From: a virus
Reading direction: 5' to 3' (one strand)
Length of the DNA: 64,000 nucleotides
IMG/VR virus record: IMGVR_UViG_2847502069_000001
Coordinates: 5,495-69,494 of that record
Numbering within the stretch: position 1 is the first letter of the stretch; each line of letters starts with the position of its first letter. The notes under the pieces are model-generated. The model did not search any database. It saw only the letters and a list, made by a program, of their open reading frames with translations, and had not been told where the DNA came from. This document shows, one piece after another, positions 1-64,000 of this stretch. The position numbers and the translations under genes were made by a program.

Positions 1-216
1 TACATCAGGATAATCAGAGCCTATACCAACGGTTTTTACTGTCGTTTTTTTACAACTTGGGCAGTTGAACATTTCGATTCTTAATGCATCAGGTTCTTCG
101 TCTATAGCGCTAAATCCTCTATTTATCGAACCAAAAGAAACCTTTCTATATCTGTAAGTTTCGTCAATCATAGGGATACTGGCATTACAGAAAGGGCAAA
201 TAAAACTGTCGTTCAT
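1..216 (-). CDS. 5' part of a leftward gene with two CxxC motifs (possible DUF4145-type zinc-finger protein), runs off the window
   Basis: GGAGA RBS then ATG at 216; reads MNDSFICPFCNASIP...FNCPSCKKTTVK open to base 1; not in ORF track. Confidence 0.6.
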   Translation of the reverse strand, partial: MNDSFICPFCNASIPMIDETYRYRKVSFGSINRGFSAIDEEPDALRIEMFNCPSCKKTTVKTVGIGSDYPDV

Positions 217-370
217 AAAATCTCCATTCTACATTTTTGTTTGAACACTTACATTATATCACGGAGTTATGATATCGCTCACAATGAGCAGGGAAGACTG
301 GCGAACAGGTTCGACTCCTGAACTTCCCTTACTGCGAAAGCAGAAATTTAAAACACAGAAAGGAACCGAT

Positions 371-604
371 ATGGCAGAGACACTAAGAACTCACCGAGAG
401 CGTGCTAAACTTACCCAAAAAGAAGTTGCTGAGATGGTTGGAGTAACTCCAAACACTATTAACAACTGGGAAAAAGATTCATCAAATTTAAAAGATTTTT
501 ATACGAAAAAATTTATGGAAATCTATAAATTAACTTATGATGATATTTTTTTAGGAAAAGAACACAGAATTTCTGTGCCTTTATTAAATAAACATGCAAG
601 CTAG
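371..604 (+). CDS. Cro-like XRE helix-turn-helix repressor
   Basis: AGGA RBS before ATG 371; LTQKEVAEMVGVTPNTINNWEK HTH_3 signature. Confidence 0.9.
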   Translation: MAETLRTHRERAKLTQKEVAEMVGVTPNTINNWEKDSSNLKDFYTKKFMEIYKLTYDDIFLGKEHRISVPLLNKHAS

Positions 605-620
605 TTAGAAAGGCGAAAAC

Positions 621-1343
621 ATGAATGCATTACAAATCACAGAATTAAATGGTCAACGAGTTTTGACTACGAAACAAATTGCTGATGGTTATGGAACAAA
701 ACCAAGAGTTATAAGCAATAATTTTAATAGAAATAAAGAGCGATTTTACAAAGGCAAACATTTTATCTTATTAGAAGGAGATTATCTCAAATCGTTTTTG
801 AGCGAGTCCTCAAATTTAGGACTCGCCCAAAACATCAACAAACTTTACCTTTGGACAGAAAAAGGAGCCTTGCTTCATGCAAAATCTTTGGGGACAGATC
901 AAGCTTGGAATATGTATGAAATTTTAGTTGACACTTATTTCAAAGCAAAAGAAATACCAATGACACTTGATCAACAAATTGCTGCAATTGCAACGGGTTA
1001 TGGAAGTGTCAAACAAGAACTCGTTGAAGTCCAAGACAAGGTCACCGACTTGACAGAACGATTTGGACTTCCAGCAACTAATGCTGCAATTTTAAATAAT
1101 ACAAGGAATATACACATTATTCGTTTTTTAGGAGGAAAAGATTCTAAAGCCTACCATGAATTGGGAAGAAAAGTATTTTCAGAGTTTGGTAGAGATTTTA
1201 AAGATAACTTTGGAGTTCCACGATATGATGCGATTCCATTAAATCAATACGATGAAGCAATAGCTTATACAAAATCTTGGCAACCATCTTATAACACAAT
1301 GATTTCTATTAGAAATACAAATATGCAAATGGAATTTGATTAA
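621..1343 (+). CDS. Phage antirepressor (ORF6N + ORF6C domains)
   Basis: N-terminal NGQRVLTTKQIADGYG...NFNRNKERF...HFILLEG motif; position after cro. Confidence 0.85.
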   Translation: MNALQITELNGQRVLTTKQIADGYGTKPRVISNNFNRNKERFYKGKHFILLEGDYLKSFLSESSNLGLAQNINKLYLWTEKGALLHAKSLGTDQAWNMYEILVDTYFKAKEIPMTLDQQIAAIATGYGSVKQELVEVQDKVTDLTERFGLPATNAAILNNTRNIHIIRFLGGKDSKAYHELGRKVFSEFGRDFKDNFGVPRYDAIPLNQYDEAIAYTKSWQPSYNTMISIRNTNMQMEFD

Positions 1344-1364
1344 TGTTTTAGAAAGGAGTAGAGC

Positions 1365-1481
1365 ATGGACAGTATCTACTTAATTGTAAACAAACAAACT
1401 GGAGAAATAAAAGAGCGCGTGATTAGTTTAAAAAAAGCTTTTGAACTAGCAAACGGAAATTTAATAATCTGGGAGGTTTAA
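1365..1481 (+). CDS. Small phage hypothetical protein (38 aa)
   Basis: AAGGAG RBS, ATG 1365, TAA 1481. Confidence 0.6.
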   Translation: MDSIYLIVNKQTGEIKERVISLKKAFELANGNLIIWEV

Positions 1482-1482
1482 T

Positions 1483-1734
1483 ATGGCTTTAAATTTAGAT
1501 GAAAAAGACCCAGAAGGAAATAAAATCTGGGTCAGTAAACAAATATTTATCAAAGAATTTAAAATGAGCGAATCAACATACCATAGAAGAATTAATAATG
1601 ATATGCGTAAAGATTCCCGCTTTATGAATGGTTATGCGGCAGTAACATCAAAAGAAATTTATATAAACAAAACCATTTATAAAGAGTGGCTAAATGCTAA
1701 GGCGATGGAAAATATGCCATTTATAGATTTTTAA
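1483..1734 (+). CDS. Putative excisionase / small DNA-binding protein
   Basis: 83 aa with HTH-like FKMSESTYHRRI segment; usual xis position in P335 phages. Confidence 0.5.
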   Translation: MALNLDEKDPEGNKIWVSKQIFIKEFKMSESTYHRRINNDMRKDSRFMNGYAAVTSKEIYINKTIYKEWLNAKAMENMPFIDF

Positions 1735-1821
1735 AAATAAAAAGTCTCATACGAAATGAGACTAGTAGAAACTTTTGGACAGTATCTACTTCGATTATAA
1801 CAACGATTGGAGAAAAAATCA

Positions 1822-1986
1822 ATGACTGATGTAAATGCAGCTACGGTAAGACCCCAGTATTTTTTAGAGCAAGTAAGACGTTTTGGAGCACAATGGGCTT
1901 CTGAACGATACAAAGTTTTAGACCCAAAAACTCTTAGAGAACTAAGTTTCAAAGAGAAGTTAATTTTTGCAGGAGCAATCCTATGA
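1822..1986 (+). CDS. Small phage hypothetical protein (54 aa)
   Basis: GGAG RBS, ATG 1822, TGA overlapping next ATG. Confidence 0.6.
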   Translation: MTDVNAATVRPQYFLEQVRRFGAQWASERYKVLDPKTLRELSFKEKLIFAGAIL

Positions 1987-2192
1987 TTAAAAAGTGGAAC
2001 AATCGAAACATTCCGTTTACTGTGGTTGATTCAGCTGCAGAAGTAAAAAAGAAGTTAATCAATGAATTTGAGGCTAGTACTGGTTTAGTATTTCCAACCT
2101 CTGTAAGAATGAGCCTTTTGACCTTGAATCATAAGAAACTTGGCCAAGAATTATCAAGTATGATTAAAATAATTATTCTAAAGGAAAAATAA
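1983..2192 (+). CDS. Phage hypothetical protein
   Basis: ORF coupled to upstream gene by ATGA overlap. Confidence 0.65.
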   Translation: MIKKWNNRNIPFTVVDSAAEVKKKLINEFEASTGLVFPTSVRMSLLTLNHKKLGQELSSMIKIIILKEK

Positions 2193-2217
2193 CAAGAAAC
2201 AGCAATTCAAAGATAAG

Positions 2218-2406
2218 ATGGTGGTCGCAGTTACTCCTAATCGATTAATGAGTGCAATTGACAAGGCAGTTAAATACTGTTCTGTCAGTGACCAACAAAT
2301 AAAGATTTGGTTAGAATCTGACCAACCTAGCAAAGTTATTGATGAAATTTGTGACTTAGTAAAATCTAGCGTAGATGAAAAGCTATGGGAAAAAATCGAG
2401 ATTTAA
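2218..2406 (+). CDS. Phage hypothetical protein
   Basis: ORF in early operon. Confidence 0.55.
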   Translation: MVVAVTPNRLMSAIDKAVKYCSVSDQQIKIWLESDQPSKVIDEICDLVKSSVDEKLWEKIEI

Positions 2407-2415
2407 GGGGAACTA

Positions 2416-2850
2416 ATGATAAATAATGTCGTATTAGTGGGTCGTATCACACGAGATCCAGAATTAAGATATACACCACAACAAAATCAAGCAGTAGCAA
2501 CTTTCAATTTGGCTGTTAATCGTCAATTTAAGAACGCAAACGGAGAACGTGAAGCAGACTTCATAAGTTGCGTTATCTGGCGTCAGCAAGCCGAAAATTT
2601 AGCAAATTGGGCTAAAAAAGAAACTTTGATTGGATTAACTGGTAGAATCCAAACGCGAAACTATGAAAATCAGCAAGGGCAACGAGTTTACATCACAGAA
2701 GTAGTTGCTGACAGTTTCCAAATGCTGGAAAGCAAGGGTGGAGCAAAACAAAATGAAGAGTCACAAAACAATACAACTCCAAATTTTGCGCGTGACACTC
2801 CCCGTGATATTCCAGGTACAGAAATTAGCGATGATGATTTGCCATTTTAG
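2416..2850 (+). CDS. ssb: Single-stranded DNA-binding protein
   Basis: [21 protein letters not shown]-terminus and acidic DDDLPF tail. Confidence 0.97.
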
Positions 2851-2860
2851 GAGGTTTTAA

Positions 2861-3709
2861 ATGTCAGAAATAATAAAAGAAAGCCAATTTGAGGGTGTAA
2901 ATTATTATATTATTCTTCCTGCACAAGTACTTCATGATAATAAGTTGACACCACTTGCAAGGCTAATTTATGGGGAATTATCAGCATTAGCCAATATTAA
3001 TGGATATGCATGGATTAGTAATCAGAAACTTGCTGATAAATATGAAGTTTCTTTGCGTACTATCAATAATTCATTATCTGCACTGAAAGATTATGGATAT
3101 ATCAGAACTGAACTTTTTTACAAGGAGAATAGTAAAGAGGTTGAAAGACGTGAAATTTACATTGAACCACATGAAAATAATTTCATGACCCCCATGAAAA
3201 AAATTGCAGGAGGGTCCCGAAATAAAATGCAAGACCCTCATGAAGAAAATTGCAAGACCCCCATGAAAAAAACTGCACAGATAATAACACAATATAATAA
3301 CACATCTAATAACACATCTAATAACACAGTTAATAATTCTAATAATAGTTCTAATAATAATAAAGAAAATCAAAATAAAAATTCTGATGGAAAATTAAAA
3401 AAACTCATCTCGATATTTGAGCAAGAGATGGGAATGATAAGTCCAACAGCAATAAATGAACTTAGAGCTTGGTTATTTGAAGATCACTATGAAGTAGGAC
3501 TTATTAAGTTAGCACTTAGAGAATCTGTATTAAACCGAAAAGTAAACATGAATTATATTAAGGCAATACTTAGAAATTGGCGACAAGAGGGAGTGGCAAC
3601 ACCAAAAATGGTAAAAGATAGGGAAGTAGAACGCTTTTCACCAAATCTTAAAAAGCAGGAAGAATTCTATATTCCTTTAGATGGTCCATGGAATGGAACT
3701 GAGGGGTAA
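2861..3709 (+). CDS. Phage replication initiator (N-terminal HTH, C-terminal DnaD-like domain)
   Basis: LTPLARLIYGEL...SNQKLADKYEVSLRTI HTH; C-terminal FEQEMG...YIKAILRNW DnaD motif; internal iterons. Confidence 0.9.
   Translation: MSEIIKESQFEGVNYYIILPAQVLHDNKLTPLARLIYGELSALANINGYAWISNQKLADKYEVSLRTINNSLSALKDYGYIRTELFYKENSKEVERREIYIEPHENNFMTPMKKIAGGSRNKMQDPHEENCKTPMKKTAQIITQYNNTSNNTSNNTVNNSNNSSNNNKENQNKNSDGKLKKLISIFEQEMGMISPTAINELRAWLFEDHYEVGLIKLALRESVLNRKVNMNYIKAILRNWRQEGVATPKMVKDREVERFSPNLKKQEEFYIPLDGPWNGTEG
3165..3365 (+). repeat. Phage replication origin: iterons plus AT-rich repeats inside the rep gene
   Basis: About 4 imperfect copies of GACCCCCATGAAAAAAA(T/C)TGCA at 3165-3278, followed by AATAACAC/AATAAT repeats. 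Confidence 0.8.
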
Positions 3710-3712
3710 GAA

Positions 3713-4108
3713 ATGACAGTAAAAATCAAGCTAGAGTTACTTCAATTTTTGAATGTGGCACTTAATCACACTCGATTTATCGCAGTCACGCGCCAACCTG
3801 ATGAATTAAAGAATAGATCCTTGTCATCATTTCTTGGTCAAAAATTTGAAGTAGTTGCTTTTGAAGATAATAAATATTTTCAATTCAAAAATAAACAATG
3901 GGTACCAGTAACCGAAGACAGAGCAGACCGAGTTTTAGTCAGGATAAATGCTGCTGGATTCTTTGAAGATTATAAGCCAACTCAATTTGGTTCAGATTTT
4001 CCAGATACGAAAGCAGCATTAGAATTTTGGGAACAAATCAATCGTAGATGGGTAAAACTAACTCAAGATATGCTCGTGTTAGGAGTTGAGAACGTGAGGG
4101 ATAGATGA
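3713..4108 (+). CDS. Phage hypothetical protein
   Basis: 131-aa ORF directly after rep. Confidence 0.75.
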   Translation: MTVKIKLELLQFLNVALNHTRFIAVTRQPDELKNRSLSSFLGQKFEVVAFEDNKYFQFKNKQWVPVTEDRADRVLVRINAAGFFEDYKPTQFGSDFPDTKAALEFWEQINRRWVKLTQDMLVLGVENVRDR

Positions 4109-4323
4109 TATTAAGAAAGTTAATGCCATACCTACAAGATGAAATCTGGATAGATATCACAGAACAATCGGATGGTTATTATAAAAATCATATCGGAAAA
4201 GCTCCAAAATTTATGATAACAGGACCTGTTCTTAGTTATGATGTCCTTGAAGTGAATGGTCCTATCGAAGCACGGGGAATCATAATTCTAAAAGTTTTAG
4301 TGAAGTGGAGAGGCAAAAAGTGA
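4105..4323 (+). CDS. Phage hypothetical protein
   Basis: ATGA-coupled ORF. Confidence 0.65.
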   Translation: MILRKLMPYLQDEIWIDITEQSDGYYKNHIGKAPKFMITGPVLSYDVLEVNGPIEARGIIILKVLVKWRGKK

Positions 4324-4829
4324 ACGAAGAAAAATTTAACCGAATCAAACGAATGTTTTTGAAGCGGTTAGCAGATAACTTTTGGTATGACGGGCAATGG
4401 AAATTCTCTCATACTCTTAAGAAAAATCATCAACTTGCGCGTGAACAAAGAAGTAGGGTGACACAAGCTTTAAGACGTTGTGTAACTTGCGAAATCTTTC
4501 CAACAGCAAATATATTAAAAAACTTAACTGATTATTTTACTGCTGAAGAACTAGCAGATATTGCTGAAGCAAGAATTGTACAAGAAGAGCGTTTGCGAGA
4601 AGAAAAAAGGCAGCATATGAAAATATTAGGTACAGTTCGGAGTGTTAAGCGACAACGACTAACAAATTTAATTATTGAACCTGAAACTGTAGTTACATTA
4701 CCTAACGGTAATAGGGCTGAGTTTATTTCAAAAACAGAAGGTGGAAATTTTATCTTCAAAGAAATCAAGGACTATAGCACTCACTTACTGACAGAACAAG
4801 AAGCAAGATGGATTGTGGAAGGAAAATAA
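4320..4829 (+). CDS. Phage hypothetical protein
   Basis: GGAGAGG RBS, GTG start overlapping upstream stop. Confidence 0.7.
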   Translation: MNEEKFNRIKRMFLKRLADNFWYDGQWKFSHTLKKNHQLAREQRSRVTQALRRCVTCEIFPTANILKNLTDYFTAEELADIAEARIVQEERLREEKRQHMKILGTVRSVKRQRLTNLIIEPETVVTLPNGNRAEFISKTEGGNFIFKEIKDYSTHLLTEQEARWIVEGK

Positions 4830-4964
4830 AAAAATAAAAATGTTTGAATGCGATTTTTGTGACTCTCAAGTACTTGGGAGAGAACACTGGATTATCCAAG
4901 GAAAAAAATTTAAATTTTGTTCTCGTAGATGTGCGGAAAATAGAGCAAAGATGACTGGGAAAAA

Positions 4965-5282
4965 ATGGAAGTTGGTACATATCAGATGAAATTAAACGAG
5001 ATTGAAGTTGCAGTGAGTGGCCAAGTTTGGGATACAGATGATGATGCAAAGGTAGTTCCCACTATCCAATCATATAATTCTGACGAACTTATCAAAACAG
5101 ACAAACAAAATCTAAAACTTTTCACAGCAGAACAAATGCAAGAATTCATGGTTGAAAATATTCGTCATGTTCTTACGTTATATGGAGCGAAAGTATGTGG
5201 ATTCCATTTAGAGCGTTTGACCAAAGAAGAAATTGAAGAAATTATTCAGGACCTATTTACGGAGGACACGAAAAATGACTAA
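4965..5282 (+). CDS. Phage hypothetical protein
   Basis: ORF track; start uncertain. Confidence 0.6.
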   Translation: MEVGTYQMKLNEIEVAVSGQVWDTDDDAKVVPTIQSYNSDELIKTDKQNLKLFTAEQMQEFMVENIRHVLTLYGAKVCGFHLERLTKEEIEEIIQDLFTEDTKND

Positions 5283-5835
5283 AGAAATGAAAAGACCGAT
5301 TAGCAATATCACTCAAGATAGTATCAAGCCTTTACTAAGCAATGCCGTAGAGTTTTATACTAACAAAAATAGGGAAGCTCACAAATGTATTCAAGAACGA
5401 GATGAATATATCAATTATCTTGAAAGTAAACTAAGTAACGCAAAACAACAGCAAGCCCTGCCAGTCGTGCCTGATTTTGTTGCAGAGTGGATTGAATGTG
5501 TAAAAGAAAAAAATAATAATGCGCTAGCTTTACTAGATGATGATAATATGCCAGACGATGTGAATGAGTGGCTTTTCTTTCAAAGAAATGATGACAATAT
5601 CAAATTGATTCTTCGTGCATGGCTAGACGGCTACACAGTCGAAAAACCGCAGCTGTTCTATTTGGTGAATACACTGACAAGACAATATCTGTATCGTAGA
5701 GATAAGGTTAGTTTTGGCGAGCAAGGTTATTGTAAGGACTATGACGATAAACCACTTGCTTACTGTTTATTCACCAAACAAGAAATCGACAGCATGCAAA
5801 CTGGGAGCTATGAACAGATTGAGGTGGAAGAATGA
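5275..5835 (+). CDS. DUF1642-family phage protein
   Basis: LPVVPDFVAEWIE...LRAWLDGYTVEK motif; GGAGG RBS. Confidence 0.8.
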   Translation: MTKEMKRPISNITQDSIKPLLSNAVEFYTNKNREAHKCIQERDEYINYLESKLSNAKQQQALPVVPDFVAEWIECVKEKNNNALALLDDDNMPDDVNEWLFFQRNDDNIKLILRAWLDGYTVEKPQLFYLVNTLTRQYLYRRDKVSFGEQGYCKDYDDKPLAYCLFTKQEIDSMQTGSYEQIEVEE

Positions 5836-6176
5836 GAAAGCAAACAACATGTTATAGCTGTGATAAACCAATCGAACCTGAATGGCTTCCAGAAGGAGAA
5901 TTTATTGTATGTGATGAATGCTCTTCAGACACTGACGAACTTTCGGTTGAAAAACTCCAAGAACTGCTTAACACTGCGAAAAAGGCACTGACAGAAATAG
6001 CTTATACTAGACAAGAAATTTGGCGAGGAGGCACATTGGTCGGATTTGAAGCAACAGAAGATGCAAAAATAGCTTATGATGCACTCGCAGCGATTGGATG
6101 GGATGGGTGCCCAGTTGGTCTAATAGTTAAAAATGGATTGACAAAAGAAGAACTTGAAGGGAGTGGCAATGAGTGA
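5832..6176 (+). CDS. Phage hypothetical protein with N-terminal CxxC pairs
   Basis: CYSC...CDEC; ATGA coupling. Confidence 0.7.
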   Translation: MRKQTTCYSCDKPIEPEWLPEGEFIVCDECSSDTDELSVEKLQELLNTAKKALTEIAYTRQEIWRGGTLVGFEATEDAKIAYDALAAIGWDGCPVGLIVKNGLTKEELEGSGNE

Positions 6177-6567
6177 AATTTATATCGAAGGTAGATTTAA
6201 AATGCCAGTTGTTAATACTGACGAATTTGGCTATGACGAAGAAGAAGTTAAAAAGTTAGACTGGGAAGATTTTGCAAAAGATGAATTCTGGAACAGTTGT
6301 GATGATATGGGCGAACTAGAAGATAAGTATGACATTACTTTTCATAAGGTCCAACCCCAGCTCACGATTCCGAAAAACATAGCGAAAAAAATTGACAAAT
6401 TTATAAAAGTACTTCACTTTTTAAATGAATTTGAAGCAATTAAATTTTTATCAGCTATGGACCTTAATGGTGATAGAACACCGCAATGGCTCAAAGATAA
6501 CCCTATGCTAGTTTTTGCCTACCTCTCAGGCAAAGCCCTCGGAGTTGATTTAGTGAAAGTGGTGTGA
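6169..6567 (+). CDS. Phage hypothetical protein
   Basis: GGGAG RBS, ATG 6169. Confidence 0.7.
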   Translation: MSEIYIEGRFKMPVVNTDEFGYDEEEVKKLDWEDFAKDEFWNSCDDMGELEDKYDITFHKVQPQLTIPKNIAKKIDKFIKVLHFLNEFEAIKFLSAMDLNGDRTPQWLKDNPMLVFAYLSGKALGVDLVKVV

Positions 6568-6619
6568 TTATGACCGACAAACTAATATCGCTGGTCAATG
6601 ACTGGTGGGGAGGGATTGA

Positions 6620-7290
6620 ATGATTGAGTATGAATGTTATGATTGTCAATCTTCTTTTATGACAATGGATGATGAAATGTATGAAAAATGTCCATTCTGT
6701 GGATGCACCGATTTTTATACTTTAGACGAGGAGGACAACCAATGATTAATATAATTTTATGGGTATTCCTGGTAGGTGATGTTATTGGCGCAGGAATGGT
6801 AATTTATAACATTGGCAAACCAAGAATAATAAAGCCAATAGATGCGAGTATTTATATTGTAGTTGAATTAATAGTATGGATTGCTCTGATTTTGAAATTG
6901 ATAGGAGTTGGATAATGAAACTTTTGTGTAAGCTGTTCGGGCATAAGTGGTCGGAATGGAAAATTTATTTATTTGGCACTCATGAAGAACGCTCTTGTCG
7001 TCGTTGCTACATCAGAGATAAACGAATTCCACGATCAGACCTTGACGAGTCAGAGAACATGTTCGGGGAGGAATGATGTATAAGAAAGCAACAATATTTA
7101 TTATATGTATGATTATTGGAATGGCAATTTATGTTGTTATGGATTACTTCATTCAAAATGCTACACCATTTAGGTGGATTGTTATTATAGCAGCTTCTGC
7201 ATGGTTTGCTTATTCATCAGAATTTGAGGAGAATCACAATGACAGAAGCTGAAAAATGGCTTGATAAACACATGGATTGAACACAAAAAA
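6620..7290 (+). CDS. Run of very small coupled phage ORFs (zinc-ribbon 6620-6745, membrane 6742-6915, DUF1660-like 6915-7076, further small ORFs)
   Basis: Each has an RBS and overlapping start/stop; MKLLCKLFGHKW is a typical lactococcal phage motif. Confidence 0.6.
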
Positions 7291-8083
7291 ACTCCTGCTA
7301 GACAACAAATAGCAAGAGTTAAGTATGAACTGGCCGAGTTCTAATTTAATGTAAAATAAATCCAAAATCTAGATTAATTTGACCAAGATTATTATAGCAC
7401 TATTAACATTATTTTGTCGTTAACAAATGGCAACAAAAAAGTCTCGGTTGGCCAGTCGAGACATGGATAGTTATTTCAAATTCGCTAGTTATATTTTATC
7501 CAATTTTATTATAACACTATTATAAAACAACTATTGTTAACAAAAGATAATATAAAAGCCCGAACTGACCAGGTTCGAGCGAAATTGTGAATTCTAACAT
7601 TTATATTTTTTTGGTCCACTCTAGTATAGCACTAATCAAATTAAAAAGCCCAAGCTGACCAAGCTTGAGCGATTGTTGTAAAAATTATTAGTTACTATTG
7701 AATGGTCACATTCATTATACCACTGATTAATTGATAACTATGAAATTTGATTTATTAAAAAATCTTTAACTATAACAAAAAACCCGAACTGACCAAGTTC
7801 GAGTTATATGTTCTAGGTTTAAATTTTATTCTTAAAATTTAGGTCTACTACATTATACCATAAGAAAAATAAGTTATAACAAAAAAGCTCGAGTTGACCA
7901 AGCTCGAGCGAAATACTGAACAATGTTGCGAAGTTTATTTTTGGTCTTAAATATTATAGCACACAGAACAATAATTTATACCAAAATAAAAAAGCCCGAA
8001 CTGACCAGGCTCGAGTGCAAGAGTTAGTAAACAACTTAGTTCTATTATTATTATAATATTTTTGGTCAGTTATATTATATCAC
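7285..8083 (-). ncRNA. Tandem array of 7 putative small-RNA transcription units
   Basis: Each unit on the minus strand: TGnTATA(A/C)T, 6 nt, GACC (GGTC or GGAT in the two divergent units), AU-rich variable region, GC-rich hairpin, U-run. Confidence 0.8.
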
Positions 8084-8129
8084 ATATACTGAGCTAGGAA
8101 CTCGCTAAACTCAACTGGAGGAATAAATA

Positions 8130-8402
8130 ATGAAAGACAATAAACAAGTATCATTGATTCAAAGAACACTGCTAGAAGTTGCACAATTTAAAAAACATAA
8201 TCTAAATGAATTTTTGATAGGGGAAACGGATTGGTGGTATTCTCCTATCAATGATATTGTAATGGCTATGACTAACGGAGAAAAACCTGATCACTTTAAA
8301 TATGCTGAAGTAGAAACAAACGATTGGCTATGGGTTATGTCAACAATAGACGGAAATCTTGTATTGGAGGGAAAAGGCGGAATAGGAATCGAGGTTGAAT
8401 AG
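8130..8402 (+). CDS. Phage hypothetical protein
   Basis: GGAGG RBS, 90 aa. Confidence 0.75.
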   Translation: MKDNKQVSLIQRTLLEVAQFKKHNLNEFLIGETDWWYSPINDIVMAMTNGEKPDHFKYAEVETNDWLWVMSTIDGNLVLEGKGGIGIEVE

Positions 8403-8577
8403 AATGATTGCAAATATAATTATCATAGCCTACGTGCTATTACTGATTCTTGGAATGTTCGTTACGCCTTACGCAATTGGAAAGCCAAGAAGTCCAATAA
8501 GTGTTGGAACTGCAACCTTTAATATATTATTTGGGATTGCGTTTCTAATATCATTATATTTTAAATTAATTAATTAA
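8395..8577 (+). CDS. Small membrane protein
   Basis: Two hydrophobic segments; GAGG RBS. Confidence 0.65.
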   Translation: MNRMIANIIIIAYVLLLILGMFVTPYAIGKPRSPISVGTATFNILFGIAFLISLYFKLIN

Positions 8578-8637
8578 ACAAAAAAGCCCACGGCAATGGG
8601 CTTTCCAAACTGATTTATTCTAATACTATTATAACAT
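8578..8637 (-). ncRNA. Short antisense promoter-terminator unit upstream of the late activator
   Basis: Minus-strand TGTTATAAT (8636-8628) followed about 45 nt later by AAAGCCCA-TTGCCG-TGGGCTTT hairpin and U-run. Confidence 0.5.
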
Positions 8638-8652
8638 AACAGGAGTTAGAAT

Positions 8653-8952
8653 ATGACACAAGAACTGACGAAAGCACAATGGCATGATGTTCGAATGACC
8701 TTAAGAATTATCATTCGTAATAAGAAGAATGCCAAACAATCTCAGCTTATCAATGAAGCATTAGATAATATTAAAGATGAAGATGATCGTAAGATATTCA
8801 AACGTTATTACATTGACGGTTGGGGAATCATTAAGATCACAATGAATATGTATTACTCAAAGACTGCAGTCATTGCTAGAAATAATAAAGCAACGCAACA
8901 GTTTGCTGAGAAATATGACGGTGGTCATTTACTTAAGATGTTCCATGAATAA
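8653..8952 (+). CDS. Late transcriptional activator (RinA/ArpU-like)
   Basis: DRKIFKRYYIDGW...YYSKTAVIARNNKA HTH pattern; last gene before the packaging module. Confidence 0.75.
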   Translation: MTQELTKAQWHDVRMTLRIIIRNKKNAKQSQLINEALDNIKDEDDRKIFKRYYIDGWGIIKITMNMYYSKTAVIARNNKATQQFAEKYDGGHLLKMFHE

Positions 8953-9000
8953 TATAAAGAACGCTACTTTTTCGTAGCGTTTTTGTTTTACGATTGAATC
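8951..9000 (+). promoter_or_regulatory. Putative activator-dependent late promoter, copy 1
   Basis: ACGCTACTTTTT with TTGAAT starting 33 nt after motif start; same geometry at 12560 and 19221. Confidence 0.65.
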
Positions 9001-9300
9001 ATGATAGATGTGAGTACACCAAAGGCAAGACATAGGTTCTATTGCTCAGGAGCTTGGAGACGTATGAGAGAACAGATACTCAAGCGTGATAACAATGAAT
9101 GTCAATGGTGCAAAGCAGAAGGTAGAGTGACAACGGCTAAGACTGCGACACTAGAGATAGATCATATCAAGGAACTCGAGTATCATCCAGAGCTTGCACT
9201 AGAGCCTAGTAACCTTCGTACCTTGTGTCACGACTGCCACAACAAGAGGCACGAGAGACACAGATACAAGCAGTTTGATGATGAAACTTTTGAATTCTGA
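9001..9300 (+). CDS. HNH endonuclease of cos packaging module
   Basis: CQWC...EIDHIKE...NLRTLCHDCHNKRH. Confidence 0.92.
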   Translation: MIDVSTPKARHRFYCSGAWRRMREQILKRDNNECQWCKAEGRVTTAKTATLEIDHIKELEYHPELALEPSNLRTLCHDCHNKRHERHRYKQFDDETFEF

Positions 9301-9441
9301 TTTTATTGTTCGGGAATTACAGAAAACTAATTAAAATATACCCCCGGGTCTAAAAAAATCGGCTCTAATTCCGAATTTACCACAGACCGGTTGGGGTCTT
9401 TTAACCAAAAATAAAGCTGTTTTTTAAGAAGGGAGCTGAAA
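9301..9441. other. Probable cos region
   Basis: Non-coding gap between HNH and terS with C/G runs (CCCCCGGG, GGTTGGGG); exact cut site not determinable. Confidence 0.45.
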
Positions 9442-10035
9442 ATGGTAAATAACAAATTGAAGAAAGTCTTAGATGATAAAAAATTGAGTTTTTCAGATTT
9501 GAAAAAGTTGCTTGAAACAAAAGAAATAAAAATAAATAACAGCCAGCTTTCTTTATACTCTAGGGGAAAGAGGAACCCTAAAAATAAAAAAATGTGGATA
9601 GATATCGCTGAAGTTTTGCAAGTTGATTTACAAGAAATAATCACTGATATAAATTATTATTTGTCAATCATGGATGAAATATCTGAAAACGGTACTGAAA
9701 AAAAAGACAAAACTGAAAACGAAAAAACTAACGATTCACTTTTTCAAGAATTGCTCTCTCTTGTTGATAAAAATTCGCCATCTGAATTAGAAAAAGTGTA
9801 CCGATACTGCAGCTTAGCTTCTAACTTTGAAAATTTAAGCAAAGCAATTGATAAGGAAGGAGTGATGATTCTGGTTTCTTCCGGTTAAAATGAGATAAAA
9901 AAACCACACCCTGCTATTGCAGAAAAAGTAAAAGTAAATGCTGCCTTAATTAAGTTAGATGAATTTTTTGAAGAAAAACGAACATCAAAACCTAAAAATA
10001 GTAGCGAAAAAGATTGGAGTAAATTTACGAAGTGA
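9442..10035 (+). pseudogene. terS: Terminase small subunit (HTH + P27-like) with in-frame TAA at 9886-9888
   Basis: Frame continues past TAA as NEIKKPHPAIAEK...DWSKFTK to TGA 10035, overlapping the terL start. Confidence 0.8.
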
Positions 10036-11771
10036 TCGATTACGTTCAAAAGTACATTGACGGTTATTATGCGGGCATGGTCAAATTCAACTATGAACGA
10101 AAATTACTTGTTGATTATATTAAACGTGAGGTAGTGCCTCGTCTTGAATCAGGCGAGGTATTTTTTGACGTTGAACAGATCGAGAATTGCATTGGATATA
10201 CTGAAAAGTATTTCTTTGAATTGGAAGATTTCCAAAAATTCATTATCAGTTTTGTTTTCTTATATTTTTCAGAAAATCATCGGAATGTCTATCGGAAAAT
10301 ATTAATCATGATTGCCAGGGGGAATGGTAAAAATGGATTACTTTCTGCAATAGGAAGTTACTTAACAACCCCTATGCATGGAATCGCTAATTATAATATT
10401 TCAATCGTGGCCAACAGTGAGGACCAAGCAAAAACAAGTTTTGATGAAGTCCACGATACAATTGAGAACCATGAAGAATTAGAAGAATTATTTGGTAAGC
10501 CGCGTAAATCTGAAATCAAGAACTTACAGACAAAATCGCTCTTTAAATTCAGAACTTCAAATGGAAATACTAAGGATGGACTTCGAGATGGGGCGGTTAT
10601 CTTTGATGAAATCCACCAATATGAAAGTAATAAAGATGTAAAAGTACATATTTCTGGACTAGGTAAACGACCTAATCCACGTGAATTTTATATAGGAACT
10701 GATGGTTATGTGCGTGATGGATTTATTGACCAGATGAAAGATATGGCACTAAAAGTTCTTAAAGGCGAAGCGAAATGGAATGCTATGTTTCCATTTATTT
10801 GCAAATTGGATAAGGCAGAACAGGTTGATGACCCTACCCTTTGGGAATTATCAAGTCCTATGTTTTCACTTCCAATGACAGAGTATGCGCAAGGACTTTT
10901 TGAAACAGTTATGGAAGAATATGAGGACTTAGAATTAAATCCTAGCGGACGAGACGAATTCATGACTAAGCGCCAAAATTTCCCAGTGACTGACATCGAA
11001 AGAAGTGTAGCCACCTATGAAGAATTAAAAGCGACTAAAAAAGAATTCCCAGAATTAAGAAATTTACCTACGGTTGGAGGATTTGACTTTGCTTCTACTC
11101 GTGACTTTATTGCAGTCGGTGCTTTGTTTAAGGTTGATGGGGATTATGTTTTTAAATCTCATTCATTTGTTCGTAAAGAATTTGTCGATAGAATATATAG
11201 CTATTCAAAGCCAAATGAAAATGTTAATGGTAAACGACGATTTGCCCCGATTAGACAATGGGAAGATGAGGGGTTGCTCACAGTATTAGATGAACCGTCA
11301 ATGGATGCACAGCACGTTGTAGACTGGTTTATTCGTATGCGTGATGAAGAAGGTTATGAATTCCAAACTATTTGTGGAGACGCCTATAAAATGAGGGAGT
11401 ATTTACAACCTAAATTTGAAGAAGCAGGATTCGAAGTCTCTTGGAATGGAAAATTTGAAGAACCGCTCGGTTACCGTGTGGAAGTTATTCGCAACTTTAG
11501 GGCTATTGATGCGCAATTATCAACCGTAATCGAGGATAGTTTCGCCAATCAAAAAATTAATTTTGGTGATAATGACATGATGCGGTGGTACACAAATAAC
11601 GTGCTTCGACACTTGAAAAAAGATGGAAATGTGGAATATATCAAAAAAGAAGATGTTAGACGAAAAACAGATGGATTTAAAGCTTTTGAAGCAGCAATGT
11701 TTAAGGCTGATTTACTAAATGAAGTAGATTCTACAGATTTTTATGATAATTTGGGTTGGTTTATGGGATAA
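10032..11771 (+). CDS. terL: Terminase large subunit
   Basis: Walker A IARGNGKNG, Walker B IFDEIH, C-terminal KTDG nuclease motif. Confidence 0.96.
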   Translation: MIDYVQKYIDGYYAGMVKFNYERKLLVDYIKREVVPRLESGEVFFDVEQIENCIGYTEKYFFELEDFQKFIISFVFLYFSENHRNVYRKILIMIARGNGKNGLLSAIGSYLTTPMHGIANYNISIVANSEDQAKTSFDEVHDTIENHEELEELFGKPRKSEIKNLQTKSLFKFRTSNGNTKDGLRDGAVIFDEIHQYESNKDVKVHISGLGKRPNPREFYIGTDGYVRDGFIDQMKDMALKVLKGEAKWNAMFPFICKLDKAEQVDDPTLWELSSPMFSLPMTEYAQGLFETVMEEYEDLELNPSGRDEFMTKRQNFPVTDIERSVATYEELKATKKEFPELRNLPTVGGFDFASTRDFIAVGALFKVDGDYVFKSHSFVRKEFVDRIYSYSKPNENVNGKRRFAPIRQWEDEGLLTVLDEPSMDAQHVVDWFIRMRDEEGYEFQTICGDAYKMREYLQPKFEEAGFEVSWNGKFEEPLGYRVEVIRNFRAIDAQLSTVIEDSFANQKINFGDNDMMRWYTNNVLRHLKKDGNVEYIKKEDVRRKTDGFKAFEAAMFKADLLNEVDSTDFYDNLGWFMG

Positions 11772-11774
11772 AAC

Positions 11775-12549
11775 GATACTTTTTGAGAGTAAAAATATTA
11801 GATAATTTACTTATGAAGTTATCAGCGAAAGCAAACAAATAACAATTAGTTCGGTTGGATATACTTCTATTGTTAGTGGCTATTTTACATAGCGAGGGGT
11901 GACAGGCACCAGAACTAAACCTGACTGTAATGTCCGATTTAATGGCGGAATAGCGTTGCTGGACGATAAAACCAGTATAACTTGACAACGGAGTCTTTAC
12001 AACAAACAAGGACTTAATAGTACTAGAGGTTACATCCGCTGTCGGTGACTGCTTGGTCAAGGGGTTAAGATACTGCACTTTTAATGCAGAGGCGTGAGTT
12101 CGAATCTCACTCAGTCACATAAAGTTGGTTATGACAGTAGCCCATCGATTTGAATCCGTAAAAAGTTCTTTGATTGGTAGAATTATTGAACGTCTGTTGT
12201 AGCGAGTGAGTGGTTAAGACTTCGTTAGTAAGGTCGCACCTTACGGCTTAATACGGAACGGTTCAGGGTTCGACTCCCTGACTTGCTATATCCAACATTA
12301 TTTGGGATTGATAATACTAGTACAGTTGCCGAATAATATTAATAAGTCAGTGCGGTTGGAGCTGACAGCAAGAGACAAAAACGACTTCGCTATTAGAAGT
12401 TATAGAGTTCGCGACTCTATCTTGCTATTCGATTGCATTGCTTAATACCGATGCATGTAAAAATATAGTGTGGCGAATGAAGTCCATTAAATGCAGAGAG
12501 GGATGCAGCTATTATATTTTATTACAGGTTGTCCAACGGGCAGCCTTTT
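11775..12549 (+). ncRNA. Candidate large structured RNA or tRNA-like cluster inserted between terL and portal
   Basis: No good + strand ORF; one tRNA, two further stem-plus-T-loop modules, terminator at 12525-12549. Confidence 0.55.
12045..12118 (+). tRNA. Phage tRNA-Lys (anticodon TTT), slightly atypical
   Basis: GTGACTG/CAGTCAC acceptor pairing, D-arm GTC-AAGGGGTTAA-GAT, anticodon arm CTGCA-CTTTTAA-TGCAG, T-arm GTGAG-TTCGAAT-CTCAC; no encoded CCA. Confidence 0.75.
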
Positions 12550-12550
12550 A

Positions 12551-12600
12551 TTTATAAAAACGCTACTTTTTCGCTCTACTTTTCCATTAAACTTGAATTA
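12551..12600 (+). promoter_or_regulatory. Putative late promoter, copy 2 (before portal)
   Basis: ACGCTACTTTTT at 12560, TTGAAT at 12593. Confidence 0.6.
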
Positions 12601-12621
12601 AAAGTACGGAAAGGAGAAAAT

Positions 12622-13815
12622 GTGGGACTATTTTCAGACATTTGGTCATCTGTAAAAGATAAATTAAGTGCAACCGATTTAACTGGGTATGACGCATTAT
12701 TTAATGCACAAGTCACGCTTGGTATTAAGAATGCTGCTTTAGAATCTTGTGTTTCTTACTTAGCAAGAACTGTTTCTAAAGGTAAATTTGTATTTAAGAA
12801 TGAAAGCTCGATTACAGATTCTAAATTTGATTATGCTTTAAATATGAGACCGAATCCTAACCAGACAGCTAGTGAATTCAAAGTTTCAATGATAAAAAAG
12901 CTGGTAAATGGTGAGTTATTAGTTATACAGGATGATGATCAGTTCTATATTGCTGATAATTTTGTAACAAACTATTCGCTTGACGGGAACACATACACGG
13001 GAGTGACAGTTAACTTCTCCAATAGCAAAGTTTCTAATGCTCCTAATTCTGGACCATACGCTCAAAAATATTTTAATAGAACCTTTATTCAAGGAGTAGA
13101 TTGTTTTCACTTAGATAATGACAATATTGGTATAAAAAAATATGTTGATAGTCTATGGGATGATTATGGGAAATTATTCGGAATCTTAATTGCCAATCAG
13201 CTCCGTGTAGGGCAAGTTAGAGCAAAAATTAGCATTCCTGTTACTAGTAAGATTGATGATAATGAAAGAATAAAATTACAGCAACAATATGCAACAACCT
13301 TATATGAAAAAATGATGAATGATCCTATTGTCTTTATTCCTGCAGACGATAAAGCAAAGTCTTCGTATGATGAAATTTCTTCTAGCAAGTCCGCAACACT
13401 TCAAAATCAGATTACTGACTTTTGGTCTTTAAAAAAAGTTTTTATTGGAGAAGCAGCAGGGTTGCTTGGAATTCCTCCGGCACTAGTGCTTGGAGAAACT
13501 GCTAATAATTCTGAAAACTTGGATTTAGCAATTGAATCTGCAGTGATTCCATTAGGGAACAAATTATCAGAAGGATTTGCAAGTATTTTAATTAAAAAAT
13601 CAGGATATTCAGTTGGTAATACCCTACAAATGACTGGATTTAAAACAATTAACATCCTTGACCGTGCAGATGCAATTGATAAAGTTGGTTCAAGTGGTGT
13701 GGTTAAAGTAAATGAAGTCCGTGAGGCTTCTAATTTACCTCCAATTCCTGATGGAGATAGATTCATTATGACAAAAAATTATCAAAAGGAAGGAGTACCT
13801 AGTGAAAACTCTTAA
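12622..13815 (+). CDS. Portal protein (HK97 family)
   Basis: AAGGAG RBS then GTG 12622; RPNPNQTASEF and VNEVREASNLPPIPDGD motifs. Confidence 0.93.
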   Translation: MGLFSDIWSSVKDKLSATDLTGYDALFNAQVTLGIKNAALESCVSYLARTVSKGKFVFKNESSITDSKFDYALNMRPNPNQTASEFKVSMIKKLVNGELLVIQDDDQFYIADNFVTNYSLDGNTYTGVTVNFSNSKVSNAPNSGPYAQKYFNRTFIQGVDCFHLDNDNIGIKKYVDSLWDDYGKLFGILIANQLRVGQVRAKISIPVTSKIDDNERIKLQQQYATTLYEKMMNDPIVFIPADDKAKSSYDEISSSKSATLQNQITDFWSLKKVFIGEAAGLLGIPPALVLGETANNSENLDLAIESAVIPLGNKLSEGFASILIKKSGYSVGNTLQMTGFKTINILDRADAIDKVGSSGVVKVNEVREASNLPPIPDGDRFIMTKNYQKEGVPSENS

Positions 13816-14620
13816 TTTACACGGACCTGTTATTGACTCAGATGACTCTTGGTTTTATGATCTTCTAGAAATAGAAAATATTAACGCTAAGTCAGTTGAA
13901 GAATTTTTAGATGAAGCGAACGGTGAAGATATCAAACTATCAATTGATTCAGGCGGGGGTTCGGTACGTACAGGAAGTTCAATCTATACTTTATTGATGA
14001 ACTACCAAGGAAAAATTACTGCAGAGGTAACAGGGCTTTGCGCATCTATTGCTAGTGTCATTATGTTGGCCGCTGAACACATTGCAGTATCTCCGGCAGC
14101 GACTATTGTTATTCATAATGTTTGGTCAGTTAATCAAGGCGATTATCGCGATATGGCTAAACAATCTGATGTATTGAAAGAAATGAGTTCTAGCATTGCT
14201 AAAATGTACGCTAAAAGAATGGGATGTACATTGGAAGAAGCGCAAGCAGCAATGGATGAAGAAACTTATTATTCTGCAGATCAGGCAGTAGAGGCAGGAA
14301 TTGCAGATGAAAAATCATTCGAAGTAGTAAAAACACCCCTTCAAATGATGGCATCAATGGACCAGGCTTTCTCCAGCGATAAAATTGCCAAGCTCAAAAA
14401 CTTTATGAAGGCTCAAATTAAAAATGAAACTAATAATTCGCAAGAATTCAAGTTGGATTCAGAACAATATCAAGGAATAACAGATCGTTTAGATCAACTT
14501 ATTTCTTTTGAAAGTGAAGAACCAAATGAAGAACCAGTAGCAAAAAAATCTAATAACTCGGCAGACAAGCCACTTAAAAATCAAAAATTTAAACCACTTT
14601 TCCTAGGAGGAATTAAATAA
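13802..14620 (+). CDS. ClpP-like prohead protease
   Basis: IDSGGGSV, GLCASIASV, IVIHNVW, DEETYYSADQAVEAGIAD. Confidence 0.93.
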   Translation: MKTLNLHGPVIDSDDSWFYDLLEIENINAKSVEEFLDEANGEDIKLSIDSGGGSVRTGSSIYTLLMNYQGKITAEVTGLCASIASVIMLAAEHIAVSPAATIVIHNVWSVNQGDYRDMAKQSDVLKEMSSSIAKMYAKRMGCTLEEAQAAMDEETYYSADQAVEAGIADEKSFEVVKTPLQMMASMDQAFSSDKIAKLKNFMKAQIKNETNNSQEFKLDSEQYQGITDRLDQLISFESEEPNEEPVAKKSNNSADKPLKNQKFKPLFLGGIK

Positions 14621-15765
14621 TGGACTACACAAAATTACCTAATTACGAAGCAGCTGTAGGAAAATATACAGATGCAGTTGCTAACGGAGCCGATGAAAAA
14701 GAACAACAAAAATTATTTGCACAGTCTATGGAAGTCATGGGTACTGAAATTGTTGAAAAACTTGCTGATCAAACAAACGAAAAAATTAACTCTCTAATGT
14801 CATCTCGTTCTGCTGAAGTAATGTCAGCAGAAGAAACAAAATTCTTTAACGAAATTACTTCTGGTGTTGGAAATGTAGAGAAAACCTTGCCTCTTGAAAT
14901 TATCAATCAAGTTTTTGACGAATTGACTTATGCTCATCCGTTGCTTGATATTATCAATTTCCAAGATATGGGACTTCGTACAAAAGCGATTACTTCTGAT
15001 GGAGTCTATGACGGCGGATTAGCAGTATGGGGTACATTCACTGGTGATATCCAGGGTAAGTTGAACCAAAACTTCGGGGAACATGATTTTTCTCAAAATA
15101 AACTTACTGCATTTACTGTTATCCCTAAAGATGCTCTTGACTATAGTTATGATTGGTTGAAAACATTTATTGTCTTACAATTATCAGAATCAATTGCAGT
15201 TGCTCTCGAAACAGCTTTAGTACTTGGAGATGGGAATAACAAACCTGTTGGTTTAATCAAGGATGCTACAGTTGTAAATGGAACTACTACATATGGGGAT
15301 AAAACAGTATCAGCCGACCTTTCTCAACTTTCTACCCTAGACGGTTCTAAAGAAGTTTCTAAACAGGCTGCAAAAATTCTTGCTCCAGTTATGAAAAAAT
15401 TATCAATTAGCGAAAAAGGCATTCCTCTCAATATTGCTGGACAAGCAAAAATTTTGGTTAATCCTCAAGATTATTACAATTTCACTGCGATGTTCTTATA
15501 TTTGAATGCAAATGGAGCATGGGTTGATATCTTACCTTTCAATATTTCTGTAATTCAATCAATGGCTGTTCCTGCTGGTAAAGGAATTGTATTTGTCGCA
15601 AATCGATACAATGCTTATCGCGGAAAAATGACAATGCAAGAATTTGACCAAACGTTTGCTCTTGAAGATCTTCAACTTTATACTACCAAATCATTCTATT
15701 GGGGCAAACCAAAAGATAATAATGCTTCAGCCCTTGTTACAATTGCGGCCGTACCTGCTGGGTAA
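14620..15765 (+). CDS. Major capsid protein (HK97 fold)
   Basis: Position, size and GDGNNKPVGL motif. Confidence 0.92.
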   Translation: MDYTKLPNYEAAVGKYTDAVANGADEKEQQKLFAQSMEVMGTEIVEKLADQTNEKINSLMSSRSAEVMSAEETKFFNEITSGVGNVEKTLPLEIINQVFDELTYAHPLLDIINFQDMGLRTKAITSDGVYDGGLAVWGTFTGDIQGKLNQNFGEHDFSQNKLTAFTVIPKDALDYSYDWLKTFIVLQLSESIAVALETALVLGDGNNKPVGLIKDATVVNGTTTYGDKTVSADLSQLSTLDGSKEVSKQAAKILAPVMKKLSISEKGIPLNIAGQAKILVNPQDYYNFTAMFLYLNANGAWVDILPFNISVIQSMAVPAGKGIVFVANRYNAYRGKMTMQEFDQTFALEDLQLYTTKSFYWGKPKDNNASALVTIAAVPAG

Positions 15766-15775
15766 GGAGTAGTCA

Positions 15776-15931
15776 ATGAAATTAAAAGTAAAAGCTGTCT
15801 TTGATGATTTAAAGGAAAATGTTAGACGTGAAGTTGATGAAGTTTTTGAGGCTTCCGTAGCAAGATTCAAGGAGCTTGAAAAAAAGCTCCCTGGTTTTGT
15901 TGAAAAAGTGGAGGAAAAAGAAGATAAATAA
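15776..15931 (+). CDS. Small head-associated protein (51 aa)
   Basis: AAGGAG RBS, MKLKVKAVFDDLKENVRREV. Confidence 0.6.
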   Translation: MKLKVKAVFDDLKENVRREVDEVFEASVARFKELEKKLPGFVEKVEEKEDK

Positions 15932-15943
15932 TAGGAGTTAAAT

Positions 15944-16249
15944 ATGAGTAATGCAGAAACTTGGGCCGATGCTAACCTTAATTCATTCAAACAAAGAATG
16001 AGAATCAGTACTAATGATTCTGACGAACTTGCTAACTTAACAGATATGCTCATAGCCTCTTATACCTCAATTCTTAGATTAGTTGGAGTTCCTGATGCAA
16101 GTGATCCAGAAGTTAAGGAATTAATTTTTGAGCGTTCACGTTATACTTACAATGATGCACTAGATGAATTCAAAGAGAATTATAAGCAAAATATCCGTGA
16201 TGTTTTTCTAGCTAATCAGCGTACTGATGATGTAGGAGAGACGCAATGA
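15944..16249 (+). CDS. Head-tail connector (gp6-like)
   Basis: Position after capsid; FKQRMRI...LIFERSRYTYN. Confidence 0.8.
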   Translation: MSNAETWADANLNSFKQRMRISTNDSDELANLTDMLIASYTSILRLVGVPDASDPEVKELIFERSRYTYNDALDEFKENYKQNIRDVFLANQRTDDVGETQ

Positions 16250-16632
16250 TTAAATCGCAAAAATTACTTAAATCATCTAATCGTACCAATAACGGAACAA
16301 TGCGAACGCAAGTTACATTTCAAGGAGTAGGACTTGATACGTCATTTGACGGGAGAGGCGGTGATCCTATTGTTCTTTTTAAAACCTACGCAGATGTTTA
16401 TTCCCCTAGTAATAAAGATTTAATGATATTGGGAAATCAAAACGTTAAGAATGGTGCGACACTTAAAATTCGTGACCCAATGACTGGTTATCAACCTAAA
16501 AACGACGACAAAGTTATTATTGATGACTCAAGGTACGTCAATAAGGTTTGGAACATAATTGATATTCAGCCTGACTTTCATGACCGAACTTTCTTGAAAA
16601 TAATTCTAGGAGGGACGAATCTTAATGAGTAG
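16246..16632 (+). CDS. Head-tail adaptor/closure protein
   Basis: Synteny, size. Confidence 0.75.
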   Translation: MIKSQKLLKSSNRTNNGTMRTQVTFQGVGLDTSFDGRGGDPIVLFKTYADVYSPSNKDLMILGNQNVKNGATLKIRDPMTGYQPKNDDKVIIDDSRYVNKVWNIIDIQPDFHDRTFLKIILGGTNLNE

Positions 16633-17029
16633 TTCAATGACAATCAAGGGCTTTGAAGAAATTGAAGCAAAACTAAGAGAAAAGTTTAGTGAAACTCGTG
16701 TAAGAACAATTGAAGGTAAAGCTCTTGGAAAAGCAGCAGATGAGGCTGTTGTTGATTTGAAAAGTACTCTTCAAGGATTCGCTGATAGTGGAGATACGGT
16801 GGCTGGGGTTGTTCGAGGGAATGTTTCAAGAGCTTCGGGATTTCCAATAATTAAGATTGGTAACAGTGGGAAACATTGGAGATTAGTTCATTTAGAAAAT
16901 AATGGATTTACTAGGAATGGTAAAAGCTATCGATATAAAAGCTTTGGTGCTTTACAAAAGTTTTCAAACGCACAAGTAAGTAAGTTTGTAGAATCAGCCC
17001 AAAGAAATTTAAAGGAGTTGATTGAATGA
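16625..17029 (+). CDS. HK97 gp10-like tail component
   Basis: HWRLVHLENNG motif, synteny. Confidence 0.75.
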   Translation: MSSSMTIKGFEEIEAKLREKFSETRVRTIEGKALGKAADEAVVDLKSTLQGFADSGDTVAGVVRGNVSRASGFPIIKIGNSGKHWRLVHLENNGFTRNGKSYRYKSFGALQKFSNAQVSKFVESAQRNLKELIE

Positions 17030-17415
17030 AAGATATGCTTAAAGAATTAATGGAAGAGTTAGCAACTGATTCAGAAATTCAAGAAATTAAGCAAAATCAA
17101 GGTTTTAAGAGCTATGTTCGCTATGATGAGCTTCCAAAAGATAAAACTAGTATTACTGTTATTCCTTCTGGTCCTCCTGAATCAGTGGGATTTGCGAGTA
17201 ATGATTCATTATCAAAACACTTTATCTTTCAAGTGAGTATTGAAGCAGTTCAGCGCGATGTTCCAAAAAAACTTCAAAGGAAAGTTGAACAAATTCTTAA
17301 AACTAAAGGTTTCTACCAAATGTCAGGTGGTTTAGATGATTATTTCTCAACCACTAAGAGATATGTGGATGCAAGATTTTATCAAGGCAATAGCCAATTA
17401 TATGATGATTATTAA
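17026..17415 (+). CDS. Tail terminator protein
   Basis: Synteny; KRYVDARFY C-terminus. Confidence 0.75.
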   Translation: MKDMLKELMEELATDSEIQEIKQNQGFKSYVRYDELPKDKTSITVIPSGPPESVGFASNDSLSKHFIFQVSIEAVQRDVPKKLQRKVEQILKTKGFYQMSGGLDDYFSTTKRYVDARFYQGNSQLYDDY

Positions 17416-17429
17416 TAAAGGAGAAAAAA

Positions 17430-18008
17430 ATGGGTACAGCTACAGTTGGATTTAAAAAATTAACCATTCGAATTTTGGATGGTAAGCCAGCTACACTTGA
17501 CACAAATTTATTTGTTGTGGAAGGTAAAAAAGATAAAGGGGCAACTTCAAGTGCTAAAATTTCAGGTCTTGCAGTTGATCCAGTAAAAACTTGGGGTTCA
17601 AATGGTGTTTACCACATCTCAGGTAAAGGTGTTGGTGATGGTAAGATTGATTTTGACATCATTGATATTCCTGATAAAGTACAGTCAGCAATTCTTGGCT
17701 ATGCAATTGATGAAGATGAAATCATCACAGCAGGCAGTGAAACACAGGCGCCTGACTGTTCGATTTTGATCGAAGATTATGATATCCGTGGCAATAATTT
17801 CTTGCTTGGATTCCTAACTGGAGTTTTCTCTTATGATGGAGTTGAAATTGCTACAACTCAAGGGAAGGCAGAAGAAATTAAACCAGATACTCTTTCCTAC
17901 TCAGTTGGTTCAGCAGATAACGGAGATTTCTTCAAGAAATATGCAGGAACTGATACAGCTGCGCAGGATAAAGTACGTGCCGCTTTAAGTATGACAACTA
18001 CTCCCTAG
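17430..18008 (+). CDS. Major tail protein (phi13-type), possible +1 frameshift extension to 18054
   Basis: Synteny; ends CCC-TAG with an open +1 frame. Confidence 0.85.
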   Translation: MGTATVGFKKLTIRILDGKPATLDTNLFVVEGKKDKGATSSAKISGLAVDPVKTWGSNGVYHISGKGVGDGKIDFDIIDIPDKVQSAILGYAIDEDEIITAGSETQAPDCSILIEDYDIRGNNFLLGFLTGVFSYDGVEIATTQGKAEEIKPDTLSYSVGSADNGDFFKKYAGTDTAAQDKVRAALSMTTTP

Positions 18009-18064
18009 TGACCCCGTAGTCGGTCAAGCGACCGTAGGGGGCGCAAAACTTTGAAAGGTAAGAA

Positions 18065-18370
18065 ATGGCTAAGTTAGAAATCACTCTCCACCAAAAGGGT
18101 GGGGATGTCACTTATAAGCAAAATCATATCACTGGTCAGAAGTATCTTGATTTTTGGAATATTCAAGAGAAAATCGAGAAAGAATCACTTAATAATGTAG
18201 AAATTATTGCTTTGAGACTTGAATATATTGCCAGTCTTTTCCCAGATGATAAACTTACGAAAGAACAAGTTTTGAAAGGACTAGACCCATGGGAATTAGA
18301 CGCGACTATCTCACATTTGATTTCTGTTGTTTTGGGAAACGAGGAAAGTGACGAAAAAAAAGAACCATAA
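18065..18370 (+). CDS. Tail assembly chaperone (gpG-like); -1 frameshift product extends to 18573
   Basis: A8 run at 18354-18361; -1 frame open 18361-18573 without its own start. Confidence 0.8.
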   Translation: MAKLEITLHQKGGDVTYKQNHITGQKYLDFWNIQEKIEKESLNNVEIIALRLEYIASLFPDDKLTKEQVLKGLDPWELDATISHLISVVLGNEESDEKKEP

Positions 18371-18645
18371 CTGCTAAAGAAGCTAAGGAAAGTTTCTTAA
18401 ACTTCATTAAGCAGTTAGTTGTCAATACTGGATTTACCGTTTCAGACATTTTAGATAATGACTTTGAGACTATTGTCGGAGTGATCAATTCTAATGACGA
18501 TGATTCAGAAGCAAGTTTGGTTGAAGAAGAAACTGAGGTAATGTCCCTTGGTGACTTCATGAATAAATTATAAAAACGGCTCTTAGAAGCTGTTTTTTTA
18601 CTGAGAAAAAAGATATAATTAAATAAAAAAATACTGGAGTATGAT

Positions 18646-19209
18646 ATGGAAATTAGATATTTTTTTGATGAGGTTAAAGAGACTGCAATTAATATAAAAA
18701 AACCGATATTTGCAGACAAAGAGTTATACAACAAATTCATAGAAAATAGTAAAAATGTAATTGCTATAGACATAACTCCAGAAGGAGTTAAAGAAATAGT
18801 AAATAAACTTTTAAGTTATAATTTTCTTTTGCATTCTCAGATTAATTTTATAGATTTTTTAAAAGATGTAGATATAGATTTAGAAGAGTTACAGGGCCAA
18901 AGAAATGCTCTACAAGAATTAACAAAAATAGAAATATCCAAAAAAGATAAAGATATACAAAACGAAAGAATTAAAGAATTTTACACCAATCTTCCTAAGT
19001 TTGAATATAAGGTATTGAAGTTTCGTGATCGTATGATTATTGGAGATACAAAAACAAAACCTATGGAAGAAATGTTAAACGCATTCGCTAGACAAGGCTG
19101 GAAAGTAGTATCTATGGTGGAAAACACATGGCGGCAAGAAGGTATAATGACGGGAAATAGTCACGGTGAGATTCTAGTAACTATGGAACGACAAGTTTTT
19201 AATGGATAA
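18646..19209 (+). CDS. Moron protein with C-terminal DUF4177-like domain
   Basis: FEYKVL...LNAFARQGWKVVS motif; upstream hairpin and TATAAT; GGAG RBS. Confidence 0.7.
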   Translation: MEIRYFFDEVKETAINIKKPIFADKELYNKFIENSKNVIAIDITPEGVKEIVNKLLSYNFLLHSQINFIDFLKDVDIDLEELQGQRNALQELTKIEISKKDKDIQNERIKEFYTNLPKFEYKVLKFRDRMIIGDTKTKPMEEMLNAFARQGWKVVSMVENTWRQEGIMTGNSHGEILVTMERQVFNG

Positions 19210-19211
19210 CT

Positions 19212-19260
19212 AATATAAAAACGCTACTTTTTAAGGGCGTTTTTTGTTTATCCTTGAATT
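19212..19260 (+). promoter_or_regulatory. Putative late promoter, copy 3 (before TMP)
   Basis: ACGCTACTTTTT at 19221, TTGAAT at 19254. Confidence 0.6.
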
Positions 19261-19286
19261 AACAATAAAAGTTCAAGGAGAAAGCC

Positions 19287-22200
19287 ATGGCAGATACACC
19301 TTTAGGGAAAATGATAATTGAAATGGGGTTTGATGATTCCAGCTTTTCAAAAGGCATTACTGGCGTTAACAAGCAATTAGCTGCCTTAAAAAATGATTTA
19401 AAAACTTCTCAAACATCATTTTCAACATTTGGTAAAGGTGTTGATGGAGTTAGAAGCCCAATGGAAGTTTTGAATAAATCAATTGCTAAGCAAAAAGAAC
19501 AGCTTGATTTATTGAAAAAATCATATTCAGGTTCACTAGTTGATGGAAAAGCAACTTCTAGTACTCAAAATTATGCTAACCAGATTTCTAGAGCAAATGC
19601 CCAATTAGCACAATATCAAGCCCAATTAAAAAATGCAGCAATTGAACAATATAAACAAACTTCTATTTTACCTAAGCTATCATCTGGTTTTGAAAAGATA
19701 AGTGGAGGATTGGACACAGTTTCCAGAAAAACCGCACCAGTCACAGTAGGTATTACAGCCGCTTTTGCGAAAGGAATTCAAGCAGCAACCAATTTCAATG
19801 GTAAGATGACTGAAATTCAAGCATTGCTAGCTGATGATACTTCGCCAAAGCAATTAGCTCAAAATATGGATGTCTTATCCAGCAAGTCTAAACAATGGGC
19901 TAGACAATACGGTATTGATACATCTTCCATTAATGAAGGTATGGAAGAAATGATAAAGCGTGGTTATGATTTTAATCAAACCGTTGGGGCCATGCCAGCA
20001 GTATTAGATGCCTCAAGAGCTTCAGGGGAAGATTTTGGAACAGTAATGTCCGCATCAACTGCCATTCTTGAACAGTTTGGTTTGAAGACTGAAGATACGG
20101 CATCCATGATGAAAAACACTCAACGTGTGACAGATAGCTTGACATTTGTAGCTAATAAAACCTCTGCAGGTTTTGAAGACATGGGTGTGGCAATGGAATA
20201 TGTTGGACCCGTTGCTCATTCTTTAGGGATGAATCTTGAAGAAACTTCATCTGCAATTGGTTTACTTTCAAATAATGGTATCGAAGGTGAAAAAGCTGGT
20301 ACATCATTGCGTGGCGCTTTATCTCGCTTGTTAAAACCTACTAAACAATCTTCAGCAGCTTTCCAAGAACTAGGTATAAATTTGGATGAGTGGAAGAAAG
20401 GGAATATCGGTTTGCCTGATATGCTTGATACCATCAAGAAACATACTGAAGGCATGACCCAAGCTGAAAAGAGTTCATTAATTGCTAAAGCATTTGGTAC
20501 AGAAGCTCAAACAGGAATGAATATCTTGATTGACCAAGGTGGTAATGCATTACGCAATTTAACCAAAGAAACACAAAATGTGACTGGTTATACTAAAAAA
20601 CTCGCAGACCAAATGAACAATTCTGATAAGAATGCTTTTAATAAAGCTAAAGCGACTTTGGAAGTTTTATCAATTGATTTAGGTCAAAAACTCTTACCTT
20701 CAATCATTCCAGTTGTTAAAGAAATAGATAATTTGGCAGGCTCGTTTTCAAAATTAAGCCCAGAAACTCAACAATTCATCATTAAAATGGCAATAGCAGC
20801 GGCCGCAGTTGCTCCAACAGCGAAAGCTTTGAGTGGACTAACAAGTATCCTTTCGGGGGTCACTGGTGGTCTGGCTAAAATTGGAGCAAAAGGAGCAGGC
20901 GAACTCGCACTTAGAGGGATTGCCACAGAAGCAGGAGGAGCAACTGCTGCGATAGCTGGAAGTGGTGGGCTATCTGCTTCTTTAGCTGGAATCTCTCCAA
21001 TATTGGCTGGTTTAAGTCCAGTGGCCGTAGGTGCATTAGGTGTAGCTGGTCTAGCGGGATTAATTGTCGGTGTAAGTAAAGCTGTAGATGACGCGAAAGA
21101 TAGAGTTAAATTCTTTGGTCAAGTTGAAGTACCAAAAGAAACTGTTGATAAAATAGATGATTTTAGAGGACGAATTGACAAAGCCAAGGTAGCAATGGAA
21201 GAGTTCGGTACCGGAAGCCAAAATTCGGCTCAAAAAGTTAAAGATGCTATCAATTCACTTTCCGAAGGCACTAAAGGGGATATTGACAAATCAACAAAAG
21301 AACTTGAAGAAGCAATGAAACGAACGGGTTATACCGCTGAACAGATTGCTGAGATGAAAAAAAGAGGTGAAAGCGCTAAGTCTGTTGTAGAAGCTGCCGC
21401 AAATGATATTTCTCAGGTTTACATTAATGCTAACAAACGAGATGAAAAAAATCGTGCTTTGACCGTTGATGAGCAGGCTCGTGTAAGTTCTAATATGAAA
21501 GTTATTTTTGAGTCAGAAGCTGATGCGCTTAAAATAACAGGAGAAAAAAAGAATACATTAATGAAAGCTCTTAATGGGGATTTCAATAATATGTCCAAAT
21601 CCCAAGCCCAACAAGTCATCAATGATATGAGAGGTATGAGGGAGCAAGCAAATAAAGAGTATGATCAACAAGCTGCCGACCAAAAAAATTACTTGATGGT
21701 CATATTATCACTCAAGATACCTATAACCAAAATATGGCCGATGCAGAGCAAGAGCGAGTTGACAAGTTAAGTAAATATGGAGTAGCTGTTGCTAAAGCCG
21801 AGGATGTAATCAGAGGTAACCTTAAATTAGGGGAAGCTGGTTATAAAGAATGGCGTGAAAATGCAGAAGCAGAAATGGGACTATATGGTGAATCATTCGA
21901 TGAGGCTTTAGCTAAAGCTGGTGATGCCAGCAAGAAGTTAGGGGATAATGGTAAACTCTTAGCAAAATATACTACTGGTATGTCGGATGATGCAAAAAAG
22001 GCAAATGATGCATGGAATAGTATTATTTTTGACCCTAAAACTGGGGAAATTAAAACAAATGCTCCTGAAGTTATAGCAGAAGCTGTTAAATCTAAAGAAG
22101 GTTGGGATAATATGCAGTTCATCTTGAAGAACGCTAATTTAACAACGAATGCCAGATTTACAGTCGCAGAAGCTTTGATTGCTAGTGGGCAATGGGACCA

Positions 22201-23374
22201 GCTTTCTCCTGAACAAAAGAATTTGGTTGTCAATAATCAACAGGGGTTGCTTGCTATTGCTGATAGTAGACAAAACATGAAAATTTGGAATGAAATGCCA
22301 GATTCTGTAAAGAAAATTCTCGGTGATAATAAAGATTTCTTACAAAACAAAGAAACGGCCCAACAAGCTTTAACTGGTTGGAATACACTTCCTGCTCAAA
22401 CTAAAAAATTATTAGGTGATGATACCGACTTTTTGAGTAAAAAAGGAAACGCAGCTCAAGCATTGAATACGTGGAATTCTATGCCAGAAAATGTTAAAAA
22501 GCTTCTCGGTAACGATAAAGATTTCCAAAACAAAAAAGGTGCAGCCGCAAGGGCTTTAAAAGCCTGGGATGCCATGCCTGAGAATGTTAAGAAAATGCTT
22601 GCTAATAACTTCGATGTACTAGCTAAAAAAGAAGGGGCTACTAATGCAATTCTGCAATGGAATAATTTGCCTGCAGATGCAAAAAAATTATTAGCAAGCA
22701 ACCAAACGGCAAGTGGTGTTAATTCAGCTAATTCATGGATACAAAACAATTTCCTTGGGAAAACAGTAGATTTAAATGCGAATTCTAAACCAGCGCAGGA
22801 TGTTCAAGACTCATTTTTAAATAATAAAGTCTCTAAAACAATTGATTTAATCATAAATAAAACAAACAATGCCCAAGGTACACCATACCATCCAGGCGGA
22901 CTTGCTACGGTTAATGACCAAAAAGGGCCAACCTATAAGGAGTTGATCAGTTTGCCTAATGGAGTAAGTTTTATTCCAGAAGGGCGAGATGTGACAATGC
23001 CACTTCCTAAAGGAACGAAAATTTTAAAAGCTAGTAAAACAGCACAGCTTATTCCTAAATATGCCGATGGTACTGGTGGAATTCCAGCTAATGCGAAGAT
23101 ATTTAGAGATATGAGAGCAGTTCAACAACAGTTAGTGGTTAATACTCCAGTTGTTGATAACAGTGGTCAACTTAATGTCATCATTGAGTTACTTAAATTA
23201 ATGTCAGGAAGTAATAACGAGTCATTAATTAAAGCAATTAGAGCTTTAGCAAATCGGCCATCAGTTTCTATTTTTGATAAAAAGGATGCTGCTAAAACAC
23301 TAACAAAATTAATTTCTGAGAATCAAGAGAAAGATACTCTTATTCAAACTTTGATTGGAGGTCATAATCCGTGA
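19287..23374 (+). CDS. Tail tape measure protein, split by a 1-bp deletion in the A7 run at 21682-21688
   Basis: TP901-family TMP motifs; adding one A joins DQKK to LLDGHIITQDTYNQNMADAEQE and makes the length a multiple of 3. Confidence 0.9.
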
Positions 23375-24897
23375 ATAAAACAATGAAAATAACACTTGAC
23401 GGAATTGACATATCAAAATTGTTTTATTCTGTTACAAATATCAAAAGAAATATTGGTTCAAATTGGGTTAATACAACTAGTCCTAGACTTCAAGGTGCAG
23501 AGTTTCTTTATAATGCTTTAGGTTCAAAAACAATTTCATTCGATTATATTATTGATGGTGTATTTTTTGAGGAAATAAATGCAAAAAAAGAATTACTTGC
23601 AAAATATCTAAATGTTAAAGCCCCCGTGCCTTTAATTTTTAACGATGAACCAAATAAAGTCTGGTACGTTGTCCCTGATGGCGAACAATCTTTTGAGCAG
23701 ATTACGGGTACACTTACTTTTTTGGTACCTAAAGGTTATGCGGAATCAGTCGATACTAAAGTATTAAATAATGATAACTCAGGCGAAGAAAATGGAACCA
23801 TCATAAACAATGCTGATAACTCAGTTTCGGTATTGATTAATAACAATGGAACCTTGCCTATCTATCCCACAATTAAAGTTACCCCAACATCTGAAACAGG
23901 CTATTTAGCCTTTGTTGGTCAGAATGGAATCCTTGAAATTGGTAATCCAGATGAAGCAGATACAACTACAGCTAAAAGTCAAAAGCTAGTCTGTGATTTT
24001 AAAACTCGGTCAGATTTTGAAACTAACTTTGTTCCAGATACAAGCTGGACGACTTCATGGCCAACAAATCTTGAGGGAATGCCTTTAAATAGTACCATCG
24101 GTTGGAAAGATGATGGGATTCGAATTGGAGCAATGGCGCAATCTTCGCTTTGGAACGCAGGAGTTTTAAGATATGAAGTACCTAAAGATGATTTGGGTAA
24201 TTATGTTAAAGATTGGCATGCTAATTTCAATACGCTCTATATTCAAAAGAACCTTGAACAGTGTGGCAGATTCCAAATTCATTTTGCGGATGAAAACAAG
24301 CAACCACTTGCTTGCTTTGAAATCTATAAAGGAGGTGTTGGTGAAAATGCAAGTTTGAACTTTTGGCTGATTGGTGGAGATAAAAAATTGAAGCTTTTCA
24401 AAAATCATACATTCTCAGCGACTACTGGAAAACCAGATAAAAATGGGTCTCCACTTTTTGCTGCAAGTCATGGCGGGCAGGCGATTGTCAAACAAGGCAA
24501 TAAGATTACTTTCTACTGGCGAGCGATGGCTGAAACTTATCTCATGGATGGTGTGCCAGCATCTACCAAACTTGCTTATGTTTATGTCGTGATCGGGAAA
24601 AGACGATATTATCAAATGGTAGCAGATACAAGTCTTAGATCATTTAAACTCATGAATCTAAACAATGAGTACACTGTCGATATTCCTAATAAGTACCAAC
24701 CAGAAGATGAAATAAAAGTTGATATGGAAAAATCAAAAATCACAGTTAATGACTTAGGGGCGAACTCAGACTATATCACGGGTTCAGAATTCTTTTCAAT
24801 TCCTCCAGGAGCAAGCCAAAGGCTAGATATTGTGTATTCAAATTTCACAACAAGCCCGCCTAAAGTTGAAATCAAGTGGAAGGAGCGAATCTTATAA
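23371..24897 (+). CDS. Distal tail protein (evolved Dit with probable carbohydrate-binding insertion)
   Basis: Position after TMP; FNDEPNKVWY and FFSIPPG...WKERIL Dit ends; 508 aa. Confidence 0.85.
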   Translation: MNKTMKITLDGIDISKLFYSVTNIKRNIGSNWVNTTSPRLQGAEFLYNALGSKTISFDYIIDGVFFEEINAKKELLAKYLNVKAPVPLIFNDEPNKVWYVVPDGEQSFEQITGTLTFLVPKGYAESVDTKVLNNDNSGEENGTIINNADNSVSVLINNNGTLPIYPTIKVTPTSETGYLAFVGQNGILEIGNPDEADTTTAKSQKLVCDFKTRSDFETNFVPDTSWTTSWPTNLEGMPLNSTIGWKDDGIRIGAMAQSSLWNAGVLRYEVPKDDLGNYVKDWHANFNTLYIQKNLEQCGRFQIHFADENKQPLACFEIYKGGVGENASLNFWLIGGDKKLKLFKNHTFSATTGKPDKNGSPLFAASHGGQAIVKQGNKITFYWRAMAETYLMDGVPASTKLAYVYVVIGKRRYYQMVADTSLRSFKLMNLNNEYTVDIPNKYQPEDEIKVDMEKSKITVNDLGANSDYITGSEFFSIPPGASQRLDIVYSNFTTSPPKVEIKWKERIL

Positions 24898-27800
24898 TGT
24901 TAATCTCAATTCATGACCATACTTTAAAACGGGTTGGTTTTCTCAGTAATGATGACTCTGAAACGCCAGATTTTAAAGATGATAATTTTCATCGCTACTT
25001 AGCACAGGGGACATCAACTTTTGATTTCACGGTCAATAAAATAAAAAATGGAGTAGTCCAAGATTATGTTCAACTGTTAAATGAGCGAGCTTATTTCAGC
25101 TTTCAGTACGAGGACGAGGATTTCCTTTTTGATTCTGTCATTGTTGAAGAAGATGATGACAAAATCACTTTCAATTGTCTAAGCCTAAACCTTGAAATGC
25201 GAAATGAAGAAGTGAAAGCCTTAAAAAATACAGTAAGCCATAACATTAAATGGTACTTTGACCAATTAGGCCAAATCAATTTTGCAAAAATCTCACTTGG
25301 TATTAATCAGGTTGAAAATGATACAAGGGTCATTAATTATGATTCGGAAGATACTAAACTTGCTCGTTTAATTTCAGTTATTCAAAATTTTGACGCAGAA
25401 TTTGAGTTTGTCACAAAATTAAAAAGAGATGGAACGCTTGATAATATCACACTCAATATTTACAAGAAAAATGATGGTGGCGATATTCAAGGAGTTGGTC
25501 AAAATAGAAATGATGTGCTTTTATCCTTTGGAGAAAATGTCACAGGGGTTAATCGAAAAGTTGAAAAGTCTCAGATATTTAATTCACTTTATGTCACTGG
25601 GAAAGATGGGTTAAGTTGGAAAAACTCTTCCTGGTCAGTTACGAATTCAGAAGGGCAAGAAGAATTCTATAAAAGAGCTGGTGAAAGTTACGCTAAAGCT
25701 CCATTATCTGCTCAGATGTTTCCTTCACAACTTCAATCGTCAACTGGCGATATATTTACCAATAAGAACGAAGCTACCGAATACACCACAGTCAATGCCA
25801 TGTGGGGCTACGCTTTGAGTCAGCTGAAACAATATGCTTATCCATTAGTGACTTATGAAGTGACAGCCACAAGTAACTTGACTGTTTCAAGTACTGGCGA
25901 TGGGACACCGCTTCATATTGGCGATACGGTCAGAATTCAAGATAAGAATTTCATTGATTCTGACGGAAATGTTGGCTTGTTTTTGTCGGCTCGTGTGAGT
26001 GAATTAGAAATAAGTTTCACTAACCCTACAAGTAACAAAATTACGTTTTCGAATTATATCAAGCTTAAAAGTGAAGTGTCTGATGATCTAACTGCTAGAA
26101 TGCAAGAAATTATCAATGCTAATACTCCTTACCGTCCTGATATCACTTCTACCAATGGCTTGCAATTTAAAAATGGAACGGGAACGACTACATTAGGCGC
26201 ACATATCTATTTCGGTTCAGATGATAAAGAAACAATTGCGGATAGCTACGAATGGTCGAAAGACGGAACGGTTGTTGCGAACGCTCAGACTATCACAGTT
26301 GATGCCAGCGGAGTTGTGGATAAAGCAGTTTATAGCTTTAAAGCAACAGTTGGTGGAAAAGTAGTCGGTAGTCAGTCGGTGACTATCACTAATGTTAACG
26401 ACGGAATTGCTGGTAAAACATCATACACTCACATAGCCTATGCCAACAGCGCAGACGGTACTGACGGTTTCACGACTGTTTATCCGAATTTGAATTTGTT
26501 GAAAAACACAAAATCACAATCTTACACTTCTACTGGGACAGCAGAGAATATTTCATCTAATAATTATCCATTAGATGGAGTTATAGCTGATATTTTAAAT
26601 AAACCATTAACTATTACTTATAATTATGCTATTACAAACTCATCAGGAACTTGGTCAGGTACGATTAGACCTACTTATGGTTTAGGGGGTACAAATCAAA
26701 GTGTTAGTAACACTAATCTAAGCGGTACTCACAAAGAGACAGTTACTTTAGCAGGTGTCGGTTTCAATTCATATAGAATTGTAACATCAGGTCTACCTGC
26801 TGGGACAACAGTTACAATCACAAATTTAAAAGTAGAGTTTGGCTCAACCGCCACTCCACACATGCCCTCAGCTAGCGAAGTCACAACCGCTGACTGGCCG
26901 AGCTACATTGGTCAGTATTCAGATTTCACAGCTACAGCATCCACAGACTCTACTAAATATGCGCCTTGGACTGTATTTAAAGGTATTGATGGAAATAACG
27001 GTAGAGGAGTTGTAAGCATTGAGCAGAAATATCAGCTTACACAAACATCAGCAAAACCAGTTGACCCTTGGGATAATAGCGTATGGCAAACAACGCAGCC
27101 TACAACAACGGCCACCAACAAATATCTCTGGTCTATTACTCGAACAACATTTAATTTAGCACCTTTGACACAAGATATTGTGGAACAAAAAGCAGTTTAT
27201 GGTGATAAAGGGACTGACGGTGACCCAGGTAAAGTTGTTTCTGATACTGAGCCAACGACTCGATTCAAAGACTTAACTTGGAAATATTCAGGTACCGCAG
27301 ACCTTACCGCAAGTGATGGAACAGTTATCAAGCCTAATACGGAGTATTACTTCAATGGCAAAAACTGGATGATTAACTTTCTAAGTGCAAATAACATTGA
27401 TGCTAATTCTATCACTGCAGAAAAAATCAATGGTACAGATTTAGAAGTGAAAAATGGGAAGTTCACAGATGGAGTTATTGAAACGAGTTGGAAAAATGGA
27501 ACCGTTGCTGGGAGCACGAATATTGAAAAAGACCATCTAATAATTACCCGAACTGATTCATCTGTTAATACAACAAATTCTATTGGTTTGGATAGCACCC
27601 AAGGACTTATCATGACTTACACGGATAATTCTACTGGGCGAATAATATCAGTCGGTACGAATTTTCAAGGCATGTTCTTAACAGACAGCACGGGAATTTC
27701 TGCGAGTATCTCACCAGCCGGTGTCAAGTTGTCCTCCGATGTAAACTGGACTCAAATCGGAAATATCGGTGGACGTAGAGCTGAGTGGAAACGTGAAAAC

Positions 27801-28049
27801 AATCGAGTTACGATGAATATCCACGGTGGTAACGGTGATGGGTTCCCTGTCGTCACGAGCGGCGGAACGCTTTTGGGAATACTTCCAACAAACGCTAGAC
27901 CCCCAAGCGATATTTCCATGCCTGCTACTGCTCAGGGAGCTGGTGCAACCGCTCAAATTTCCATTAATTCCTCGGGAGAAGTGAGGTGTTATCGCTGGGG
28001 TGGAGATTCTGTTTATTTTGGTGCTTATATTTCGTACTATGTTGAATAA
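24897..28049 (+). CDS. Tal-receptor-binding (host specificity) protein with BppA-like CBM cassette
   Basis: Tal-like N-terminus; YTHIAYANSADGTDGF-YPNLNLL...ATPHMPSASEV module; short collagen-like GxxGxxG. Confidence 0.88.
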   Translation: MLISIHDHTLKRVGFLSNDDSETPDFKDDNFHRYLAQGTSTFDFTVNKIKNGVVQDYVQLLNERAYFSFQYEDEDFLFDSVIVEEDDDKITFNCLSLNLEMRNEEVKALKNTVSHNIKWYFDQLGQINFAKISLGINQVENDTRVINYDSEDTKLARLISVIQNFDAEFEFVTKLKRDGTLDNITLNIYKKNDGGDIQGVGQNRNDVLLSFGENVTGVNRKVEKSQIFNSLYVTGKDGLSWKNSSWSVTNSEGQEEFYKRAGESYAKAPLSAQMFPSQLQSSTGDIFTNKNEATEYTTVNAMWGYALSQLKQYAYPLVTYEVTATSNLTVSSTGDGTPLHIGDTVRIQDKNFIDSDGNVGLFLSARVSELEISFTNPTSNKITFSNYIKLKSEVSDDLTARMQEIINANTPYRPDITSTNGLQFKNGTGTTTLGAHIYFGSDDKETIADSYEWSKDGTVVANAQTITVDASGVVDKAVYSFKATVGGKVVGSQSVTITNVNDGIAGKTSYTHIAYANSADGTDGFTTVYPNLNLLKNTKSQSYTSTGTAENISSNNYPLDGVIADILNKPLTITYNYAITNSSGTWSGTIRPTYGLGGTNQSVSNTNLSGTHKETVTLAGVGFNSYRIVTSGLPAGTTVTITNLKVEFGSTATPHMPSASEVTTADWPSYIGQYSDFTATASTDSTKYAPWTVFKGIDGNNGRGVVSIEQKYQLTQTSAKPVDPWDNSVWQTTQPTTTATNKYLWSITRTTFNLAPLTQDIVEQKAVYGDKGTDGDPGKVVSDTEPTTRFKDLTWKYSGTADLTASDGTVIKPNTEYYFNGKNWMINFLSANNIDANSITAEKINGTDLEVKNGKFTDGVIETSWKNGTVAGSTNIEKDHLIITRTDSSVNTTNSIGLDSTQGLIMTYTDNSTGRIISVGTNFQGMFLTDSTGISASISPAGVKLSSDVNWTQIGNIGGRRAEWKRENNRVTMNIHGGNGDGFPVVTSGGTLLGILPTNARPPSDISMPATAQGAGATAQISINSSGEVRCYRWGGDSVYFGAYISYYVE

Positions 28050-28059
28050 AGGAGAAACA

Positions 28060-28296
28060 ATGAAAATACTAAAATCAAACATCTTGCAGTATGTAGGAGA
28101 GACTGGAACAGCTGATATTCCAACAGGTAATATTAAAGGAAATGTTAATGAAGATGGGTCTTTCAAATTGGAAGTAACTGTTTTTAACGCAAATGAATTT
28201 TTCAGTGAGGAAACCCAAAGGATTGAACTAACAGAATTTTTCAATCAAATTTTGGACAAATCCAAAGAAATAAGTGGTGGAGCAAGTAAAGAATAG
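28060..28296 (+). CDS. Small phage protein after RBP
   Basis: AAGGAG RBS, ATG 28060. Confidence 0.7.
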   Translation: MKILKSNILQYVGETGTADIPTGNIKGNVNEDGSFKLEVTVFNANEFFSEETQRIELTEFFNQILDKSKEISGGASKE

Positions 28297-28308
28297 AAAG
28301 CAGGGGTT

Positions 28309-28533
28309 ATGGAGGAGCAAGCATGGCGAGAAGTACTCGAACGATTAGCTCGAATTGAAACAAAGTTGGATAACTATGAAACAGTTAGAGATAAAGCAGA
28401 ACGAGCGCTTTTAATAGCCCAATCAAATGCAAAACTTATAGAAAAAATGGAAGCCAATAATAAGTGGGCTTGGGGCTTTATGCTTACTCTTGCCGTAACT
28501 ATTATTGGATATATAATTACTAAAATAATTTAA
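28309..28533 (+). CDS. XhlA-like holin/hemolysin-family protein
   Basis: MEEQAWREVLERLARIETKLD, C-terminal TM helix. Confidence 0.8.
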   Translation: MEEQAWREVLERLARIETKLDNYETVRDKAERALLIAQSNAKLIEKMEANNKWAWGFMLTLAVTIIGYIITKII

Positions 28534-28545
28534 AGGAGAAAGAAC

Positions 28546-28833
28546 ATGAAAACAATTGATAAAGGCACGCTTACACGTACAGTTTTGCTTTGGTTAGCTA
28601 TCATTAACCAAATTCTAACAGCATTGGGTATTAATCCATTGCCGCTTGACGATAATACTGTTAGCACTGTAATTACAACAGTTTTTGCACTTTGGGCATG
28701 GTGGAAGAACAACGACTTCACTCATGCAGCAAAAAAAGGAACTGAACTTACTAAAAGTTTAAAAAATGGAGACAGTGTTCAAGTAGTTAAGGCATCTGAT
28801 TCTGACCACGAATTCACAGAAGGAGGCGAATAA
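28546..28833 (+). CDS. Holin (SPP1 family)
   Basis: GTLTRTVLL...ALWAWWKNNDFT. Confidence 0.9.
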   Translation: MKTIDKGTLTRTVLLWLAIINQILTALGINPLPLDDNTVSTVITTVFALWAWWKNNDFTHAAKKGTELTKSLKNGDSVQVVKASDSDHEFTEGGE

Positions 28834-29612
28834 TGTCAAGTATTGAAAATATGATTGCTTGGATGCAAGCACGAAAAGGTAAAGTTACTTACTCAATGAC
28901 ATCGCGAATGGGGCCGAACAGTTATGATTGCAGCTCGTCAGTGTTTTTTGCCATGATTGCCGGTGGCTTTCTGTCAGCTGGTTCAATGGGTAATACTGAA
29001 ACCTTGTTTGGGATGTCAGGAACAAAACTGAAAGAAATCAGTCGAGGAGAGGTGCAACGTGGTGATATTTTTATCTCAGGTACTCCAGGAGGTTCGGCTG
29101 GTTCAGATGGACACACAGGTATTTTCCTAAGCAATGGTTCATTCATTCACTGCTCTTATACTCACAACGGAATTGCGGTAGATACGAATGACGCTTATAT
29201 GAGTACTCGCTTGCCACATCACTTTTATCGAATTGTTGGCTCAGGTTCAGGGAATACTGACAACAAGCCTCAAATGGTTAAATTAAATCTTGACGGCCAA
29301 TTTGGAAATGCGACAGCTAAACGACTTCAAGAATACTTTGATACAGCCGGAAAAGACGGAGTGATCAGTCACCAGTACAAACAAACCTTTAACCAAAATA
29401 TTTATGCTGCACAGTTTGATTCATCACTGACAGGTTCAAACGTGGTTAAAGCATTGCAAAGATTCTTAGGCATTGGCCAAGACGGACTGTTTGGCCAAGG
29501 TACAATTAAAGCACTACAAAAGCACCTTGGAACCACACAAGACGGAACTATTAGCCCAGTATCTGATTCTGTTAGAGAATTACAACGTCGATTAAATGCG
29601 AATAAATTATAA
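28833..29612 (+). CDS. Endolysin (Amidase_5 catalytic domain + peptidoglycan-binding domain)
   Basis: YSMTSRMGPNSYDCSS, GHTGIF, DGQFGNAT/DGLFGQGT repeats. Confidence 0.93.
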   Translation: MSSIENMIAWMQARKGKVTYSMTSRMGPNSYDCSSSVFFAMIAGGFLSAGSMGNTETLFGMSGTKLKEISRGEVQRGDIFISGTPGGSAGSDGHTGIFLSNGSFIHCSYTHNGIAVDTNDAYMSTRLPHHFYRIVGSGSGNTDNKPQMVKLNLDGQFGNATAKRLQEYFDTAGKDGVISHQYKQTFNQNIYAAQFDSSLTGSNVVKALQRFLGIGQDGLFGQGTIKALQKHLGTTQDGTISPVSDSVRELQRRLNANKL

Positions 29613-29659
29613 AAATTAACCCTGACTTCTGTCGAACGTTTTTCTTTGTTCTCGTTAAG

Positions 29660-30670
29660 AAGTTTGCTATAATTAATTTCTAACACTGATCCCCCTTAAT
29701 TGGGGGTCTTTTTTTGTTAATAAATGTTACTGTTTTTCTTAAGATAAATTAGTATAATATCCTTATCGTAAATGCTATTCCAAATACAAATACAAATAAC
29801 TAAGTATTTCTGGAGAGATAAAGCGCCCTTTTCCAAAGCGAGGGCGTTTTTCTTTACAAGGAAAGCAGTAAATTGTATAATGATCCTACCTTTTAAATTA
29901 AAGTTATAAATAACTCCGAGAACATCGTTTTGACTAAGTGACGGTGTTTTTTTATTTGAAAACGAATACAAAAAGTAGTAGAATGAATTCATCTTACCTA
30001 TATAAGATGACGTCTGCCCTTAAACAGGGCTTTTTGTTCTAGTTAAGGAAGTAGATATATACTATATTTACCCAAAAATATAAAATTTTTCATAAAGTTT
30101 ACTCCAAAGCGTCCCTCTCCTAACTGGGGCGCTTTTTTTGTGCTATAATATAGTCGGGATGATTGTGGGATTTCATCCTATTTCTAGAGTTAAGCTGCTC
30201 TTCGGAGCGGCTTTTTTTATTTGTTTCATATGATATAACGAAACTCTTAAACATGGGTGTCAGCAATTTTCTGGCATTTTTCATATTATTTTGTAAATGA
30301 GAAAAAAGAAGTAAATAAATGTATAATCAAAATTTTTCATAAAGTTTTAGTCCTAATATCCCTCTGAACAAGGGGCATTTTTTGAATTGTCTATATAATT
30401 CTTGACAAAATAAAATGATAAGAGTAAACTAAGAAAATCAAGATCTAATCTTGATATCTCCTAATCTAAGAGTTCTAAAACTCTTAACAAATTATTTAAC
30501 GCCCTTTATAGGGTGTTTTTTCATAAATTTATGCACAAAAAAAGCTCTAGCTGGATGACTTCAAGGAGTCCAACTAGAGGATGATGAGTGTTAGTACAAA
30601 TTCAGAAAAAGTTTCGTGTGTACAAAAAATAAGAGGTACCAACAATTTAAATATTATCAATTTTTTAGAC
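29660..30670 (+). ncRNA. Cluster of about 9 short promoter-terminator cassettes (plus one on the minus strand at ~30535-30670)
   Basis: Alternating -10 hexamers (several with -35 at 17 nt) and GC hairpin-plus-T-run terminators; no credible ORFs. Confidence 0.65.
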
Positions 30671-30815
30671 AATTGTCAATTATTTATAGTAGTGTGTTAT
30701 AATATATTTAGTGGATGAGAAATTGATTTCTTTTACAGTGTCTTTGATAATCTGCAGTTCCGTCCACACATATCTGATATAATAACCAAGATAAGTGCTA
30801 TAGATTATCAAAATC

Positions 30816-30876
30816 GGTTCTTTAGCTCAGTTGGTAGCTAACCGTTCGGTCGCTGGTTCGAGTCCAGCAAGAACCA
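30816..30876 (+). tRNA. tRNA remnant lacking an anticodon arm
   Basis: GGTTCTT acceptor, TAGCTCAGTTGGTAG D-arm, GCTGG-TTCGAGT-CCAGC T-arm, AAGAACCA 3' end; only 61 nt. Confidence 0.7.
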
Positions 30877-31289
30877 TAAAAATGTATATTAAAATAGTAG
30901 AAACTTCTAAAAGGAGTTTTTTTAGTTACGTTAATTAAAATAAAAAACTGTATATCTTAGATATACAGCCTCTTGCCCGACAAAAATTTAACTAGCCCTT
31001 GAGTGAAACGCATTACAATCTATTTCTATCAAAAAAACAAAGAATAGCTAAATATAGCGTTTAGTGTATCATATTACTACTTATTTATATACCCCTGAAT
31101 AAGAGGTAAATATAGAATTTGAGTTTTCGAAATTAAATTAATTAAAAGTTTTAAACAGAGGTTCCGGTAGATGCTGGCTTTTTTATATCTAATAATCTAG
31201 GATTTAATATTTTCTATCTTAGGAGAAATATATAATTATATATGTTATAATACCGATATAAAAAGTTTAATTGGAGAGTATAATCAATC

Positions 31290-32471
31290 ATGACAAGCCC
31301 ACAGCTGATAAATGCTATAACAACATCTTATAAAGAGTTGACGGATGATATCAATCTGGAGTATGTTGATCTTTATAAAGAATTTGAGGATGAGAAATTA
31401 CGGATGGTACTCTCAACTTTACACCATTTATTAACTGAATCATATATTACTATGAATCAACTTTTGCCTTCGGAAGATTATACGCGCCATTTTTGGGCCG
31501 AAGACAGTCGTAAACTGATCAATATAATAAAAATTATTAATAAGCTTAAAGGTAAACTTTTAAATAGTGAACTTTCTTTTAAATTAGATGACTATTACGC
31601 AAATGTTTTAAAAAATTCAAAAGATTTTTTATCCAAAAGTGGGGGGAGTGAAATTCCCCCATTTACTGAATCAGTTGACCTATATTATGAGATCCCTATT
31701 TTTATTCCGACTAATTCCTTAAATATTTCTCGTGAAGATAAAAAAATATTTTCTGATTTAAAACCTATTGGGGAGGGCTCTTACGCGTCTGTTTATAAAT
31801 ATAAAGATGAATTTTATGATAAAGAATTTGTATTGAAAAGAGCTAAAAAAAAGCTTGATACTAAAGAACTGGAGAGGTTCAAAATTGAATATGAACAAAT
31901 GAAATCACTAAGTTCTCCGTACGTGACAGAGGTATACAGGTATAATGGCGATGAAAATGAATATATTATGGAGTGTATGGACTATTCTTTAGAATCCTAC
32001 TTAAAAAAATTTCAAGATAAATTAGATTTTAATGCCAAAAGAAAAATTGTTTTCCAAATATTAAATGCTTTTAAATATATACATTCGAAAGGTATTTTAC
32101 ATAGAGATATTAGTCCTAAAAATATTTTGATAAAAAAATATGAGGATGTACTTATTATAAAAGTAGCTGATTTTGGCTTAGTCAAAATTCCTGAGAGTGG
32201 TCTTACATCATTAATGACAGATTTTAAAGGTGCTTTTAATGATTTATCGTTGAAGCAGGAAGGATTCAGTAGCTATAATATATTACATGAGACTTATGCA
32301 CTGACAAAATTAATATATTACACTATGACTAACCGGACAAATATAAAAATTGATAGTATCAAGAATTCGGACCTTAAACAATTTGTTTCAAAGGGTACTA
32401 GTCTAGATAAAAACGTCAGATATAAAAATGTTGATGAAATGATTTCGAGCTTTAGATCTATAAAATTTTGA
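31290..32471 (+). CDS. Hanks-type Ser/Thr protein kinase with unknown N-terminal domain (prophage cargo)
   Basis: IGEGSYASV Gly-loop, VLK lysine, HRDISPKNIL, KVADFG; own TGTTATAAT promoter at 31243. Confidence 0.9.
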   Translation: MTSPQLINAITTSYKELTDDINLEYVDLYKEFEDEKLRMVLSTLHHLLTESYITMNQLLPSEDYTRHFWAEDSRKLINIIKIINKLKGKLLNSELSFKLDDYYANVLKNSKDFLSKSGGSEIPPFTESVDLYYEIPIFIPTNSLNISREDKKIFSDLKPIGEGSYASVYKYKDEFYDKEFVLKRAKKKLDTKELERFKIEYEQMKSLSSPYVTEVYRYNGDENEYIMECMDYSLESYLKKFQDKLDFNAKRKIVFQILNAFKYIHSKGILHRDISPKNILIKKYEDVLIIKVADFGLVKIPESGLTSLMTDFKGAFNDLSLKQEGFSSYNILHETYALTKLIYYTMTNRTNIKIDSIKNSDLKQFVSKGTSLDKNVRYKNVDEMISSFRSIKF

Positions 32472-32637
32472 AATTTATTGAATAACTAAAAAGCGGGCAA
32501 AAAGCAGGCAGTTTTGAATGAGAAATGAAAATTAATGATAAATGTGTGAATAAGAGGTACTTTTGAAAAAGCAATAAATACAAGGCTTTGAATTGTATTT
32601 GACCGATTGTGAAAAGTTGTGAAATAGCAGTTCTCTC

Positions 32638-32688
32638 CTCCGTGCACTCACAGGTAAAAAAGCTCGTATCGCTGAACGTCGTCGTTAA
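32638..32688 (+). other. rplS: attR of prophage 1: duplicated 3' end of the ribosomal protein L19 gene
   Basis: Translates LRALTGKKARIAERRR-stop with no upstream L19 coding sequence; followed by a terminator. Confidence 0.75.
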
Positions 32689-32701
32689 GATACACCAGCT
32701 T

Positions 32702-32727
32702 AACCGCTCTATTGAGCGGTTTTTTTA
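32702..32727 (+). terminator. Rho-independent terminator after the rplS remnant
   Basis: AACCGCTC-TATT-GAGCGGTT then T-run. Confidence 0.85.
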
Positions 32728-32984
32728 TTTGGAAAGATTTATGGTTATGCTCAAAGATTTAAGGATATTGTTTTATTGAATCTACTGAGCTAGGTTAATG
32801 AAGTAGTTCATAATTTAAAATAGAAGAAGTTGAATAATAAGAGCCGTTTGGTAATTTATCAAGACGACTTTTTTTGTAGTTAAATAATTACATTAATGAT
32901 GGATTTTAAGGAAAAAAATGCGATAATTGTTTAAATGTAGTTTATAGAGTACAATGCAATTAAAAAAGATCAGAAAGGACTGAA

Positions 32985-33493
32985 ATGAAAAAAATATCAG
33001 TCGAGAAGAAGCAAAGAAATCTTTAGTCTATGACCCTTATTTTGAAAAAGGCCATTATGGGAGTAAAATTTTTCAGACAATAATTGCTCTTTTAGGCTGG
33101 TGTGGTGTTGTCATTCCATTTTTATGGATTATTTTTCCTTTTGTTTTTCCAAATCGAGCAGATCTTAATCATATCATTGTTTATAGAGAAGAAAAATCTA
33201 CACTTCTATTTCTTTTCATTTTTCTCTCTTTATCTTTTGTTTTCCTGGCTATTTTATATATCATCTTAACTTTTTGGAATAATTATCGTTTTAAACATTT
33301 TTTACAAAAAGAAAAGCAGTACGATGCTGAACGTGTAGATGTAAGACGAAAGTTAATAAATCAAGCTTATGATGAACGATTTGGCACAAAAGATTTTCGC
33401 CATAATGTTTGTTTTTATTCGGTCAAAGAAGAGCAAAATTTGGAAACAGATTTTGTGAAAAAGCTTTATCAGAAGGGAGAAAACAATGATTAG
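32985..33493 (+). CDS. Membrane protein coupled to GT2 (IcaD/PgaD-like position); 1-bp deletion in A7 run after ATG
   Basis: AGAAAGGA RBS; one extra A gives MKKNISREEAKK...LYQKGENND with two TM segments; missed by ORF track. Confidence 0.7.
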
Positions 33494-34814
33494 TTTTGTT
33501 CAAACGGGAAATGGCATTGTTGACTTTATTCTGACACTGATATTTCTGGTGTTAATTACTTACCCAATTTTAGGCGGATTCGCCTGGTTTATTGGAGTCT
33601 TATGTTATAGCTTTTTGTTCAAATATAAGCAAAAGGATTGGGATGATATTCCAGTAGAAGTTGAACCTTTTGTTACTATAATGGTTCCAGCTCATAATGA
33701 AGAAATAGTCATTGAAGATACACTTAATTATTTAATGACAAAAATTAATTATGAAAATTATGAGGTTCTAGTTACTGATGATGGTTCAACTGACCGAACT
33801 CCCGAAATTTTAAAAGAATTACAAGAAAAATATGATAAATTGCGTGTGATTAGAATTGAAAAAAATAAAGGAAAAGCGCATGCCTTTAATATTGGTTTAG
33901 GATTTGCAAAAGGAGAACTAGTTTTAAGCAACGATGCGGATACTGTTCCAGAACCTGACTCTTTAAATCGCTATATCAATTATTTTATTCGACAAGATTC
34001 TACTAACATCTCAGCAGTAACAGCTAACATGGATGTTCAGAATCGTGCAAAATTGATTGCGAAATCTCAAACAGTTGAATTTTCTAGTATTGTAGGAATT
34101 ATTAAACGGACTCAACTTGGTGTGCTAGGGAGTATTTATGCCTATAGTGGCGCAAATACGATGTATCGAAAAGATGCCTTAATTGATGTAGGTTTGTTTC
34201 GACAAGATAGAGCCACAGAAGATATTAGTATTGCTTGGGACCATCAAATGGACGGTTGGTTATCATTGTTTGCGCCTAGGATTATGTTCTTTATGGAGGT
34301 TCCAGAATCTCTGAAAATGCTCTATCGTCAAAGGAAACGGTGGGCCAAAGGTGGAACAGAGGTTTGGCTGACTAATTTTAAAAAAGTATTTTTACACCCT
34401 TTTGACAATGTTGGCCGAACAATTATGTTTATTGACCAAAGTTTCAGCATTATCTGGTCATTCTTTTTCTGGATTTCGTCAGCAATTTTTATCTGGTCTT
34501 TATTTCAATTTGCCATTACCGGAAACTTAGAACGGATTTACCACATGTTAACAATGGCCTTTCTCTTTGTTTGCTTTGAAATGATTTCGGGGACTTTTCA
34601 ATTAGTCGCTTCATTAATAGTTGATGACCGTGGAAGAAAAGTAAAATATCTATTATTTGCTCCACTTTATATGCTTTTTTACTGGGTAATGAATGCATTA
34701 ACCATTGTAACGACTTTTATTCCAGCAGTAAAAACTATTCTAGGTTTAGGGTCTGGAACCTGGAAAAGTCCGGAGCGTAAAGGGATAAAAGTGACAAATA
34801 AAAAAGATAATTGA
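33486..34814 (+). CDS. Family 2 membrane glycosyltransferase (IcaA/PgaC-like)
   Basis: DDGSTD, DAD, TED and QRKRW motifs; TM helices. Confidence 0.9.
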   Translation: MISFVQTGNGIVDFILTLIFLVLITYPILGGFAWFIGVLCYSFLFKYKQKDWDDIPVEVEPFVTIMVPAHNEEIVIEDTLNYLMTKINYENYEVLVTDDGSTDRTPEILKELQEKYDKLRVIRIEKNKGKAHAFNIGLGFAKGELVLSNDADTVPEPDSLNRYINYFIRQDSTNISAVTANMDVQNRAKLIAKSQTVEFSSIVGIIKRTQLGVLGSIYAYSGANTMYRKDALIDVGLFRQDRATEDISIAWDHQMDGWLSLFAPRIMFFMEVPESLKMLYRQRKRWAKGGTEVWLTNFKKVFLHPFDNVGRTIMFIDQSFSIIWSFFFWISSAIFIWSLFQFAITGNLERIYHMLTMAFLFVCFEMISGTFQLVASLIVDDRGRKVKYLLFAPLYMLFYWVMNALTIVTTFIPAVKTILGLGSGTWKSPERKGIKVTNKKDN

Positions 34815-35039
34815 AATTACTAACGATAAAAGTTTGATTTTATATCTTATCATTTGAAAATTTTTGAGGAGTTAAAGTACTCCTTTTTTTGAATTAACTT
34901 TTTTTAAGAAGACTAATAATAAAAATAATGACTTGTATAAAGACAACTAAGCGTAATTTTTAATCATCATAAATAAAATATTGTATTCATTATGTTATAA
35001 TTAAATGAGAATTGAAGAATATTTTTTGGAGGTAAAGTT

Positions 35040-35576
35040 ATGTTAACAGATTTTGAAAAACTTCGACGCGGAGTCGGATTTAGTGGGATAATTTCAATTA
35101 TTATTGGTTTATTGATATTATTCTTACCTACAAAAACAGCAGCTATTGTCGCAGCTCTTGTAGGGGTAGCACTCGTAATTATGGGTGTCATTTATATTGG
35201 AGCAAATCTAGTCAAAAGAAGTGAAGAAAAAGGAAATTTCTGGAGAATTTCTCATCTCTTGTTGGGATTTATCTACTTATTTGCAGGAATTTTTGTTTTT
35301 TCAGATTTGAATGCAGCCGCAGAATCGCTTTTTGTCCTTATTGGTATTTTTGTAGGGATTAGTTGGATTGTAGATGGAATTGTAACTCTTACAGTTTTGA
35401 CTAATTTCAATAGTAAATTTTGGGGGATTTTCTTAAGTGTAATTAGTATCATTGCTGGTTTTACCTTAGTATTTTCTCCGCTTTGGGGAGGGGTAACTTT
35501 GTGGTTACTTCTTGGAATCGAATTTTTAATTGTTGGGTTCATCAAAATGATTCACTATTACAGATGGGATAAATAG
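35040..35576 (+). CDS. HdeD/DUF308 family membrane protein
   Basis: Six hydrophobic helices with repeated GIISIIIG pattern. Confidence 0.8.
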   Translation: MLTDFEKLRRGVGFSGIISIIIGLLILFLPTKTAAIVAALVGVALVIMGVIYIGANLVKRSEEKGNFWRISHLLLGFIYLFAGIFVFSDLNAAAESLFVLIGIFVGISWIVDGIVTLTVLTNFNSKFWGIFLSVISIIAGFTLVFSPLWGGVTLWLLLGIEFLIVGFIKMIHYYRWDK

Positions 35577-35774
35577 AAATGAAAAGGCCGATGAATATCG
35601 GCTTTTTTATTTATGCAACTTTATTAGAGATAAATAAAATTTTTATGGAACAAAATTGATAATGATTGGTCTCAAAAAAAATCTAAAGAATATATTTGGA
35701 AGCGTCTGACAATTTTTTTTTCGTGATATAATTTTTAGTGGACGTTTCTTGACGTTCTTAGATTGGGGATGAGA

Positions 35775-36506
35775 ATGAAAAATTATCTCAAATGGCTCAA
35801 AGATGAGCTAAAATCAATTAATACAGCCGGAAGCATCATGCTTTCGTTTATCATAGGAGTACAGTTGGCTTTCTTTTTAACGTCAACAATTACGGTCTTA
35901 TCAATTATCACTTTGATTGCTACCTTAATGGGGTCGGCATGTACAGTTTACATGATGATTGGAAAACCAATTAATGGTCTTTTGGGGCTGATTAGTGCTT
36001 TTGGTTATATCTATATTAACTGGACTGCTGGTCACTATGCCTCTGTTTTAGATCAAATTGTTTTTGTTTTGCTGATTGACTTGCCATTGATTTTCACTTG
36101 GAAAACTTGGGGACATAGAATTGAAAATGGGGTCAAATTCATGAAGACAAAAGGATGGATTTTGACAATCATCAGTATGTTGGTTCTTTGGTGGCCAATT
36201 ACAGTCATTTATACAAAACTTGGAGACACCAATCCTTTATGGGATGCTATTACTTTAATTATTGGAGCTGCGGCTTCAATCTTGGTTGTTAGAGGTTATG
36301 GGGATAGTTACTCACTTTGGCTCTTATCTGATGTGGTCATGATTATTTTATGGGCAACAGCACTTATGGATGGCTATTCTGCAAGTTCTTTAGCAATGCT
36401 TCTAACTATTACTTTCTATTTGGTTACTTCTTTATATGGAAAATTCTTTTCTATTTGGAAGAATGACAAGAAGGCAAGTGGAGAAGTAGTAACTGAGAGA
36501 AACTAA
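35775..36506 (+). CDS. pnuC: Nicotinamide riboside transporter
   Basis: PnuC-like TM pattern, WDAITLII...SYSLWLLSDVV. Confidence 0.8.
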   Translation: MKNYLKWLKDELKSINTAGSIMLSFIIGVQLAFFLTSTITVLSIITLIATLMGSACTVYMMIGKPINGLLGLISAFGYIYINWTAGHYASVLDQIVFVLLIDLPLIFTWKTWGHRIENGVKFMKTKGWILTIISMLVLWWPITVIYTKLGDTNPLWDAITLIIGAAASILVVRGYGDSYSLWLLSDVVMIILWATALMDGYSASSLAMLLTITFYLVTSLYGKFFSIWKNDKKASGEVVTERN

Positions 36507-36621
36507 AAAGGGAGTTGCTCATTGAGCAACTTTTTTTTATTTAAAGTATAACAAAAGCACCTACTCTCAAAATTAAAGTAGATGCCTTTATCGATTGGGA
36601 TACTCGCCCATTTTTTTCTCC

Positions 36622-36777
36622 TTAAACTAATTGTTCTAAGTTTTGTACAGCTTCTTCAATAGTATCTCCAGCACCATAAATATTTGAATCATTTACAAGT
36701 GATGCTCTGAAGATATTATGAGAAGTATCTAGAGTTACTGTATATTGGAAAAATTTATTTTTGTTAGTGAATGTCAT
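36622..36777 (-). CDS. Small protein (51 aa), HicB/UPF0150-like C-terminus
   Basis: AAGGAG RBS; YGAGDTIEEAVQNLEQLV. Confidence 0.6.
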   Translation of the reverse strand: MTFTNKNKFFQYTVTLDTSHNIFRASLVNDSNIYGAGDTIEEAVQNLEQLV

Positions 36778-37034
36778 AGTACATTCTCCTTTCTTTATTT
36801 ATTATACGAAAGGGAACCAAATTGGTTCATAACGAAATTCCAATTAAATTGTAGCATAAAGAAATCAGAATATCAAAAAAAGTGATTTAATATTTTCATA
36901 AAATTATATTTTTACTTCTAAGTAAAATTGGAAAAAAAGTCTTAAAAATAAACGTTTCTTCTAAAAATATAGTGAGTGTTTAGTTGGACTTCTTAAATAT
37001 TTTATCATAGAATATAGTAAAGGAGGCGTTTACA

Positions 37035-37460
37035 ATGAGAGATGAATACAAGAAAATTTTAGTTGCAGTTGATGGCTCTGACCAATCGAAAGAAGCAATT
37101 CACGAAGCAGTCGCCATTGCCAAAAGAAATAAAACTTCATTATTTGTTTTACATGTTAAAGACGAAACAAGACTTCGGGGAACTCCGTATGCCTTGGCAA
37201 TTAATTTGGATGATTTAGAAACAGAATCTAAAGAAATTATTGCTGAAGTTGAGGTTCTGATTAATGATGAAGTTGAGTTTGAAGTCCATGCCTTTACAGG
37301 AAATCCAAAGAAAGAAATCATTAATTTTGCAAAGCAATTTGAATTGGATTTGATTGTAGTCGGTTCAAATGGTAAGGGATTATTAGACAGGATGCTAGTA
37401 GGTTCGACGACAAGTTATGTTGTTAATCATGCGCCTTGCAATGTTATGGTTGTAAAATAA
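37035..37460 (+). CDS. Universal stress protein UspA family
   Basis: YKKILVAVDGS...DLIVVGSNG...GSTTSYVVNHAPCNVMVVK. Confidence 0.95.
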   Translation: MRDEYKKILVAVDGSDQSKEAIHEAVAIAKRNKTSLFVLHVKDETRLRGTPYALAINLDDLETESKEIIAEVEVLINDEVEFEVHAFTGNPKKEIINFAKQFELDLIVVGSNGKGLLDRMLVGSTTSYVVNHAPCNVMVVK

Positions 37461-37581
37461 CCAAAAAATCTTGGCGTAAGCTAGGATTTTTTATGAAGAT
37501 TTATATGATGACAAAAGAATTCACTAGAGTTAGTGAAGAAAAGGATGATAGGGGAATGTAGAAAATAGGAGGAATGAGTTA

Positions 37582-37929
37582 ATGGCGTCGAAATAGGAGT
37601 TAATTGATTATGTAGCAGACCGTACAGAACTTTCAAAAGTAAATGCAGCAAAGGCAATCAATGCCTTTGTCGAGGCAATCACTTACTATATTTCTGAAGG
37701 GACTCCCGTACATATTTCAAATTTTGGAACTTTTGAGGTTCGTAAACGTGCAGCCAGAGTCAGTCATGATGTTCATTCAAGAGAAAAAATTTTAGTAGGC
37801 GAACAAAATATTCCGGTATTTAGAGCTGGAAAAGCTTTAAAATTGGCTACGAAACAAGAACTATCTGATGAAGATATGGTGATTGAAACATTGAGCAATA
37901 TGATTTTGGAAGTTCAACATCATGATTAA
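37582..37929 (+). pseudogene. hslB: HU-like DNA-binding protein with TAG at codon 5
   Basis: MASK-stop-ELIDYVADRTELSK...NFGTFEVRKRAAR...PVFRAGKALK HU signature; symbol from recalled synteny. Confidence 0.8.
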
Positions 37930-37998
37930 CACCTGTTAATGGCTATTATTTTCCAAATAGAATTAAAAAAAACGATTCTTCTAAAAGAACCGTTTTTT

Positions 37999-38532
37999 TT
38001 AATTTATGAGCTCAACTAATAGATTAGCAATTTGAGTAGGTGTTTCCTTTTGTTTTCGACGAATCCATGATTGAGTAGTTCCAAAAATAGCATTAGCATA
38101 GTAGGTTGTCGCATAAATTTCCCCTAATTTTCCTAATTTAAGATGTTTAGACTGAGGGAAAAAGGAACTTTGAATAAGTTCTTTGAGTTTTTGCAACATA
38201 AACTGGTGGATTTCTTTGCTACCATTTTCCGAAAGAAGAGCGGCATATATTTGATTTCCTTTTAGAAATTCAAAAGTTTCAAGCATTGTTGCATGAATAT
38301 TTCCGTTATTTTTTTCAAAGACATATTGAATAGTCTCAAAAAGTCGACGTTGATAGGCTTCAATCATGTCATATTTATCTTGATAATGAGTATAAAAACT
38401 ACTACGACTAACTTTAGCTAATTTCACAAGTTCAGTCGTTGAAATTTGGTCAAAAGATTTCTCGCCTAAAAGTTGAATCATGGCATCTCGTAATTGAAGT
38501 TTTGTACGATCTTTTCTGCTGTCATTAGACAT
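37999..38532 (-). CDS. TetR/AcrR family transcriptional regulator
   Basis: FDQISTTELVKLAKVSRSSFYTHYQDK HTH. Confidence 0.93.
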   Translation of the reverse strand: MSNDSRKDRTKLQLRDAMIQLLGEKSFDQISTTELVKLAKVSRSSFYTHYQDKYDMIEAYQRRLFETIQYVFEKNNGNIHATMLETFEFLKGNQIYAALLSENGSKEIHQFMLQKLKELIQSSFFPQSKHLKLGKLGEIYATTYYANAIFGTTQSWIRRKQKETPTQIANLLVELIN

Positions 38533-38697
38533 TTAAAGGGGGGACCTCCGTCCTTTTTAGAATGTAAGTGCTTCATTTAGACAAATTTAAAAATATGTCC
38601 AAAACTGAATGGATAATAATTGTCAAATTTTCTAAAAAGTTTATAATACGTATTGTAACAGTTTTTGGACGTGTTGTCCATAAAGAAAGGGGAAAAG

Positions 38698-41097
38698 ATG
38701 TTAAAAAAAGAATGGCAAGCCATTTTAAAGCACAAATTTTTTATTATTGTTATTATCGCTTTGGCACTTGTACCAGCAATTTATAACTATATTTTCTTAG
38801 GTTCTATGTGGGATCCTTACGGTAAATTGAATGACTTACCAGTAGCGGTTGTAAATTTGGACAAGACGTCTGAATTGAACGGAAAAAAATTCAAACTTGG
38901 TGATGATGTCATTGCTGAAATGAAAAAATCAAAGGATTTAGATTATCATTTTGTTTCAGAGAATAAAGCTTCTAAAGGGATAAAAAAAGGTGATTATTAC
39001 ATGGTTATCACTTTTCCAGAAAACTTTTCAGAAAATGCAACGACTTTAATGAATAAGAAACCAAAAACGGTTCAGTTAGATTACCAAACAACACGTGGTC
39101 ATAACTATATTTCATCAAAAATGAGCGAAAGTGCGATGAATCAGCTGAAATCAGAGGTTTCAAAAAATATCACAGAGACTTACACCAAAGAAATTTTCGC
39201 TAAGCTTGGTGATATGAAGTCAGGAATGAAAGAAGCTTCTGACGGTTCAAATAAATTGGCTGATGGAACTTCGTCAGCATTGAATGGTTCAAAAGAATTA
39301 AGTAGTAATTTGAATACTTTATCTTCATCAAGTTTAACTTTTACTGACGGCGCAAATAATTTGAATTCAGGCTTAAATAAATATGTATCAGGAGTGAATC
39401 AAGCTGCCAATGGGGGACAACAACTTTCTTCTGGTGCTGACCAATTTGTCAGTGGAACGCAACAATTAGCAGCAGGTACACAAACGCTGGCTGATAAATC
39501 AAAAGAGCTGTCAGCAGGAATTTCACAAATTTCTCAAGGGTCAGAAGCGGTGAGTCAATTGCAATCGGGTGTGCAACAACTATCCGAAGGCTTAAGTCAA
39601 TTGGCTCAAAAAACAACTTTATCCGAAACTCAACAGCAAAATATCAGTGCTGTACAAAATGGTCTTACTGAATTAAATCAGGAGTTACAAAAAAATACGA
39701 TTGACCCAAATTTGGCTGCCAATATCCAAAATAACTTGAAAGGTCTTGGAGCTACGGTCACAAATCTAGCTAATGATCAAGTGGTAGCCTCTAAGGCAGC
39801 AGTTGAAAGTACTGAGACTTTTAAAACTTTAAGCGAAAGTCAGAAAACAGATATAAGAAATGCATTAGATAATTCTGTTGGTGCTGGAGCAGTTCAAACC
39901 GATTTACTATCATTAAATAAGAATATTAAAGGAGTCCAAGACAGTCTTACAAGTCTACTACCAATGTTTGGAAAAATTGCTGATCTTAAAACATTAGTTC
40001 CAGGCGCAAGTCAAATAATTGCTGACCTTTCAGGTGGTCTGAACGAAGTAAACACTAATGTAAACACAAAATTTATTCCTGGTATCAATCAGTTAAATGC
40101 TGGTTTGACGAATTTTAATGACCAGTTAACTTCTGGAAGTCAAAAATTAACTTCTGGTTTTGCCCAATACGCTGACGGAGTTAATCAAGCAAACGCTGGC
40201 GCTCAACAATTAGCAAGTAAATCAAAAGATTTACAAAGCGGGACAATGCAATTAGTTTCTGGATTGTCACAATTACAAGCGAATGGTTCAACTTTAACTT
40301 CAGGTTCAAATCAATTGGCAGGGGGCGCTCAACAAATTTCTTCTGGTTCACAACAATTGGCAAATGGAGGTTCAAGTTTAACAAGTGGTTTGGGAACGCT
40401 AAATACAGGGGCTAATAACTTGTCAACAGCGTTAACCAAAGCAGATGATACTCTCTCATCAACTAATAATTCTAATGAAAATGCTAAAAAAGTAGCTGCA
40501 CCGTTGAAACTTAAACATACTGACCATGACAATGTACCAGAAAATGGTGCAGGAATGACACCATACATGATTAATGTTGCTCTCTTTATTGGTGCCCTTG
40601 CGACAAATGTTGTGATTGGAATTGGTTTCTCAGGTGAAAAATGGAAATCTGGTCGCGAATTTATGTTGGCGAAAATTGGTACAAATGGTTTGGTAGCACT
40701 TTTACAAGGAATCATCGTCTGGGGAGCAGTTGCTCTTCTTGGATTGAGACCAAATCATTTGTGGGAAATGTTGTTGTCAGTACTTTTAATCAGCTTCGCT
40801 TACATGGCAATCAATACTTTCTTCTTAACGGCTCTAGGTAAGATTGGTGAATTCTTTATGATTGTTGTCTTAGTTCTACAACTGGCGACGAGTGCAGGAA
40901 CTTACCCCTTACAACTTGCTCCTAAAATATATCAAGTCATCAGTCCTTGGTTACCAATGACTTATGGTTTAAAAATGTTACGTGAAACCATTGGTTTGAA
41001 TGGAGCAATTTTACCAGAAGCAATCCTATTTGTGGTTATTATCGCTCTCTTTACTTTCATGTTGAGTTTCTTCAAGAAATTCTCACGTTTTGCATAA
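38698..41097 (+). CDS. yjaE: YhgE/Pip-family membrane protein YjaE (receptor of bIL67-type Ceduoviruses)
   Basis: 799 aa; WDPYGKLNDLPVAVVNLD, QLASGS-type heptads, five C-terminal TM helices; divergent TetR. Confidence 0.85.
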   Translation: MLKKEWQAILKHKFFIIVIIALALVPAIYNYIFLGSMWDPYGKLNDLPVAVVNLDKTSELNGKKFKLGDDVIAEMKKSKDLDYHFVSENKASKGIKKGDYYMVITFPENFSENATTLMNKKPKTVQLDYQTTRGHNYISSKMSESAMNQLKSEVSKNITETYTKEIFAKLGDMKSGMKEASDGSNKLADGTSSALNGSKELSSNLNTLSSSSLTFTDGANNLNSGLNKYVSGVNQAANGGQQLSSGADQFVSGTQQLAAGTQTLADKSKELSAGISQISQGSEAVSQLQSGVQQLSEGLSQLAQKTTLSETQQQNISAVQNGLTELNQELQKNTIDPNLAANIQNNLKGLGATVTNLANDQVVASKAAVESTETFKTLSESQKTDIRNALDNSVGAGAVQTDLLSLNKNIKGVQDSLTSLLPMFGKIADLKTLVPGASQIIADLSGGLNEVNTNVNTKFIPGINQLNAGLTNFNDQLTSGSQKLTSGFAQYADGVNQANAGAQQLASKSKDLQSGTMQLVSGLSQLQANGSTLTSGSNQLAGGAQQISSGSQQLANGGSSLTSGLGTLNTGANNLSTALTKADDTLSSTNNSNENAKKVAAPLKLKHTDHDNVPENGAGMTPYMINVALFIGALATNVVIGIGFSGEKWKSGREFMLAKIGTNGLVALLQGIIVWGAVALLGLRPNHLWEMLLSVLLISFAYMAINTFFLTALGKIGEFFMIVVLVLQLATSAGTYPLQLAPKIYQVISPWLPMTYGLKMLRETIGLNGAILPEAILFVVIIALFTFMLSFFKKFSRFA

Positions 41098-41282
41098 AAT
41101 AAATTACTGACAGAAAAAATTTATTCATAAAATTTTCTGTCAGTAATTTTTTATCTAGAAATTTTAAAATAAATTTGGTAAAATAAAGCTGTAAAAAGAA
41201 TTTGACAATTTGGATTTGTCCTAGAAAGCACATTCGTTCAACTTTTAAAGTTTTGCTTTTTATGACAGCCTAAGGAGATAAA

Positions 41283-41615
41283 ATGGCAGATAAATACACA
41301 GAAGAGCAAGTGAATGAAATCAAGGACAAAATTCTCTCTGCCCTTGAAAACGTCATTGACCCAGAGCTTGGGATTGATATTATCAACCTCGGATTAGTTT
41401 ATGAAATTAGCTTTGAAGATAATGGATTTACAGAAATTAAAATGACATTGACAACAATGGGTTGCCCTTTGGCGGACCTTTTGACTGAACAGATTCATGA
41501 TGCTTTGAAAGAAGTGCCAGAAGTTGGTGAAATCAAGGTGAACTTGGTTTGGTATCCAGCATGGACAGTTGATAAAATGAGTCGTTATGCCCGTATTGCT
41601 TTAGGGATTCGATAG
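41283..41615 (+). CDS. DUF59 / SUF-associated metal-sulfur cluster assembly protein
   Basis: VIDPELGIDIINLGLVY...TLTTMGCPL...WYPAWT. Confidence 0.92.
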   Translation: MADKYTEEQVNEIKDKILSALENVIDPELGIDIINLGLVYEISFEDNGFTEIKMTLTTMGCPLADLLTEQIHDALKEVPEVGEIKVNLVWYPAWTVDKMSRYARIALGIR

Positions 41616-41750
41616 GATTTCTATCACTGAATTTATGGCTGTTTTGATAGGGGTAGTAAAGACTAAAAAAGGACATTTAGTACGGTATCTAAGCCGTTTT
41701 TGAAAAATTATTTATTGTTGTTAAATCTAGTAAAAACAGAGGAAAACAAC

Positions 41751-42725
41751 ATGGAAATTTCAATCCAATCAGCAATTCAAGAAATGCTTTTTGATAATAA
41801 AGCAAGAGGATTGTCGAAAAATACAATTATATTCAGAGAAAAAACACTAAAGATTTTCTCTGTTTTTTTGTGCCAAAATTATATTTTAAACATTAACGAA
41901 ATCAAACCAATTCATATAAAACAATATTTAGTTGACAGACTAGAATGTGGTTACTCTGAGACAACTGTTAATGGGCATTTAAGGGTTATTAGGGCGCTAT
42001 TTTCATATTGTATTAATGAAGAATACATTAGGTATGAGGAAGCACCTATACACCGTGTTAAATGGATTCAAGAGAAGAAGACGATTGTAAATACATTTAC
42101 AGATTCAGAGATAAAAATGATGCTCCATTATACAAGAAAAAGAACCTTTCATACAATCAAGAAAACTGGAAAAGGAAGAACTGGATTTTGTACAAAATTT
42201 GTGAATGAGAGAAATTACTTGCTGTTACTTATACTTACAGACACTGGTATGAGAATAAATGAAGCATTGAGTCTAAAATTAGAAAATATTAATGATTCTC
42301 AAATTATCATAAAAAGTGGTAAAGGGAAAAAAGATAGAATTGTTCATTGTTCACCACTTGTTTATAAACAGTATTTGAAATATAATAGGGCAAAAGAAAA
42401 TTATTTTTCAAGTAATGGGATAGTACCCATTGAAAATATATTTGTAACTAAATTTGGAAAAAAATATGATTATAGGCTAGCAGAAAAAGAAATATATAAA
42501 ATAGGAAAAGCGGTGAACATTCGTGACAGTATCCGTATCTCACCTCATACATTTAGACATTATTTTGCTCAAAAATTAGTACGTGAGAATGTTGATATTT
42601 ATATGATTCAAAAGTTACTGGGACACGCTAGCATCAAGACTACTGAGATTTATCTTAGGAGTTTAAATATCGAGAATGAAATTAACAAAGTCATCAAATA
42701 CAGTCCTTTGCAGAATTTAGATTAA
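41751..42725 (+). CDS. int: Tyrosine integrase (XerC/D-like)
   Basis: GAGG RBS before ATG 41751; TGMRINE, GKGKKDR, HTFRH, LLGH, TEIY catalytic motifs. Confidence 0.95.
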   Translation: MEISIQSAIQEMLFDNKARGLSKNTIIFREKTLKIFSVFLCQNYILNINEIKPIHIKQYLVDRLECGYSETTVNGHLRVIRALFSYCINEEYIRYEEAPIHRVKWIQEKKTIVNTFTDSEIKMMLHYTRKRTFHTIKKTGKGRTGFCTKFVNERNYLLLLILTDTGMRINEALSLKLENINDSQIIIKSGKGKKDRIVHCSPLVYKQYLKYNRAKENYFSSNGIVPIENIFVTKFGKKYDYRLAEKEIYKIGKAVNIRDSIRISPHTFRHYFAQKLVRENVDIYMIQKLLGHASIKTTEIYLRSLNIENEINKVIKYSPLQNLD

Positions 42726-43145
42726 AATAAATTTTTAGATAGTGTGGATGGGATAACCTACTAGAAAACAATAATTTTTGAATTATTATATCTATAAAAT
42801 GAATGTGAATTGGTTTTATATCCTTTATGTTTCAAGTACCATATTTTTTGGGAAAAATGTTTAATTAGATTGATAGAAAATTTGTGAAATTATTAGTTAA
42901 ATCTTGTATTGATTTTGGTCTGTGGACATTTAATAATAAATATGTTTATACAAAAGATGACCCTCATTGCTAGGAGATAAAGTTACCTGATATGGTATAT
43001 ATGCCTCGAAGCAATTTTTACAAAAAAACACTATATAATTTATTACTAGTGAGATGGAGTTATTGAAATCAAGAGAGGTAAGAAGAGGAGATGTATGGTA
43101 TAATATTAATAAATTCTAATGAAAGTCAGTGTAAGGGAAGTTATT

Positions 43146-44519
43146 ATGAAGAACAAAATTGTTGGGGTGTCACTAAAATTTTCTCATATGAATTTTAAAA
43201 ATATAGATTTAATACCATTTAGTTCTTATAATTCTTTGTTGGACTATGATATAGTAATTATTGATTTGGCAGGAATCTCATCAGGATATGATTGTGATAA
43301 AGATTATAATGGGAGAGAACGATTATATTCTGGTAAGAGACGCTTATCAAATGATGATTCCTTTAAATTTTTATCTGATTTTAAAAGAAGAAGAGAAGAA
43401 ATAAAAGATTTACTAGCTTTAGGAAAAACACTTTATATAATGCCCCCTGTCGAATCTAATTTCTATATTTATTCAGGAAAAAATGAATACTCAGGTACAG
43501 GTAAAAATCGTCAAAAAACCCATATTGTATTTGAGTTCGACATTTTAGATGTTTTACCTATAAAATTAAATATGACGACAGGTTTAGGTAGCAATTTGGC
43601 GTGTTCAACGGACTCTCCGTATAGAATTTTGTTTGAAGTAAAAGGAATGAAATACTATTATAATGCATATTTTAGTACAGAGGATAACGGAATACCTGTT
43701 GCTTACATTGCAAATACAGAAAAAAATATTTCTAAAGTATTCCCAATAAATGACGGACGCCTTATTATTTTCCCATCCATATTTGATGAAGAATATTATT
43801 CGAGTGAAAAAGAATATCGAAAAGTAGTAAATAATTTCTTGCATACCATAGATGATTTAGAAGAGGAAATAAAAGTAAATCTAGAGGACTACTTTCTTCC
43901 AGAATGGGCTGATAAATATAATATTTTAACAGAAAAAAATGAAAAAGAAAAAATTGAAGAATTGAATAAAACAATAGAAAAATTAGAAATTGAAAAAGAA
44001 AAGACCAAAGACAGGTTAAGTAGCATACAAAAATATAAACTTGCCTTCACTACCTCTGGCAAGGAATTAGAAAAGATTATATATGAAATTTTTTCAGAAT
44101 TAGGATTTAGGGCTATGCCTATTGAACATAATCGAGCGGATGGAATTTTTGAATATGATGTTTTTAAAATTGTAACTGAAATTAAAGGTGTCAATGGAAG
44201 CTCTGCTGAAAAACATGGGGCCCAATTAGAAAAGTGGGTATCGGAGTTTGTTGAGAAAGAAGGAACAATTCCTAAAGCTATACTAATTGTCAATGGTTTT
44301 AGAAAGAAAGATTTATCAGCTAGAAATGAAGCCGTTTTTCCCAATCAAATGATTGACTATTCTACTAAAAGAGAACATTGTCTAATTTCTACAGTTCAAT
44401 TACTCGGAATGTTTATTGATGTGAAGAATAATCCTTCGAAAAAAGAAGCGATTGTTACTAAGTTTTTAAAAACAGTAGGAGTTTATTCCGAATATATGGA
44501 TTTTAAAGAATTTCTATAA
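43146..44519 (+). CDS. Cargo protein: unknown N-domain, coiled coil, C-terminal PD-(D/E)xK (Mrr-like) nuclease domain
   Basis: GKELEKIIYEIFSELGF...RADGIF...EIKG...QL pattern; own TGGTATAAT promoter near 43096. Confidence 0.7.
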   Translation: MKNKIVGVSLKFSHMNFKNIDLIPFSSYNSLLDYDIVIIDLAGISSGYDCDKDYNGRERLYSGKRRLSNDDSFKFLSDFKRRREEIKDLLALGKTLYIMPPVESNFYIYSGKNEYSGTGKNRQKTHIVFEFDILDVLPIKLNMTTGLGSNLACSTDSPYRILFEVKGMKYYYNAYFSTEDNGIPVAYIANTEKNISKVFPINDGRLIIFPSIFDEEYYSSEKEYRKVVNNFLHTIDDLEEEIKVNLEDYFLPEWADKYNILTEKNEKEKIEELNKTIEKLEIEKEKTKDRLSSIQKYKLAFTTSGKELEKIIYEIFSELGFRAMPIEHNRADGIFEYDVFKIVTEIKGVNGSSAEKHGAQLEKWVSEFVEKEGTIPKAILIVNGFRKKDLSARNEAVFPNQMIDYSTKREHCLISTVQLLGMFIDVKNNPSKKEAIVTKFLKTVGVYSEYMDFKEFL

Positions 44520-44570
44520 GTTTTAGGCAAGACAGGCCGGTCTATAAAAACGATTACAAATATTGAGGTT

Positions 44571-44810
44571 ATGATTACCCAAAAAGGTTTACAAGCCAAT
44601 GTGAGGGCTTCTGTGAGGTGCAGTTCACATCAATTTAGACATTATTGGACTTGTAAGAACTTAGAACTTGGACAAGACATATTTACTATCAGCAAGCTGT
44701 TAGGACACACCAATTTATCAACAACACAAATTTATCTACAAAAGTTGACCAATGAGTAATTAATTGGCTAAGGCTGTCAAATTCAGTCCACTAAAACACT
44801 TAAAATAGCA
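44571..44810 (+). pseudogene. C-terminal remnant of a second tyrosine integrase
   Basis: SSHQFRHYW...LLGHTNLSTTQIYL, degenerate FSPLKHLK end, then terminator. Confidence 0.8.
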
Positions 44811-44879
44811 AAAAGTTCTCACTTAATTGTGGGAGCTTTTTTATTTTAAACAAAACAATAATAATTTATCCATGTAATG

Positions 44880-45605
44880 GATGGGTGAATTGAGCGATAG
44901 CGAAAGAGGGCTTTAGCCCTAAGAGGTCTTCCGAGCGTTAGCGAAAATAGCACCGCAGGTGTAGAAATCTTTCTTTCTTCTCTTTCTATTTTTTCTCTTT
45001 CTTTTTCTTCTCTTTCTACCTTGCAATTTTTGTCAATTTTTTTTACACATATTGCAATAGCCATATGCAATTTTTGTATTTTTTTTTGACACTTATTGCA
45101 TTACCCATGTGCAATAAGTGTCAATTTTTTTTACATATATTGCATATGGAATTAAACTAAGCCGTGGGCTGACCACAAAACAATCTGTGAGCTGAGAATA
45201 GTTTTTAGACAGATGTTGTATAAGTGTCCAATTATATTTGTAGAAAGTTTTAAAAAACGTGTCCATTTAGTGTTCAAAACCACTATATATTATGGGGTCA
45301 GGAGAAAACACGTGAAAAACTAGCCCTAACCCTTATAATAGTAGAGGGGTTAGTTTTATTTCAAAAAAAAACACGTCACGATTTCCCTCTCAAAACCACT
45401 ATACTATGAGAGGGTAATTATATCTAAATTAATTTAAAAAAGCGTTTGGATTGTTGTTTGAAAAGGTTTATACTATGAGAGGACAAATAAAAACGTGTGA
45501 GAAATAGCTCTAAACTATCTATTAAGTAGAGGGATAAATAAGTTTAGATTGTTTTTTAAAAAAAGCGTGTCTACTTCCCTTTCAAAAGGTTTATACTATG
45601 AGAGG
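44880..45605. repeat. Origin/operator-like non-coding block
   Basis: GAGCG(A/T)TAGCGAAA twice, polypyrimidine tract, 15-bp perfect inverted repeat at 45086-45124, six ~60-70-bp units ending TATA(C/A)TA..AGAGG. Confidence 0.7.
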
Positions 45606-45659
45606 TGACGTTAAGTCAAGTTTTTAGAGTAACAAACGTAGAATTTTAATCTATTTATT

Positions 45660-46512
45660 TTAAGCACTTACCTTTTCAAATTGATTAGGTGTAAGATACC
45701 CTAAACTTTGATGGTTTCGTTTTGAATTATAAAAGGCTTCGATGTACCAGAAAATACTCTGATAGGCTTCTTCAAAGTTCTTATATTTAAATTGATACAC
45801 CCACTCTCTTTTTAAATGTCCATGCCAAGATTCAAGACTGGCATTATGATAAGGTATCCCTTCGACTGAAAGAGTGAGTCATCCCATAATACTTAAGCAA
45901 CTCTTCATACTCTAGACTCGTATACTGGCTTCCTTGGTCAGAATGAAGAATAACAGCTTCTGGATAGTCTTGTGATTTAATGGCCTTATTTAAAGTTCTT
46001 TGCACTAATTCTACAGTCATTCGCTTGCCCAAATCCCAAGCAATGACTTTTTTAGTATAACGATCCATAATGGTTGAGAGATAAGCCCATCCTTGTTGAG
46101 TAGGAATATAAGTAATGTCGGTTGACCAAACCTTATTTTTCTTTGTAGGTTCAGTCTGTATGAGATTTTTTCGATTGATGTGATCACTTAGTGAGTATCC
46201 AGGCTTAAATTTCTTAATGACTACAGACTTGAGTTGAAGTTGCTTCATTAGCTTCTGTACCAGTTTTAACCCGACTTTTTCCCCTTGTTTAAGTAGAAGA
46301 TGATGAATTTTAGGAGCACCATAGATTCCTCGGTTAGCATTGAAGAGTTGAGAAATTTTGAGTGACAGGTATTGTCTCCTTAATTGAGTTTTAGATGGAT
46401 GTCGGTTAATCCGTTCATAATAACTTGATTCAGGAACATCAAGGAGTTGACAGCTTAGTCTGACATTGAGTGCTAAAGTTTGTATGGTTTGAGCCATATC
46501 CGCAGCACTCAC
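45660..46512 (-). CDS. IS981 transposase OrfB (DDE), broken near 45855 by two 1-bp homopolymer deletions
   Basis: WSTDITYI, LHSDQGSQYTS; RRGYPYHNASLESW restored by adding one G and one C. Confidence 0.9.
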
Positions 46513-46769
46513 TTCTTTTTCTCGGCGAATATGGTCAATACTTTTTTTAAGATGTCTCGTTCTTCCTTAACTTTAGCCAGTTGTCTTTTTAATTCTAGAA
46601 AATCAGCTTTAGAGACGGAGCTTTCATTAGATTTAGAGTAGAGGTCTATCCATTTATAAATTGTTGCAGGGGCCACGTCGTATTCTTTAGACAGCTGGGT
46701 GACGGATTGACCAGAATGATAGAAGGCGATAAGGGTTTCTTTAAATTCTTTTGAGTAGCGTTTTTGCAT
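46509..46769 (-). CDS. IS981 transposase OrfA (HTH)
   Basis: SVTQLSKEYDVAPATIYKW...EERDILKK. Confidence 0.95.
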   Translation of the reverse strand: MQKRYSKEFKETLIAFYHSGQSVTQLSKEYDVAPATIYKWIDLYSKSNESSVSKADFLELKRQLAKVKEERDILKKVLTIFAEKKK

Positions 46770-46827
46770 GTTTTTGTCCTTTGTCTAAATTATACAATAG
46801 TGACTCTAAGATTTAAGGATAACATCA

Positions 46828-47498
46828 AAGTTTCAAATGGTTTTGATTCAGATACAAAACGGAGAGAGACAAATTCTTACTTAACTTTCAACTCAGTTGA
46901 AGATGAAAAAGAAGTTTCTTTGAAACCTACGTATAAAGCTCAATCATCAGAACCAAAAGAAAAAGAAGCTGAGAAACCTGTAGTTAAAGAATCTAAGAAA
47001 AATAGTGAAAAAGAAGCTAGGGGATTTAAAGATGAAATCGGCAAGTTCTTCGGAAACACAATGGAAGACAACATCTTTAAGAAAATGGCAAGTGATAAAA
47101 GAATTACAAGTGTTGAACAAGCTATGGAGATTCAAGACATTAACAAACCAATGAGTTTAGGAATGTGGAAAGTAATTCAAGATTCAGATAATTCTTTTGT
47201 TAGAGACTATGGCAATAAGAAATTACAAAATAAAGCATGGAAAAAGAAATTTGGTTCAGACTTAAATGAAGCTATTCGTAAAGATAAAGAATCAGCACAC
47301 AAAACAAAATTCACATCTAAATACTTTTTCAAGACAATTACAGAATATTATATAGACGGTGGAAAACGTATTATTAGTGCAGACGAACTTTATGACTATG
47401 TACATCACAGACTGGTTTACTCAGACAGCGACACTTACTTCACACCAACCAATATGTTTCAAGAGTTGAAATGTATCAAAGTAACAGACAAATATTAA
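46828..47498 (+). pseudogene. 5'-truncated phage gene, possibly a replication protein
   Basis: Open frame begins at the IS boundary; no native RBS or start. Confidence 0.6.
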
Positions 47499-47526
47499 TA
47501 GCAAATAGAAATTAGGAGAATACAAA

Positions 47527-48123
47527 ATGGAAAAGACAACTACAACAACTACTAAAGCAATCGAATGGAAATCAGTTAAAGGTTTTGAAGGACAGTATGA
47601 AGTTAGTAATACTGGTTTAGTTAAATCTTTAAAAGGTAAAACAGAAAGAATCATGAAACCTAAAAGAAAGAGAATTATCAAAAAAGATGGTTCTGTTGAA
47701 CTTGGTTATGAGGAACTTATTTTGAGTGATAAAGGTGTTCAATATTCTAAACTTGTTCATAGACTTGTTGCACAGGCATTCATTCCAAATACTGAAAACA
47801 AACCAGAAGTTAATCATATAGATGAAGATAAAGGCAATAATTCAGTTGAAAATTTGGAATGGAACACACACGAGGAAAACTCAAATCACGGTACTAAGAA
47901 CATTCGTTCAGCAAATAAACAAAGTATGGCAGTTATTGGAGTAGATGAATTTGGAAATATCGTAGAAATTCACTCATCAATTCGGAGTGCTGAACGTCTG
48001 ACAGGATTTGGTCATAGTAATATTAGTGCTTGTGCAAGTGGTAAAAGTGCTAAGTATAAGAATTTAGAATGGTTCAAAATTGATAATGAAATGTTTGATT
48101 TGTTGGTCGGTGCAGAATTTTAA
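47527..48123 (+). CDS. NUMOD4-HNH-NUMOD1 homing endonuclease
   Basis: WKSVKGFEGQYEVSNTG, VHRLVAQAFIPN...VNHIDEDKGNN...NLEW, SIRSAERLTG. Confidence 0.93.
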   Translation: MEKTTTTTTKAIEWKSVKGFEGQYEVSNTGLVKSLKGKTERIMKPKRKRIIKKDGSVELGYEELILSDKGVQYSKLVHRLVAQAFIPNTENKPEVNHIDEDKGNNSVENLEWNTHEENSNHGTKNIRSANKQSMAVIGVDEFGNIVEIHSSIRSAERLTGFGHSNISACASGKSAKYKNLEWFKIDNEMFDLLVGAEF

Positions 48124-48142
48124 TTAAATAGGAGATAATATT

Positions 48143-48262
48143 ATGAATAAGAAACTTAAAGAATTACAAGTAAAAATTGATGTTATTGAAGCAAAAGCTG
48201 ATAAGGTTGAAAAAAGACTTGATTTTATTGAGAGAAAAAACAAAAAAGAAATAACCTTTTAA
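48143..48262 (+). CDS. Small coiled-coil protein (39 aa)
   Basis: AGGAG RBS; MNKKLKELQVKIDVIEAK. Confidence 0.55.
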   Translation: MNKKLKELQVKIDVIEAKADKVEKRLDFIERKNKKEITF

Positions 48263-48283
48263 ATAGGATTATTTCTCTATTAA

Positions 48284-49120
48284 TTAGCTATTTGATGTAA
48301 ATGTTTTGATGTCTTTGTTTGAATAAAGAGGGTCTAGTTCAATTTTATTTTTAGTGTTAGAAATATTAATAAGGTAAATTATTTTATTACCATCATTAGA
48401 ACCAATAAAACCATTAGCGTAACCAATAATTTTATTATCACTTTTTAAAGGAATTTGGGTATCTGCATATGCATTAAAGGAATAATATTGAGGAGATTCA
48501 TAAAAATCTTCTCCTTTAAATTTAATATTTCCTGAAAAGTTAATAGATTGATAACTTAATTTTCCATCTTTTAAATTTTGAGAAAAAGTTGGTTTATAGG
48601 TGTAAACACCCCCAAAAAAGCCAGAAGAACCTTCACCAAGACCTACTTTTGCTTTATCTTTAAGACTCGTGTTTACATTCATATATGCTTCATATAAATT
48701 TGACTGCAAGGTTCTATCAAGGTATAGTTGCAAGATTTGGTTGAACGTAGGATATTTTGAATCTAAATAAAGTGATGAAGGGCTAATTTTAGCAAAAAAA
48801 TAACCTTTATCCATATTTTGATAAGTGAATGCATTACTTATTTTAGAATCTAATTGTGATTGGTTTGTTGCAATTACAGCAGTAATATGTGCTTCATCAC
48901 TAATCATATCATCAGCTACAGGTGTAACTTCAAACCAGATTTCATCTTTTAAATCATCAGTAAAGTGTTGAGAAATAGTTTCGTTTTGCTCAATTTTCTT
49001 AGTTTCACTTACCTTTGATTTACTATTAGATGTTGAGTCAGTTTTTTTATTTTCACATCCAGTAAATAATACTAGAGTTGATAACAATATTAAGGTTCCA
49101 ACAATTTTGATTTTTTTCAT
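48284..49120 (-). CDS. Lipoprotein, candidate superinfection-exclusion moron
   Basis: MKK signal, lipobox LFTG-C, Ser/Thr/Lys linker; opposite strand to lytic genes. Confidence 0.8.
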   Translation of the reverse strand: MKKIKIVGTLILLSTLVLFTGCENKKTDSTSNSKSKVSETKKIEQNETISQHFTDDLKDEIWFEVTPVADDMISDEAHITAVIATNQSQLDSKISNAFTYQNMDKGYFFAKISPSSLYLDSKYPTFNQILQLYLDRTLQSNLYEAYMNVNTSLKDKAKVGLGEGSSGFFGGVYTYKPTFSQNLKDGKLSYQSINFSGNIKFKGEDFYESPQYYSFNAYADTQIPLKSDNKIIGYANGFIGSNDGNKIIYLINISNTKNKIELDPLYSNKDIKTFTSNS

Positions 49121-49244
49121 AAAATTACTCCTACTAAAAATATTGTATCAGAAGATAAGAAATTAATCTAATTTTAAGTAATAGTTAAGAAAATAAGAAT
49201 TTATGATATAACAAGCATAATTAAATAATAGGAGAGGAAAAAGA

Positions 49245-50189
49245 ATGAATAAATTATCAGCATTAAATAAAGTTGAAGAATATATTGCAGAAGATTTGAG
49301 TTGGTTAAAGACTGGGGCTAGAGAAGATACTGATTGGTTAATGTTTGTAGCTTATAGGATTAAATCAATGATGTTGAATAGTGTTTACAAAAAGAATCAA
49401 GCTATCATGACTTATGAGAAACAAGAGTTGAATGAAGATTACAATGACTTCTTGGATATGCTTTGGACAATGCAAGATTCTGGGATATTTAAATTTGATT
49501 GGGATAGGATTTGGAAACAGAGAGACTATCAAGAGATAGTTGATAACATAGGTTTAGTAACTGAAAGATTTGGTTATGGTGTTGCTGTTGATTTAATGAA
49601 TCTGATTAATGAGTTTAGATTTATGCAGAGTGATTCAGAAGAGTTCATAGCTTTGTATTCTGAATATGAGAAGCACATGTTGCCATTGCTGATGGCTGGT
49701 CTCAGTAAAGGACTGGATGCAGTTGATGATTCAAAGACTGGTAAAGAGAAAGCTAAATATATAAATAGAGTTTTGTTGACTGAATTTGTTCGATTGCAGA
49801 AAGAAAGAGATGGATATATTCTTATAAGAGAAAGTGGTAAGCGATATTATATCCAACCTGAATTGAAAGATGATATAGATTGCTGGAAGCTATTGACTAA
49901 ACAAACATTTAAGTTTGTAGGTATTGATAACTTTAAAAGTGTGTTGACCAGAAAGCAATATCAGTTCTTGATTGAAGCTTATATGATTGTTAGAGGACAC
50001 TATGATAATAAAGATATTGAATGGTTTAGGTTTGATAAGAAAGGTAATGTTAAACTGAATAAGCGCAAGCTTAGTGGTGAGTTAGGAGTTAGTGAAGTTA
50101 ACTTTAATCAAACAATGAAAAGGATTCAAGAAAGAATTGATAAAGTATTTGCTGATGTGTTTAGTGAGTACTTGAAGAATAGTAGATAG
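49245..50189 (+). CDS. Putative transcription regulator with C-terminal sigma-70 region-4-like HTH
   Basis: LTRKQYQFL...KRKLSGELGVSEVNFNQTMKRIQERI; followed by a terminator. Confidence 0.55.
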   Translation: MNKLSALNKVEEYIAEDLSWLKTGAREDTDWLMFVAYRIKSMMLNSVYKKNQAIMTYEKQELNEDYNDFLDMLWTMQDSGIFKFDWDRIWKQRDYQEIVDNIGLVTERFGYGVAVDLMNLINEFRFMQSDSEEFIALYSEYEKHMLPLLMAGLSKGLDAVDDSKTGKEKAKYINRVLLTEFVRLQKERDGYILIRESGKRYYIQPELKDDIDCWKLLTKQTFKFVGIDNFKSVLTRKQYQFLIEAYMIVRGHYDNKDIEWFRFDKKGNVKLNKRKLSGELGVSEVNFNQTMKRIQERIDKVFADVFSEYLKNSR

Positions 50190-50459
50190 AGAGTTGATTA
50201 GGTTCAACTCTTTTTTTATATTATTTTTTGTTAAGGAGTGTCATATATTTATTTATATGTTGTAAGAAAGAATAGGAGAAGAGAATATGAAGATTACAAT
50301 TGAACAAGATATCCACACAGAATTTGTTGACGGTAAGATTACAGCAGACCAATCAACCACAGTAGAATTTGATTTTAATGATTCAGTTAAAGAGAAAGAT
50401 ACTTCTATCAATGCTTTAGTTAAAGCAATCAATGAAGAGTTTAAAGGAGGTCGTGCTTA

Positions 50460-50666
50460 ATGATAACAATACTTTTAAATGTATTAATTGCTTTTGCAAT
50501 ATTTCTTTTAGTTATGTTTGCAGTCGTGATTGTATTTGCTTTTGTTAAAACTATTAAGACTAAGAAGGAAGCTAACAAGATTATCAATAAGACTTTCAAT
50601 ATTGACAGCTCAAACCCAAATGACTTAGCTAATATGATTAGAAAAAAGATTGATGAGGATTTGTAA
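50460..50666 (+). CDS. Small membrane protein
   Basis: AAGGAGG RBS; single TM helix. Confidence 0.7.
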   Translation: MITILLNVLIAFAIFLLVMFAVVIVFAFVKTIKTKKEANKIINKTFNIDSSNPNDLANMIRKKIDEDL

Positions 50667-51200
50667 TGCCGTGTGAAGATTTCTATTATGATTAATTAAA
50701 ATTAAAAGTGTAGTGTGCTACTAAATGAAAACACTATAGGTGTACTTGTGGTTGAATGAGATGACACTACAGCCTACACTTTATTACAGGATATGTGGTA
50801 CTTATAAGACTCTAGTCTTATAAGGGTGGTTCGATTCCTCAGATACCCATTGGGTTACAACCTCCTAGATAACCCAAGACTCCTTGTCACTAGTCTTGCC
50901 AAACTGGTGGCTATTAATGTTTCGCTCTATTAATGTTTTGTAGTAATGCTTGGTAGCTTTCGTTATGGTTCGATTCCATAAATTATTCTTGGATTTAATT
51001 ATCCAAAAGAAATTCTTTTACTCTCTACAATTTTCCTCTGTAGCTGTTGATGGTTCACAAGTAAGAGTTCGATTCTCTTTGCAGTTATTGGTTGATATAT
51101 ATTGACCAAAGTTTTTCTCTTTCACTTCTCTACTCTTTAAAGGCTGAGAGTTCTATGTTCGTTCATTCGTTCATGATTCTCTTGTGCTTTTTTATTTTGT
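50667..51200 (+). ncRNA. Non-coding region with several hairpins and three tRNA T-loop modules
   Basis: GGTTCGATTCC at 50828, TTATGG-TTCGATT-CCATAA at 50963, AGAG-TTCGATT-CTCT at 51064; 10-bp stem at 50801-50824. Confidence 0.5.
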
Positions 51201-51465
51201 TAAAGGGTGTGAGTGTGTGTGGAAATAAAAATAAAATAAATAAATTTAAGAATAAAAAATAATTTTTTTGAAAAAAATAAAAAAAATAATCCCCCCATCA
51301 ATGAAATTTATGGGGTAGGTTTATGCACGAGGGGGTCAAAAGAAAAACTCCCCCAAAGTTTTTGAGCCAAAAATTTTCAGCAAAAATCTCAGCAAATCAA
51401 AATAAATCTTGGAGAATCCAAGTAAATCTAAGAGAATACTAAGACACTTATAGAAAGGGTGCTAA
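51200..51465. other. Probable cos region of prophage 2
   Basis: A-rich tract then C6/G4/G5/C5 runs immediately upstream of terS. Confidence 0.45.
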
Positions 51466-51996
51466 ATGAGCAAGATAGACATATTAAACAGCGAAGAAGT
51501 GACAGCAGAAATAATTAAAAAGATAGAATCTGGTGCTACAGATATGAAAATCTATAAAGCACTTGGTGTTACCAACAAAACTTTCGATAAGTGGAAAGCT
51601 GATAATGAAGAAGCCTATGAACTAGCCAAGATTAATGCAAATCTCATTGCTTTAGGTAAGGTTGAAGCCAAACTGAACAAGAAAGTTCGTGGTGGTTGGA
51701 GACGAAAAGAACGCTATGAGGTTAATGAAGAAGGTGAAGAAATTCTTGTTTCTGTTGAAAGACAACAAGTTGACCCAGAACTCAATGCAATCATTTTCTG
51801 GCTGAAATCTCACAATCCTGAAATCTACGATAAAGTTTCACTTAAACGCTTAGAACTTGAAGAAAAATCTACAGCAGGTGTGCAGGATATCATTCAAGGT
51901 CTTACTCAGTTTGATGTTAAGAATTACTCATCTGATGAATCAGAAGTAACAGAAGATGAAATTAATGCTTTGCTGGACGAGGAGGAAACAGAATGA
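51466..51996 (+). CDS. terS: Terminase small subunit, Skunavirus-like
   Basis: IIKKIESG...IY..L...KTF.KW..DN..AY pattern recalled from sk1/p2 orf1. Confidence 0.8.
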   Translation: MSKIDILNSEEVTAEIIKKIESGATDMKIYKALGVTNKTFDKWKADNEEAYELAKINANLIALGKVEAKLNKKVRGGWRRKERYEVNEEGEEILVSVERQQVDPELNAIIFWLKSHNPEIYDKVSLKRLELEEKSTAGVQDIIQGLTQFDVKNYSSDESEVTEDEINALLDEEETE

Positions 51997-52193
51997 ATGT
52001 AGATGAATATATTTTAAATGCAATCAAAAACAATCTCACAGACACAGAAGTTCATGAATGGATAACAAATGGTAACGCAGATGATTATTTCTATAGAATC
52101 TTTGTTGATTATCATGGCTTACCAATGATTTTAGAAAATACTTTAGTTACTAGAGGTTTTGAATTGTTAAAAGGATTATATAGCAAAGAATAA
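51993..52193 (+). CDS. Hypothetical protein between terS and terL
   Basis: GGAGG RBS, ATGA coupling. Confidence 0.65.
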   Translation: MNVDEYILNAIKNNLTDTEVHEWITNGNADDYFYRIFVDYHGLPMILENTLVTRGFELLKGLYSKE

Positions 52194-52210
52194 GACAGAA
52201 AGGATGATAG

Positions 52211-53839
52211 ATGAAATATTTAAAACAAATGCTTGAATATAACAAAGAAAATAATATTCGTATGAATCGTGATATCAAGCGTCAAATTGAAAAACAAATA
52301 CGTATTCATAAAAAATATATCTATCGTCCTGAAAAAGTAGAACAAGCCATTGACTTTATTGAAAAGAACTTCATGCTTACAACTGGTGATTTGAGACCAA
52401 TTAAATTGTTACCTCCACAGCTTTGGTGGTATGAACTTATGCTTGGCTATTACATGATTGATGAAGAGGGTGATGAGGTCTTGTTAGTTAACGAGGTCTT
52501 TTTAAATGTTGGTCGTGGTACTGGTAAATCAACCCTTATGGCGACAAGAGTTTTGAACTGGATGATTCTTGGTGGTCAGTATGGTGGTACAAGTCAAGTA
52601 ATTGCTTATGATAACAACCAAGCAAAACATGTCTTTGACCAAGTAAGAGACCAAAGTAGAGCATCGCTCTTGTTATCTGAGATGGATGATTTCAATATGT
52701 TCAACTCTACTAAACAAGGTCTTAAATTTGAATCAATGAATACTAAGTTTGGTAAACAAACAAATGATGTAAATAGGGCGCAAGGTGGTGATACATCACT
52801 TAATGTCTTTGATGAGGTTCATGTTTATAAAGATGATATTACCGAAGCTGTTAATAAAGGCTCACGTATGAAACAAAAGAACTGGCAATCAATCTATATT
52901 ACAAGTGGTGGAACAACTCGTAAAGGTCTTTATGATAAGCTCATCAAGCGCTTCACTAGTGATGCTGAGTTTGAAAATGATAGGTCAGTTGCTTTGCTTT
53001 ATAGACTTGAAGATACACAACAAGTTAAAGATAAGCGTAATTGGGGAATGGCTTTGCCTTTAATTGGTAGTTTGCCTAGATGGTCATCTGTAGAGGAAGA
53101 ATATGAATTATCTAAAGGAGACCCAGCTTTACAAGTTAAGTTTTTAGCAATGTCAATGGGAATCGCAATGAATGACGTTCACGGATTTTTTACCGCTGGA
53201 GAAGCTATGAAAAAACCATTTAATCTTGATGTCTTTAGAGGTGCAAGAACTTATTGTGGTATAGACTTAGCCTTGCATGGAGACCTGTCAAGTATAGCTT
53301 TTCTAACTCGTGATGATGAAGATTATTACTTACACACAATAAACTTTACAACTCTCAAAGAGTTTGAATCTCTTGATTATGATATTCAAGAGTTATATCG
53401 AAGGTTTGAAGAGGAAGGTTCTCTTGTAATTCTTGATACAGGAAATAACTATATGTCAGCAAAAGACATGATACCTTATATGATTAAATTCAAAAAAGAT
53501 ACAGGTTGTATTTTAAGAATGGTCGGTTATGACCGTGCAAGATATGAGAATCTTGAAAAGCTCATTGAGAAATTCTTCTTTGATAAAGATGGAGATAAAC
53601 AAAAACCAGTTAAACAGGGTTTTGCAATGTCTGACTATATTAAGATATTCAAATCTCAATTTAAACAAGACAATGTTCACCACAATCAAGAATTACTTGA
53701 GTGGTCTCTTATGAACGTAGCTGTTAAGGTCGGTACAAGTGATGACTTGGTGCTTAAAAAGACAACAAACAGCAAAAAGATTGACCCAGTAGTAGCAAGT
53801 GTTATGGCACTTCAAACAATGTTAAGAGATGAATATTAA
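52211..53839 (+). CDS. terL: Terminase large subunit, Skunavirus-like
   Basis: GRGTGKS Walker A, FDEVH, KIDPVVA; LMATRVLNWMILGGQYGG and WQSIYITSGG as recalled for 936-group terL. Confidence 0.95.
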   Translation: MKYLKQMLEYNKENNIRMNRDIKRQIEKQIRIHKKYIYRPEKVEQAIDFIEKNFMLTTGDLRPIKLLPPQLWWYELMLGYYMIDEEGDEVLLVNEVFLNVGRGTGKSTLMATRVLNWMILGGQYGGTSQVIAYDNNQAKHVFDQVRDQSRASLLLSEMDDFNMFNSTKQGLKFESMNTKFGKQTNDVNRAQGGDTSLNVFDEVHVYKDDITEAVNKGSRMKQKNWQSIYITSGGTTRKGLYDKLIKRFTSDAEFENDRSVALLYRLEDTQQVKDKRNWGMALPLIGSLPRWSSVEEEYELSKGDPALQVKFLAMSMGIAMNDVHGFFTAGEAMKKPFNLDVFRGARTYCGIDLALHGDLSSIAFLTRDDEDYYLHTINFTTLKEFESLDYDIQELYRRFEEEGSLVILDTGNNYMSAKDMIPYMIKFKKDTGCILRMVGYDRARYENLEKLIEKFFFDKDGDKQKPVKQGFAMSDYIKIFKSQFKQDNVHHNQELLEWSLMNVAVKVGTSDDLVLKKTTNSKKIDPVVASVMALQTMLRDEY

Positions 53840-53851
53840 GGAGGTTGAAAG

Positions 53852-54136
53852 ATGAATTATAATGCAGATTCTGTTAGAACCTCTGGTTTCTATTCTGATA
53901 AGAAATGGTTAAAAGTTAGAGACTATATTCGCAAACGTGACGGCATGACGTGCCAAAACTGTGGAGACTTCACAGCTAAGAAATATGAAGTTGACCATAA
54001 AACAGAACTTAACATGGAGAATGTAAGAGATTGGAATATCGCTTACAATCCTGACAACCTATGGTTATTGTGTTTTGACTGTCACAAGCGTAAAACTGTT
54101 CGTGATAAGCAAAGCAATGACAGATTATTTTATTAG
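53852..54136 (+). CDS. HNH endonuclease (Skunavirus orf3 position)
   Basis: CQNC...YEVDH...[13 protein letters not shown]. Confidence 0.92.
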
Positions 54137-54150
54137 AAAGGAGAAAAGAT

Positions 54151-55283
54151 TTGGAATTTAATTTATTTGGAAAAGCAGTACGGATTCAAACTTCAAAATT
54201 GAATCAAGAGACACAACGTGCGCAAGCATGGGGAGATGAAGTAGTTTCTGCAACAAGTGGTTTCTATAACAACATCTCAGCAAAGATTGCTACAGAGATT
54301 GCCAAAGTAAACTTTCAACACGTTAAGTATAAGAAAGTTGATGGCGGTTCTGACACCTTAGCTAGTATGGATGGTTCTGATATTGATGAATTATTAAACT
54401 GGAAACCTAAAGGTTATGAAAATACTACAGCATTCTGGCAAGCAGTTACTAAGAAGCTTTTAACCACTCGCAAAGTTTATATCAAGATTGTAGATGACAA
54501 ACAAGGCAACTTAATTGACCTGAAATTACTTGAGTCTGGTGATGAAGCCAACACTAATGAAACGATTAACTTGGTTAGTCCTTTTTTTATTAACGAAAAC
54601 ACAAGTATTTTGGATGCAACACTTTCTGGTATCGCTACTAAGTTAAAACAAGGTCGTATGCGTGGAATGCTAAAAATTAATGCGGTCGTTGATAATGACA
54701 GCGATGAGTTTAAACAAACAGCTTTGAAAACTATCAGTACCATGCAATCAGTTAGTTCTTATAACGGCATGGGAGTAATGGATGATAAGTCAGAAGTTGT
54801 TGAGTTTAAAAACTCTTATTCGGTATTGAATGATGAAGAAATCAAACTCATCAAACAAGAGTTGCTAAGTTCATATTTCATGTCTGAGAAGATTCTTTCA
54901 GGCGAAGCAACACAAGAAGAACAAATTTATTTTTATAATTCAACAATCATTCCTTTACTTGCTCAACTAGAAAAAGAATTAAGCTATAAACTTATTTCTC
55001 AAAGTAAGAGACGAAAAACACAAGGCAATCTGTACTATGAACGTATTATCATTGATAACCAATTATTCAAATTTGCAAGCCTTAAAGATTTAATCTCTCT
55101 TTATCATGAAAATACAAATGCACCATTCCTTACTGTGAATGAGTTCAAGTTCTTGCAGGATTAGAACCAAGTGAGGGTGGAGACGTTTATTTGACAAATG
55201 CAAATTCAAAACTCATTGAGAAATATAGTGATTTAAGAACTACGGATGAATCTAAAACAAAAGAAGAACCTGATGTTGAATAA
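54151..55283 (+). CDS. Portal protein, Skunavirus-like; 1-bp deletion near 55150
   Basis: QIYFYNSTIIPLL.QLEKEL.YKLIS, GNLYYERII.DNQLFKFA; shifted frame gives GLEPSEGGDVYLTNAN to TAA 55283. Confidence 0.9.
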
Positions 55284-55341
55284 CTTGCCAAATGGTGATA
55301 ACCCAAATGGCAATACCTTTAATGAAAAGGAGGACTAAGAC

Positions 55342-55857
55342 TTGAAATTAGTTGAAAATATCGCAAAAGTTGAACTTATCGAAAATGAGTCAGGTGATAA
55401 ATCTATTTGTGCAATTGCTTCATACGTTCACAAAACAAACAACAATGATTTGTATTTAGACGGTGATGTAATTGAATTTAAGAGAGAAGTTTACCCATTC
55501 TTATTTAATCACGGTAAGTCAGCAGATGACTTTCTTGGTGAGACTCGTACAAATTATGATGCAGAACTAGATGCTTATGTATCAGATATTAATGTTTACG
55601 ACAATAGACCTGAAATCATCAAAGCTATTGAGAATGGAGTTTATGATTCGGTTTCTATTTCATATTACATTACTGAATATTCTTTCGGTGAAGAAGATGA
55701 AATTATTGTTAAACATGCAATTATGAATGAAATATCTCTTGTTTCTGTCGGTGCTGACCCAGAAGCTAAACTTATGAATAATGAACTTGCAGATGAACGC
55801 AAAGCATTCATCGAAGCTAAAAATAGATTGAAGGAGATTAAATCTTACTATGAATAA
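55342..55857 (+). CDS. Prohead protease
   Basis: FLFNH, SVSISY, EISLVSVGADP. Confidence 0.88.
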   Translation: MKLVENIAKVELIENESGDKSICAIASYVHKTNNNDLYLDGDVIEFKREVYPFLFNHGKSADDFLGETRTNYDAELDAYVSDINVYDNRPEIIKAIENGVYDSVSISYYITEYSFGEEDEIIVKHAIMNEISLVSVGADPEAKLMNNELADERKAFIEAKNRLKEIKSYYE

Positions 55858-56998
55858 ACTTGACAAGATTGAACTTGAAAAATCTATCAAAGATTTACAA
55901 GCTCGTAAAAATAAACTCTCAGAATTAATTCTTGCTGAAAACTCAGTTGAAAATGCTGAAAAATTACATGCCGAAGCCAAAGAAAATGCAAAAGCACTTG
56001 AATTGGCTGAAATCAAATTAAAAGAAAACTCACAAATTAAAGGAGAACCTATTATGTCTAAATATCTTGAAACTAAAAACTCATCACGTGACTTCATTAA
56101 CATTCTTAAAACTGCTGGTGATAAAGAAGCCGTTGTTAATGCTTGGGGTGCTAAACTTGCTGAAAATGACCTTAAAGTAGAAGACAAAGGATTGCTTTTA
56201 CCAAAACGTTTAGTTGACTCAATCGAAACTGCTCTTGTTGAAGCTAACCCAGTCTTCAAAGTATTCCAAATGACTCACGTTGGTGCATTGCTTGTACAGA
56301 AGGGCTTGAAATCGACTGACGAAGCTAAAGTGCACGTTGAAGGAACTGAAAAAGTATTACAAAATGCCGTTCTTACAACTGATGCAATCACTCCACAATT
56401 GATTTATAAAGCTCAATCAATTTCAACTCGTACTAAAGAAGTTACTGAAAACTTTGAAGAAGTTTACGCTGTTGTAGTTGCTGAACTTACACAAGCAATT
56501 GTAAACAAAGCTGTTGATTTGGCTCTTGTTGAAGGTACTGGTAATGAAGATGGTTTCCTTTCAATCATGAACGAAACTGATGCTGAAAAAGTTAAAGAAA
56601 TCAAATCTACTACTCTTGTTGATGGTATTGAAGATGCAACTGACTTTGTTCGTGGTCGTGAAGGTCGTAAATTCCTTATTGTTACTGCTGAACAACGTAA
56701 AGCTTTGCTTAAAGAAGTTCGTGCTTTGGTTGCTCCTGCTCGTGTTCGCAATGATGATGCAGAACTTGCAAGTGAAGTTGGTGTTGATGAACTTATTGTT
56801 TATACAGGTTCAAAAGCTATCAAACCTATCGTTCTTGTTGACCAAGCTTACAAAATTGACATGAAAGACCTTACTAAAGTTGATGCTTTTGAATGGAAAA
56901 CAAACGGTAACGTTATCCTCATGGAATCGCTCAGCGCTGGTAAAATGAACAAAATCAAAGGTGCTTCATTCGTAACTGTTGCACCAGCAACTAAATAA
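55850..56998 (+). CDS. Major capsid protein, Skunavirus-like
   Basis: AELTQAIVNK.VDLALVEG, ASEVGVDE.IVYTGSKA, DLTKVDAFEWKTN. Confidence 0.93.
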   Translation: MNKLDKIELEKSIKDLQARKNKLSELILAENSVENAEKLHAEAKENAKALELAEIKLKENSQIKGEPIMSKYLETKNSSRDFINILKTAGDKEAVVNAWGAKLAENDLKVEDKGLLLPKRLVDSIETALVEANPVFKVFQMTHVGALLVQKGLKSTDEAKVHVEGTEKVLQNAVLTTDAITPQLIYKAQSISTRTKEVTENFEEVYAVVVAELTQAIVNKAVDLALVEGTGNEDGFLSIMNETDAEKVKEIKSTTLVDGIEDATDFVRGREGRKFLIVTAEQRKALLKEVRALVAPARVRNDDAELASEVGVDELIVYTGSKAIKPIVLVDQAYKIDMKDLTKVDAFEWKTNGNVILMESLSAGKMNKIKGASFVTVAPATK

Positions 56999-57116
56999 GA
57001 ATAGAGACTTAAATTTAGTTTCTAGTTAGTACTATCAACGATTCCCCTTGTAACAAACTTACTAGAAACTATAAAAGTCTCAATACTTTTTTGTGACAGA
57101 CAGAAAGGAATTGTCC

Positions 57117-57392
57117 ATGAAAGACGATTATAACTATATTAAAACCTATTGTGGCATTCCTTTAAATGTCACTTTATATGATGAAACTATCAAACTAAAT
57201 AAACAAATTGCTTTAACTCGACTAGCTATTGCTGGTGTATCAACAAATGAAAAAAATCCAATTGTTCAACAATATATTTCTACATTTTGTCGTTTTCAAC
57301 TTGTTTCAGAACCAACTTCTGTATTTGTAAAAATGGAAACTGACCGTATGAAAGAAATGATTGAACTGCTTACTTATGGAGGTGTTGAATGA
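57117..57392 (+). CDS. Head-tail connector (p2 ORF7-like)
   Basis: YIKTYCGIP...ELLTYGG. Confidence 0.8.
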   Translation: MKDDYNYIKTYCGIPLNVTLYDETIKLNKQIALTRLAIAGVSTNEKNPIVQQYISTFCRFQLVSEPTSVFVKMETDRMKEMIELLTYGGVE

Positions 57393-57703
57393 TATTTTCT
57401 CAGGTAACACTTGAAATAAGTGAAAAGAAGAAAAAGCCTAATGGTGCTGAGACCAGTATTATTAGTCCAGTAACATTACCAGCCAAAAAAGAAAAGATTG
57501 TTCAAAATAGACTAGATTCTTTCTCAATGCAAGGTTTAAAGAAAGTTGTGAGATATTCTTTAAACAACGTTGGAGAGTTTGAATTTAAAACTTTTGATTA
57601 CTTTACTGATGAAAATGGCACTCGATTCATGCGAACTGTTTGGGAACGAGACCCAAAAAATAACAAACTTATTTTAGAGGGTGAAGTTGCCAACGGCATC
57701 TAA
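57389..57703 (+). CDS. Head closure protein (p2 ORF8-like)
   Basis: MIFSQVTL...WERDPKNNKLILEG. Confidence 0.82.
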   Translation: MIFSQVTLEISEKKKKPNGAETSIISPVTLPAKKEKIVQNRLDSFSMQGLKKVVRYSLNNVGEFEFKTFDYFTDENGTRFMRTVWERDPKNNKLILEGEVANGI

Positions 57704-57716
57704 GAAAGGAGTAGTT

Positions 57717-58055
57717 ATGGCATTTAATTCATTTATGGACTGGAAAGAAGCAGTTGATAAGATTGGTTTTAATGATGTAATTTTTGGTGTTAAAGATACG
57801 ATTGAACCAAATACACTTTATATTTCTCTTGCTGGTTCGAAGGTTATAGGAAGTGATAACTTTAAATTTGTTATTGGTTATTCTTATAACGTTGTTGCAA
57901 GCGTTCCAGATGTTGATAGTCATTTAGTTAAAGAACTGTCAAATTTGCTTGACTCAGGTTTAGAAATGATAGATTTTTCTAATACAAGTCACTTGTACAA
58001 TTTCTCTGGAAGTATCTACTTACCAGTAGGTGCAAGAGGAGGTTCTTTTGAATAA
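57717..58055 (+). CDS. Tail terminator (p2 ORF9-like)
   Basis: NDVIFGVKDTIE...SHLYNFSGSIYLP. Confidence 0.8.
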   Translation: MAFNSFMDWKEAVDKIGFNDVIFGVKDTIEPNTLYISLAGSKVIGSDNFKFVIGYSYNVVASVPDVDSHLVKELSNLLDSGLEMIDFSNTSHLYNFSGSIYLPVGARGGSFE

Positions 58056-58413
58056 TAACTTAGACATTAAGGCAATCAGTGAACAGCTTGCAAAAGATGT
58101 TACTGATAGAGTTGCCAATTTCATTGAGATTCAAACAAAAGCAGAAGCTCAGAAAGCAAGTGGTAGACAAAAGACTTTTAAAGCACACGGTAAAACATAT
58201 ACGTATGCTCGATATAGTAACACTGGTCAACTTGCTAGAAACTTGAAAATAGATAAAAAAGGCAAGTATAAAGTAGTTCATGATGGTAGACGGTCTGATT
58301 ATTCAGATGGAACTTATCATGGAATGTATTTCTTGGTTGAAAAACGAGGAGAAAGCGCAATTAAAAAGATTCTAAAAGATGCTAAGTCTTACACAGAATC
58401 AACAAAATTATAG
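58048..58413 (+). CDS. Tail completion protein (p2 ORF10-like)
   Basis: HGKTYTYARYSNTGQL...YHGMYFLVEK; GGAGG RBS before TTG. Confidence 0.8.
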   Translation: MNNNLDIKAISEQLAKDVTDRVANFIEIQTKAEAQKASGRQKTFKAHGKTYTYARYSNTGQLARNLKIDKKGKYKVVHDGRRSDYSDGTYHGMYFLVEKRGESAIKKILKDAKSYTESTKL

Positions 58414-58428
58414 AAAGAAGGCATATAA

Positions 58429-59103
58429 ATGGCTTTAAATTTAAATTATGGAGACCGCAAGATTTTTTGGGGAGACGAAGGCTTGCTCATCGGTAAGATT
58501 GATGTAACTGCTGGAAAAGCTACTGCTAAAAATATTCAACTTGCAACTGGTATGGTATCAGTTTCAGCGATGGAAGATAGCGCAGAAGTTGCCAATTTCC
58601 CAGCGGATAACAAACCTGACCACGGCTCTAAAAAAGGTGCAACACTCTTACAAGGTGAAATGGCATTTATGCAAATTGATGAACCAGTTGGTGAAACTTT
58701 GCTTGGACAAGTTAAATCTGAGAATGGTCTTGGTTGGGTACCAACTGGTGTTTATACTGAACATATTGCTCAATATGTGAATCAGGCTCAAAAACACACA
58801 GCAGAAGGTGAAGTAATCAATGGCTATAAAATTGTTGTTTATCCAGCACTTAAAGCAACTGGTGAAGGAACATTTGAAAGCGAGACAGATAATTCTGACG
58901 GTGTTGACCCGATTCAATATACAATTCCATTGCAAGCAACAGCATCACCTAACTATAAATCACAAGGTAATACACCAGCTCAAATGACCTATGAAGTATG
59001 GGGTAAACAAGCTGAGGAATTTGAAAAAATGATGGAAAAAGAACTTTTCATTATGTTCCCAGATACTGTGATTCCTGACGGTTCAAAACCAGCAGGCAAA
59101 TAA
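58429..59103 (+). CDS. Major tail protein, Skunavirus-like, without C-terminal Ig extension
   Basis: PDHGSKKGATLLQGEM, ESETD..DGVDPIQ, YEVWG.QA. Confidence 0.9.
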   Translation: MALNLNYGDRKIFWGDEGLLIGKIDVTAGKATAKNIQLATGMVSVSAMEDSAEVANFPADNKPDHGSKKGATLLQGEMAFMQIDEPVGETLLGQVKSENGLGWVPTGVYTEHIAQYVNQAQKHTAEGEVINGYKIVVYPALKATGEGTFESETDNSDGVDPIQYTIPLQATASPNYKSQGNTPAQMTYEVWGKQAEEFEKMMEKELFIMFPDTVIPDGSKPAGK

Positions 59104-59138
59104 TAACTAAAGAATAAAGAGAAAGAGGTATAAGCCCT

Positions 59139-59417
59139 ATGAAACAATTATCTACAGCACGTAAATTCAAAATGATTACAAATAAAGATATATTTAAAGC
59201 AAGCAAAGAACTTGAAAAAACAATGAAAGATGATGAATCAAACGATACTACTGAAAATGTGGAATTTGTTCAATATGGTTTGTACCTTGCTTTTTACAAT
59301 CCTGATTTAACTAAAGCTAAACAAGAGTTTAGTGATTTCATGAAAACTGGTGAATTTGATACTGGTGAAGAAACAATTAAATCATTGATGGATAAATTTA
59401 AAGCCACTTTCGGCTAA
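59139..59417 (+). CDS. Tail chaperone (p2 ORF12-like)
   Basis: KQLSTARKFKMIT...EFVQYGLYLA. Confidence 0.88.
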   Translation: MKQLSTARKFKMITNKDIFKASKELEKTMKDDESNDTTENVEFVQYGLYLAFYNPDLTKAKQEFSDFMKTGEFDTGEETIKSLMDKFKATFG

Positions 59418-59488
59418 TAAGAGGGAATGGCGGTACTGTTTAGTATCGCTTTTTCTTTTGTTTTATTTTAAAAGAAAGGGGTGATTTT

Positions 59489-59974
59489 ATGAAATTAAAA
59501 GATGCAATAAGATACTACGAACTGACAGGTTCTGATATTTTGACTGATTTAGAGATTCAATCTAAATATATAACTGCTCTTGAATTTGATTATGTCTATG
59601 ATGATTTTACGGATGTCATGGAAAAGCTCTATGAAAATCTTTTGGTGTTATGGGCAGACTCTCATGAAGTAAATGAAGAAACAGAAATGCCTACAAAGGA
59701 GTATTTAACAGGTTTATATCTTGCAAATATTCCAAAGCCAAAACAAGAGGATGAAAAAGAGGTAGTTTTTGAGAGACCTAGCAGATTTAAACAAAAGAAA
59801 CAAGAACAAGAAAATAAGACTATGAATCTTGTAGTTTCACTTGTTAATTCAGATATGAATATTCAACAGTTTTTTGATTTTGAAATTGAATTAGTGGTTG
59901 ACATTATAAATAGTGTTTCAGAAAAGAGGGAAGCAGAAGAGAAGAAAAGAAAATCTAAGAAACGGAGGACGTAA
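59489..59974 (+). CDS. Tail assembly protein (p2 ORF13 position)
   Basis: Synteny between chaperone and TMP. Confidence 0.7.
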   Translation: MKLKDAIRYYELTGSDILTDLEIQSKYITALEFDYVYDDFTDVMEKLYENLLVLWADSHEVNEETEMPTKEYLTGLYLANIPKPKQEDEKEVVFERPSRFKQKKQEQENKTMNLVVSLVNSDMNIQQFFDFEIELVVDIINSVSEKREAEEKKRKSKKRRT

Positions 59975-59977
59975 AAT

Positions 59978-62458
59978 ATGGCTGGAAATGCAAAGTTTGA
60001 AGTAGAGATATACGGTAATACCGTCCAGTTCGAAAACTCCTTAAAAGGCATAAATAGCGCAATGTCTAGTTTGAAGGGTGAAGCCAATCAACTAAGAAAA
60101 GAATTAAGGTTTGACCCAACAAATGTAACTGCTATGACAAAGTTACAAGACAACTATAAACAACAATTAGAACAAACTAAAAATAAAGCTACAGCTCTTA
60201 AGAAAGAACTTGCAGGGGTTGATAGTTCTACACCAGATGGACAAAAGAAATTCATTCAACTTTCTAAGGCAATTCAAGATTCTGAGTTAAAAGCCAATTA
60301 TCTTGAAAGAGATATAAAGCAATTAGATTCATCTATCTCAAGTGGTAATTTCAAAGTTGATTTAAAGACCGATGATGCTGAAAGTAAGCTTTCAAGAGTC
60401 AAAAAAGGCTTTAGTGGCATGAAAGAAATTGCTATTGGTGCTTTTCGTGAAATTGGTGCAAATATTACTAATGCTCTTGGTAATAAAATGGGTGACTGGA
60501 TAAACGATACAAAAGCCACTCAAAAAGCAACCATTGCTTTAAAGAACACAATGGATTTTTCTGGTGTTGGTGGTGATTTTGAATCACTTAGTAAACGGAT
60601 GGGGCAAGTTGCCAAAGATACAAATGCCAATACGGAAGATGCTTTAAAACTAGCAAGTACATTTATTGGACTTGGTGACAATGCTCAGGTTGCAGGCGAT
60701 AAAGTTGAGAATATTATTAAAGCCAACCAAGCCTTTGGTGGTTCTGGTGAACAATTACAAGGAGTAGTTCAAGCCTATGGGCAAATGTCCGCAAGTGGTA
60801 AAGTAACGGCTGAAAATATTAATCAGTTAACTGATAACAATACAGCTTTAGGTTCGGCACTTAAAAAAACAGTTATGGAAATGAACCCACAACTTAAACA
60901 ATTTGGTTCTTTTGCAGGTGCTAGTGAGAAAGGTGCTATTTCTGTTGAGATGCTTGATAAAGCTATGCAAAAGCTTGGTAAAGCAGGTGGTGGAGGAGTT
61001 GAAACAATTGATGATTCCTTTGCAAGTTTAGATGAGACAATCTCTCTTGCTTTACTACCAGCACTTGATGCAATTACACCAGTAGTTACTGATATTGTTA
61101 ATTCAATTGCTGACAGTATACCTAGTATTGCAAGTTCTTTGGGTAATATTGTCACTTATTTAAAAGAGAATTGGGATTGGATAAGCAAAATACTTATTGC
61201 AATTGCTGGATTTATAGCAGTTGTGGCAATAATATTAACCATTCAAAAAGCTGTCATGGCTGTTGCAACAGCGTTTGCTTTCCTAACAAGTCCAATTGGT
61301 TTAGTTATCTTGGCAATAGGCGCTTTGATTGCAATCGGTGTCTTAATTTGGCAAAACTGGTCAACAATATCAAGTTATGCTCAATCAATTTGGGGAGGAA
61401 TTAAAGACTTCTTTGCTGGTTTGGGAACTTGGTTTGGTGAGCTATGGACAGGTATTTTATCTTTCTTTAGCTCAGTTTGGCAAGGAATGCTGACCATTGT
61501 TACAACTATTTGGGATGGCATAAAAGCCTACTTCTCAACATTAATTACTTTCTATTCAACAATCTTCAATGCAATTGTAACAGTTGTTAGTACAGTATTT
61601 ACAGCAATAGGTAATTTTGCTTTGACAGCATTCAATGCAATTGTTTCATTCTTCTCACCTCTTGGAAGTGTGATTGGTGCAATCTTTGATTTAGTTATAG
61701 CAGTCTTTCAACTTGGTTGGGAACTCATTTTGGCTCTTGGTCGTGGTGCATGGCAAGTGATTCAAGCAATTTGGTCTGGTCTCGTAGGATTCTTCTCACC
61801 GATTTGGAATGCAGTATCTAGTGTTGTATCTACAGTTTTCTCAGCAATTGGTAGCTTTGCACAAAGTGCTTGGTCAGTCATTGTTTCAGTATTTTCTGTT
61901 GTTGCTGGATGGTTCTCAGGAATCTTTAACACAGTGAGAGGTGTAGTATCAGGAGTATTTAGTGCTTTTGGTTCATTCGCAAGTTCAGCTTGGGGTTCTA
62001 TTACAGGAGTGTTTAGCGGAGTTGCTGGATGGTTTGGCGGAGTGTTCAACGCAATCAAAGGAACTATAAGTGGAGTATTTAGTGCTTTTGGAAGTATAGC
62101 TCAATCTGGATACAATGCCATAACAGGAGTGTTTAGCGGTATTGGTTCATTCTTCTCAGGAATTTTTGACGGTGTTAAAAACACAGTAGACAGTGTTCTT
62201 GGCGGAATCTCAGGAACTATAAAAGGAATCACAGACACTATCAATGGTATTACTGGCAAAGTTAAGGGATTGTTTAAAGGCTCAACAGTAACTGTTGCAA
62301 GAGAATTTGCAGACCTTAAATCAAGAGGACTTGTTCAAAATAGTGCAAGTAGTTCAACAGCAAACTATCAAAATACATTCAATATTCAAGCAGGTAGCCA
62401 AGATACAACCGCTTTAGCACGTGCTATCAAGCGTGAATTTGACCTAGGAAGGGCATAG
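59978..62458 (+). CDS. Tape measure protein, Skunavirus-like
   Basis: FEVEIYGNT..FENSLKG, QAYGQMSASGKVTAENINQLTDNNTALGSALK; aromatic repeat region. Confidence 0.93.
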   Translation: MAGNAKFEVEIYGNTVQFENSLKGINSAMSSLKGEANQLRKELRFDPTNVTAMTKLQDNYKQQLEQTKNKATALKKELAGVDSSTPDGQKKFIQLSKAIQDSELKANYLERDIKQLDSSISSGNFKVDLKTDDAESKLSRVKKGFSGMKEIAIGAFREIGANITNALGNKMGDWINDTKATQKATIALKNTMDFSGVGGDFESLSKRMGQVAKDTNANTEDALKLASTFIGLGDNAQVAGDKVENIIKANQAFGGSGEQLQGVVQAYGQMSASGKVTAENINQLTDNNTALGSALKKTVMEMNPQLKQFGSFAGASEKGAISVEMLDKAMQKLGKAGGGGVETIDDSFASLDETISLALLPALDAITPVVTDIVNSIADSIPSIASSLGNIVTYLKENWDWISKILIAIAGFIAVVAIILTIQKAVMAVATAFAFLTSPIGLVILAIGALIAIGVLIWQNWSTISSYAQSIWGGIKDFFAGLGTWFGELWTGILSFFSSVWQGMLTIVTTIWDGIKAYFSTLITFYSTIFNAIVTVVSTVFTAIGNFALTAFNAIVSFFSPLGSVIGAIFDLVIAVFQLGWELILALGRGAWQVIQAIWSGLVGFFSPIWNAVSSVVSTVFSAIGSFAQSAWSVIVSVFSVVAGWFSGIFNTVRGVVSGVFSAFGSFASSAWGSITGVFSGVAGWFGGVFNAIKGTISGVFSAFGSIAQSGYNAITGVFSGIGSFFSGIFDGVKNTVDSVLGGISGTIKGITDTINGITGKVKGLFKGSTVTVAREFADLKSRGLVQNSASSSTANYQNTFNIQAGSQDTTALARAIKREFDLGRA

Positions 62459-62461
62459 GAA

Positions 62462-63820
62462 ATGGTAAGACAATATAGAATACATACAGACCTAGATGGG
62501 TCTAATAATAAAATATATGATATGACTAATGGTCTTATTAGGTTTTACCAGCCTAGTGACCTAGGAATTATCAATAGTACAAATATTTGGCAAAGTCAGG
62601 GGATTGGGGTTATGGGAAATAACAATATTTCTCATCCTGATATTGATTTTAAGTTTGAGACTTTCGGAAGTAGCTTAGAAGAAAACTACAGAATTTTTAA
62701 TGAGTTTATCAATAGTATTATCAAACAAAAATATATCACTTTAGAATATACCAATGAAATTGGTACTTTCTATGCAGATATTCAACTTTCTAAAATCACT
62801 AAAACAGAGGGATATGGATTTGATGGACAGTTCTCAGAAACAATTTCATTTATACCAGTAAATATGTGGTATCAGTATGAACAATTGAAATTTTCTAAGG
62901 TTCAAAATGGTGAAATTGGTGGTAATACTAAGATTTATGGAAATAAAGAAACGACTGTTTATCCGAATTTGAATTTGTTAGATGGTACTAAAGATTTTAG
63001 CGGGACTTGGAACAATTCAACACTTTGGACTGATGACGGTACATATAACGGCTTGAAGGTAAGAAAACGAACAGCAGCACAAAGAGGTACTTATAAAATC
63101 TGGACTGTTCCAACTGACGGAACATATACTTTTTCATGTTACATTAAGAGTTCCGGTCCTAACGCTAAGGTACACGGTGCGTTTCAAGTTAATGGTATTC
63201 GTGAGGTTGATAGAACCTTTGGAGATAATTTTGATTGGAAACGTGATTCGCTTACTAGAACGTTAAAAGCTGGTGATTCTATTGTTTATAGCTATGAAAT
63301 GGCTGGAAGTGCTGTTGATTCAACCATTTGGGTAGCAGGATATAAAATTGAATCAGGCTCAATCGCCACTCCTTGGATGCCAAGTAAGAGTGAAGTAAAA
63401 ACATCTGACTATAGAAATTATGGAAGCTATAAATATGATTACACTTATTTTGGTGAAGATAATATTGAACGTTTCTCAAAATGGAAAATTGATGATGGTA
63501 TCTTTAGCTTCACAGCTCGTATGACACCAAGCCAAAACTTGGAAAATATGAGTGACTACGGTGTAAGATTCTTAGATGAACAATTTAATGAATACACAGC
63601 CCTCATCTTTGGTAATACAACCAAACCAGATTCAATTCAATTTAACACAGATGTTAATGATGAATACTATCAAGCTCAAATTGGTACAAGTACAATTAAC
63701 ATGTTTTCGGCTTTGAATTATAAAAGATTTAGAACACGGCTTATTCAAAAAGGAACAATGGAACTTGTAAATGTTGATGTAGTAGAAATGAATGTTAAAA
63801 GAAAGGTGGAATTTGTCTAA
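62462..63820 (+). CDS. Evolved Dit, Skunavirus-like, with inserted carbohydrate-binding module
   Basis: MVRQY.IHT.LDG...FETFG.SLEENY and KRKVEFV ends; YPNLNLL...GSIATPWMPS insert. Confidence 0.9.
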   Translation: MVRQYRIHTDLDGSNNKIYDMTNGLIRFYQPSDLGIINSTNIWQSQGIGVMGNNNISHPDIDFKFETFGSSLEENYRIFNEFINSIIKQKYITLEYTNEIGTFYADIQLSKITKTEGYGFDGQFSETISFIPVNMWYQYEQLKFSKVQNGEIGGNTKIYGNKETTVYPNLNLLDGTKDFSGTWNNSTLWTDDGTYNGLKVRKRTAAQRGTYKIWTVPTDGTYTFSCYIKSSGPNAKVHGAFQVNGIREVDRTFGDNFDWKRDSLTRTLKAGDSIVYSYEMAGSAVDSTIWVAGYKIESGSIATPWMPSKSEVKTSDYRNYGSYKYDYTYFGEDNIERFSKWKIDDGIFSFTARMTPSQNLENMSDYGVRFLDEQFNEYTALIFGNTTKPDSIQFNTDVNDEYYQAQIGTSTINMFSALNYKRFRTRLIQKGTMELVNVDVVEMNVKRKVEFV

Positions 63821-64000
63821 TGCTTGAATATAACTTATATGATAATTTTAACCCTAATATTTATTCTTTCGCAACTCACGCAGAAGCAAGTAATGCTCCA
63901 AAACTTCCTAATCCTAAAGCTCGTGGGGTTATTATGAACTATGAGTTATGGCAAACAGGATACAAATACACTAGCTCAGGAACTATTTCAACTGATGTTG
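63820..64000 (+). CDS. Tal / baseplate hub (p2 ORF16-like), 5' part only
   Basis: ATG overlapping the Dit stop; MLEYNLYDNFNPN...PNPKAR...NYELWQTGYKYTSS; not in ORF track. Confidence 0.85.
   Translation, partial: MLEYNLYDNFNPNIYSFATHAEASNAPKLPNPKARGVIMNYELWQTGYKYTSSGTISTDV

Follow-up and report, generated by a model that had tools for sequence, protein, structure and literature searches.

OOP RNA of phage lambda is about 77 nt long. Like P22 sar and P1/P7 c4, it is a short RNA with its own promoter and intrinsic terminator, opposed to the early lytic operon in which it lies. It is complementary to the read-through early transcript beside a gene end. In other Firmicutes, Listeria LhrC1-4 and the streptococcal csRNAs are head-to-tail paralogues whose ends are conserved and whose middle diverges; every copy has a promoter and a terminator of its own. 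They are chromosomal and regulator-dependent, and they act in trans via C-rich loops on ribosome-binding sites. For Lactococcus lactis MG1363, dRNA-seq identified 28 sRNAs in prophage intergenic regions, and one prophage RNA of ~70 nt was classed as antisense and confirmed by Northern analysis (van der Meulen et al. 2016, PMC4829306).

The DNA analyzed here is a 64-kb stretch (the window). Sequence inspection of positions 7285-8083 found seven minus-strand units, each with a predicted promoter and a predicted terminator. The late-gene activator lies directly downstream of this stack in the lytic sense. Our tentative reading is that the stack consists of seven sibling small-RNA genes, whose predicted transcription runs counter to the early lytic operon in a Lactococcus prophage of the P335 type. 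By prediction, the units have the structural features of the OOP-like class, namely an own promoter and terminator and an opposed position inside the early operon. They differ from OOP in having no sequence homology to it, in lying in intergenic gaps and not over a coding end, in occurring as one to seven sibling copies with an invariant 5′ GACC and a YUGGUCA loop, and in preceding the late activator and not a lysogeny regulator. Unlike LhrC and the csRNAs, they are phage-borne and AU-rich, without an anti-SD motif or a detectable trans target. They share small size and intergenic location in lactococcal prophages with the MG1363 RNAs, which were described without an analysis of family, structure or position (PMC4829306).

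Anatomy of the stack

The original prediction had placed seven minus-strand units here, and the boxes, 5′ ends and terminators confirmed their coordinates. Each unit had a sigma-A extended −10 box, and a clear −35 was absent. The boxes were TGnTATAAT except in one unit (TGCTATACT), and they started at 8082, 7961, 7860, 7722, 7631, 7516 and 7399 on the minus strand. The gap from box to 5′ tetramer was exactly 6 nt in all seven units, as had been claimed, and the predicted start was a purine, 7 nt downstream of the box. The tetramers were GACC (units 1-5), GGAT (unit 6) and GGTC (unit 7). The extended −10 motif set had 38 matches over both strands of the entire window, so that about 0.2 would be expected per 700 nt, versus the seven observed on a single strand.

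Between 6500 and 9000, 10 terminator sites were predicted, versus 0.9 ± 1.0 in shuffled sequences. Nine were on the minus strand, and the single lytic-strand site was weak. The claim of independent transcription units antisense to the lytic operon is thus supported by predicted promoters and terminators. The predicted RNAs were 63-100 nt long. Each folded into an AU-rich 5′ part that was unpaired or weakly paired, followed by the terminator hairpin. The AU-rich body between 5′ end and terminator was ~35-70 nt and mostly single-stranded by prediction. Terminator loops of units 1-5 read (C/U)UGGUCA, and the proposed combination of a 5′ GACC with a GGUC-bearing loop was found in these five units. 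Ribosome-binding sites for tiny ORFs were absent from the units on both strands.

A model, R1, was built from 60 units of contigs other than the one analyzed here. Its unit was defined as an extended −10, 6 nt, GACC, an AU-rich body, a stem of 7-8 bp (GCUC.../...GGGC), a YUGGUCA loop and a T-run. The units and their R1 scores were as follows.

Unit 1: 7988..8082, minus strand; box 8082-8074; RNA 8067-7988, 80 nt; 5′ GACC; loop CUGGUCA; 77 bits, E 2e-12
Unit 2: 7881..7961, minus strand; box 7961-7953; RNA 7946-7881, 66 nt; 5′ GACC; loop with UUGGUCA; 86.7 bits
Unit 3: 7777..7860, minus strand; box 7860-7852; RNA 7845-7777, 69 nt; 5′ GACC; loop UUGGUCA; extra 9-bp AU hairpin inside the core (z −3.0); 67.7 bits
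Unit 4: 7643..7722, minus strand; box 7722-7714; RNA 7707-7643, 65 nt; 5′ GACC; loop UUGGUCA; 76.8 bits
Unit 5: 7554..7631, minus strand; box TGCTATACT 7631-7623; RNA 7616-7554, 63 nt; 5′ GACC; loop CUGGUCA; 79.2 bits
Unit 6: 7435..7516, minus strand; box 7516-7508; RNA 7501-7435, 67 nt; 5′ GGAU; larger loop with UGGCCA; 5′ GGAUA pairing with UAUCC shortly before the terminator; 30.8 bits, E 0.002
Unit 7: 7285..7399, minus strand; box 7399-7391; RNA 7384-7285, 100 nt; 5′ GGUC; internal hairpin GAACU-CGGCC-AGUUC and a separate 11-bp terminator (z −2.9); 23.3 bits, E 0.05

Units 1-5 scored 68-87 bits against R1 (E 1e-10 to 3e-14) and were members of the GACC family. The low scores of units 6 and 7 indicated that both were merely distant relatives. 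Unit 6 was also found in three related loci.

In RNA libraries, which may include DNA, short contigs lay over units 6-7 and unit 4, with strand, starts and ends unreadable; those over unit 4 were 79-nt contigs of a metatranscriptome that covered 7642-7712. Expression of the small RNAs in the lysogen, which had been predicted, is plausible.

The GACC family in P335-group phages

The GACC family was confined to Lactococcus phages of the P335 group, with 72 phage records and more than 118 IMG/VR contigs. All 72 records matched by BLAST against all phage records were Lactococcus phages, and among the matches listed in this distant search there were no 936-type or c2-type phages. The stack matched at most two places per record among the matches listed. 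Among those with a conventional map, the match lay opposite the lytic strand at the end of the early region. Among species-representative genomes, L. cremoris HP alone had a family match, apart from two tiny contigs in actinomycete assemblies that look like contamination. Seven was the largest stack size seen, and most phages had one unit. TP901-1 carried one unit in each of the gaps ORF26/27, ORF27/28 and ORF28/alt.

A match to an already characterized RNA family was looked for in Rfam 15, and none was found. At the gathering threshold, the whole window gave two tRNAs elsewhere and nothing at the stack. Between 7000 and 8400, with E values up to 10 allowed, no match was better than E 0.85; the top sub-threshold matches were Arrc14 (23 bits, threshold 99) and CRISPR-DR44 (22 bits, threshold 35). 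The suggested membership in the skipping-rope or Drum motif classes thus found no Rfam match. Literature searches found no published description of the GACC family.

The genes and elements around the stack were as follows.

7073..7252, plus strand: small membrane-protein gene, 59 aa, ending 33 nt before the unit 7 terminator
7239..7280, plus strand: relic of a DUF1660 C-terminus, 13 codons, ending ...EKWLDKHMD, with parent genes in TP901-1-type phages
8083..8129, plus strand: conserved linker and 5′ UTR carrying the ribosome-binding site of the next lytic-strand gene
8130..8577, plus strand: two small accessory genes, for a 90-aa protein (phrog_25226) and a 60-aa two-TM protein (phrog_26874)
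8571..8636, minus strand: second kind of mini-unit; box 8636-8628; RNA 8621-8571, ~50 nt; 5′ AGAAUAAA; loop UGCC
8653..8952, plus strand: late-gene transcriptional activator, 99 aa, followed by HNH, terS and terL

The activator gene began 570 nt from the stack. Its protein had its best match to phrog_30014 (E 3e-57), a family without assigned function; phrog_248 ("transcriptional activator") matched at E 2e-9, and DUF1492 was a weak, sub-threshold match. The two accessory genes separate the stack from the second mini-unit, whose −10 box lies a few nt upstream of the activator ribosome-binding site. This second kind was present in 93 of 118 related loci, invariably closer to the activator than the GACC units were, and the same arrangement precedes alt of TP901-1. 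In all 93 loci with both kinds, the GACC units lay 68-1151 nt (median 405) before the mini-unit that abuts the activator; the distance from GACC units to the late activator never exceeded about 1.2 kb. Where a convergent ORF was present, the T-run usually ended 1-7 nt from the stop codon of that ORF. Another 97 units came after a further unit with no ORF between.

The terminator stem was compared across 114 distinct family members. Pair 5 was A-U in 56 and G-C in 51, and pair 7 was G-C in 66 and A-U in 28. The compensatory stem changes noticed originally are, as judged from these sequences, real. A U·G pair was present in 99 of 114 members, and the opposite strand would give a C·A mismatch there. 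Together, the U·G pair and the compensatory swaps indicated that the hairpin forms in minus-strand RNA. The YUNR motif fitted 103 of 114 distinct loops.

A pseudoknot between 5′ end and loop had also been proposed, with covariation between the 5′ GACC and the loop GGUC, and absence of this covariation had been named beforehand as evidence against the idea. The claim of covariation rested on single units and did not hold up in homologues. In 60 diverse members, five pairs between 5′ end and loop were 98% pairable; three were invariant, two varied on one side, and none had changed on both sides, in a sample gathered with a loop-fixing pattern, which limits the power of this test. Uncompensated single-sided variants were GACU, UACC, GAAC, the loop AGGUC and the unit-6 type UGAU.

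The picture of constant ends around a variable core held in part. The ends are conserved and the middle is divergent, but the cores do not vary freely. They fell into about 15 recurring types common to different phages, and the 5′ GACC(A/G)nAAAAUA was kept in all of them. This small, shared set spoke against guide-like or spacer-like cores. The unit 3 core recurred in 27 of 118 related loci, and 61 of the 118 held one or more of the stack's seven core types at ≥90% identity. Core types recombined with different promoters, spacers and stems, and chimeric stems exist. Within a type, the cores were the most conserved part, but similarity of the cores had itself defined the types, so this result is circular and is usable solely as evidence of mosaic recombination.

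Possible roles of the units

No terminator or conserved promoter on the lytic strand was found in or after the stack, apart from the one weak terminator-like site. A promoter on the lytic strand, with the GACC complement serving as its −35, was considered and rejected: it had a weak match beside unit 1 alone and was not conserved in TP901-1. The early transcript should therefore have to cross the stack to reach the activator. With such read-through, each small RNA would be perfectly complementary to an intergenic segment of the early transcript. In staphylococcal phages, a cI-controlled early transcript ends with the late activator gene (PMC3753634).

We favor, with reservations, the explanation that the units are cis-antisense mini-genes like lambda OOP, which weaken read-through to the activator or set its timing, and which double as joints between cassettes. 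The conserved YUGGUCA terminator loop opens with a YUNR U-turn motif, which is typical of the recognition loops of classical antisense RNAs. A kissing contact between this loop and its complement in the early transcript, the loop UGACCAR, would come first, and pairing would extend from there. Two effects, cleavage of the duplex and head-on interference by the seven strong convergent promoters, would leave less RNA at the activator or make it arrive later. Late and lysis genes would thereby be kept silent in the lysogen and timed after induction. The second mini-unit, at the activator ribosome-binding site, may act likewise. As for the origin of the stack, units would normally be single at joints between small accessory gene cassettes, and the seven-unit stack probably arose by recombination at such joints with loss of the intervening genes.

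Several points weigh against this explanation. A role in cis or by interference leaves the near-invariant 5′ GACC and loop GGUC unexplained, as it does the persistence of a core type while promoter spacer and stems are swapped. Seven-fold damping of a phage's own late activator would need some benefit. One unit suffices for most relatives. As an improbable alternative, these two constant elements could be a handle for an RNA-binding partner; the statement that no partner protein is evident nearby held, as none was seen.

The units might instead be trans-acting sibling sRNAs in the manner of LhrC or the csRNAs, a regulator set of the lysogen whose open AU-rich 5′ seeds pair imperfectly with host or phage mRNAs. 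We consider this unlikely, though it accounts for several features. A single-stranded 5′ region followed by a terminator is the classical layout of such RNAs, the units are paralogous siblings with one promoter each, and both the conserved GACC(A/G)nAAAAUA and the intact core types across phages would fit. Intergenic sRNAs without known function exist in L. lactis prophages (PMC4829306). The target searches gave it no support. The longest exact complement in the 74-kb contig was 11-13 nt, equal to that of shuffled cores, and duplex energies against 88 translation-initiation regions of the window did not beat those of shuffles. In the L. cremoris HP chromosome, BLAST matches were limited to homologous prophage units and chance 16-17-mers.

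Antisense pairing could also be directed at other phages. RNAs of the resident prophage would then pair with same-type joints in the early transcripts of incoming or co-resident P335 relatives and block their late activator. Lactococci commonly carry several prophages. The geometry is shared with the cis-antisense explanation, stacked core types would widen the range, the promoters look constitutive, and cores are shared between phages, as in the 61 loci with core types of the window. Yet the own phage would be struck equally, and an invader could escape by losing its units, which are almost universal. We regard such interference as improbable, and equally improbable its fuller form, a panel of several constitutive RNAs with constant handles, one per joint type, acting by loop-loop kissing with no protein effector.

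It is similarly improbable, and a shade more so, that the units are mainly recombination joints for swaps of accessory cassettes, with incidental transcription. This reading is compatible with the cis-antisense one. Units adjoin the stop codons of very diverse ORFs, and the linker at 8083..8129 also precedes TP901-1 ORF27 and ORF28 and BK5-T ORF60, that is, one linker before unrelated genes. Stems are chimeric, and one core occurs with different spacers and stems. The gene at 7073..7252 is a cassette inserted into the tail of a DUF1660 gene, and the left edge of the stack bears the relic at 7239..7280, from its sequence a scar of recombination. Recombination alone, however, needs no intact −10 at 6 nt, G·U hairpin, compensatory changes or T-run, and nearly all copies keep them.

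Decoy or anti-defense RNAs, which would capture an RNA-binding defense protein of the host, such as an AbiQ, AbiF or AbiD type III toxin, through their constant 5′ end and loop, are very unlikely. The conserved GACC and GGUC suggest recognition by a common factor, and lactococcal systems of the AbiF/AbiD group use small RNAs as antitoxins (PMC13064643). With nothing in Rfam better than E 0.85, there was no ToxI-like or abiF-like family match. Lactococcal plasmids contained no Abi-linked homologue and no similar sequence apart from one prophage-like 71-kb record. The units are not tandem repeats processed out of one transcript, and they keep a fixed place before the late activator and do not lie in an anti-defense island. 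Nothing in these searches favored the suggestion that the units mimic Abi RNAs or the antitoxins of type III systems, and no toxin gene was adjacent; a type III antitoxin or pseudo-antitoxin was not supported.

That each RNA is a type I antitoxin neutralizing the mRNA of a convergent small membrane-protein gene is highly improbable: three convergent neighbors do encode small membrane proteins with 1-2 predicted TM segments (7073-7252, 8395-8577 and one in L001), but many units follow genes for soluble proteins (DUF1660, a 97-aa coiled-coil-like protein and others), 97 have no ORF partner, and the RNAs do not overlap coding regions. CRISPR arrays, ToxI and antiQ resemble the stack superficially in their repeats with variable segments, but here promoter and terminator come with every unit, the "spacers" recur as alleles, and cas and toxin genes are absent; a CRISPR array was rejected, with no Cas domain in the neighboring genes searched.

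Implications for P335-group phages

Among the temperate phages of dairy lactococci, the P335 group is the main one, with TP901-1 as a model for its gene regulation. The antisense mini-genes proposed for the gaps before the late activator are missing from P335 annotation and from Rfam. The units mark sites of accessory-cassette exchange and help explain the mosaicism of this genome region. Should the RNAs target related phages in trans, this would amount to exclusion of a new kind, by a system made of RNA only. If, as in the cis-antisense explanation, late and lysis genes come on at a threshold or time set by the RNAs, lysis-lysogeny control would gain an extra layer, with a bearing on the stability of prophages in starter strains.

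Anatomy and gene neighbourhood of the stack

Reading of 7100-8300 and a motif scan of the whole window recovered seven minus-strand extended -10 boxes, starting at 8082, 7961, 7860, 7722, 7631, 7516 and 7399 (units 1 to 7, right to left). The motif set had only 38 matches in the 64-kb window, both strands counted. Exactly 6 nt past the box, units 1-5 carry GACC; the corresponding tetramer is GGAT in unit 6 and GGTC in unit 7. In every unit, a hairpin and T-run followed within 63-100 nt. A consensus scan of 6500-9000 detected 10 terminator-like sites (0.9 ± 1.0 in shuffled sequences), 9 of them on the minus strand. The predicted fold was a terminator hairpin with an open AU-rich 5' part; units 3 and 7 had additional hairpins, and in unit 6 the 5' GGAUA paired with UAUCC adjoining the terminator. 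Any small ORFs inside the units lacked a ribosome-binding site. As motif scan, unit cuts, terminator scan and folding agreed, the coordinates and anatomy given in the original prediction (boxes, 6-nt spacing, hairpins and T-runs) were correct, and the stack is a real feature. In some core types (window 7707-7722 and related units), the start site lies within a short palindrome, GAATG-TGAC-CATTC or GTG-TGAC-CAC.

The genes flanking the stack are all on the plus strand. The features around it are as follows.

6876-7076, plus strand: DUF1660 gene, upstream of the stack
7073-7252, plus strand: gene for a 59-aa membrane protein, upstream of the stack
Downstream of the stack, plus strand: gene for a 90-aa protein, then gene for a 60-aa protein
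8571-8636, minus strand: mini-unit, a second, shorter promoter-RNA-terminator element (extended -10 box 8636-8628, predicted RNA 8621-8571)
8653-8952, plus strand: gene for a 99-aa late transcriptional activator (phrog_30014, E 3e-57; phrog_248, E 2e-9)

The best activator match, phrog_30014, is of unknown function, and phrog_248 is labelled 'transcriptional activator'. HNH, terS and terL follow the activator gene. The stack thus occupies the distal end of the early lytic operon, upstream of the late activator gene and separated from it by 570 nt. At the left edge of the stack, a 13-codon relic (7239-7280, plus strand) ends in EKWLDKHMD and corresponds to the C-terminal end of the DUF1660 genes found in TP901-1-type phages. 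The tail of the DUF1660 gene therefore seems to have received the gene for the 59-aa membrane protein as an insertion (6876-7252).

Among RNA libraries, a food-fermentation metatranscriptome and three small transcriptomes from a single organism yielded short contigs covering 7254-7585 (436 nt) and 7642-7712 (79 nt); because they are contigs, strand, ends and even RNA origin are not readable from them. In L. lactis MG1363, dRNA-seq detected 28 sRNAs of unknown function in prophage intergenic regions; a Northern blot confirmed one prophage RNA of ~70 nt, which the study assigned to the antisense class (PMC4829306).

Distribution and conserved parts of the family

The stack was compared with 50,697 phage records by megablast and blastn. 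Matches were found in 71-72 records, all Lactococcus phages or unnamed phage assemblies, including the P335-group phages TP901-1, BK5-T, ul36, r1t, bIL285/286/309, P335, Q33 and 4268. For all listed records that have a conventional map, the match lay where the early region ends, on the strand opposite to the lytic genes. TP901-1 has one unit in the ORF26/ORF27 gap, one in the ORF27/ORF28 gap and the shorter mini-unit between ORF28 and its late activator gene alt; BK5-T has two units. The terminator pattern occurred in more than 118 IMG/VR contigs and, among species-representative bacterial genomes, only in L. cremoris HP and two tiny contigs. An exact lactococcal-phage unit terminator in a Streptomyces sp. 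contig (L122, 5.8 kb) and a Lentzea sp. contig (L123, 1 kb) is most likely contamination of these actinomycete assemblies. The family was not found in Rfam or in the literature searched.

Model R1, a covariance model trained on 60 units, all from other contigs, gave units 1-5 scores of 68-87 bits, which makes them clear family members; units 6 and 7, with 31 and 23 bits respectively, are distant relatives. Weak matches (13-23 bits, E 0.05-5) at 29873-29952, 30055-30138 and 30141-30217 (plus strand) and 200-261 (minus strand) were rejected as generic look-alikes; they are other promoter-plus-terminator mini-units, several in the post-lysin region that the original prediction had noted. In the sample, 101 units stood alone, and there were 8 doubles, 18 triples and 6 stacks with at least four units. 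Only this window and one near-identical contig had seven, making this stack the largest known in the family.

Across 60 diverse aligned units, the -10 box, the initial GAC, the CUC of the 5' arm of the stem, the GGUCA of the loop and the T-run were invariant, and the consensus structure was the terminator hairpin only. Among 114 distinct units, its stem showed compensatory changes at pair 5 (A-U in 56, G-C in 51) and pair 7 (G-C in 66, A-U in 28). A U.G stem pair was kept in 99 of the 114 units; in a plus-strand RNA it would be a C.A mismatch, indicating that the hairpin is selected as minus-strand RNA. YUNR, reportedly the U-turn motif of antisense-RNA recognition loops described by Franch et al. 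in 1999, begins 103 of the 114 distinct loops.

The 5'/loop pairing and the cores

A pseudoknot between the 5' GACC and the loop GGUC, backed by covariation, had been proposed. In 98% of cells, the 5' GACC(A) and the loop (U)GGUC were pairable. Of the five pairs, however, three never varied, two varied one-sidedly and none changed on both sides, in a sample whose search pattern fixed the loop and thus limited the power of the test. Uncompensated natural variants occurred (GACU, UACC, GAAC, loop AGGUC and the unit-6-type UGAU), and the GGUC/GGCC pairing of unit 7 was a single case from three near-identical loci. The covariation was thus not borne out. The pairing itself is possible, and both segments are nevertheless strongly conserved.

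The AU-rich cores between start and hairpin had been described as variable segments, presented by guide-like or decoy RNAs. They sorted into about 15 recurring types. Modular recombinants were present, and one and the same core turned up with differing promoter spacers and stems, some of these stems being chimeric. The cores are shuffled alleles, not unique spacers.

Position rules and possible roles

Where a convergent plus-strand ORF was present, the T-run usually ended 1-7 nt from the stop codon of that ORF; 97 units had another unit next instead. These ORFs were very diverse (small membrane proteins, DUF1660 and soluble proteins). One conserved linker runs from the sRNA -10 box to the next ribosome-binding site, before unrelated genes. 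In a related phage (L001, LT985571.1, 1690-1900), cassettes are interleaved with units: a gene for a ~66-aa two-TM protein lies beside two units, its stop codon abutting a unit terminator. Of 118 related loci, 93 contained the mini-unit, which also lies before alt of TP901-1. A few nt separate its -10 box from the ribosome-binding site that serves the late activator gene, and its predicted ~50-nt RNA starts AGAAUAAA and has a terminator loop of UGCC or UGCA. GACC units preceded it by 68-1151 nt (median 405) in all 93 loci holding both kinds.

Trans-acting sibling sRNAs are an unlikely explanation. The longest exact core complements elsewhere in the 74-kb contig were 11-13 nt, the same as for shuffles, and duplex energies against 88 translation-initiation regions were no better than shuffles. 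BLAST of the stack against the L. cremoris HP chromosome returned only prophage homologues and chance 16-17-mers. An inter-phage interference panel is improbable; one or more of the core types in the window's panel recur in 61 of the 118 related loci, which fits action on relatives without showing it. It is no likelier that the units are mainly recombination joints, a role compatible with the reading favoured below. Decoy RNAs, as originally suggested, are very doubtful: no Rfam family matched, no hit in the stack region being better than E 0.85, and lactococcal plasmids held no homologue except in one 71-kb prophage-like record. This record (NZ_CP059051.1, filed as a Lactococcus lactis plasmid) carries units 6-7 at 99.3% identity (2408-2713) and may be a prophage or phage-plasmid, not an ordinary plasmid. 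Type I antitoxins are the least credible reading.

We tentatively favour cis-antisense action on the early transcript. A precedent comes from staphylococcal phages, whose activator is expressed from the final gene of the early transcript (PMC3753634). Here, the early transcript would have to cross the stack to reach the activator, so the small RNAs would be cis-antisense to it, in the manner of lambda OOP. Their action, combined with interference from head-on promoters, could lower or postpone expression of the activator. The units may additionally serve as cassette joints. In kind, they would resemble the antisense small-RNA genes of phages as well as arrays of sibling sRNAs. The comparisons establish a conserved, position-specific family of predicted promoter-RNA-terminator units.

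What the first reader, a model, noticed from the sequence alone, without database searches (positions are those of the whole stretch)
11775..12549. ~770-nt structured RNA block with tRNA-Lys(UUU) and T-loop modules splitting terL from portal
terL and portal are normally adjacent. Here they are separated by non-coding DNA holding a full tRNA-Lys(TTT) (12045-12118), a module closed by TAGCGAGT/ACTTGCTA with T-arm CAGGG-TTCGACT-CCCTG (12200-12288), a second closed by AGCAAG/CTTGCT with ATAGAG-TTCGCGA-CTCTAT (12367-12426), and a terminator. Size, Lactobacillales prophage context and tRNA association resemble GOLLD/ROOL-type giant RNAs, but I cannot confirm membership. tRNA-Lys(UUU) is the target of anticodon nucleases such as PrrC and PARIS AriB. 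The phage copy has its own anticodon stem (CTGCA/TGCAG), so a nuclease-resistant replacement or decoy role is plausible (inference).
Basis: partly seen in the sequence, partly recalled or inferred. Interest (0 to 1): 0.72.

Follow-up and report, generated by a model that had tools for sequence, protein, structure and literature searches.

The report
Phage tRNA-Lys plus mini-tRNA modules
The gap between the terminase and portal genes of this Lactococcus prophage is not one giant RNA. It is a shuffled string of small tRNA-type genes: a real lysine tRNA and two miniature tRNA look-alikes, one of which public RNA reads show being trimmed and CCA-tailed like a tRNA in a close relative.

Summary
The GOLLD/ROOL "giant RNA" reading fails. 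Rfam gives no hit even at E<=10, the whole-block fold z-score is -1.6, and the block is a mosaic whose pieces occur separately in about 94 Lactococcus P335-type phage records. In most of those phages the pieces lie in the leader between the late activator gene (alt) and terS, as in TP901-1.

Module 2 (12200-12288) belongs to a family of 41-87-nt mini tRNA-likes, made of an acceptor stem, a variable centre and a T arm. The family was found in 16 of 151 Streptococcaceae species genomes and has no Rfam family. Ten of its 13 base pairs show compensatory changes.

Module 3 (12367-12427) has no D arm and was found only in Lactococcus. In raw RNA-seq reads laid on a homologous prophage, molecules end exactly at its discriminator base and carry an untemplated CCA.

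The tRNA-Lys keeps the host anticodon loop but has a wholly different anticodon stem. That fits bypass of an anticodon nuclease such as PARIS, which is an inference.

This scan had already noted tRNA-like minihelices in other phages. The read-level evidence for CCA tailing is what this report adds.

The parts
11813..11869 (+). Segment A. It is homologous to the first ~55 nt of the P335-type late-operon leader, from the TATGAAGT box onward. The upstream activator-site part of the TP901-1 promoter is absent here.
   Evidence: blastn pieces q42-98 occur in many phage loci. It aligns to TP901-1, L180 and L244.
11876..11884 (+). A short copy of the 5' end of the tRNA-Lys gene (GTGGCTA), left directly after segment A. 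About 160 nt of inserted sequence follow before the full tRNA.
   Evidence: In LT985571.1 (L244) segment A abuts the tRNA directly. Read from the sequence; inference.
11951..11979 (+). Segment B, a small conserved hairpin CUGG-ACGAUAAAA-CCAG (stem 11959-11962 with 11972-11975).
   Evidence: blastn pieces q180-208. Conserved in L173.
12045..12119 (+). tRNA-Lys(UUU) gene, anticodon at 12080-12082. The 7-bp acceptor helix pairs 12045-12051 with 12112-12118. It is displaced 2 bp outward from the canonical frame, with a 4-nt linker and an unpaired U at 12111.
   Evidence: ARAGORN. Rfam 52 bits with two flagged non-pairs. A divergent homologue, L177, keeps the helix through changes on both sides.
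12200..12288 (+). Module 2, the long form of the mini tRNA-like family. It has an acceptor stem, a weak D-like arm, a hairpin GUAAG-GUCGCAC-CUUAC, an unpaired stretch, the T arm at 12264-12280 and discriminator A at 12288.
   Evidence: Model R2 scores 57.8 bits. ARAGORN calls it only at a lowered threshold. Family covariation.
12289..12366 (+). Spacer shared with many P335 phages. In the homologous prophage it is the 5' leader of the 142-nt CCA-tailed RNA species.
   Evidence: blastn piece q494-658 at 92-96% identity. Read starts at L015:3395.
12367..12427 (+). Module 3, a tRNA-like with no D arm. The 7-bp acceptor pairs 12367-12373 with 12420-12426. The hairpin spans 12383-12401, the T arm 12403-12419, and the discriminator A is at 12427.
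   Evidence: Conservation borders are crisp. All 18 pairs are kept in 15 variants, with one compensatory change. CCA-tailed 3' ends map to the homologous base in L015.
12430..12507 (+). Extra spacer absent from most relatives. Its first half is shared with phages P335 and Tuc2009. Its last 40 nt (12468-12507) match the leader of a tRNA-Trp gene in another Streptococcaceae genome (L178).
12508..12556 (+). Segment F, an intrinsic-terminator-like hairpin (12526-12546) with a T run. In most relatives it follows the last tRNA-like module directly and sits just before the ribosome-binding site of the first late gene.
   Evidence: Terminator scan. blastn piece q737-781 at 91-98% identity. Alignment.
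12560..12598 (+). Second of three copies of a late-promoter-like box (ACGCTACTTTTT, 21 nt, TTGAAT), placed between the terminator and the portal start.
   Evidence: Three exact matches at 8961, 12560 and 19221, with 0 expected by chance. Copy 1 follows the activator-like gene at 8653-8952.

Best explanation
The terL-portal gap holds an array of small tRNA-type genes riding inside the late operon of a P335-type Lactococcus prophage. It was assembled by recombination from cassettes that in most relatives lie in the leader between the late activator gene and terS.

Read-through from terL would transcribe, in order, a leader fragment, tRNA-Lys(UUU), mini tRNA-like module 2, a spacer and the D-armless module 3. 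Transcription then meets a terminator. A duplicated late-promoter-like box restarts expression of portal.

The host's tRNA-maturation enzymes cut the transcript at the tRNA-like borders, and the CCA-adding enzyme tails the products. This step is shown for module 3 on a homologous prophage and inferred for this window.

The tRNA-Lys most likely supplies a lysine tRNA whose anticodon stem differs from the host's, so that translation survives a tRNA-Lys-cutting defence (inferred). The mini modules most likely act as tRNA-like processing signals, comparable to the t-elements of plant mitochondria, that define RNA ends in the late transcript and release small stable RNAs. Whether the released RNAs have a further function is not known.
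For: **Anatomy**
- The elements are documented.
- The block is a mosaic. Ninety-four phage records share pieces of it and none shares 80% of it.
- TP901-1, P335, Tuc2009 and PLgT-1 carry the cassettes between alt and terS.
- Phage D7138 has only the tRNA-Lys between terL and portal.
- Other phages hold tRNA-Met or tRNA-Pro where this window has a spacer.

**Selection on structure**
- The family alignment has 30 distinct sequences. Of all pair positions, 93% form standard pairs, and the T stem is 100% paired.
- Ten of 13 pairs show changes on both sides. None of 500 shuffles reached the observed values. A hand alignment gives the same picture.
- G-U pairs are frequent, which fits an RNA read on the + strand.
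- Module 3 keeps all 18 pairs in 15 variants.

**Processing in vivo (coordinates checked)**
- In three raw stranded RNA-seq runs, reads cover only L015:3356-3544, on one strand.
- Thirteen reads in two of the runs end at 3533, the discriminator of module 3. They continue with CCA and then the sequencing adapter, where the genome reads TTA.
- Molecule starts pile up at 3395, the first base after the discriminator of the module-2 remnant.

**tRNA-Lys**
- The host tRNA-Lys has anticodon stem UUUGA/UCAAA. The phage copy has CUGCA/UGCAG with the same loop.
- The homologue L177 has compensated acceptor and anticodon stems.
- PARIS cuts E. coli tRNA-Lys in the anticodon stem, and a stem-pair swap gives resistance (PMC11464382). 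Lactococcus has an active PARIS system (PMC11381338, PMC13064643).

**Restart promoter**
- Three copies of the box are present, with none expected by chance.
Against: - The CCA evidence comes from a homologue whose module 3 is about 93% identical to this window's, not from this prophage. It rests on 13 reads.
- That prophage's leader appears to be driven by a hybrid promoter created by an inserted IS21-family element, so the reads do not reflect normal late expression.
- No 5' ends were seen at module 3's first base. RNase P cutting is therefore not shown, although the mature ~65-nt RNA may simply have been lost to library size selection.
- Module 2's long form has no covariation data for its inner arms.
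- Many relatives carry only a 3' remnant of module 2, so that module is dispensable.
- The tRNA-Lys has an odd acceptor geometry and is present in only 12 phage records. Its aminoacylation and any role against a defence system are untested.
- Part of the covariation in the family could reflect descent from different ancestral tRNAs rather than selection on the mini form. The alignment used for counting was also fitted to the model.
Confidence: 0.62

Rival explanations
1. The modules are decaying remnants of phage tRNA genes with no present function. The host enzymes still recognise them, but nothing depends on that.
For: - tRNA genes come and go at this spot: Lys, Met, Pro and a Trp leader.
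- Many phages keep only a 3' remnant of module 2.
- Tuc2009 has reduced module 2 to a plain hairpin.
- The loop of module 3's middle hairpin is not conserved.
Against: - Ten of 13 pairs in the mini family show compensatory changes, and the T stem is 100% paired over 30 distinct sequences.
- The conservation borders of module 3 are crisp.
- Family members recur at operon borders in distant Streptococcaceae prophages: 5-6 nt after the endolysin gene, downstream of alt, and downstream of terL.
Confidence: 0.2
2. The released CCA-tailed mini tRNAs are the functional product. They would act as decoys or sponges for host defence toxins that attack tRNA acceptor ends or T arms, for example AbiE-type nucleotidyltransferases.
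For: - The 3' end is CCA-tailed in vivo.
- The first acceptor pairs and the tail are constant while the inner pairs covary.
- The elements sit beside a tRNA-Lys that is itself a candidate counter-defence.
- AbiE-type toxins are thought to add nucleotides to tRNAs, and AbiE is listed as inactive on P335 phages (PMC13064643).
Against: There is no direct evidence. The element is dispensable in many P335 phages. The link to AbiE is a correlation with many other possible causes.
Confidence: 0.1
3. The block is one large structured RNA of the GOLLD or ROOL kind with an embedded tRNA.
For: The size (~770 nt), the Lactobacillales prophage setting and the association with a tRNA.
Against: - No Rfam hit to any large RNA at E<=10 or at gathering scores.
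- The fold z-score is -1.58.
- The pieces occur independently and in other orders in relatives.
- RNA reads in a relative show cutting into small species.
Confidence: 0.02
4. Module 3 together with hairpin F is a cis-acting control of read-through into the late genes, either an attenuator or a put-like antiterminator RNA.
For: - In most phages module 3 lies directly before a terminator-like hairpin that precedes the first late gene.
- Inside the closing stem, module 3 is two hairpins separated by one base. That resembles the put RNAs of phage HK022, which is my recollection and was not tested.
Against: - The RNA is cut at the discriminator and CCA-tailed, which is tRNA-like behaviour.
- In this window a promoter-like box follows the terminator, which suggests termination rather than read-through.
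- Module 3 is absent from most phages that have F: 24 records carry it, against about 94 that share pieces of the region.
Confidence: 0.04

Closest known systems
Phage-encoded tRNA-Lys that bypasses the PARIS defence (phage T5; PMC11464382)
   Same: It is a phage copy of tRNA-Lys(UUU) whose anticodon loop matches the host's but whose anticodon stem differs. The stem is the region that AriB recognises and cuts in E. coli tRNA-Lys.
   Different: The host is Gram-positive and the phage is temperate, with a single tRNA rather than T5's 23. The acceptor helix is displaced by 2 bp. No defence test has been done, and the tRNA target of lactococcal PARIS has not been shown.
t-elements of plant mitochondria and the tRNA punctuation model (PMC1920247); mascRNA cut from MALAT1 (mascRNA from my own knowledge)
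   Same: tRNA-like acceptor and T-arm structures embedded in longer transcripts mark the places where tRNA-processing enzymes cut. CCA tailing of the released piece is seen here, as for mascRNA. The only Rfam echo of these modules is a sub-threshold mascRNA match.
   Different: The setting is a bacterial virus. The family has its own conserved acceptor start and tail. Cutting at the 5' side has not been shown.
GOLLD and ROOL large RNAs
   Same: Only the Lactobacillales prophage setting and the nearness of a tRNA.
   Different: There is no model match, no single conserved architecture, and the region is processed into small pieces.
tRNA-like domain of tmRNA
   Same: An acceptor stem plus T arm with no anticodon arm. 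The T arm of module 2 gives a weak local tmRNA match (E = 0.05).
   Different: There is no G3-U70 pair in the lactococcal members, no tag reading frame and no pseudoknots. ARAGORN finds no tmRNA.
Late-promoter leader of TP901-1 (Alt-dependent promoter; Brondsted et al. 2001, recalled from the abstract, paper not held)
   Same: The TP901-1 alt-terS intergenic region holds the same tRNA-Lys, module 2, module 3 and hairpin F.
   Different: In this window the cassettes sit between terL and portal and lack the activator-site part of the promoter. The tRNA and tRNA-likes are not annotated in the TP901-1 record.

Membership tests
GOLLD / ROOL large RNAs (Rfam) | Match to the family covariance model | tested here: not met
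   cmscan of the window at gathering scores and of 11600-12750 at E<=10 gave no such hit.
GOLLD / ROOL large RNAs (Rfam) | One conserved multi-domain architecture kept together across homologues | tested here: not met
   The pieces occur separately. No phage record covers 80% of the block.
tRNA (RF00005), applied to 12045-12119 | Cloverleaf match above the gathering score, with a 7-nt anticodon loop | tested here: met
   52 bits against 29. ARAGORN calls Lys(ttt).
tRNA (RF00005), applied to 12045-12119 | Canonical 7-bp acceptor stem abutting U8 and the T stem | tested here: not met
   Rfam flags pairs 6 and 7 as non-pairs. The 7-bp helix is shifted 2 bp outward, with extra linker bases.
tRNA (RF00005), applied to 12045-12119 | Processed, CCA-tailed and aminoacylated | not testable with these tools
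   The phage that was laid lacks this tRNA, and no reads were laid on the tRNA itself.
tRNA, applied to module 2 (12200-12288) | Full cloverleaf recognised by tRNA finders | tested here: inconclusive
   No Rfam tRNA hit at E<=10. ARAGORN calls it only at a lowered threshold, with a mismatched D stem. The TP901-1 copy is called at the default threshold.
tRNA, applied to module 3 (12367-12427) | D arm and a conserved anticodon loop with U33 | tested here: not met
   There is no D arm. The loop reads GCUAUUA, GCUAAUA or GUUAUCG in different variants.
tRNA-like processing element (t-element-like) | Acceptor-like stem stacked on a T arm, kept by compensatory change | tested here: met
tRNA-like processing element (t-element-like) | RNA ends map to the tRNA-like borders; 3' end after the discriminator, with CCA | tested here: met
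   on homologue L015: 3' ends at 3533 plus CCA, and 5' ends at 3395. This was not measured on the window's own prophage.
tRNA-like processing element (t-element-like) | RNase P cut at the 5' side of the element | tested here: inconclusive
   No pile of ends at module 3's first base. Short products may have been lost from the library.
PARIS-bypass tRNA-Lys | Resists the nuclease and rescues infection | not testable with these tools
   Only the sequence difference in the anticodon stem is shown.

The most novel reading that the evidence does not exclude
Streptococcaceae phages carry an undescribed family of miniature, CCA-tailed tRNAs consisting of an acceptor stem and T arm only. These would be functional small RNAs in their own right, for example decoys that absorb host toxins aimed at tRNA ends. 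They travel together with replacement tRNAs such as tRNA-Lys as a modular counter-defence cassette in the late operon.
Probability: 0.15. Interest if true: 0.8.

Novelty: new variant of a known kind. Interest (0 to 1): 0.55.

Why it matters
- **Unannotated genes in model phages.** TP901-1, Tuc2009, BK5-T and P335 are model dairy phages. According to these searches, their late leaders hold a tRNA-Lys and tRNA-like genes that their records do not annotate.
- **A testable counter-defence.** If the tRNA-Lys protects against tRNA-Lys-cutting defences such as the PARIS system found on lactococcal plasmids, it bears on which starter-culture defences work against which P335 phages.
- **Host tRNA enzymes acting on phage late transcripts.** The mini modules show that host tRNA-maturation enzymes act on phage late transcripts in Gram-positive bacteria. 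That is the principle known from the t-elements of plant mitochondria.
- **A model for annotation.** The covariance model built here could be used to annotate the family.

Tried and rejected
- **GOLLD/ROOL membership** was rejected.
- **Primary papers not held.** The TP901-1 late-promoter papers could not be read. The start site at 13073 is therefore my recollection only.
- **No PARIS host-range data.** The supplement of PMC11381338 was not available. No claim is made that PARIS fails on phages carrying the tRNA-Lys.
- **5' part of the block.** Folding of the 5' 270 nt and a two-sequence consensus fold gave no convincing structure.
- **Minus-strand ORF.** The ORF at 11761-12078 has no Pfam match and overlaps the tRNA, so it was treated as spurious.
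- **Minus-strand reading of the RNA reads.** I considered that the reads came from a minus-strand RNA starting near a TATAAT box. I rejected this because the three extra bases are CCA where the genome reads TTA, and because both ends coincide with tRNA-like borders on the + strand.
- **DNA-level readings.** An att, pac or cos site was considered. It was rejected because of frequent G-U pairs and compensatory changes on one strand.
- **Order-level search.** Model R2 gave no new hits in 150 Lactobacillales species genomes at E<=0.001. It was not found in those searched, which does not show absence.

Full report
**1. What is in the sequence**

The window is a Lactococcus P335-type prophage.
- terL is at 10032-11771, the portal gene at 12622-13815, a ClpP-type protease at 13802-14620 and the capsid gene at 14620-15765.
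- Upstream lie an activator-like gene (8653-8952), an HNH endonuclease gene (9001-9300) and terS (9442-9888).
- Between terL and portal are about 850 nt with no credible ORF.

- ARAGORN and Rfam both call tRNA-Lys(UUU) at 12045-12119. Rfam scores it 52 bits against a gathering score of 29.
- The two modules closed by an acceptor-like stem with a T arm are at 12200-12288 and 12367-12427.
- The terminator-like hairpin is at 12526-12546.

**2. It is not one giant RNA**

- Rfam gives no GOLLD, ROOL or other large-RNA hit at gathering scores or at E<=10.
- The block as a whole folds no better than shuffled sequence (z = -1.58). The 5' 270 nt fold no better either.
- blastn against 50,697 phage records finds 94 Lactococcus phage records that share pieces of the block. 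None shares 80% of it.
- The pieces have different distributions:
  - leader fragment A at 11813-11869;
  - hairpin B near 11951-11979;
  - the tRNA-Lys;
  - the T-arm half of module 2;
  - module 3;
  - terminator segment F at 12508-12552.
- The tRNA-Lys is in 12 records and module 3 is in 24.

**3. Where the cassettes normally live**

In TP901-1 the stretch matching window 12044-12560 lies between the late activator gene alt (ORF29) and terS. That stretch is the region of the Alt-dependent late promoter. I recall the start site as 13073 from the abstract of Brondsted et al. 2001, but the paper is not held.

- The TP901-1 record annotates neither the tRNA-Lys nor the tRNA-likes, although ARAGORN finds them.
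- Phages P335, Tuc2009 and PLgT-1 have the same arrangement.
- Phage D7138, whose terL resembles this window's, has only the tRNA-Lys and F between terL and portal.
- Other relatives carry tRNA-Met(CAU) or tRNA-Pro(UGG) between module 3 and F.
- The last 40 nt of this window's extra spacer (12468-12507 within 12430-12507) match the leader of a tRNA-Trp gene elsewhere.

The site is therefore a hot spot where tRNA-type cassettes are gained, lost and truncated.

**4. The tRNA-Lys**

- Host Lactococcus genomes carry three copies of a canonical tRNA-Lys(UUU) with anticodon stem UUUGA/UCAAA.
- The phage copy has the same anticodon loop, CUUUUAA, but the stem is CUGCA/UGCAG and the acceptor and D arms are different.
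- Its 7-bp acceptor helix pairs 12045-12051 with 12112-12118. It is shifted 2 bp outward from the canonical frame, with a 4-nt linker and an unpaired U at 12111. Rfam flags canonical pairs 6 and 7 as non-pairs.
- A divergent homologue in another genome (L177) keeps both the acceptor and the anticodon stems through changes on both sides. The RNA is therefore under structural selection.
[quoted passage not shown] Swapping one stem pair gives resistance, and phage T5 escapes with its own tRNA-Lys (PMC11464382).
- An active PARIS system occurs on lactococcal plasmids (PMC11381338, PMC13064643).

A role in nuclease bypass is thus plausible, but it is an inference.

**5. Module 2 belongs to a family of mini tRNA-likes**

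- The T arm and 3' acceptor strand of module 2 are joined to different 5' parts in different phages. Elements that the pattern search returned whole run from 45 to 89 nt; the model hits measure 41 to 87 nt.
- In a hand alignment of 11 forms, three of the five T-stem pairs show compensatory changes.
- A covariance model of the acceptor and T arm (R2) hit 16 of 151 Streptococcaceae species genomes.
- The new hits have compensated acceptor stems, for example UAGCUAA/UUAGUUA, UAGCCAG/CUGGCUG, UAGCCUG/CAGGCUG and UGACGAG/CUCGUUG. They also have new T stems.
- Over 30 distinct sequences, 93% of pair positions form standard pairs and the T stem is 100% paired. Ten of 13 pairs change on both sides, and none of 500 shuffles reached the observed values. 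One caveat is that this alignment was fitted to the model.
- ARAGORN calls none of the 25 mini forms a tRNA, and Rfam has no family for them. The only echo is a sub-threshold mascRNA match.
- The elements lie in prophages, on the coding strand, at operon borders. They are found 5-6 nt after the endolysin gene, downstream of alt-like genes and downstream of terL.
- About 10 of 26 are followed within 60 nt by a terminator-like hairpin.
- In an order-level sample of 150 Lactobacillales genomes, none was found at E<=0.001.

**6. Module 3**

- Its conservation borders are crisp.
- It has a 7-bp acceptor stem, a 9-nt single strand where a D arm would be, a 6-bp hairpin, one base, and then a 5-bp T stem.
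- All 18 pairs are kept in 15 variants. There is one compensatory change and three changes to or from G-U.
- The hairpin loop is not conserved, so a decoding role is unlikely.
- The T loop varies between UUCGCGA, UUCGAGC and UUCGUGG.
- Model R1 found it in only 2 of 151 Streptococcaceae genomes.

**7. Direct RNA evidence**

I laid three raw stranded RNA-seq runs on a homologous prophage leader, L015:2600-4464. In that prophage an IS21-family element (IstA and IstB) has inserted at the late promoter.

- Reads cover 3356-3544 on one strand only. There are none beyond 3545.
- Thirteen reads, five in one run and eight in another, end at 3533. They continue with CCA and then the read-1 adapter. The genome there reads TTA.
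- Base 3533 is the discriminator A of module 3.
- Starts of molecules pile up at 3395. That is the first base after the discriminator A (3394) of the module-2 remnant.
- In the run with eight such reads, the clipped tail is typically 12 nt, so the 151-nt reads align over about 139 nt, the span 3395-3533. The species is therefore 142 nt including CCA.

This shows 3' processing after the discriminator and CCA addition in vivo. No ends were seen at module 3's first base, so cutting by RNase P is not shown. The mature ~65-nt RNA may have been lost to library size selection.

**8. The terminator and the restart**

I verified exact copies of ACGCTACTTTTT, 21 nt, TTGAAT at 8961, 12560 and 19221, with none expected by chance.
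- Copy 1 follows the activator-like gene.
- Copy 2 lies between terminator F and portal.

This fits a self-contained insert that ends at F, with portal expression restarted. That conclusion is an inference.

**9. Verdict**

The interpretation as a giant RNA is rejected. The ideas of tRNA-like processing and of a counter-defence tRNA-Lys survive, the first with read-level support.

Earlier notes of this scan had flagged tRNA-like minihelices in other phages (e1-3509589, e1-2499602, e1-3776198, e1-2291036). They named plant mitochondrial t-elements (PMC1920247) as the nearest known kind. This report adds a covarying Streptococcaceae family and CCA-tailed ends.

Noticed in passing
window 7280-8130: An ORF-free stretch of about 850 nt holds at least six spaced copies of a hairpin of the type GCCCGAAC-TGACCA-GGTTCGAGC. 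Each is followed about 40-60 nt later by a box such as TATAGCAC or TATACCAC. It looks like an array of small transcription units or terminators upstream of the activator-like gene.
   Followed up: no
window 8961, 12560, 19221: Three exact copies of ACGCTACTTTTT, 21 nt, TTGAAT. They are candidate activator-dependent late promoters. Copies 2 and 3 lie after inserts that end in terminators.
   Followed up: partly
window 30816-30876: A 61-nt tRNA-like with acceptor, D and T arms but almost no anticodon arm (Rfam tRNA 37.8 bits). It lies about 1.2 kb after the last large ORFs of the prophage's late region. It may be a remnant at the attachment site, or another mini tRNA.
   Followed up: no
window 50820-51095: A cluster of three T-arm-bearing mini tRNA-like elements in an ORF-free stretch outside the prophage core. 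Two give weak R2 hits, at 50938-50989 and 51038-51091. The second has a fully paired acceptor, UAGCUGU/UGCAGUUA.
   Followed up: partly
L015:1232-3313: An IS21-family element (IstA and IstB) has inserted exactly at the late promoter of a t712-like prophage. Its end supplies a TTGACA box 18 nt before a TATCAT box. That would explain the low constitutive transcription of the leader seen in the RNA-seq reads.
   Followed up: partly
L001:2501-2575 (TP901-1 13133-13207): The TP901-1 reference record has no tRNA annotation, yet ARAGORN finds tRNA-Lys(UUU) and a second tRNA-like gene in its alt-terS intergenic region.
   Followed up: yes
L002:2605-2679 (phage D7138): This phage's tRNA-Lys has C instead of U at position 39. 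The change breaks the pair that closes the anticodon loop.
   Followed up: no

Follow-up and report, generated by a model that had tools for sequence, protein, structure and literature searches.

The window analysed here is a 64,000-nucleotide stretch of viral DNA, in which the phage lysin gene (28833-29612) lies directly upstream of a region of closely stacked small RNA units. The far end of this array is a 61-nt tRNA-like element (30816-30876) that abuts attR; attR was placed just past this element because the similarity to phage genomes breaks off there. In circular or permuted phage records (D7138, D4044 and TPW22) the corresponding stretch is found between lysin and integrase, and therefore the region is the spacer between lysin and attP in a P335-type Lactococcus prophage. 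The initial annotation had proposed about nine tiny promoter/terminator units and one minus-strand unit at this place; all the elements that it listed are present within ~10 nt, and 11 units were counted here, all on the plus strand except U10, with the last one, U11, reading into the tRNA-like element:

U1, 29665-29716, plus strand: extended -10 TGcTATAAT (29665-29673), hairpin 29688-29708 followed by a T-run, predicted RNA of ~37 nt.
U2, 29753-29852, plus strand: TATAAT (29753-29758), predicted RNA of ~88 nt, 11-bp terminator at 29820-29850, fold z -2.8.
U3, 29853-29955, plus strand: TTTACA-17-TATAAT, predicted RNA of ~68 nt, terminator at 29918-29951.
U4, 29956-30035, plus strand: TTGAAA-17-TAGAAT, predicted RNA of ~45 nt made of two hairpins.
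U5, 30031-30139, plus strand: TTTTTG-N5-GTTAAG (30031-30047), N10, TATACT (30058-30063), predicted RNA ~30070-30139, terminator at 30106-30139.
U6, 30141-30218, plus strand: extended -10 TGcTATAAT (30141-30149), predicted RNA of ~63 nt, fold z -3.6.
U7, 30231-30281, plus strand: promoter-like TGaTATAAC, predicted RNA of ~36 nt, mostly terminator.
U8, 30320-30383, plus strand: TATAAT (30322-30327), no CiaR-like box, weak terminator (hairpin 30361-30375 and T-run).
U9, 30402-30521, plus strand: TTGACA-17-TAAACT, predicted RNA of ~85 nt with three hairpins, fold z -6.4.
U10, 30537-30679, minus strand: TTGACA-17-TAATAT (30679-30651), predicted RNA of ~108 nt, terminator at 30575-30537.
U11, 30695-30876, plus strand: extended -10 TGtTATAAT (30695-30703), structured leader of ~100 nt, tRNA-like element at 30816-30876.

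Regarding the termination signals, the stretch 29640-30880 contains nine intrinsic terminators on the plus strand and one on the minus strand, each downstream of a promoter-like -10 element; that of U1 doubles as the lysin terminator, and U1 has little beyond this hairpin and a promoter-like site. A scan of 29400-31400 counted 11 terminator-like sites versus 0.7 ± 0.9 in shuffled sequence, a 16-fold enrichment, and the large-loop hairpins 29823-29847 and 30108-30133, skipped by the scan, were recovered by folding. All the folded predicted unit RNAs end with a 3' hairpin and a U-run; eight of the nine were more stable than their shuffles (z from -1.9 to -6.4, with -5.1 for U5), U8 being the exception with z +0.26. 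No comparable stack was present in a prophage of Enterococcus whose lysin is 84% identical (four terminator-like sites versus 2.0 expected). As for the promoters, near-consensus -35/-10 pairs occur at 29853 (U3), 29956 (U4), 30402 (U9) and, on the minus strand, 30679 (U10); a permissive promoter scan was not enriched (13 sites versus 10.0 expected), and for this reason the promoters were judged by their conservation.

At gathering thresholds, the Rfam models gave no match in the array except for the tRNA-like element (tRNA model, 37.8 bits), which ARAGORN did not call. This element is a copy of tRNA-Met minus 13 nt that include the anticodon loop, as judged against the tRNA-Met of phage D6890; it lacks a complete cloverleaf with an anticodon arm and was rejected as a tRNA gene. 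The matches below threshold other than csRNA (SorY, Phe leader, istR and others) were discarded as terminator-driven noise. Small plus-strand ORFs annotated in related phages (TP712 orf58, D7138 hypotheticals, bIL312 orf26, r1t ORF50 and Q33 Orf52) were taken as spurious because they cross terminators and some of them differ between phages. A type III toxin-antitoxin locus of the ToxI/antiQ kind was likewise rejected: it requires tandem direct repeats of ~35 nt and an endoribonuclease gene, and the array has no tandem repeats but a 6-nt triplet, its sole related pair of units is U5/U8, and no toxin gene was found adjoining it.

The array stretch matches 94 phage records (Lactococcus phages or phage assemblies), none of which covers 80% of it. 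Unit-by-unit BLAST comparison of 13 phage loci revealed a mosaic of cassettes, whose borders fall at the terminator/promoter junctions. The widespread cassettes are U2, U6, U10, U11 and the tRNA-like element; U2 and U6 each occur in at least 10 of the 13 loci (bIL309, bIL286, TP712, D7138 and D4044, for instance), U6 is present in every phage locus examined, and bIL285 and Q33 carry U2 and U6 only. U3, U4 and U5 travel together in bIL311, bIL312 and ul36.t1, where U4 is 98-100% identical; U3 homologues were also found in two genome prophages. The U1 cassette is 94-100% identical in bIL309, TP712, bIL311 and LT985574. TP712, a prophage of L. lactis MG1363, has U1, U2, a U5 variant, U6, U11 and the tRNA-like element in common with the window. 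A search of the phage collection gave no match for U8 or U9; the latter was found only in this window, and an exact 24-nt U9 string was missing from the viral contig collection as well.

In the alignments, the -10 boxes are kept in every variant, and the unit bodies are conserved as well as the hairpins. The TATAAT of U2 is retained by all 14 distinct phage and prophage variants found, while the virulent phage Q33 has this -10 deleted. The U6 RNA consists of a 5' hairpin, a single-stranded linker and the terminator, one pair of which has changed from G-C to A-U by a compensatory double change; its TGnTATAAT, or a one-base variant of it, is present in 16/16 distinct variants that differ in their upstream context. 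U10 is known in six distinct variants (the one of the window included) that are 93% identical and keep the promoter, and the U11 leader is conserved across seven variants. As for expression, U2, U3-U5, U6, U7-U8 and U10 occur in contigs of four RNA libraries that come from four studies, and a food-fermentation RNA contig spans 30228-30429 and hence U8; these contigs give no ends, strand or level, may contain DNA and run across unit borders, so that they are a hint at transcription of the units.

The initial annotation had also read single-stranded parts of the units as reverse complements of a ribosome-binding site and start codon. The two strings at 30086-30105 and 30333-30354 are exact, and an identical 19-nt core is common to U5 and U8: both follow the pattern CAU, 8-9 nt, then (A/G)UCC. 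The U5 seed is UUUUUCAUAAAGUUUACUCC (30086-30105), while in the U8 variant (30333-30354) AGUCC replaces ACUCC, with one anti-Shine-Dalgarno base changed. An initial lead to the nature of these units was the Rfam model of the csRNAs (RF02379), which are reportedly the cia-dependent small RNAs of streptococci of Halfmann 2007; it matched U5 over the full length with 27.9 bits, under the cut-off of 57. The csRNAs are 51-202 nt long, some are a single stem-loop, and all have anti-Shine-Dalgarno/anti-AUG stretches (PMC3091779).

When compared with 20 genomes of the genus Lactococcus, the body of U5 was the only part of the array recurring at many chromosomal, non-prophage sites. A covariance model, R1, was built from 14 of these chromosomal copies only and searched against 81 Streptococcaceae genomes (the 20 of the Lactococcus genus and 61 others). 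The family is present in 19 of the 20 Lactococcus-genus genomes, with one to eight copies each. Its 5' part is a nearly invariant stretch of 38 nt that contains the U5 seed, with both its anti-AUG and anti-Shine-Dalgarno parts; it is followed by an A-rich spacer and then by a terminator that has compensatory changes in 7/11 pairs and is 94.5% paired, with 0/500 shuffles as good. The promoter consists of direct TTTAG/TTAAG repeats with 11-bp spacing, the last of which ends exactly 10 bp before TATAAT; among the chromosomal copies, the proximal xTTAAG-N10-TATAAT is found in 14/14 and the distal xxTxAG in 10/14. In the 64-kb window, R1 has exactly two matches, namely U5 (30067-30137, 39.8 bits, E 2.6e-5) and U8 (30320-30383, 30.4 bits, E 0.002), and U5 retains the seed of the chromosomal family letter for letter.

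Outside Lactococcus, R1 gave weaker matches, in 12 of the 61 other Streptococcaceae genomes; those to genes behind TTTAAG-N5-TTTAAG-N10-TATAAT scored 31-47 bits, and this promoter or a near variant of it, thus a TTAAG-type CiaR box, lies upstream of six of the ten non-Lactococcus sites that were read. Such a box is the defining mark of csRNAs (PMC3091779); Marx et al. 2010 tolerate no more than one mismatch in either repeat of NTTAAG-N5-TTTAAG, require the G's to be preserved and place the end of the box 10 bp before the -10. Those genes found by R1 in the other Streptococcaceae that have canonical CiaR boxes upstream are thereby marked as csRNAs, and their alignment with the Lactococcus family has a common core, AUUCC..UUUUUCAUAA..ACUCCUAAA. 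At E 0.001 the Rfam csRNA model had no match to the small-RNA genes fetched from other Streptococcaceae, six of which have TTAAG-type CiaR boxes; it was judged narrow because it fails on these genes, and a chromosomal Lactococcus copy scored 16.8 bits with it, lower than U5. Therefore, U5 and its chromosomal relatives are not csRNAs by the Rfam cut-off of 57 bits, and the homology is established by the independent model instead.

It should be noted that Marx et al. did not find a homologue of CiaH in Lactococcus (PMC3091779). A search with the published CiaR recognition helix, back-translated, had exactly one match per genome in three Lactococcus genomes and did not match the controls. The matched gene encodes an OmpR-type regulator of 225 aa with the helix VVEVYMSKIRKKL, in which 11 of 13 positions equal the published CiaR helix; downstream, in the position of the kinase, there is an ORF that spans at least ~365-410 aa in the DNA retrieved. 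Four other Streptococcaceae genomes each have a single orthologue of the regulator, with 75-80% identity to it; one of these orthologues has the exact pneumococcal helix, and no paralogue exceeds 41%. NCBIfam lacks a model specific to CiaR. By sequence, Lactococcus encodes a clear CiaR orthologue, and thus the regulator needed for a CiaR-csRNA circuit is present. The literature search found no paper describing lactococcal csRNAs; the small-RNA family related to the streptococcal ones, together with the candidate CiaR-csRNA circuit, is the new part of knowledge here.

As for the phage copies, the promoter of U5 fits the CiaR box in its proximal half-site, GTTAAG-N10-TATACT, and the distal TTTTTG has two mismatches to it; the terminator is phage-specific and common to all phage copies. 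In D7138 and bIL286, the U5 body is instead placed under TT(G/T)ACA-17-TATAAT, and the common bIL286/TP712 variant of the cassette is further diverged, with the CAU lost at the seed position. U5-like units were found in 58 phage records and in 4 Lactococcus plasmids. Like the csRNAs of Marx et al., U5 (hairpin 30106-30135 and T-run) and U8 have an intrinsic terminator no more than 250 nt from the -10 and a stretch able to pair with the Shine-Dalgarno sequence and the start codon; through R1, both are homologous to small-RNA genes with canonical CiaR boxes. At least two units, U5 and U8, belong to this family and are probably phage-borne copies of a csRNA-type small RNA of the host genus.

The pairing of the units was assessed against the 77 regions of translation initiation (TIRs) present in the 74-kb contig, with 200 dinucleotide shuffles per unit. 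By mean duplex energy over all the TIRs, U5 was equalled by 1/200 shuffles and U8 by 6/200, thus beating 199 and 194 of them, respectively, and therefore both behave as generic anti-TIR RNAs; their best single partners were the lipoprotein start at 49120 for U5 (9/200 shuffles as good) and +55342 for U8 (15/200). The corresponding values for U9 were 27/200 for the mean and 1/200 for its best TIR (ORF 4105, -30.6 kcal/mol), for U3 18/200 and 42/200 (+1483), and for U6 38/200 and 106/200 (+16625); U3 and U6 had no anti-TIR property beyond their shuffles, nor did U4 and U10 in a 40-shuffle test on the contig TIRs. The anti-RBS reading is thus retained for U5 and U8, because they belong to a family with an anti-AUG/anti-Shine-Dalgarno part and with kinship to CiaR-box csRNAs, and weakly for U9; for the other units it is not supported, U3, U4, U6 and U10 pairing no better than shuffled controls. 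The best partner of U9, whose unpaired linker is AUCUCCUAAUC, is a 72-aa ORF that is one of the prophage's own early genes; its complementarity to 4080-4117 was rejected as a strong outlier, given that the minima of whole-contig dinucleotide shuffles range from -24.5 to -35.0, and since the effect vanishes in the whole-contig scan the pair is kept as a TIR-restricted lead only.

No specific target stands out among the contig TIRs or in six Lactococcus genomes, in which a search for the seed's complement, tolerating three mismatches at most, found essentially only the small-RNA genes themselves. BLAST searches for complementarity of all the unit bodies within the 74-kb contig returned noise only. 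The seed of U5 and U8 is the host family's own, which points to a possible mimicry of the host regulon.

On this evidence, the spacer from lysin to attR is probably an island of about 11 autonomous small non-coding RNA genes, including the csRNA copies U5 and U8; a stack of independent small-RNA genes is also the most economical reading of what the initial annotation had called a second set of small RNAs. Each unit would have its own sigma-70-type promoter and intrinsic terminator, from which it would be transcribed in the lysogen, and related phages would swap the units as cassettes. The U5/U8-type RNA is predicted to be a single hairpin of ~70 nt, whose unpaired 5' part would present CAU and, 8-9 nt on, CUCC, as the mirror of the Shine-Dalgarno-to-AUG arrangement; by analogy with the streptococcal csRNAs, such RNAs would occupy the TIRs of host mRNAs by base-pairing and keep ribosomes from loading. 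The chromosomal copies are under a CiaR-box-like promoter, while the phage copies have only the proximal half-site (U5), no box (U8) or, in other phages, a consensus TTGACA-17-TATAAT; the box being reduced or absent, the prophage would therefore switch on the host csRNA regulon independently of the two-component system. Counting against this explanation, nine of the eleven units have neither a family nor a target, so that any function of theirs is conjectural, and U1 and U7 hardly go beyond a terminator. Further points against it, detailed above, are the limits of the RNA contigs, the Rfam scores below cut-off, the imperfect box of U5 and its lack in U8, the want of an outstanding target, the CAU lost in the bIL286/TP712 variant and the unenriched promoter scan.

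That the array is a stack of terminators with recombination debris near attP appears rather unlikely. The stack would then insulate attP, int and the host DNA from late lytic transcription, the cassettes would have been left behind by repeated exchange of modules, the csRNA-type pieces would be relics of att sites in csRNA-type genes, the promoter-like sites would be by-products of AT-rich DNA, and the RNAs would have no regulatory role. Several observations fit with it: the depositors of TPW22 (GenBank AF066865) marked three plain terminators between lysin and attP; the U7 homologue, one of the features labelled terminator there, is directly beside attP in TPW22 and in Dub35A, yet it is internal in the window; the proPhi1-type copy of U5 starts exactly at the seed, without a promoter, like an att junction, and the r1t and P335ev matches are likewise restricted to the 3' half of U5; the att core of pneumococcal phages is a conserved csRNA stretch (PMC6755750); and, as stated above, the promoter scan was not enriched and U1 and U7 are near-bare hairpins. 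However, nine serial terminators are far above what insulation needs, and the -10 elements are kept in every variant despite the differing upstream context; several are of the extended type or have a consensus -35. In addition, the bodies of the units are conserved like the hairpins, U5 is a complete gene with promoter and 5' part and not just a 3' remnant, and two tandem chromosomal genes of the family, checked in one Lactococcus genome, are whole and show no phage junction.

A role of the units as an arsenal against defence genes, plasmid Abi genes or rival phages, as put forward in the initial annotation, in which U5 would shut down the lipoprotein (49113-49131) of the second prophage, is improbable, and no evidence for that part of its proposal was obtained. 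The lipoprotein TIR is indeed the best partner of U5 among the 77 contig TIRs (-20.4 kcal/mol) and the second best of U8, and the island occupies the slot where prophages carry lysogenic-conversion genes. However, with 9/200 dinucleotide shuffles of U5 matching an equally good TIR, uncorrected for the nine units tested, the match is marginal; it follows the GGAG...AUGAAAAA pattern found generically at secreted-protein starts in Lactococcus, and the seed is identical to that of the chromosomal family in 19 genomes, most of which lack this second prophage.

Finally, it is very improbable that the anti-RBS strings are the ribosome-binding sites of minus-strand genes for short hydrophobic peptides (MKNF...), in a type I toxin-antitoxin arrangement with the plus-strand RNAs as antitoxins: the reverse complement of 30086-30105 does read GGAG, 8 nt and ATG, opening an 18-codon frame, and that of 30333-30354 leads into a 19-codon one, yet the frame length varies among homologues (7, 11, 18 and 19 codons, which falls short of a conserved small hydrophobic toxin ORF), the frame of the chromosomal copies has 10 codons and runs into the promoter, all positions including the third codon ones are invariant genus-wide, which fits a constraint on RNA rather than on protein, no minus-strand promoter was seen, each frame faces a plus-strand terminator, and the streptococcal homologues would encode unrelated peptides.

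The island of small-RNA genes may be extended, tentatively, to a wider proposal, which is possible but doubtful as a whole: P335 phages would keep a portable RNA island by attP that gathers copies of host riboregulators for exchange, with the csRNA-type ones rewired to constitutive promoters. The lysogen would then hold a CiaR-like regulon of envelope, competence and autolysis functions on regardless of the sensor kinase, and other cassettes would tune the phage itself, for example U9 by acting on the RBS of ORF 4105.

If this wider proposal is true, a CiaR-csRNA circuit would be established in Lactococcus, a genus where it was reported absent; with the family and the regulator described above, the candidate circuit is extended to it from Streptococcus. 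Should prophages express mimics of host stress-circuit small RNAs from host-independent promoters, the handling of envelope stress, autolysis or competence would be altered; these traits bear on starter performance and phage resistance, and P335 prophages occur in nearly all dairy Lactococcus strains. It would also give a concrete and testable function to part of the unexplained prophage small RNAs in L. lactis transcriptomes.

Small RNAs of prophages are known in other bacteria and include the anti-sRNAs AgvB and AsxR and the Pas sRNAs of enterohaemorrhagic E. coli, and the Spr RNAs of S. aureus. They resemble the island in being prophage clusters of small regulatory RNAs that plug into the post-transcriptional networks of the host; however, those bacteria are unrelated, the E. 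coli RNAs are Hfq-dependent, no sequence relation exists, and here a host small RNA would be copied and not sponged. Closer to the window, van der Meulen et al. 2016 used dRNA-seq and counted 28 sRNAs in intergenic regions of the prophages of L. lactis MG1363, with functions not assigned (PMC4829306); these RNAs and the terminators of TPW22 belong to the same phage group and type of locus, with the difference that the TPW22 features were read as plain terminators.

As for the pneumococcal phages, SpSL1 and the type-1 prophages integrate into csRNA genes, so that the 3' end of a csRNA is next to attP (PMC6755750). The likeness lies in a csRNA-derived sequence placed in the lysin-to-integrase spacer of a Streptococcaceae phage, with the conserved seed stretch in common; in those phages, however, the csRNA sequence consists of the att core and a 3' end by which the host gene is restored, whereas here integration takes place at a tRNA-like site and U5 is complete, with its own promoter, ~700 nt from attR. 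With regard to the streptococcal csRNAs, one on a plasmid (pST0) and similarity to csRNAs in phages of streptococci had already been noted (PMC3091779). U5 and U8 differ from them in the Lactococcus host, in a box that is defective or missing, in the phage-specific terminator and in being stacked with nine unrelated units. The Lactococcus family as a whole is like them in its short RNAs with an unpaired anti-AUG/anti-Shine-Dalgarno part (UUUUUCAUAA..CUCC), in having several paralogues per genome and, for the chromosomal copies, in the TTAAG-type direct repeat that ends 10 bp upstream of the -10.

An sRNA family of about 70 nt, related in type to the csRNAs (cia-dependent small RNAs), is present throughout the genus Lactococcus, being found on the chromosome in 19 of 20 genomes with 1-8 copies each; some of its genes are in tandem, 320 nt apart. 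The terminator apex is conserved (CGGCUGGUUACCG), and the promoters resemble the CiaR box. The family has no Rfam entry, and no paper on it was found in the literature. The loci concerned, together with those of the regulator and of the promoter elements in the prophage island, are as follows:

L027, L032-L036, L042-L045, L050, L051, L055, L056 and L062: loci of the chromosomal family, in genomes of the genus Lactococcus
L058, 925-1602 (also in L059 and L060): Lactococcus CiaR orthologue, with helix VVEVYMSKIRKKL
Window 29654-29673, plus strand: TTAAG half-site and -10 box of U1
Window 29741-29758, plus strand: the same elements of U2
Window 30042-30063, plus strand: the same elements of U5

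Regarding the regulator, only one CiaR orthologue is encoded in Lactococcus; its identity to the counterpart in other Streptococcaceae is 75-80%, and the adjoining ORF lies in the kinase position. According to published work, no homologue of CiaH was found in this genus (PMC3091779). As for the island, the TTAAG half-site is 8 nt upstream of the -10 box in U1, 9 nt in U2 and 10 nt in U5; among these three units only U5 has the csRNA spacing; the G of the U2 half-site varies among phages. In the virulent P335 phage Q33 (L013, 1230-1250), a short deletion takes out exactly the -10 box of U2, while the body and the terminator of the unit are retained.

Two further elements in the window are:

7558-8015, minus strand: the other sRNA array, with terminator loop motif CUGGUCA
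Within 30695-30876: 61-nt copy of tRNA-Met, missing 13 nt including the anticodon loop

The CUGGUCA loop is similar to GCUGGUUAC, the apex found in the terminators of the chromosomal csRNA-type genes; the covariance model R1, built from 14 chromosomal copies, gave no match on the terminators of this array. The tRNA-Met copy is 97-100% conserved in at least seven phages, and in phage D6890 a full-length tRNA-Met occupies the equivalent place. Upstream, the copy has an extended -10 of its own and a leader of about 100 nt, which is structured and whose stems covary. The palindrome GACAATTGTC occurs at 30668-30677, between the back-to-back promoters of U10 and U11, and also upstream of U6 in bIL311 and bIL312; it could be an operator.

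Concerning targets, the part of U9 at 30448-30487 has imperfect complementarity over about 38 nt to 4080-4117, where the ribosome-binding region of an early ORF of the same prophage lies (4105-4323, 72 aa), a pairing significant only within the 77 translation-initiation regions of the contig (1/200 dinucleotide shuffles as good) and not contig-wide.

Outside this prophage, Enterococcus sp. prophages (genomes L016 and L017) have a lysin 84% identical to that of the window, and the terminator/sRNA stack is absent downstream of it in L016, the one prophage checked. Finally, U5-like units are present on four Lactococcus plasmids (NZ_CP070857, NZ_CP117407, NZ_CP117405 and NZ_CP071292), a plasmid location shared with csRNA9 of Streptococcus thermophilus, which is borne on pST0.

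Follow-up and report, generated by a model that had tools for sequence, protein, structure and literature searches.

A decaying prophage in the Lactococcus lactis chromosome, very likely from an undescribed family of temperate siphophages with a Skunavirus-like virion module

An element of about 27 kb starts in the 3′ end of a host DUF59 gene in the window (the whole 64,000-nucleotide stretch of DNA that was analysed) and extends about 4.6 kb beyond the window end. Its boundaries are marked by a direct repeat of 61 bp that comes from the 3′ end of that gene. The features of its left end and early region are listed here, with comparisons to three sibling proviruses (G001, G002 and G003).

41283..41615, plus strand: host DUF59 (FeS_assembly_P) gene (Pfam PF01883, 5.8e-23), whose 3′ end is the integration target
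41554..41614, no strand: attL core, 61-bp direct repeat, from empty-site comparison
41751..42725, plus strand: Int-A, 324-aa tyrosine integrase, apparently intact (Pfam Phage_integrase, 1.3e-29)
43119..44519, plus strand: AT-rich cargo gene (457/466 aa) with no sibling counterpart in G001-G003
44521..44803, plus strand: vestige (last 62 codons; ORF 44571-44759) of the native integrase Int-B (phrog_1 integrase, 2e-8)
44813..45605, no strand: remains of the early regulatory region, 95% identical to G003 1875-2355
45606..46827, minus strand: IS981 (IS3 family), 99.6% identical to IS981 on L. lactis plasmids
46831..47498, plus strand: C-terminal 222 codons of an early gene, a continuous 403-aa gene in G001 and G003
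47527..48123, plus strand: NUMOD4/HNH_3 homing endonuclease (Pfam; phrog_59, 1.5e-42; 40% identical to PLgW-1 Orf36)
48284..49120, minus strand: 278-aa lipoprotein, its LFTGC lipobox read off the sequence; 98-99% conserved in G001 and G003
49245..50189, plus strand: 314-aa protein just upstream of the late operon, with a weak C-terminal HTH_10 match
50287..50666, plus strand: two small ORFs (57 and 68 aa), kept in G001-G003
50667..51465, plus strand: non-coding region with a cos-like site near 51330-51400 (C-run, then GCACGAGGGGGTC)

The DUF59 gene and the integrase are as an earlier note on this DNA had described them, except that the integrase, previously started at 41700, most likely begins at the ATG at 41751; IS981 at 45606-46827 and frameshifts in the portal and Tal genes have been added to its gene calls. 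In genomes with an empty site an identical DUF59 protein adjoins FtsW, and one such site (L030, CP015904.2, L. lactis) matches both junctions across the same 61-62 bp. The attR copy lies beyond the window (window-equivalent ~68517-68578; L013/L014 16056-16117), and no third att copy was found within the element. Chromosomal integration behind a tyrosine integrase beside the DUF59 gene, as the note had proposed, is thus borne out by Pfam matches, the att repeat and the empty sites. At least three complete chromosomes (CP010050.1, CP015902.2 and CP142589.1) share this insertion, as do many metagenome contigs.

From terS at 51466 to the window end, each ORF finds its best match, in order, in the Skunavirus sk1 and the Uwajimavirus PLgW-1. 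The gene order is terS, terL, HNH, portal, protease, MCP, ORF7-10, MTP, ORF12-13, TMP, Dit and Tal, and it goes on past the window end with ORF17, RBP and holin.

51466..51996, plus strand: terS (PF07141 Phage_term_sma, 7e-18; 32% identical to sk1 ORF1)
51993..52193, plus strand: 66-aa ORF with no sk1 counterpart, kept in the siblings
52211..53839, plus strand: terL, aligning with Skunavirus terL along its entire length at 59% identity
53852..54136, plus strand: HNH endonuclease, equivalent of sk1 ORF3 (66% identical to sk1; phrog_144)
54151..55284, plus strand: portal gene, frameshifted (59% identical to sk1)
55342..55857, plus strand: prohead protease (47% identical to sk1 ORF5; phrog_80)
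55850..56998, plus strand: major capsid protein (MCP; tblastn)
57117..58413, plus strand: head-tail connector genes, equivalents of sk1 ORF7-10 (39-63% to sk1; phrog_1428, 1429, 1484, 1440)
58429..59103, plus strand: major tail protein (MTP), short form of 224 aa (phrog_3791 and 1433, ~1e-70; 50% to sk1 ORF11)
59139..59974, plus strand: equivalents of sk1 ORF12 and ORF13, tail assembly chaperones (51% and 37% to sk1)
59978..62458, plus strand: tape measure protein (TMP), 826 aa (37-44% to sk1 and PLgW-1 TMP)
62462..63820, plus strand: Dit with an insert of ~160 aa ('evolved' Dit; Dit_N, Dit_C)
63820..64000, plus strand: 5′ part of Tal, the rest lying beyond the window; frameshifted at window-equivalent 64303

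These predicted proteins confirm that positions 51466-64000 and the part beyond the window are collinear, gene for gene, with the late region of sk1 between terS and holin, in keeping with the ordered series of matches that the earlier note had recognised. Its description of the module as diverged rather than near-identical also holds, with terL at 59%, MCP at no more than 54% and no match at the DNA level. Overall, amino acid identity of the late proteins to Skunavirus is 32-66%; the N- and C-terminal parts of Dit are 49-55% identical to sk1 ORF15, the insert comprising residues 163-321. Among deposited phages no DNA-level match to the module was found, megablast returning only 50-200-bp matches inside the Dit insert, and tblastn with MCP returned only 380 records, from Lactococcus 936-type phages and Uwajimavirus. 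Precomputed Pfam labels specific to Skunavirus include HCP2_Skunalikevirus, Skunalike_TailTerm, Phage_p2_ORF12 (PF20962, on the ORF12 equivalent), L_lac_phage_MSP, Dit_N/C, Caud_bapl16 and Caudo_bapla_N. The site near 51330-51400 is a putative cos, its layout resembling the genome ends of sk1, where an 8-C run is followed by GCACAAAGGACT at the terminus, and of PLgW-1.

No homologue of the sk1 early or middle genes, Sak, SSB and RuvC included, was found in the element, as the earlier note had remarked of the region upstream of the module, and the early genes are co-directional with the late genes. The early regulatory region holds 43-bp and 70-bp tandem repeats and ends at a 1393-bp deletion adjacent to IS981. 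The N-terminus of the disrupted 371/403-aa early gene matches DnaD-like loader PHROGs weakly (~1e-3) and, as a lead only, its Atlas features resemble wHTH, HTH_36 and RepL-like clusters; these weak matches point to a putative winged-helix replication initiator. The 278-aa lipoprotein gave weak PHROG matches, one of them to a superinfection-exclusion family, and its gene is a candidate for that function. Weak matches likewise suggest that the 314-aa protein is possibly a sigma-like late-gene regulator, its Atlas features lying near phage Sigma70_r2/r4 clusters (0.94-0.96; a lead only). The 68-aa ORF has an N-terminal transmembrane segment. Since no repressor or excisionase was identified in any family member, temperate regulation is an assumption drawn from the integrases and the integrated state.

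Several lesions distinguish this copy. IS981 sits in the 371/403-aa early gene with an AAG target duplication, its boundaries being set from three other copies, and in silico removal of the insertion and the duplication restores a single 371-aa frame; its transposase is truncated by a 2-bp deletion near 45854. Through the neighbouring 1393-bp deletion (L032 2745-4137, relative to CP010050), the 371-aa early gene has lost its first 149 codons, and two further genes, an HTH gene of 87 aa and one of 64 aa, are missing. Compared with the 99.95%-identical copy in CP010050, the portal gene has lost one A at 55146 (AAA to AA), a 1-bp frameshift after which its ORF stops at 55164 (337 aa, versus 377 aa in L013, L020 and L032), and the Tal gene has lost one G at window-equivalent 64303, a second 1-bp frameshift that leaves 199 + 183/206 aa versus 374 aa in L013 and L020. 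No endolysin gene was found after the holin. Other copies carry independent lesions, with TMP split in L016, MCP split in L033 and more breaks in L017. From the IS981 insertion, the deletion, the two frameshifts and the missing endolysin, this copy appears to be a defective, non-viable remnant and no live phage. Int-A, the cargo gene, the lipoprotein, the putAbiC-family gene and the 215-aa right-end gene could still be functional, and are of kinds that hosts may retain for phage resistance.

The siblings G003, G002 and G001 (UViG 3300012196_000006, 3300031112_000334 and 2878865731_000007) are IMG/VR proviruses, catalogued but not described; G001 is the same as NCBI GCA_002866835.1 PKRZ01000002.1. 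Across the family, three integrase types occur at three chromosomal sites, and the sibling virion ORFs are intact. The G003 type lies after the 3′ end of eno with a perfect 112-bp repeat, while the G001 type carries Int-C (372 aa) at a third site, the ORFs being intact in both. Throughout the L. lactis subfamily the holin is followed by putAbiC, and no member has a recognisable endolysin. Virion genes across the family show dN/dS of 0.04-0.16 at dS of 0.1-0.75, indicating purifying selection. In a tree of terL, portal and MCP, the provirus G005 is sister to Skunavirus, and Uwajimavirus groups with these two, apart from the element; as placed by this tree, the closest temperate relative of Skunavirus is G005 and not the element.

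At the left end, DNA homology to the siblings starts at 44521, with 44521..44803 corresponding to G003 positions 650-931, and on the right side it stops ~10 bp past the right-end gene. G002 and G003 have a full 311-aa Int-B, with whose C-terminus the vestige shares 95% amino acid identity, against only 46% with Int-A. Int-A itself shares 94-97% identity with the integrases that occupy this DUF59 site in CP032435, CP109652 and CP122980, but only 32-35% with Int-B of these siblings. The cargo gene gave no Pfam and no PHROG match, the GC content of 42-44 kb is 27.6%, and we regard this gene as a defence candidate. The Int-A gene beside DUF59 was probably acquired by an integration-module swap and would not be the original integrase of the lineage.

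We consider the element, some 27 kb long, very likely to be a cryptic prophage of the L. lactis chromosome that is no longer viable and that comes from an undescribed family of temperate siphophages. In its packaging, head, tail and adhesion genes this family is homologous and collinear with two virulent genera, Skunavirus (936) and Uwajimavirus, and its early genes are unrelated to theirs. The family's Int-B would have been the integrase of an ancestor, in whose circular genome a single continuous stretch, from just past the right-end gene via attP to about codon 216 of Int-B, may then have been swapped for a foreign module of attP(A), Int-A and the 457-aa cargo gene, although recombination between a resident Int-A element and an incoming Int-B phage would be expected to give the same structure. 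Integration by Int-A at the 3′ end of the DUF59 gene would have followed, with duplication of 61 bp. IS981 would next have entered the main early gene, which may encode a replication initiator, in a common ancestor of every copy seen at this site, and the lineage of the window would later have lost 1.4 kb beside IS981 and gained the frameshifts in portal and Tal.

Other readings share part of this evidence. A full-length Int-A, well-preserved att repeats and mostly open virion ORFs would suit an intact, inducible temperate phage, but a gene conserved across the family is split by IS981, 1.4 kb of early genes are gone, portal and Tal are frameshifted relative to a nearly identical copy and an endolysin is lacking, so that this reading is very improbable. 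We also find it unlikely that two independent things are superimposed here, namely an Int-A defence island owning the att sites and an integrase-less 936-like remnant that landed inside it, the integrase never having been the phage's. Int-A does occur with AbiH and IS cargo, and with the same 61-bp cores, in CP032435, CP109652 and CP122980, where virion genes are absent, and the phage's own integrase is truncated. However, no internal att copy exists, the right-arm gene adjoining attR belongs to a family that also ends Int-B and Int-C prophages, and on the circular map the exchanged part forms one uninterrupted segment. The small Int-A islands, moreover, carry a pseudogenised right-arm gene, phage early-region fragments and IS981 at the deletion edge, which makes them look like what deletions have left of the same prophage.

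A machine domesticated by the host, such as a gene-transfer-agent-like or PBSX-like particle producer, could account for a complete virion module that lacks a recognisable replication or lysogeny-control set and is conserved at one locus in many strains. Yet the copies differ in their inactivating lesions (portal, Tal, TMP, MCP), which argues that the virion genes are not under selection at the DUF59 locus, and siblings at other sites with other integrases indicate mobility rather than domestication; we give this reading only the slightest chance. An assembly chimera, or a lytic 936 phage contaminating a bacterial assembly, is next to impossible. The window does stem from a 73.9-kb IMG/VR provirus record, and contamination with Skunavirus contigs does occur in assemblies of unrelated bacteria (L006-L009), but the proteins share only 32-66% amino acid identity with any Skunavirus, and the same junctions, att duplication and flanks recur in contigs from ENA, JGI and Logan as well as in the three complete chromosomes from NCBI. 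These independent assemblies refute a chimeric join lacking att duplication, which the earlier note had named as an alternative; the other, best matches to P335 or other temperate groups, failed because the best matches are to Skunavirus.

With the cryptic prophage as the preferred reading, the temperate sister lineage suggested in the earlier note stands as regards relatedness to Skunavirus and the existence of integrated siblings, but not as its closest relative, and this copy is defective. Its integrase-bearing phage does bear an integrase, although apparently not the original one of the lineage, of which a vestige is left. The idea of a gene reservoir for lytic 936 phages finds almost no support at the DNA level. 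The note knew of no described lactococcal temperate group of this type, and we found no deposited phage or paper covering these temperate lineages. As a kind of element, a decaying prophage is ordinary; the intact-looking siblings elsewhere indicate a whole undescribed temperate branch of 936-related phages, which bears on dairy-phage evolution.

Skunavirus (936 group; sk1, p2, bIL170) comprises virulent cos-type siphophages of L. lactis. The element has their gene order from terS to holin, in which terL is followed by the HNH gene and Dit, Tal, ORF17 and RBP are all present. It also shares Pfam families derived from p2 and sk1 structures, and a cos-like layout upstream of terS. It differs in having no nucleotide-level similarity, no sk1 early or middle genes and no endolysin, in its integrase, att sites and integrated state, in its shorter MTP and TMP, and in early and late genes that are co-directional where those of Skunavirus are divergent. 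Uwajimavirus (PLgW-1 and PLgY, virulent L. garvieae phages) shows the same late-gene synteny at 27-67% amino acid identity, and PLgW-1 shares the NUMOD4/HNH endonuclease; their virulent lifestyle, Sak/SSB/RuvC early region and endolysin set them apart from the element.

G001-G003 belong to the same family as the element, with MCP at 95-98%, common early genes, the lipoprotein, the 314-aa gene, the holin-putAbiC pair and no endolysin. They differ in a whole 403-aa early gene without IS981, whole portal and Tal genes, Int-B or Int-C integrases at other insertion sites, and distinct Dit inserts and RBPs (RBP 52-99% identical). Phages of the P335 group (TP901-1, Tuc2009, bIL285 and others) are likewise temperate L. 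lactis siphophages with a tyrosine integrase and integration at gene 3′ ends. Their virion module is unrelated, the MCP search giving no P335 phage and terL being only ~23% identical to that of the P335-like D6867, and they have CI/Cro switches and endolysins, unlike the element. A P335-group phage is also present 10 kb upstream in the same window. The cryptic prophages e14 and rac of E. coli K-12 are att-bounded, integrase-bearing remnants that decay through IS insertion, deletions and frameshifts and, like the element, keep accessory or defence-type genes. In contrast to these, the element still has a largely readable virion module, and its virion genes are all intact in nearly identical copies elsewhere.

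The open reading frames from window position 51466 to 64000 were found to match the late regions of phages sk1 (Skunavirus, 936 group) and PLgW-1 (Uwajimavirus) one to one and collinearly, with 32–66% amino acid identity. Specifically, the gene order from 51466 is terS, terL, HNH, portal, protease, MCP, four connector genes, MTP, two chaperone genes, TMP, Dit and Tal, and synteny extends through the remainder of Tal and on to ORF17, RBP and holin in the 4.4 kb that remain past the window (bases 5495–69494) in the 73,883-bp IMG/VR provirus record. TerL was 59% identical to that of skunaviruses, the next-best deposited phage reaching only 28%, and the 380 records matched by MCP were all Lactococcus 936-type or Uwajimavirus phages, at 54% identity at most. 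The PHROG and Pfam labels of the late genes were the Skunavirus-specific ones. At the DNA level, megablast of 12.6 kb of the late region against deposited phages returned only matches of 50–200 bp, within the Dit insert, and the stretch from Tal to the right end gave no match. The early genes of the element lie on the plus strand, and none of 32 sk1 early/middle proteins had a tblastn homologue in the element or in its relatives G001–G004. Synteny, the TerL and MCP matches, the Skunavirus-specific labels and the absent sk1 early genes thus bear out the earlier note, which had described a diverged Skunavirus late module lacking the 936 early and middle hallmarks.

In other L. lactis chromosomes, such as CP015904.2, the DUF59 gene is directly followed by FtsW. 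Alignment of such empty sites (loci L022, L024, L025 and L028–L030) with the occupied locus revealed the same 61–62 bp, the 3′ end of DUF59, at both insertion ends. The features of the two arms of the element are as follows:

41554–41614, attL, 61-bp core
from ATG at 41751, Int-A, an integrase of 324 aa that looks intact (Pfam PF00589, 1.3e-29)
44571–44759, Int-B vestige, the last 62 codons of a second integrase
right end after the holin, a putAbiC-family gene (PF16872, 4e-12), a 215-aa gene (weak GIY-YIG motif), then attR
16056–16117 of L013/L014, another copy of the element (window-equivalent about 68517–68578), attR, 61–62-bp core

No third copy of the 61-bp core was found within the element, which measures about 26.96 kb in the window copy and 28.4 kb in CP010050.1. 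Identical Dit and TerS proteins with the same flanks were recovered from the complete chromosomes CP010050.1, CP015902.2 and CP142589.1 and from ENA, JGI and Logan contigs; Logan contigs also placed element DNA in food and fermentation metagenomes of 12 studies. A chimeric join without att duplication, which the earlier note had considered, can be dismissed: the core is duplicated, and chimerism or contamination is ruled out because identical junctions recur in three complete chromosomes and many independent contigs.

Three observations identify the host of the element as Lactococcus lactis: its IS981 shares 99.6% identity with copies on L. lactis plasmids, a P335-like prophage lies nearby, and the element resides in the three chromosomes listed, which we take to be those of L. 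lactis subsp. lactis. The neighbouring prophage occupies window 1–32000, about 10 kb upstream of the element. Lactococcus phages D7138, D7893 and D6867 match 42% of its length at about 85% identity. In the IMG/VR record, both prophages and the intervening chromosome are joined as a single ‘provirus’.

The window copy is a decaying prophage, a dead remnant of an ordinary kind in itself. IS981 (window 45606–46827), present in all copies seen at the DUF59 site, lies within a gene that is continuous in relatives (403 aa), and in-silico removal of IS981 and its AAG duplication from the CP010050 copy yielded a single 371-aa frame. The window copy furthermore lacks 1393 bp directly beside IS981, a deletion that takes out an 87-aa HTH gene, a 64-aa gene and the first 149 codons of the 371-aa early gene. 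Compared with the CP010050 copy, to which it is 99.95% identical over 22.8 kb, it has lost one A at window 55146 in portal and one G at 64303 in Tal, each causing a frameshift. These two alleles also occur in several independent assemblies, and other copies carry separate lesions: a split TMP (L016), a split MCP (CP142589.1) and several breaks (L017). As various copies bear various lesions, the virion genes are not under selection at the DUF59 locus. Judging from its sequence, the window copy would be immobile and unable to replicate or assemble, and induction or production of infectious particles is predicted to fail; only Int-A and the accessory genes may plausibly still act. The IS981 copy itself has a 2-bp deletion (window 45844–45860) that cuts transposase orfB to 222 aa, compared with 279–284 aa elsewhere, and is probably dead as well.

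Searches of IMG/VR and GenBank identified a family of relatives. In the sibling provirus G003 (MCP 98% identical), the insertion lies in a 765-kb contig directly after enolase, between perfect 112-bp copies of the 3′ end of eno; its approximately 28.7 kb comprise an intact 403-aa early gene, all virion ORFs intact and a right end made of holin, putAbiC, AbiH, a homologue of the 215-aa gene and attR. G001 (NCBI GCA_002866835.1; MCP 95% identical) also has intact virion ORFs, and carries a third integrase, Int-C (372 aa, minus strand), and AbiH at a third site. The third sibling, G002, combines Int-B with different early-gene versions. Dit inserts and RBPs vary between members, the RBPs being 52% to 99% identical. 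The virion genes compared between members gave dN/dS values of 0.04–0.16 at dS of 0.1–0.75, and the family has therefore evolved as working virions that integrated repeatedly. Abortive-infection-type genes fill the variable slots of the family, as with AbiH at the right end of G003 and a DUF6036/AbiEii-type nucleotidyltransferase gene in G002 (L127 7041–7553), which separates the 314-aa gene from the small pre-cos ORFs.

Comparison with these siblings allowed us to propose how the window element acquired its integrase. G002 and G003 each carry a full-length Int-B (311 aa) at the left end; the Int-B vestige shares 95% identity with the C-terminus of that protein and only 46% with Int-A. DNA homology to G002/G003 starts at window 44521, within Int-B, and stops about 10 bp past the stop codon of the right-end 215-aa gene, so that a single piece, contiguous in the circular map and made of attP(B) and Int-B codons 1 to about 216, was swapped for attP(A), Int-A and an AT-rich cargo gene of 457 aa. 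No remnant of the Int-B (eno) att core was detected within the element. Int-A is also found, 94–97% identical, at the same DUF59 site in CP032435, CP109652 and CP122980, in 4-kb stretches with the same cores at their ends. Such small Int-A islands might suggest an independent island family that came to sit in tandem with a phage remnant. However, the stretches hold pseudogenised copies of the 215-aa gene (84–92%) along with pieces of the early region of the phage, and IS981 marks the edge of the deletion. As the right-arm 215-aa gene belongs to the phage family and the islands contain phage fragments, we accord the tandem arrangement a low probability, and read the 4-kb stretches as what extreme deletion has left of prophages of this kind, not as islands of an unrelated family. 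No Pfam or PHROG family matched the cargo gene (window 43119–44519, 457/466 aa), which lies beside Int-A; its position, in the slot held by AbiH in the Int-A remnants and in G001, makes it a candidate for a defence function.

The ancestor of the element would have been a cos-type temperate siphophage. A C-run followed by GCACGAGGGGGTC precedes terS and resembles the sk1 terminus. Its early operon would have run rightward from small HTH proteins to a winged-helix putative replication initiator, for which weak DnaD-like and HTH_36/RepL-like leads were obtained, and a homing endonuclease. The minus strand may have carried one or two lipoprotein genes, candidates for superinfection exclusion, and a 314-aa protein with sigma-like features would have been encoded upstream of the late operon. 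A motif resembling a tRNA T-arm (GGTTCGATTCC or a near variant) occurs three times in non-coding DNA upstream of the cos-like site (window 50800–51150). Tandem repeats of 43 bp (2.8 copies, 2162–2283) and 70 bp (2.2 copies, 2667–2821) in L032, another copy of the element, correspond to window about 45030–45605 (partly deleted), in the gene-poor stretch that separates the integrase end from the early genes; each has promoter-like hexamers, and they could be operators, iterons or small transcription units. Neither Pfam nor PHROGs revealed a CI/Cro-type repressor in the window copy or G003, where only small HTH ORFs and tandem repeats were seen, and no repressor was found in any member of the L. 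lactis branch.

In every member of this branch the holin is followed by the putAbiC-family gene (L013 13794–15193, L137 12440–13827 and L142 12343–13734). Pfam, PHROG and atlas searches of the holin-distal and all minus-strand genes of the window copy and G003 gave no endolysin, and none was found in any L. lactis-branch member, across three integrase types and three sites. Endolysins are present in the distant relatives G004 and G005. A holin without an endolysin in a branch under purifying selection is a puzzle.

More distant relatives were found as well. L044 (MCP 65% identical) has its own integrase 5 kb upstream of terS, L005 (MCP 61%) is a contig of an L. plantarum MAG, and G004 (MCP 59%) encodes an Amidase_5 endolysin. 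G005 (IMGVR_UViG_3300036846_001600; L131/L132, L046) is a 34.6-kb provirus, 100% complete by CheckV, with a classical minus-strand integrase, a second integrase-like gene, a Rep_Org_C replisome organiser, an sk1-like endolysin (46%) and an MCP 64% identical to that of Skunavirus. For none of these four, nor for the L. lactis family, did we find a deposited phage closer than 54–64% in MCP. Skunavirus contigs, some near full length (L006–L009, L011), were also encountered in assemblies labelled as Staphylococcus pseudoxylosus, Staphylococcus caeli, Oceanibaculum pacificum, Paenibacillus kribbensis and a Clostridia MAG; L008 was placed inside Skunavirus in the tree described below, and these contigs look like contamination of those assemblies.

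A tree was built from TerL, portal and MCP with Javan457, whose TerL is the nearest from outside the group (28% identity), as outgroup. Three groups were obtained: the L. lactis family with G004 as sister (support 80/82); L044 with L005; and PLgW-1 together with, inside at 99/99, G005 plus Skunavirus (99/100). The root is uncertain because Javan457 sits on a very long branch; the splits are independent of it. The temperate sister lineage of the 936 phages that the earlier note had suggested therefore stands as a related integrated lineage, but not as the nearest one: among temperate relatives it is G005 that stands closest to Skunavirus, and this provirus is the strongest candidate for a living temperate cousin of these phages. 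A root placed outside the third group would put the virulent genera inside a set of temperate lineages. It is possible, if on balance rather unlikely, that the G003 type (eno site), the G001 type (GCA_002866835.1) and G005 are live inducible temperate phages, together an unrecognised stock that gave rise to virulent Skunavirus and Uwajimavirus through loss of the lysogeny module, with the L. lactis branch releasing its progeny without an endolysin of its own by means of the holin–putAbiC pair, a host autolysin or the lysin of a co-resident P335 prophage.

Dairy fermentations that fail through phage attack do so mainly because of 936 (Skunavirus) phages, whose virion module is shown here to circulate as well in temperate relatives integrated into the chromosomes of L. 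lactis and other lactococci. This provides an evolutionary context for the 936 group, with virulent genera among temperate lineages (the root being uncertain), and implies that P335-centred tools and surveys would mislabel prophages with a 936-type virion. It also supplies concrete strains and accessions for induction tests. For starter cultures, candidate determinants of resistance to skunaviruses, phages with homologous virion proteins, are the lipoprotein gene, the gene of the putAbiC family, the 457-aa cargo gene and the siblings’ AbiH genes. The idea that such prophages serve as a gene reservoir for lytic 936 phages found no DNA-level support beyond the short Dit-insert matches; when the adhesion modules of G001 and of the CP010050 copy were compared with 50,697 phage records by megablast, nothing matched. 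Skunaviruses are called strictly virulent (PMC12282274, PMC6105707), as recently as 2025 (PMC12282274), and a 2026 survey of Lactococcus prophages mentions them only as CRISPR targets (PMC13657430). We found nothing relevant on temperate or prophage forms of 936/Skunavirus in the open-access literature, and no such lactococcal group among deposited phages, in agreement with the earlier note; a lineage of temperate phages with a 936-type virion thus appears to be undescribed.

Among known systems, the P335 group, which had been named as a possible best match, is not closest in its structural proteins: no P335 phage is among the 380 MCP matches, and TerL is only ~23% identical to that of the P335-like phage D6867. 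Phage satellites (PICI and capsid-forming PICI) lack some or all virion genes, those for tails at least, and depend on a helper phage for them, whereas the element has MTP, TMP, Dit, Tal and RBP in addition to head and packaging genes. In domesticated particle producers of the GTA or PBSX type the virion genes are kept intact by host selection, whereas in near-identical copies of the element portal, Tal, TMP and MCP have been broken independently by frameshifts or splits. With Skunavirus the element shares the 936-type late module, with homologous proteins in the same order from terS to holin, but it does not reach genus-level nucleotide identity (about 70% genome-wide) to sk1-type phages and is devoid of their early/middle genes (Sak, SSB, AAA ATPase and RuvC-like), which lie on the opposite strand. 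Skunaviruses are regarded as strictly virulent, with neither an integrase nor integration, whereas the element sits in the chromosome with an integrase and 61-bp att repeats.
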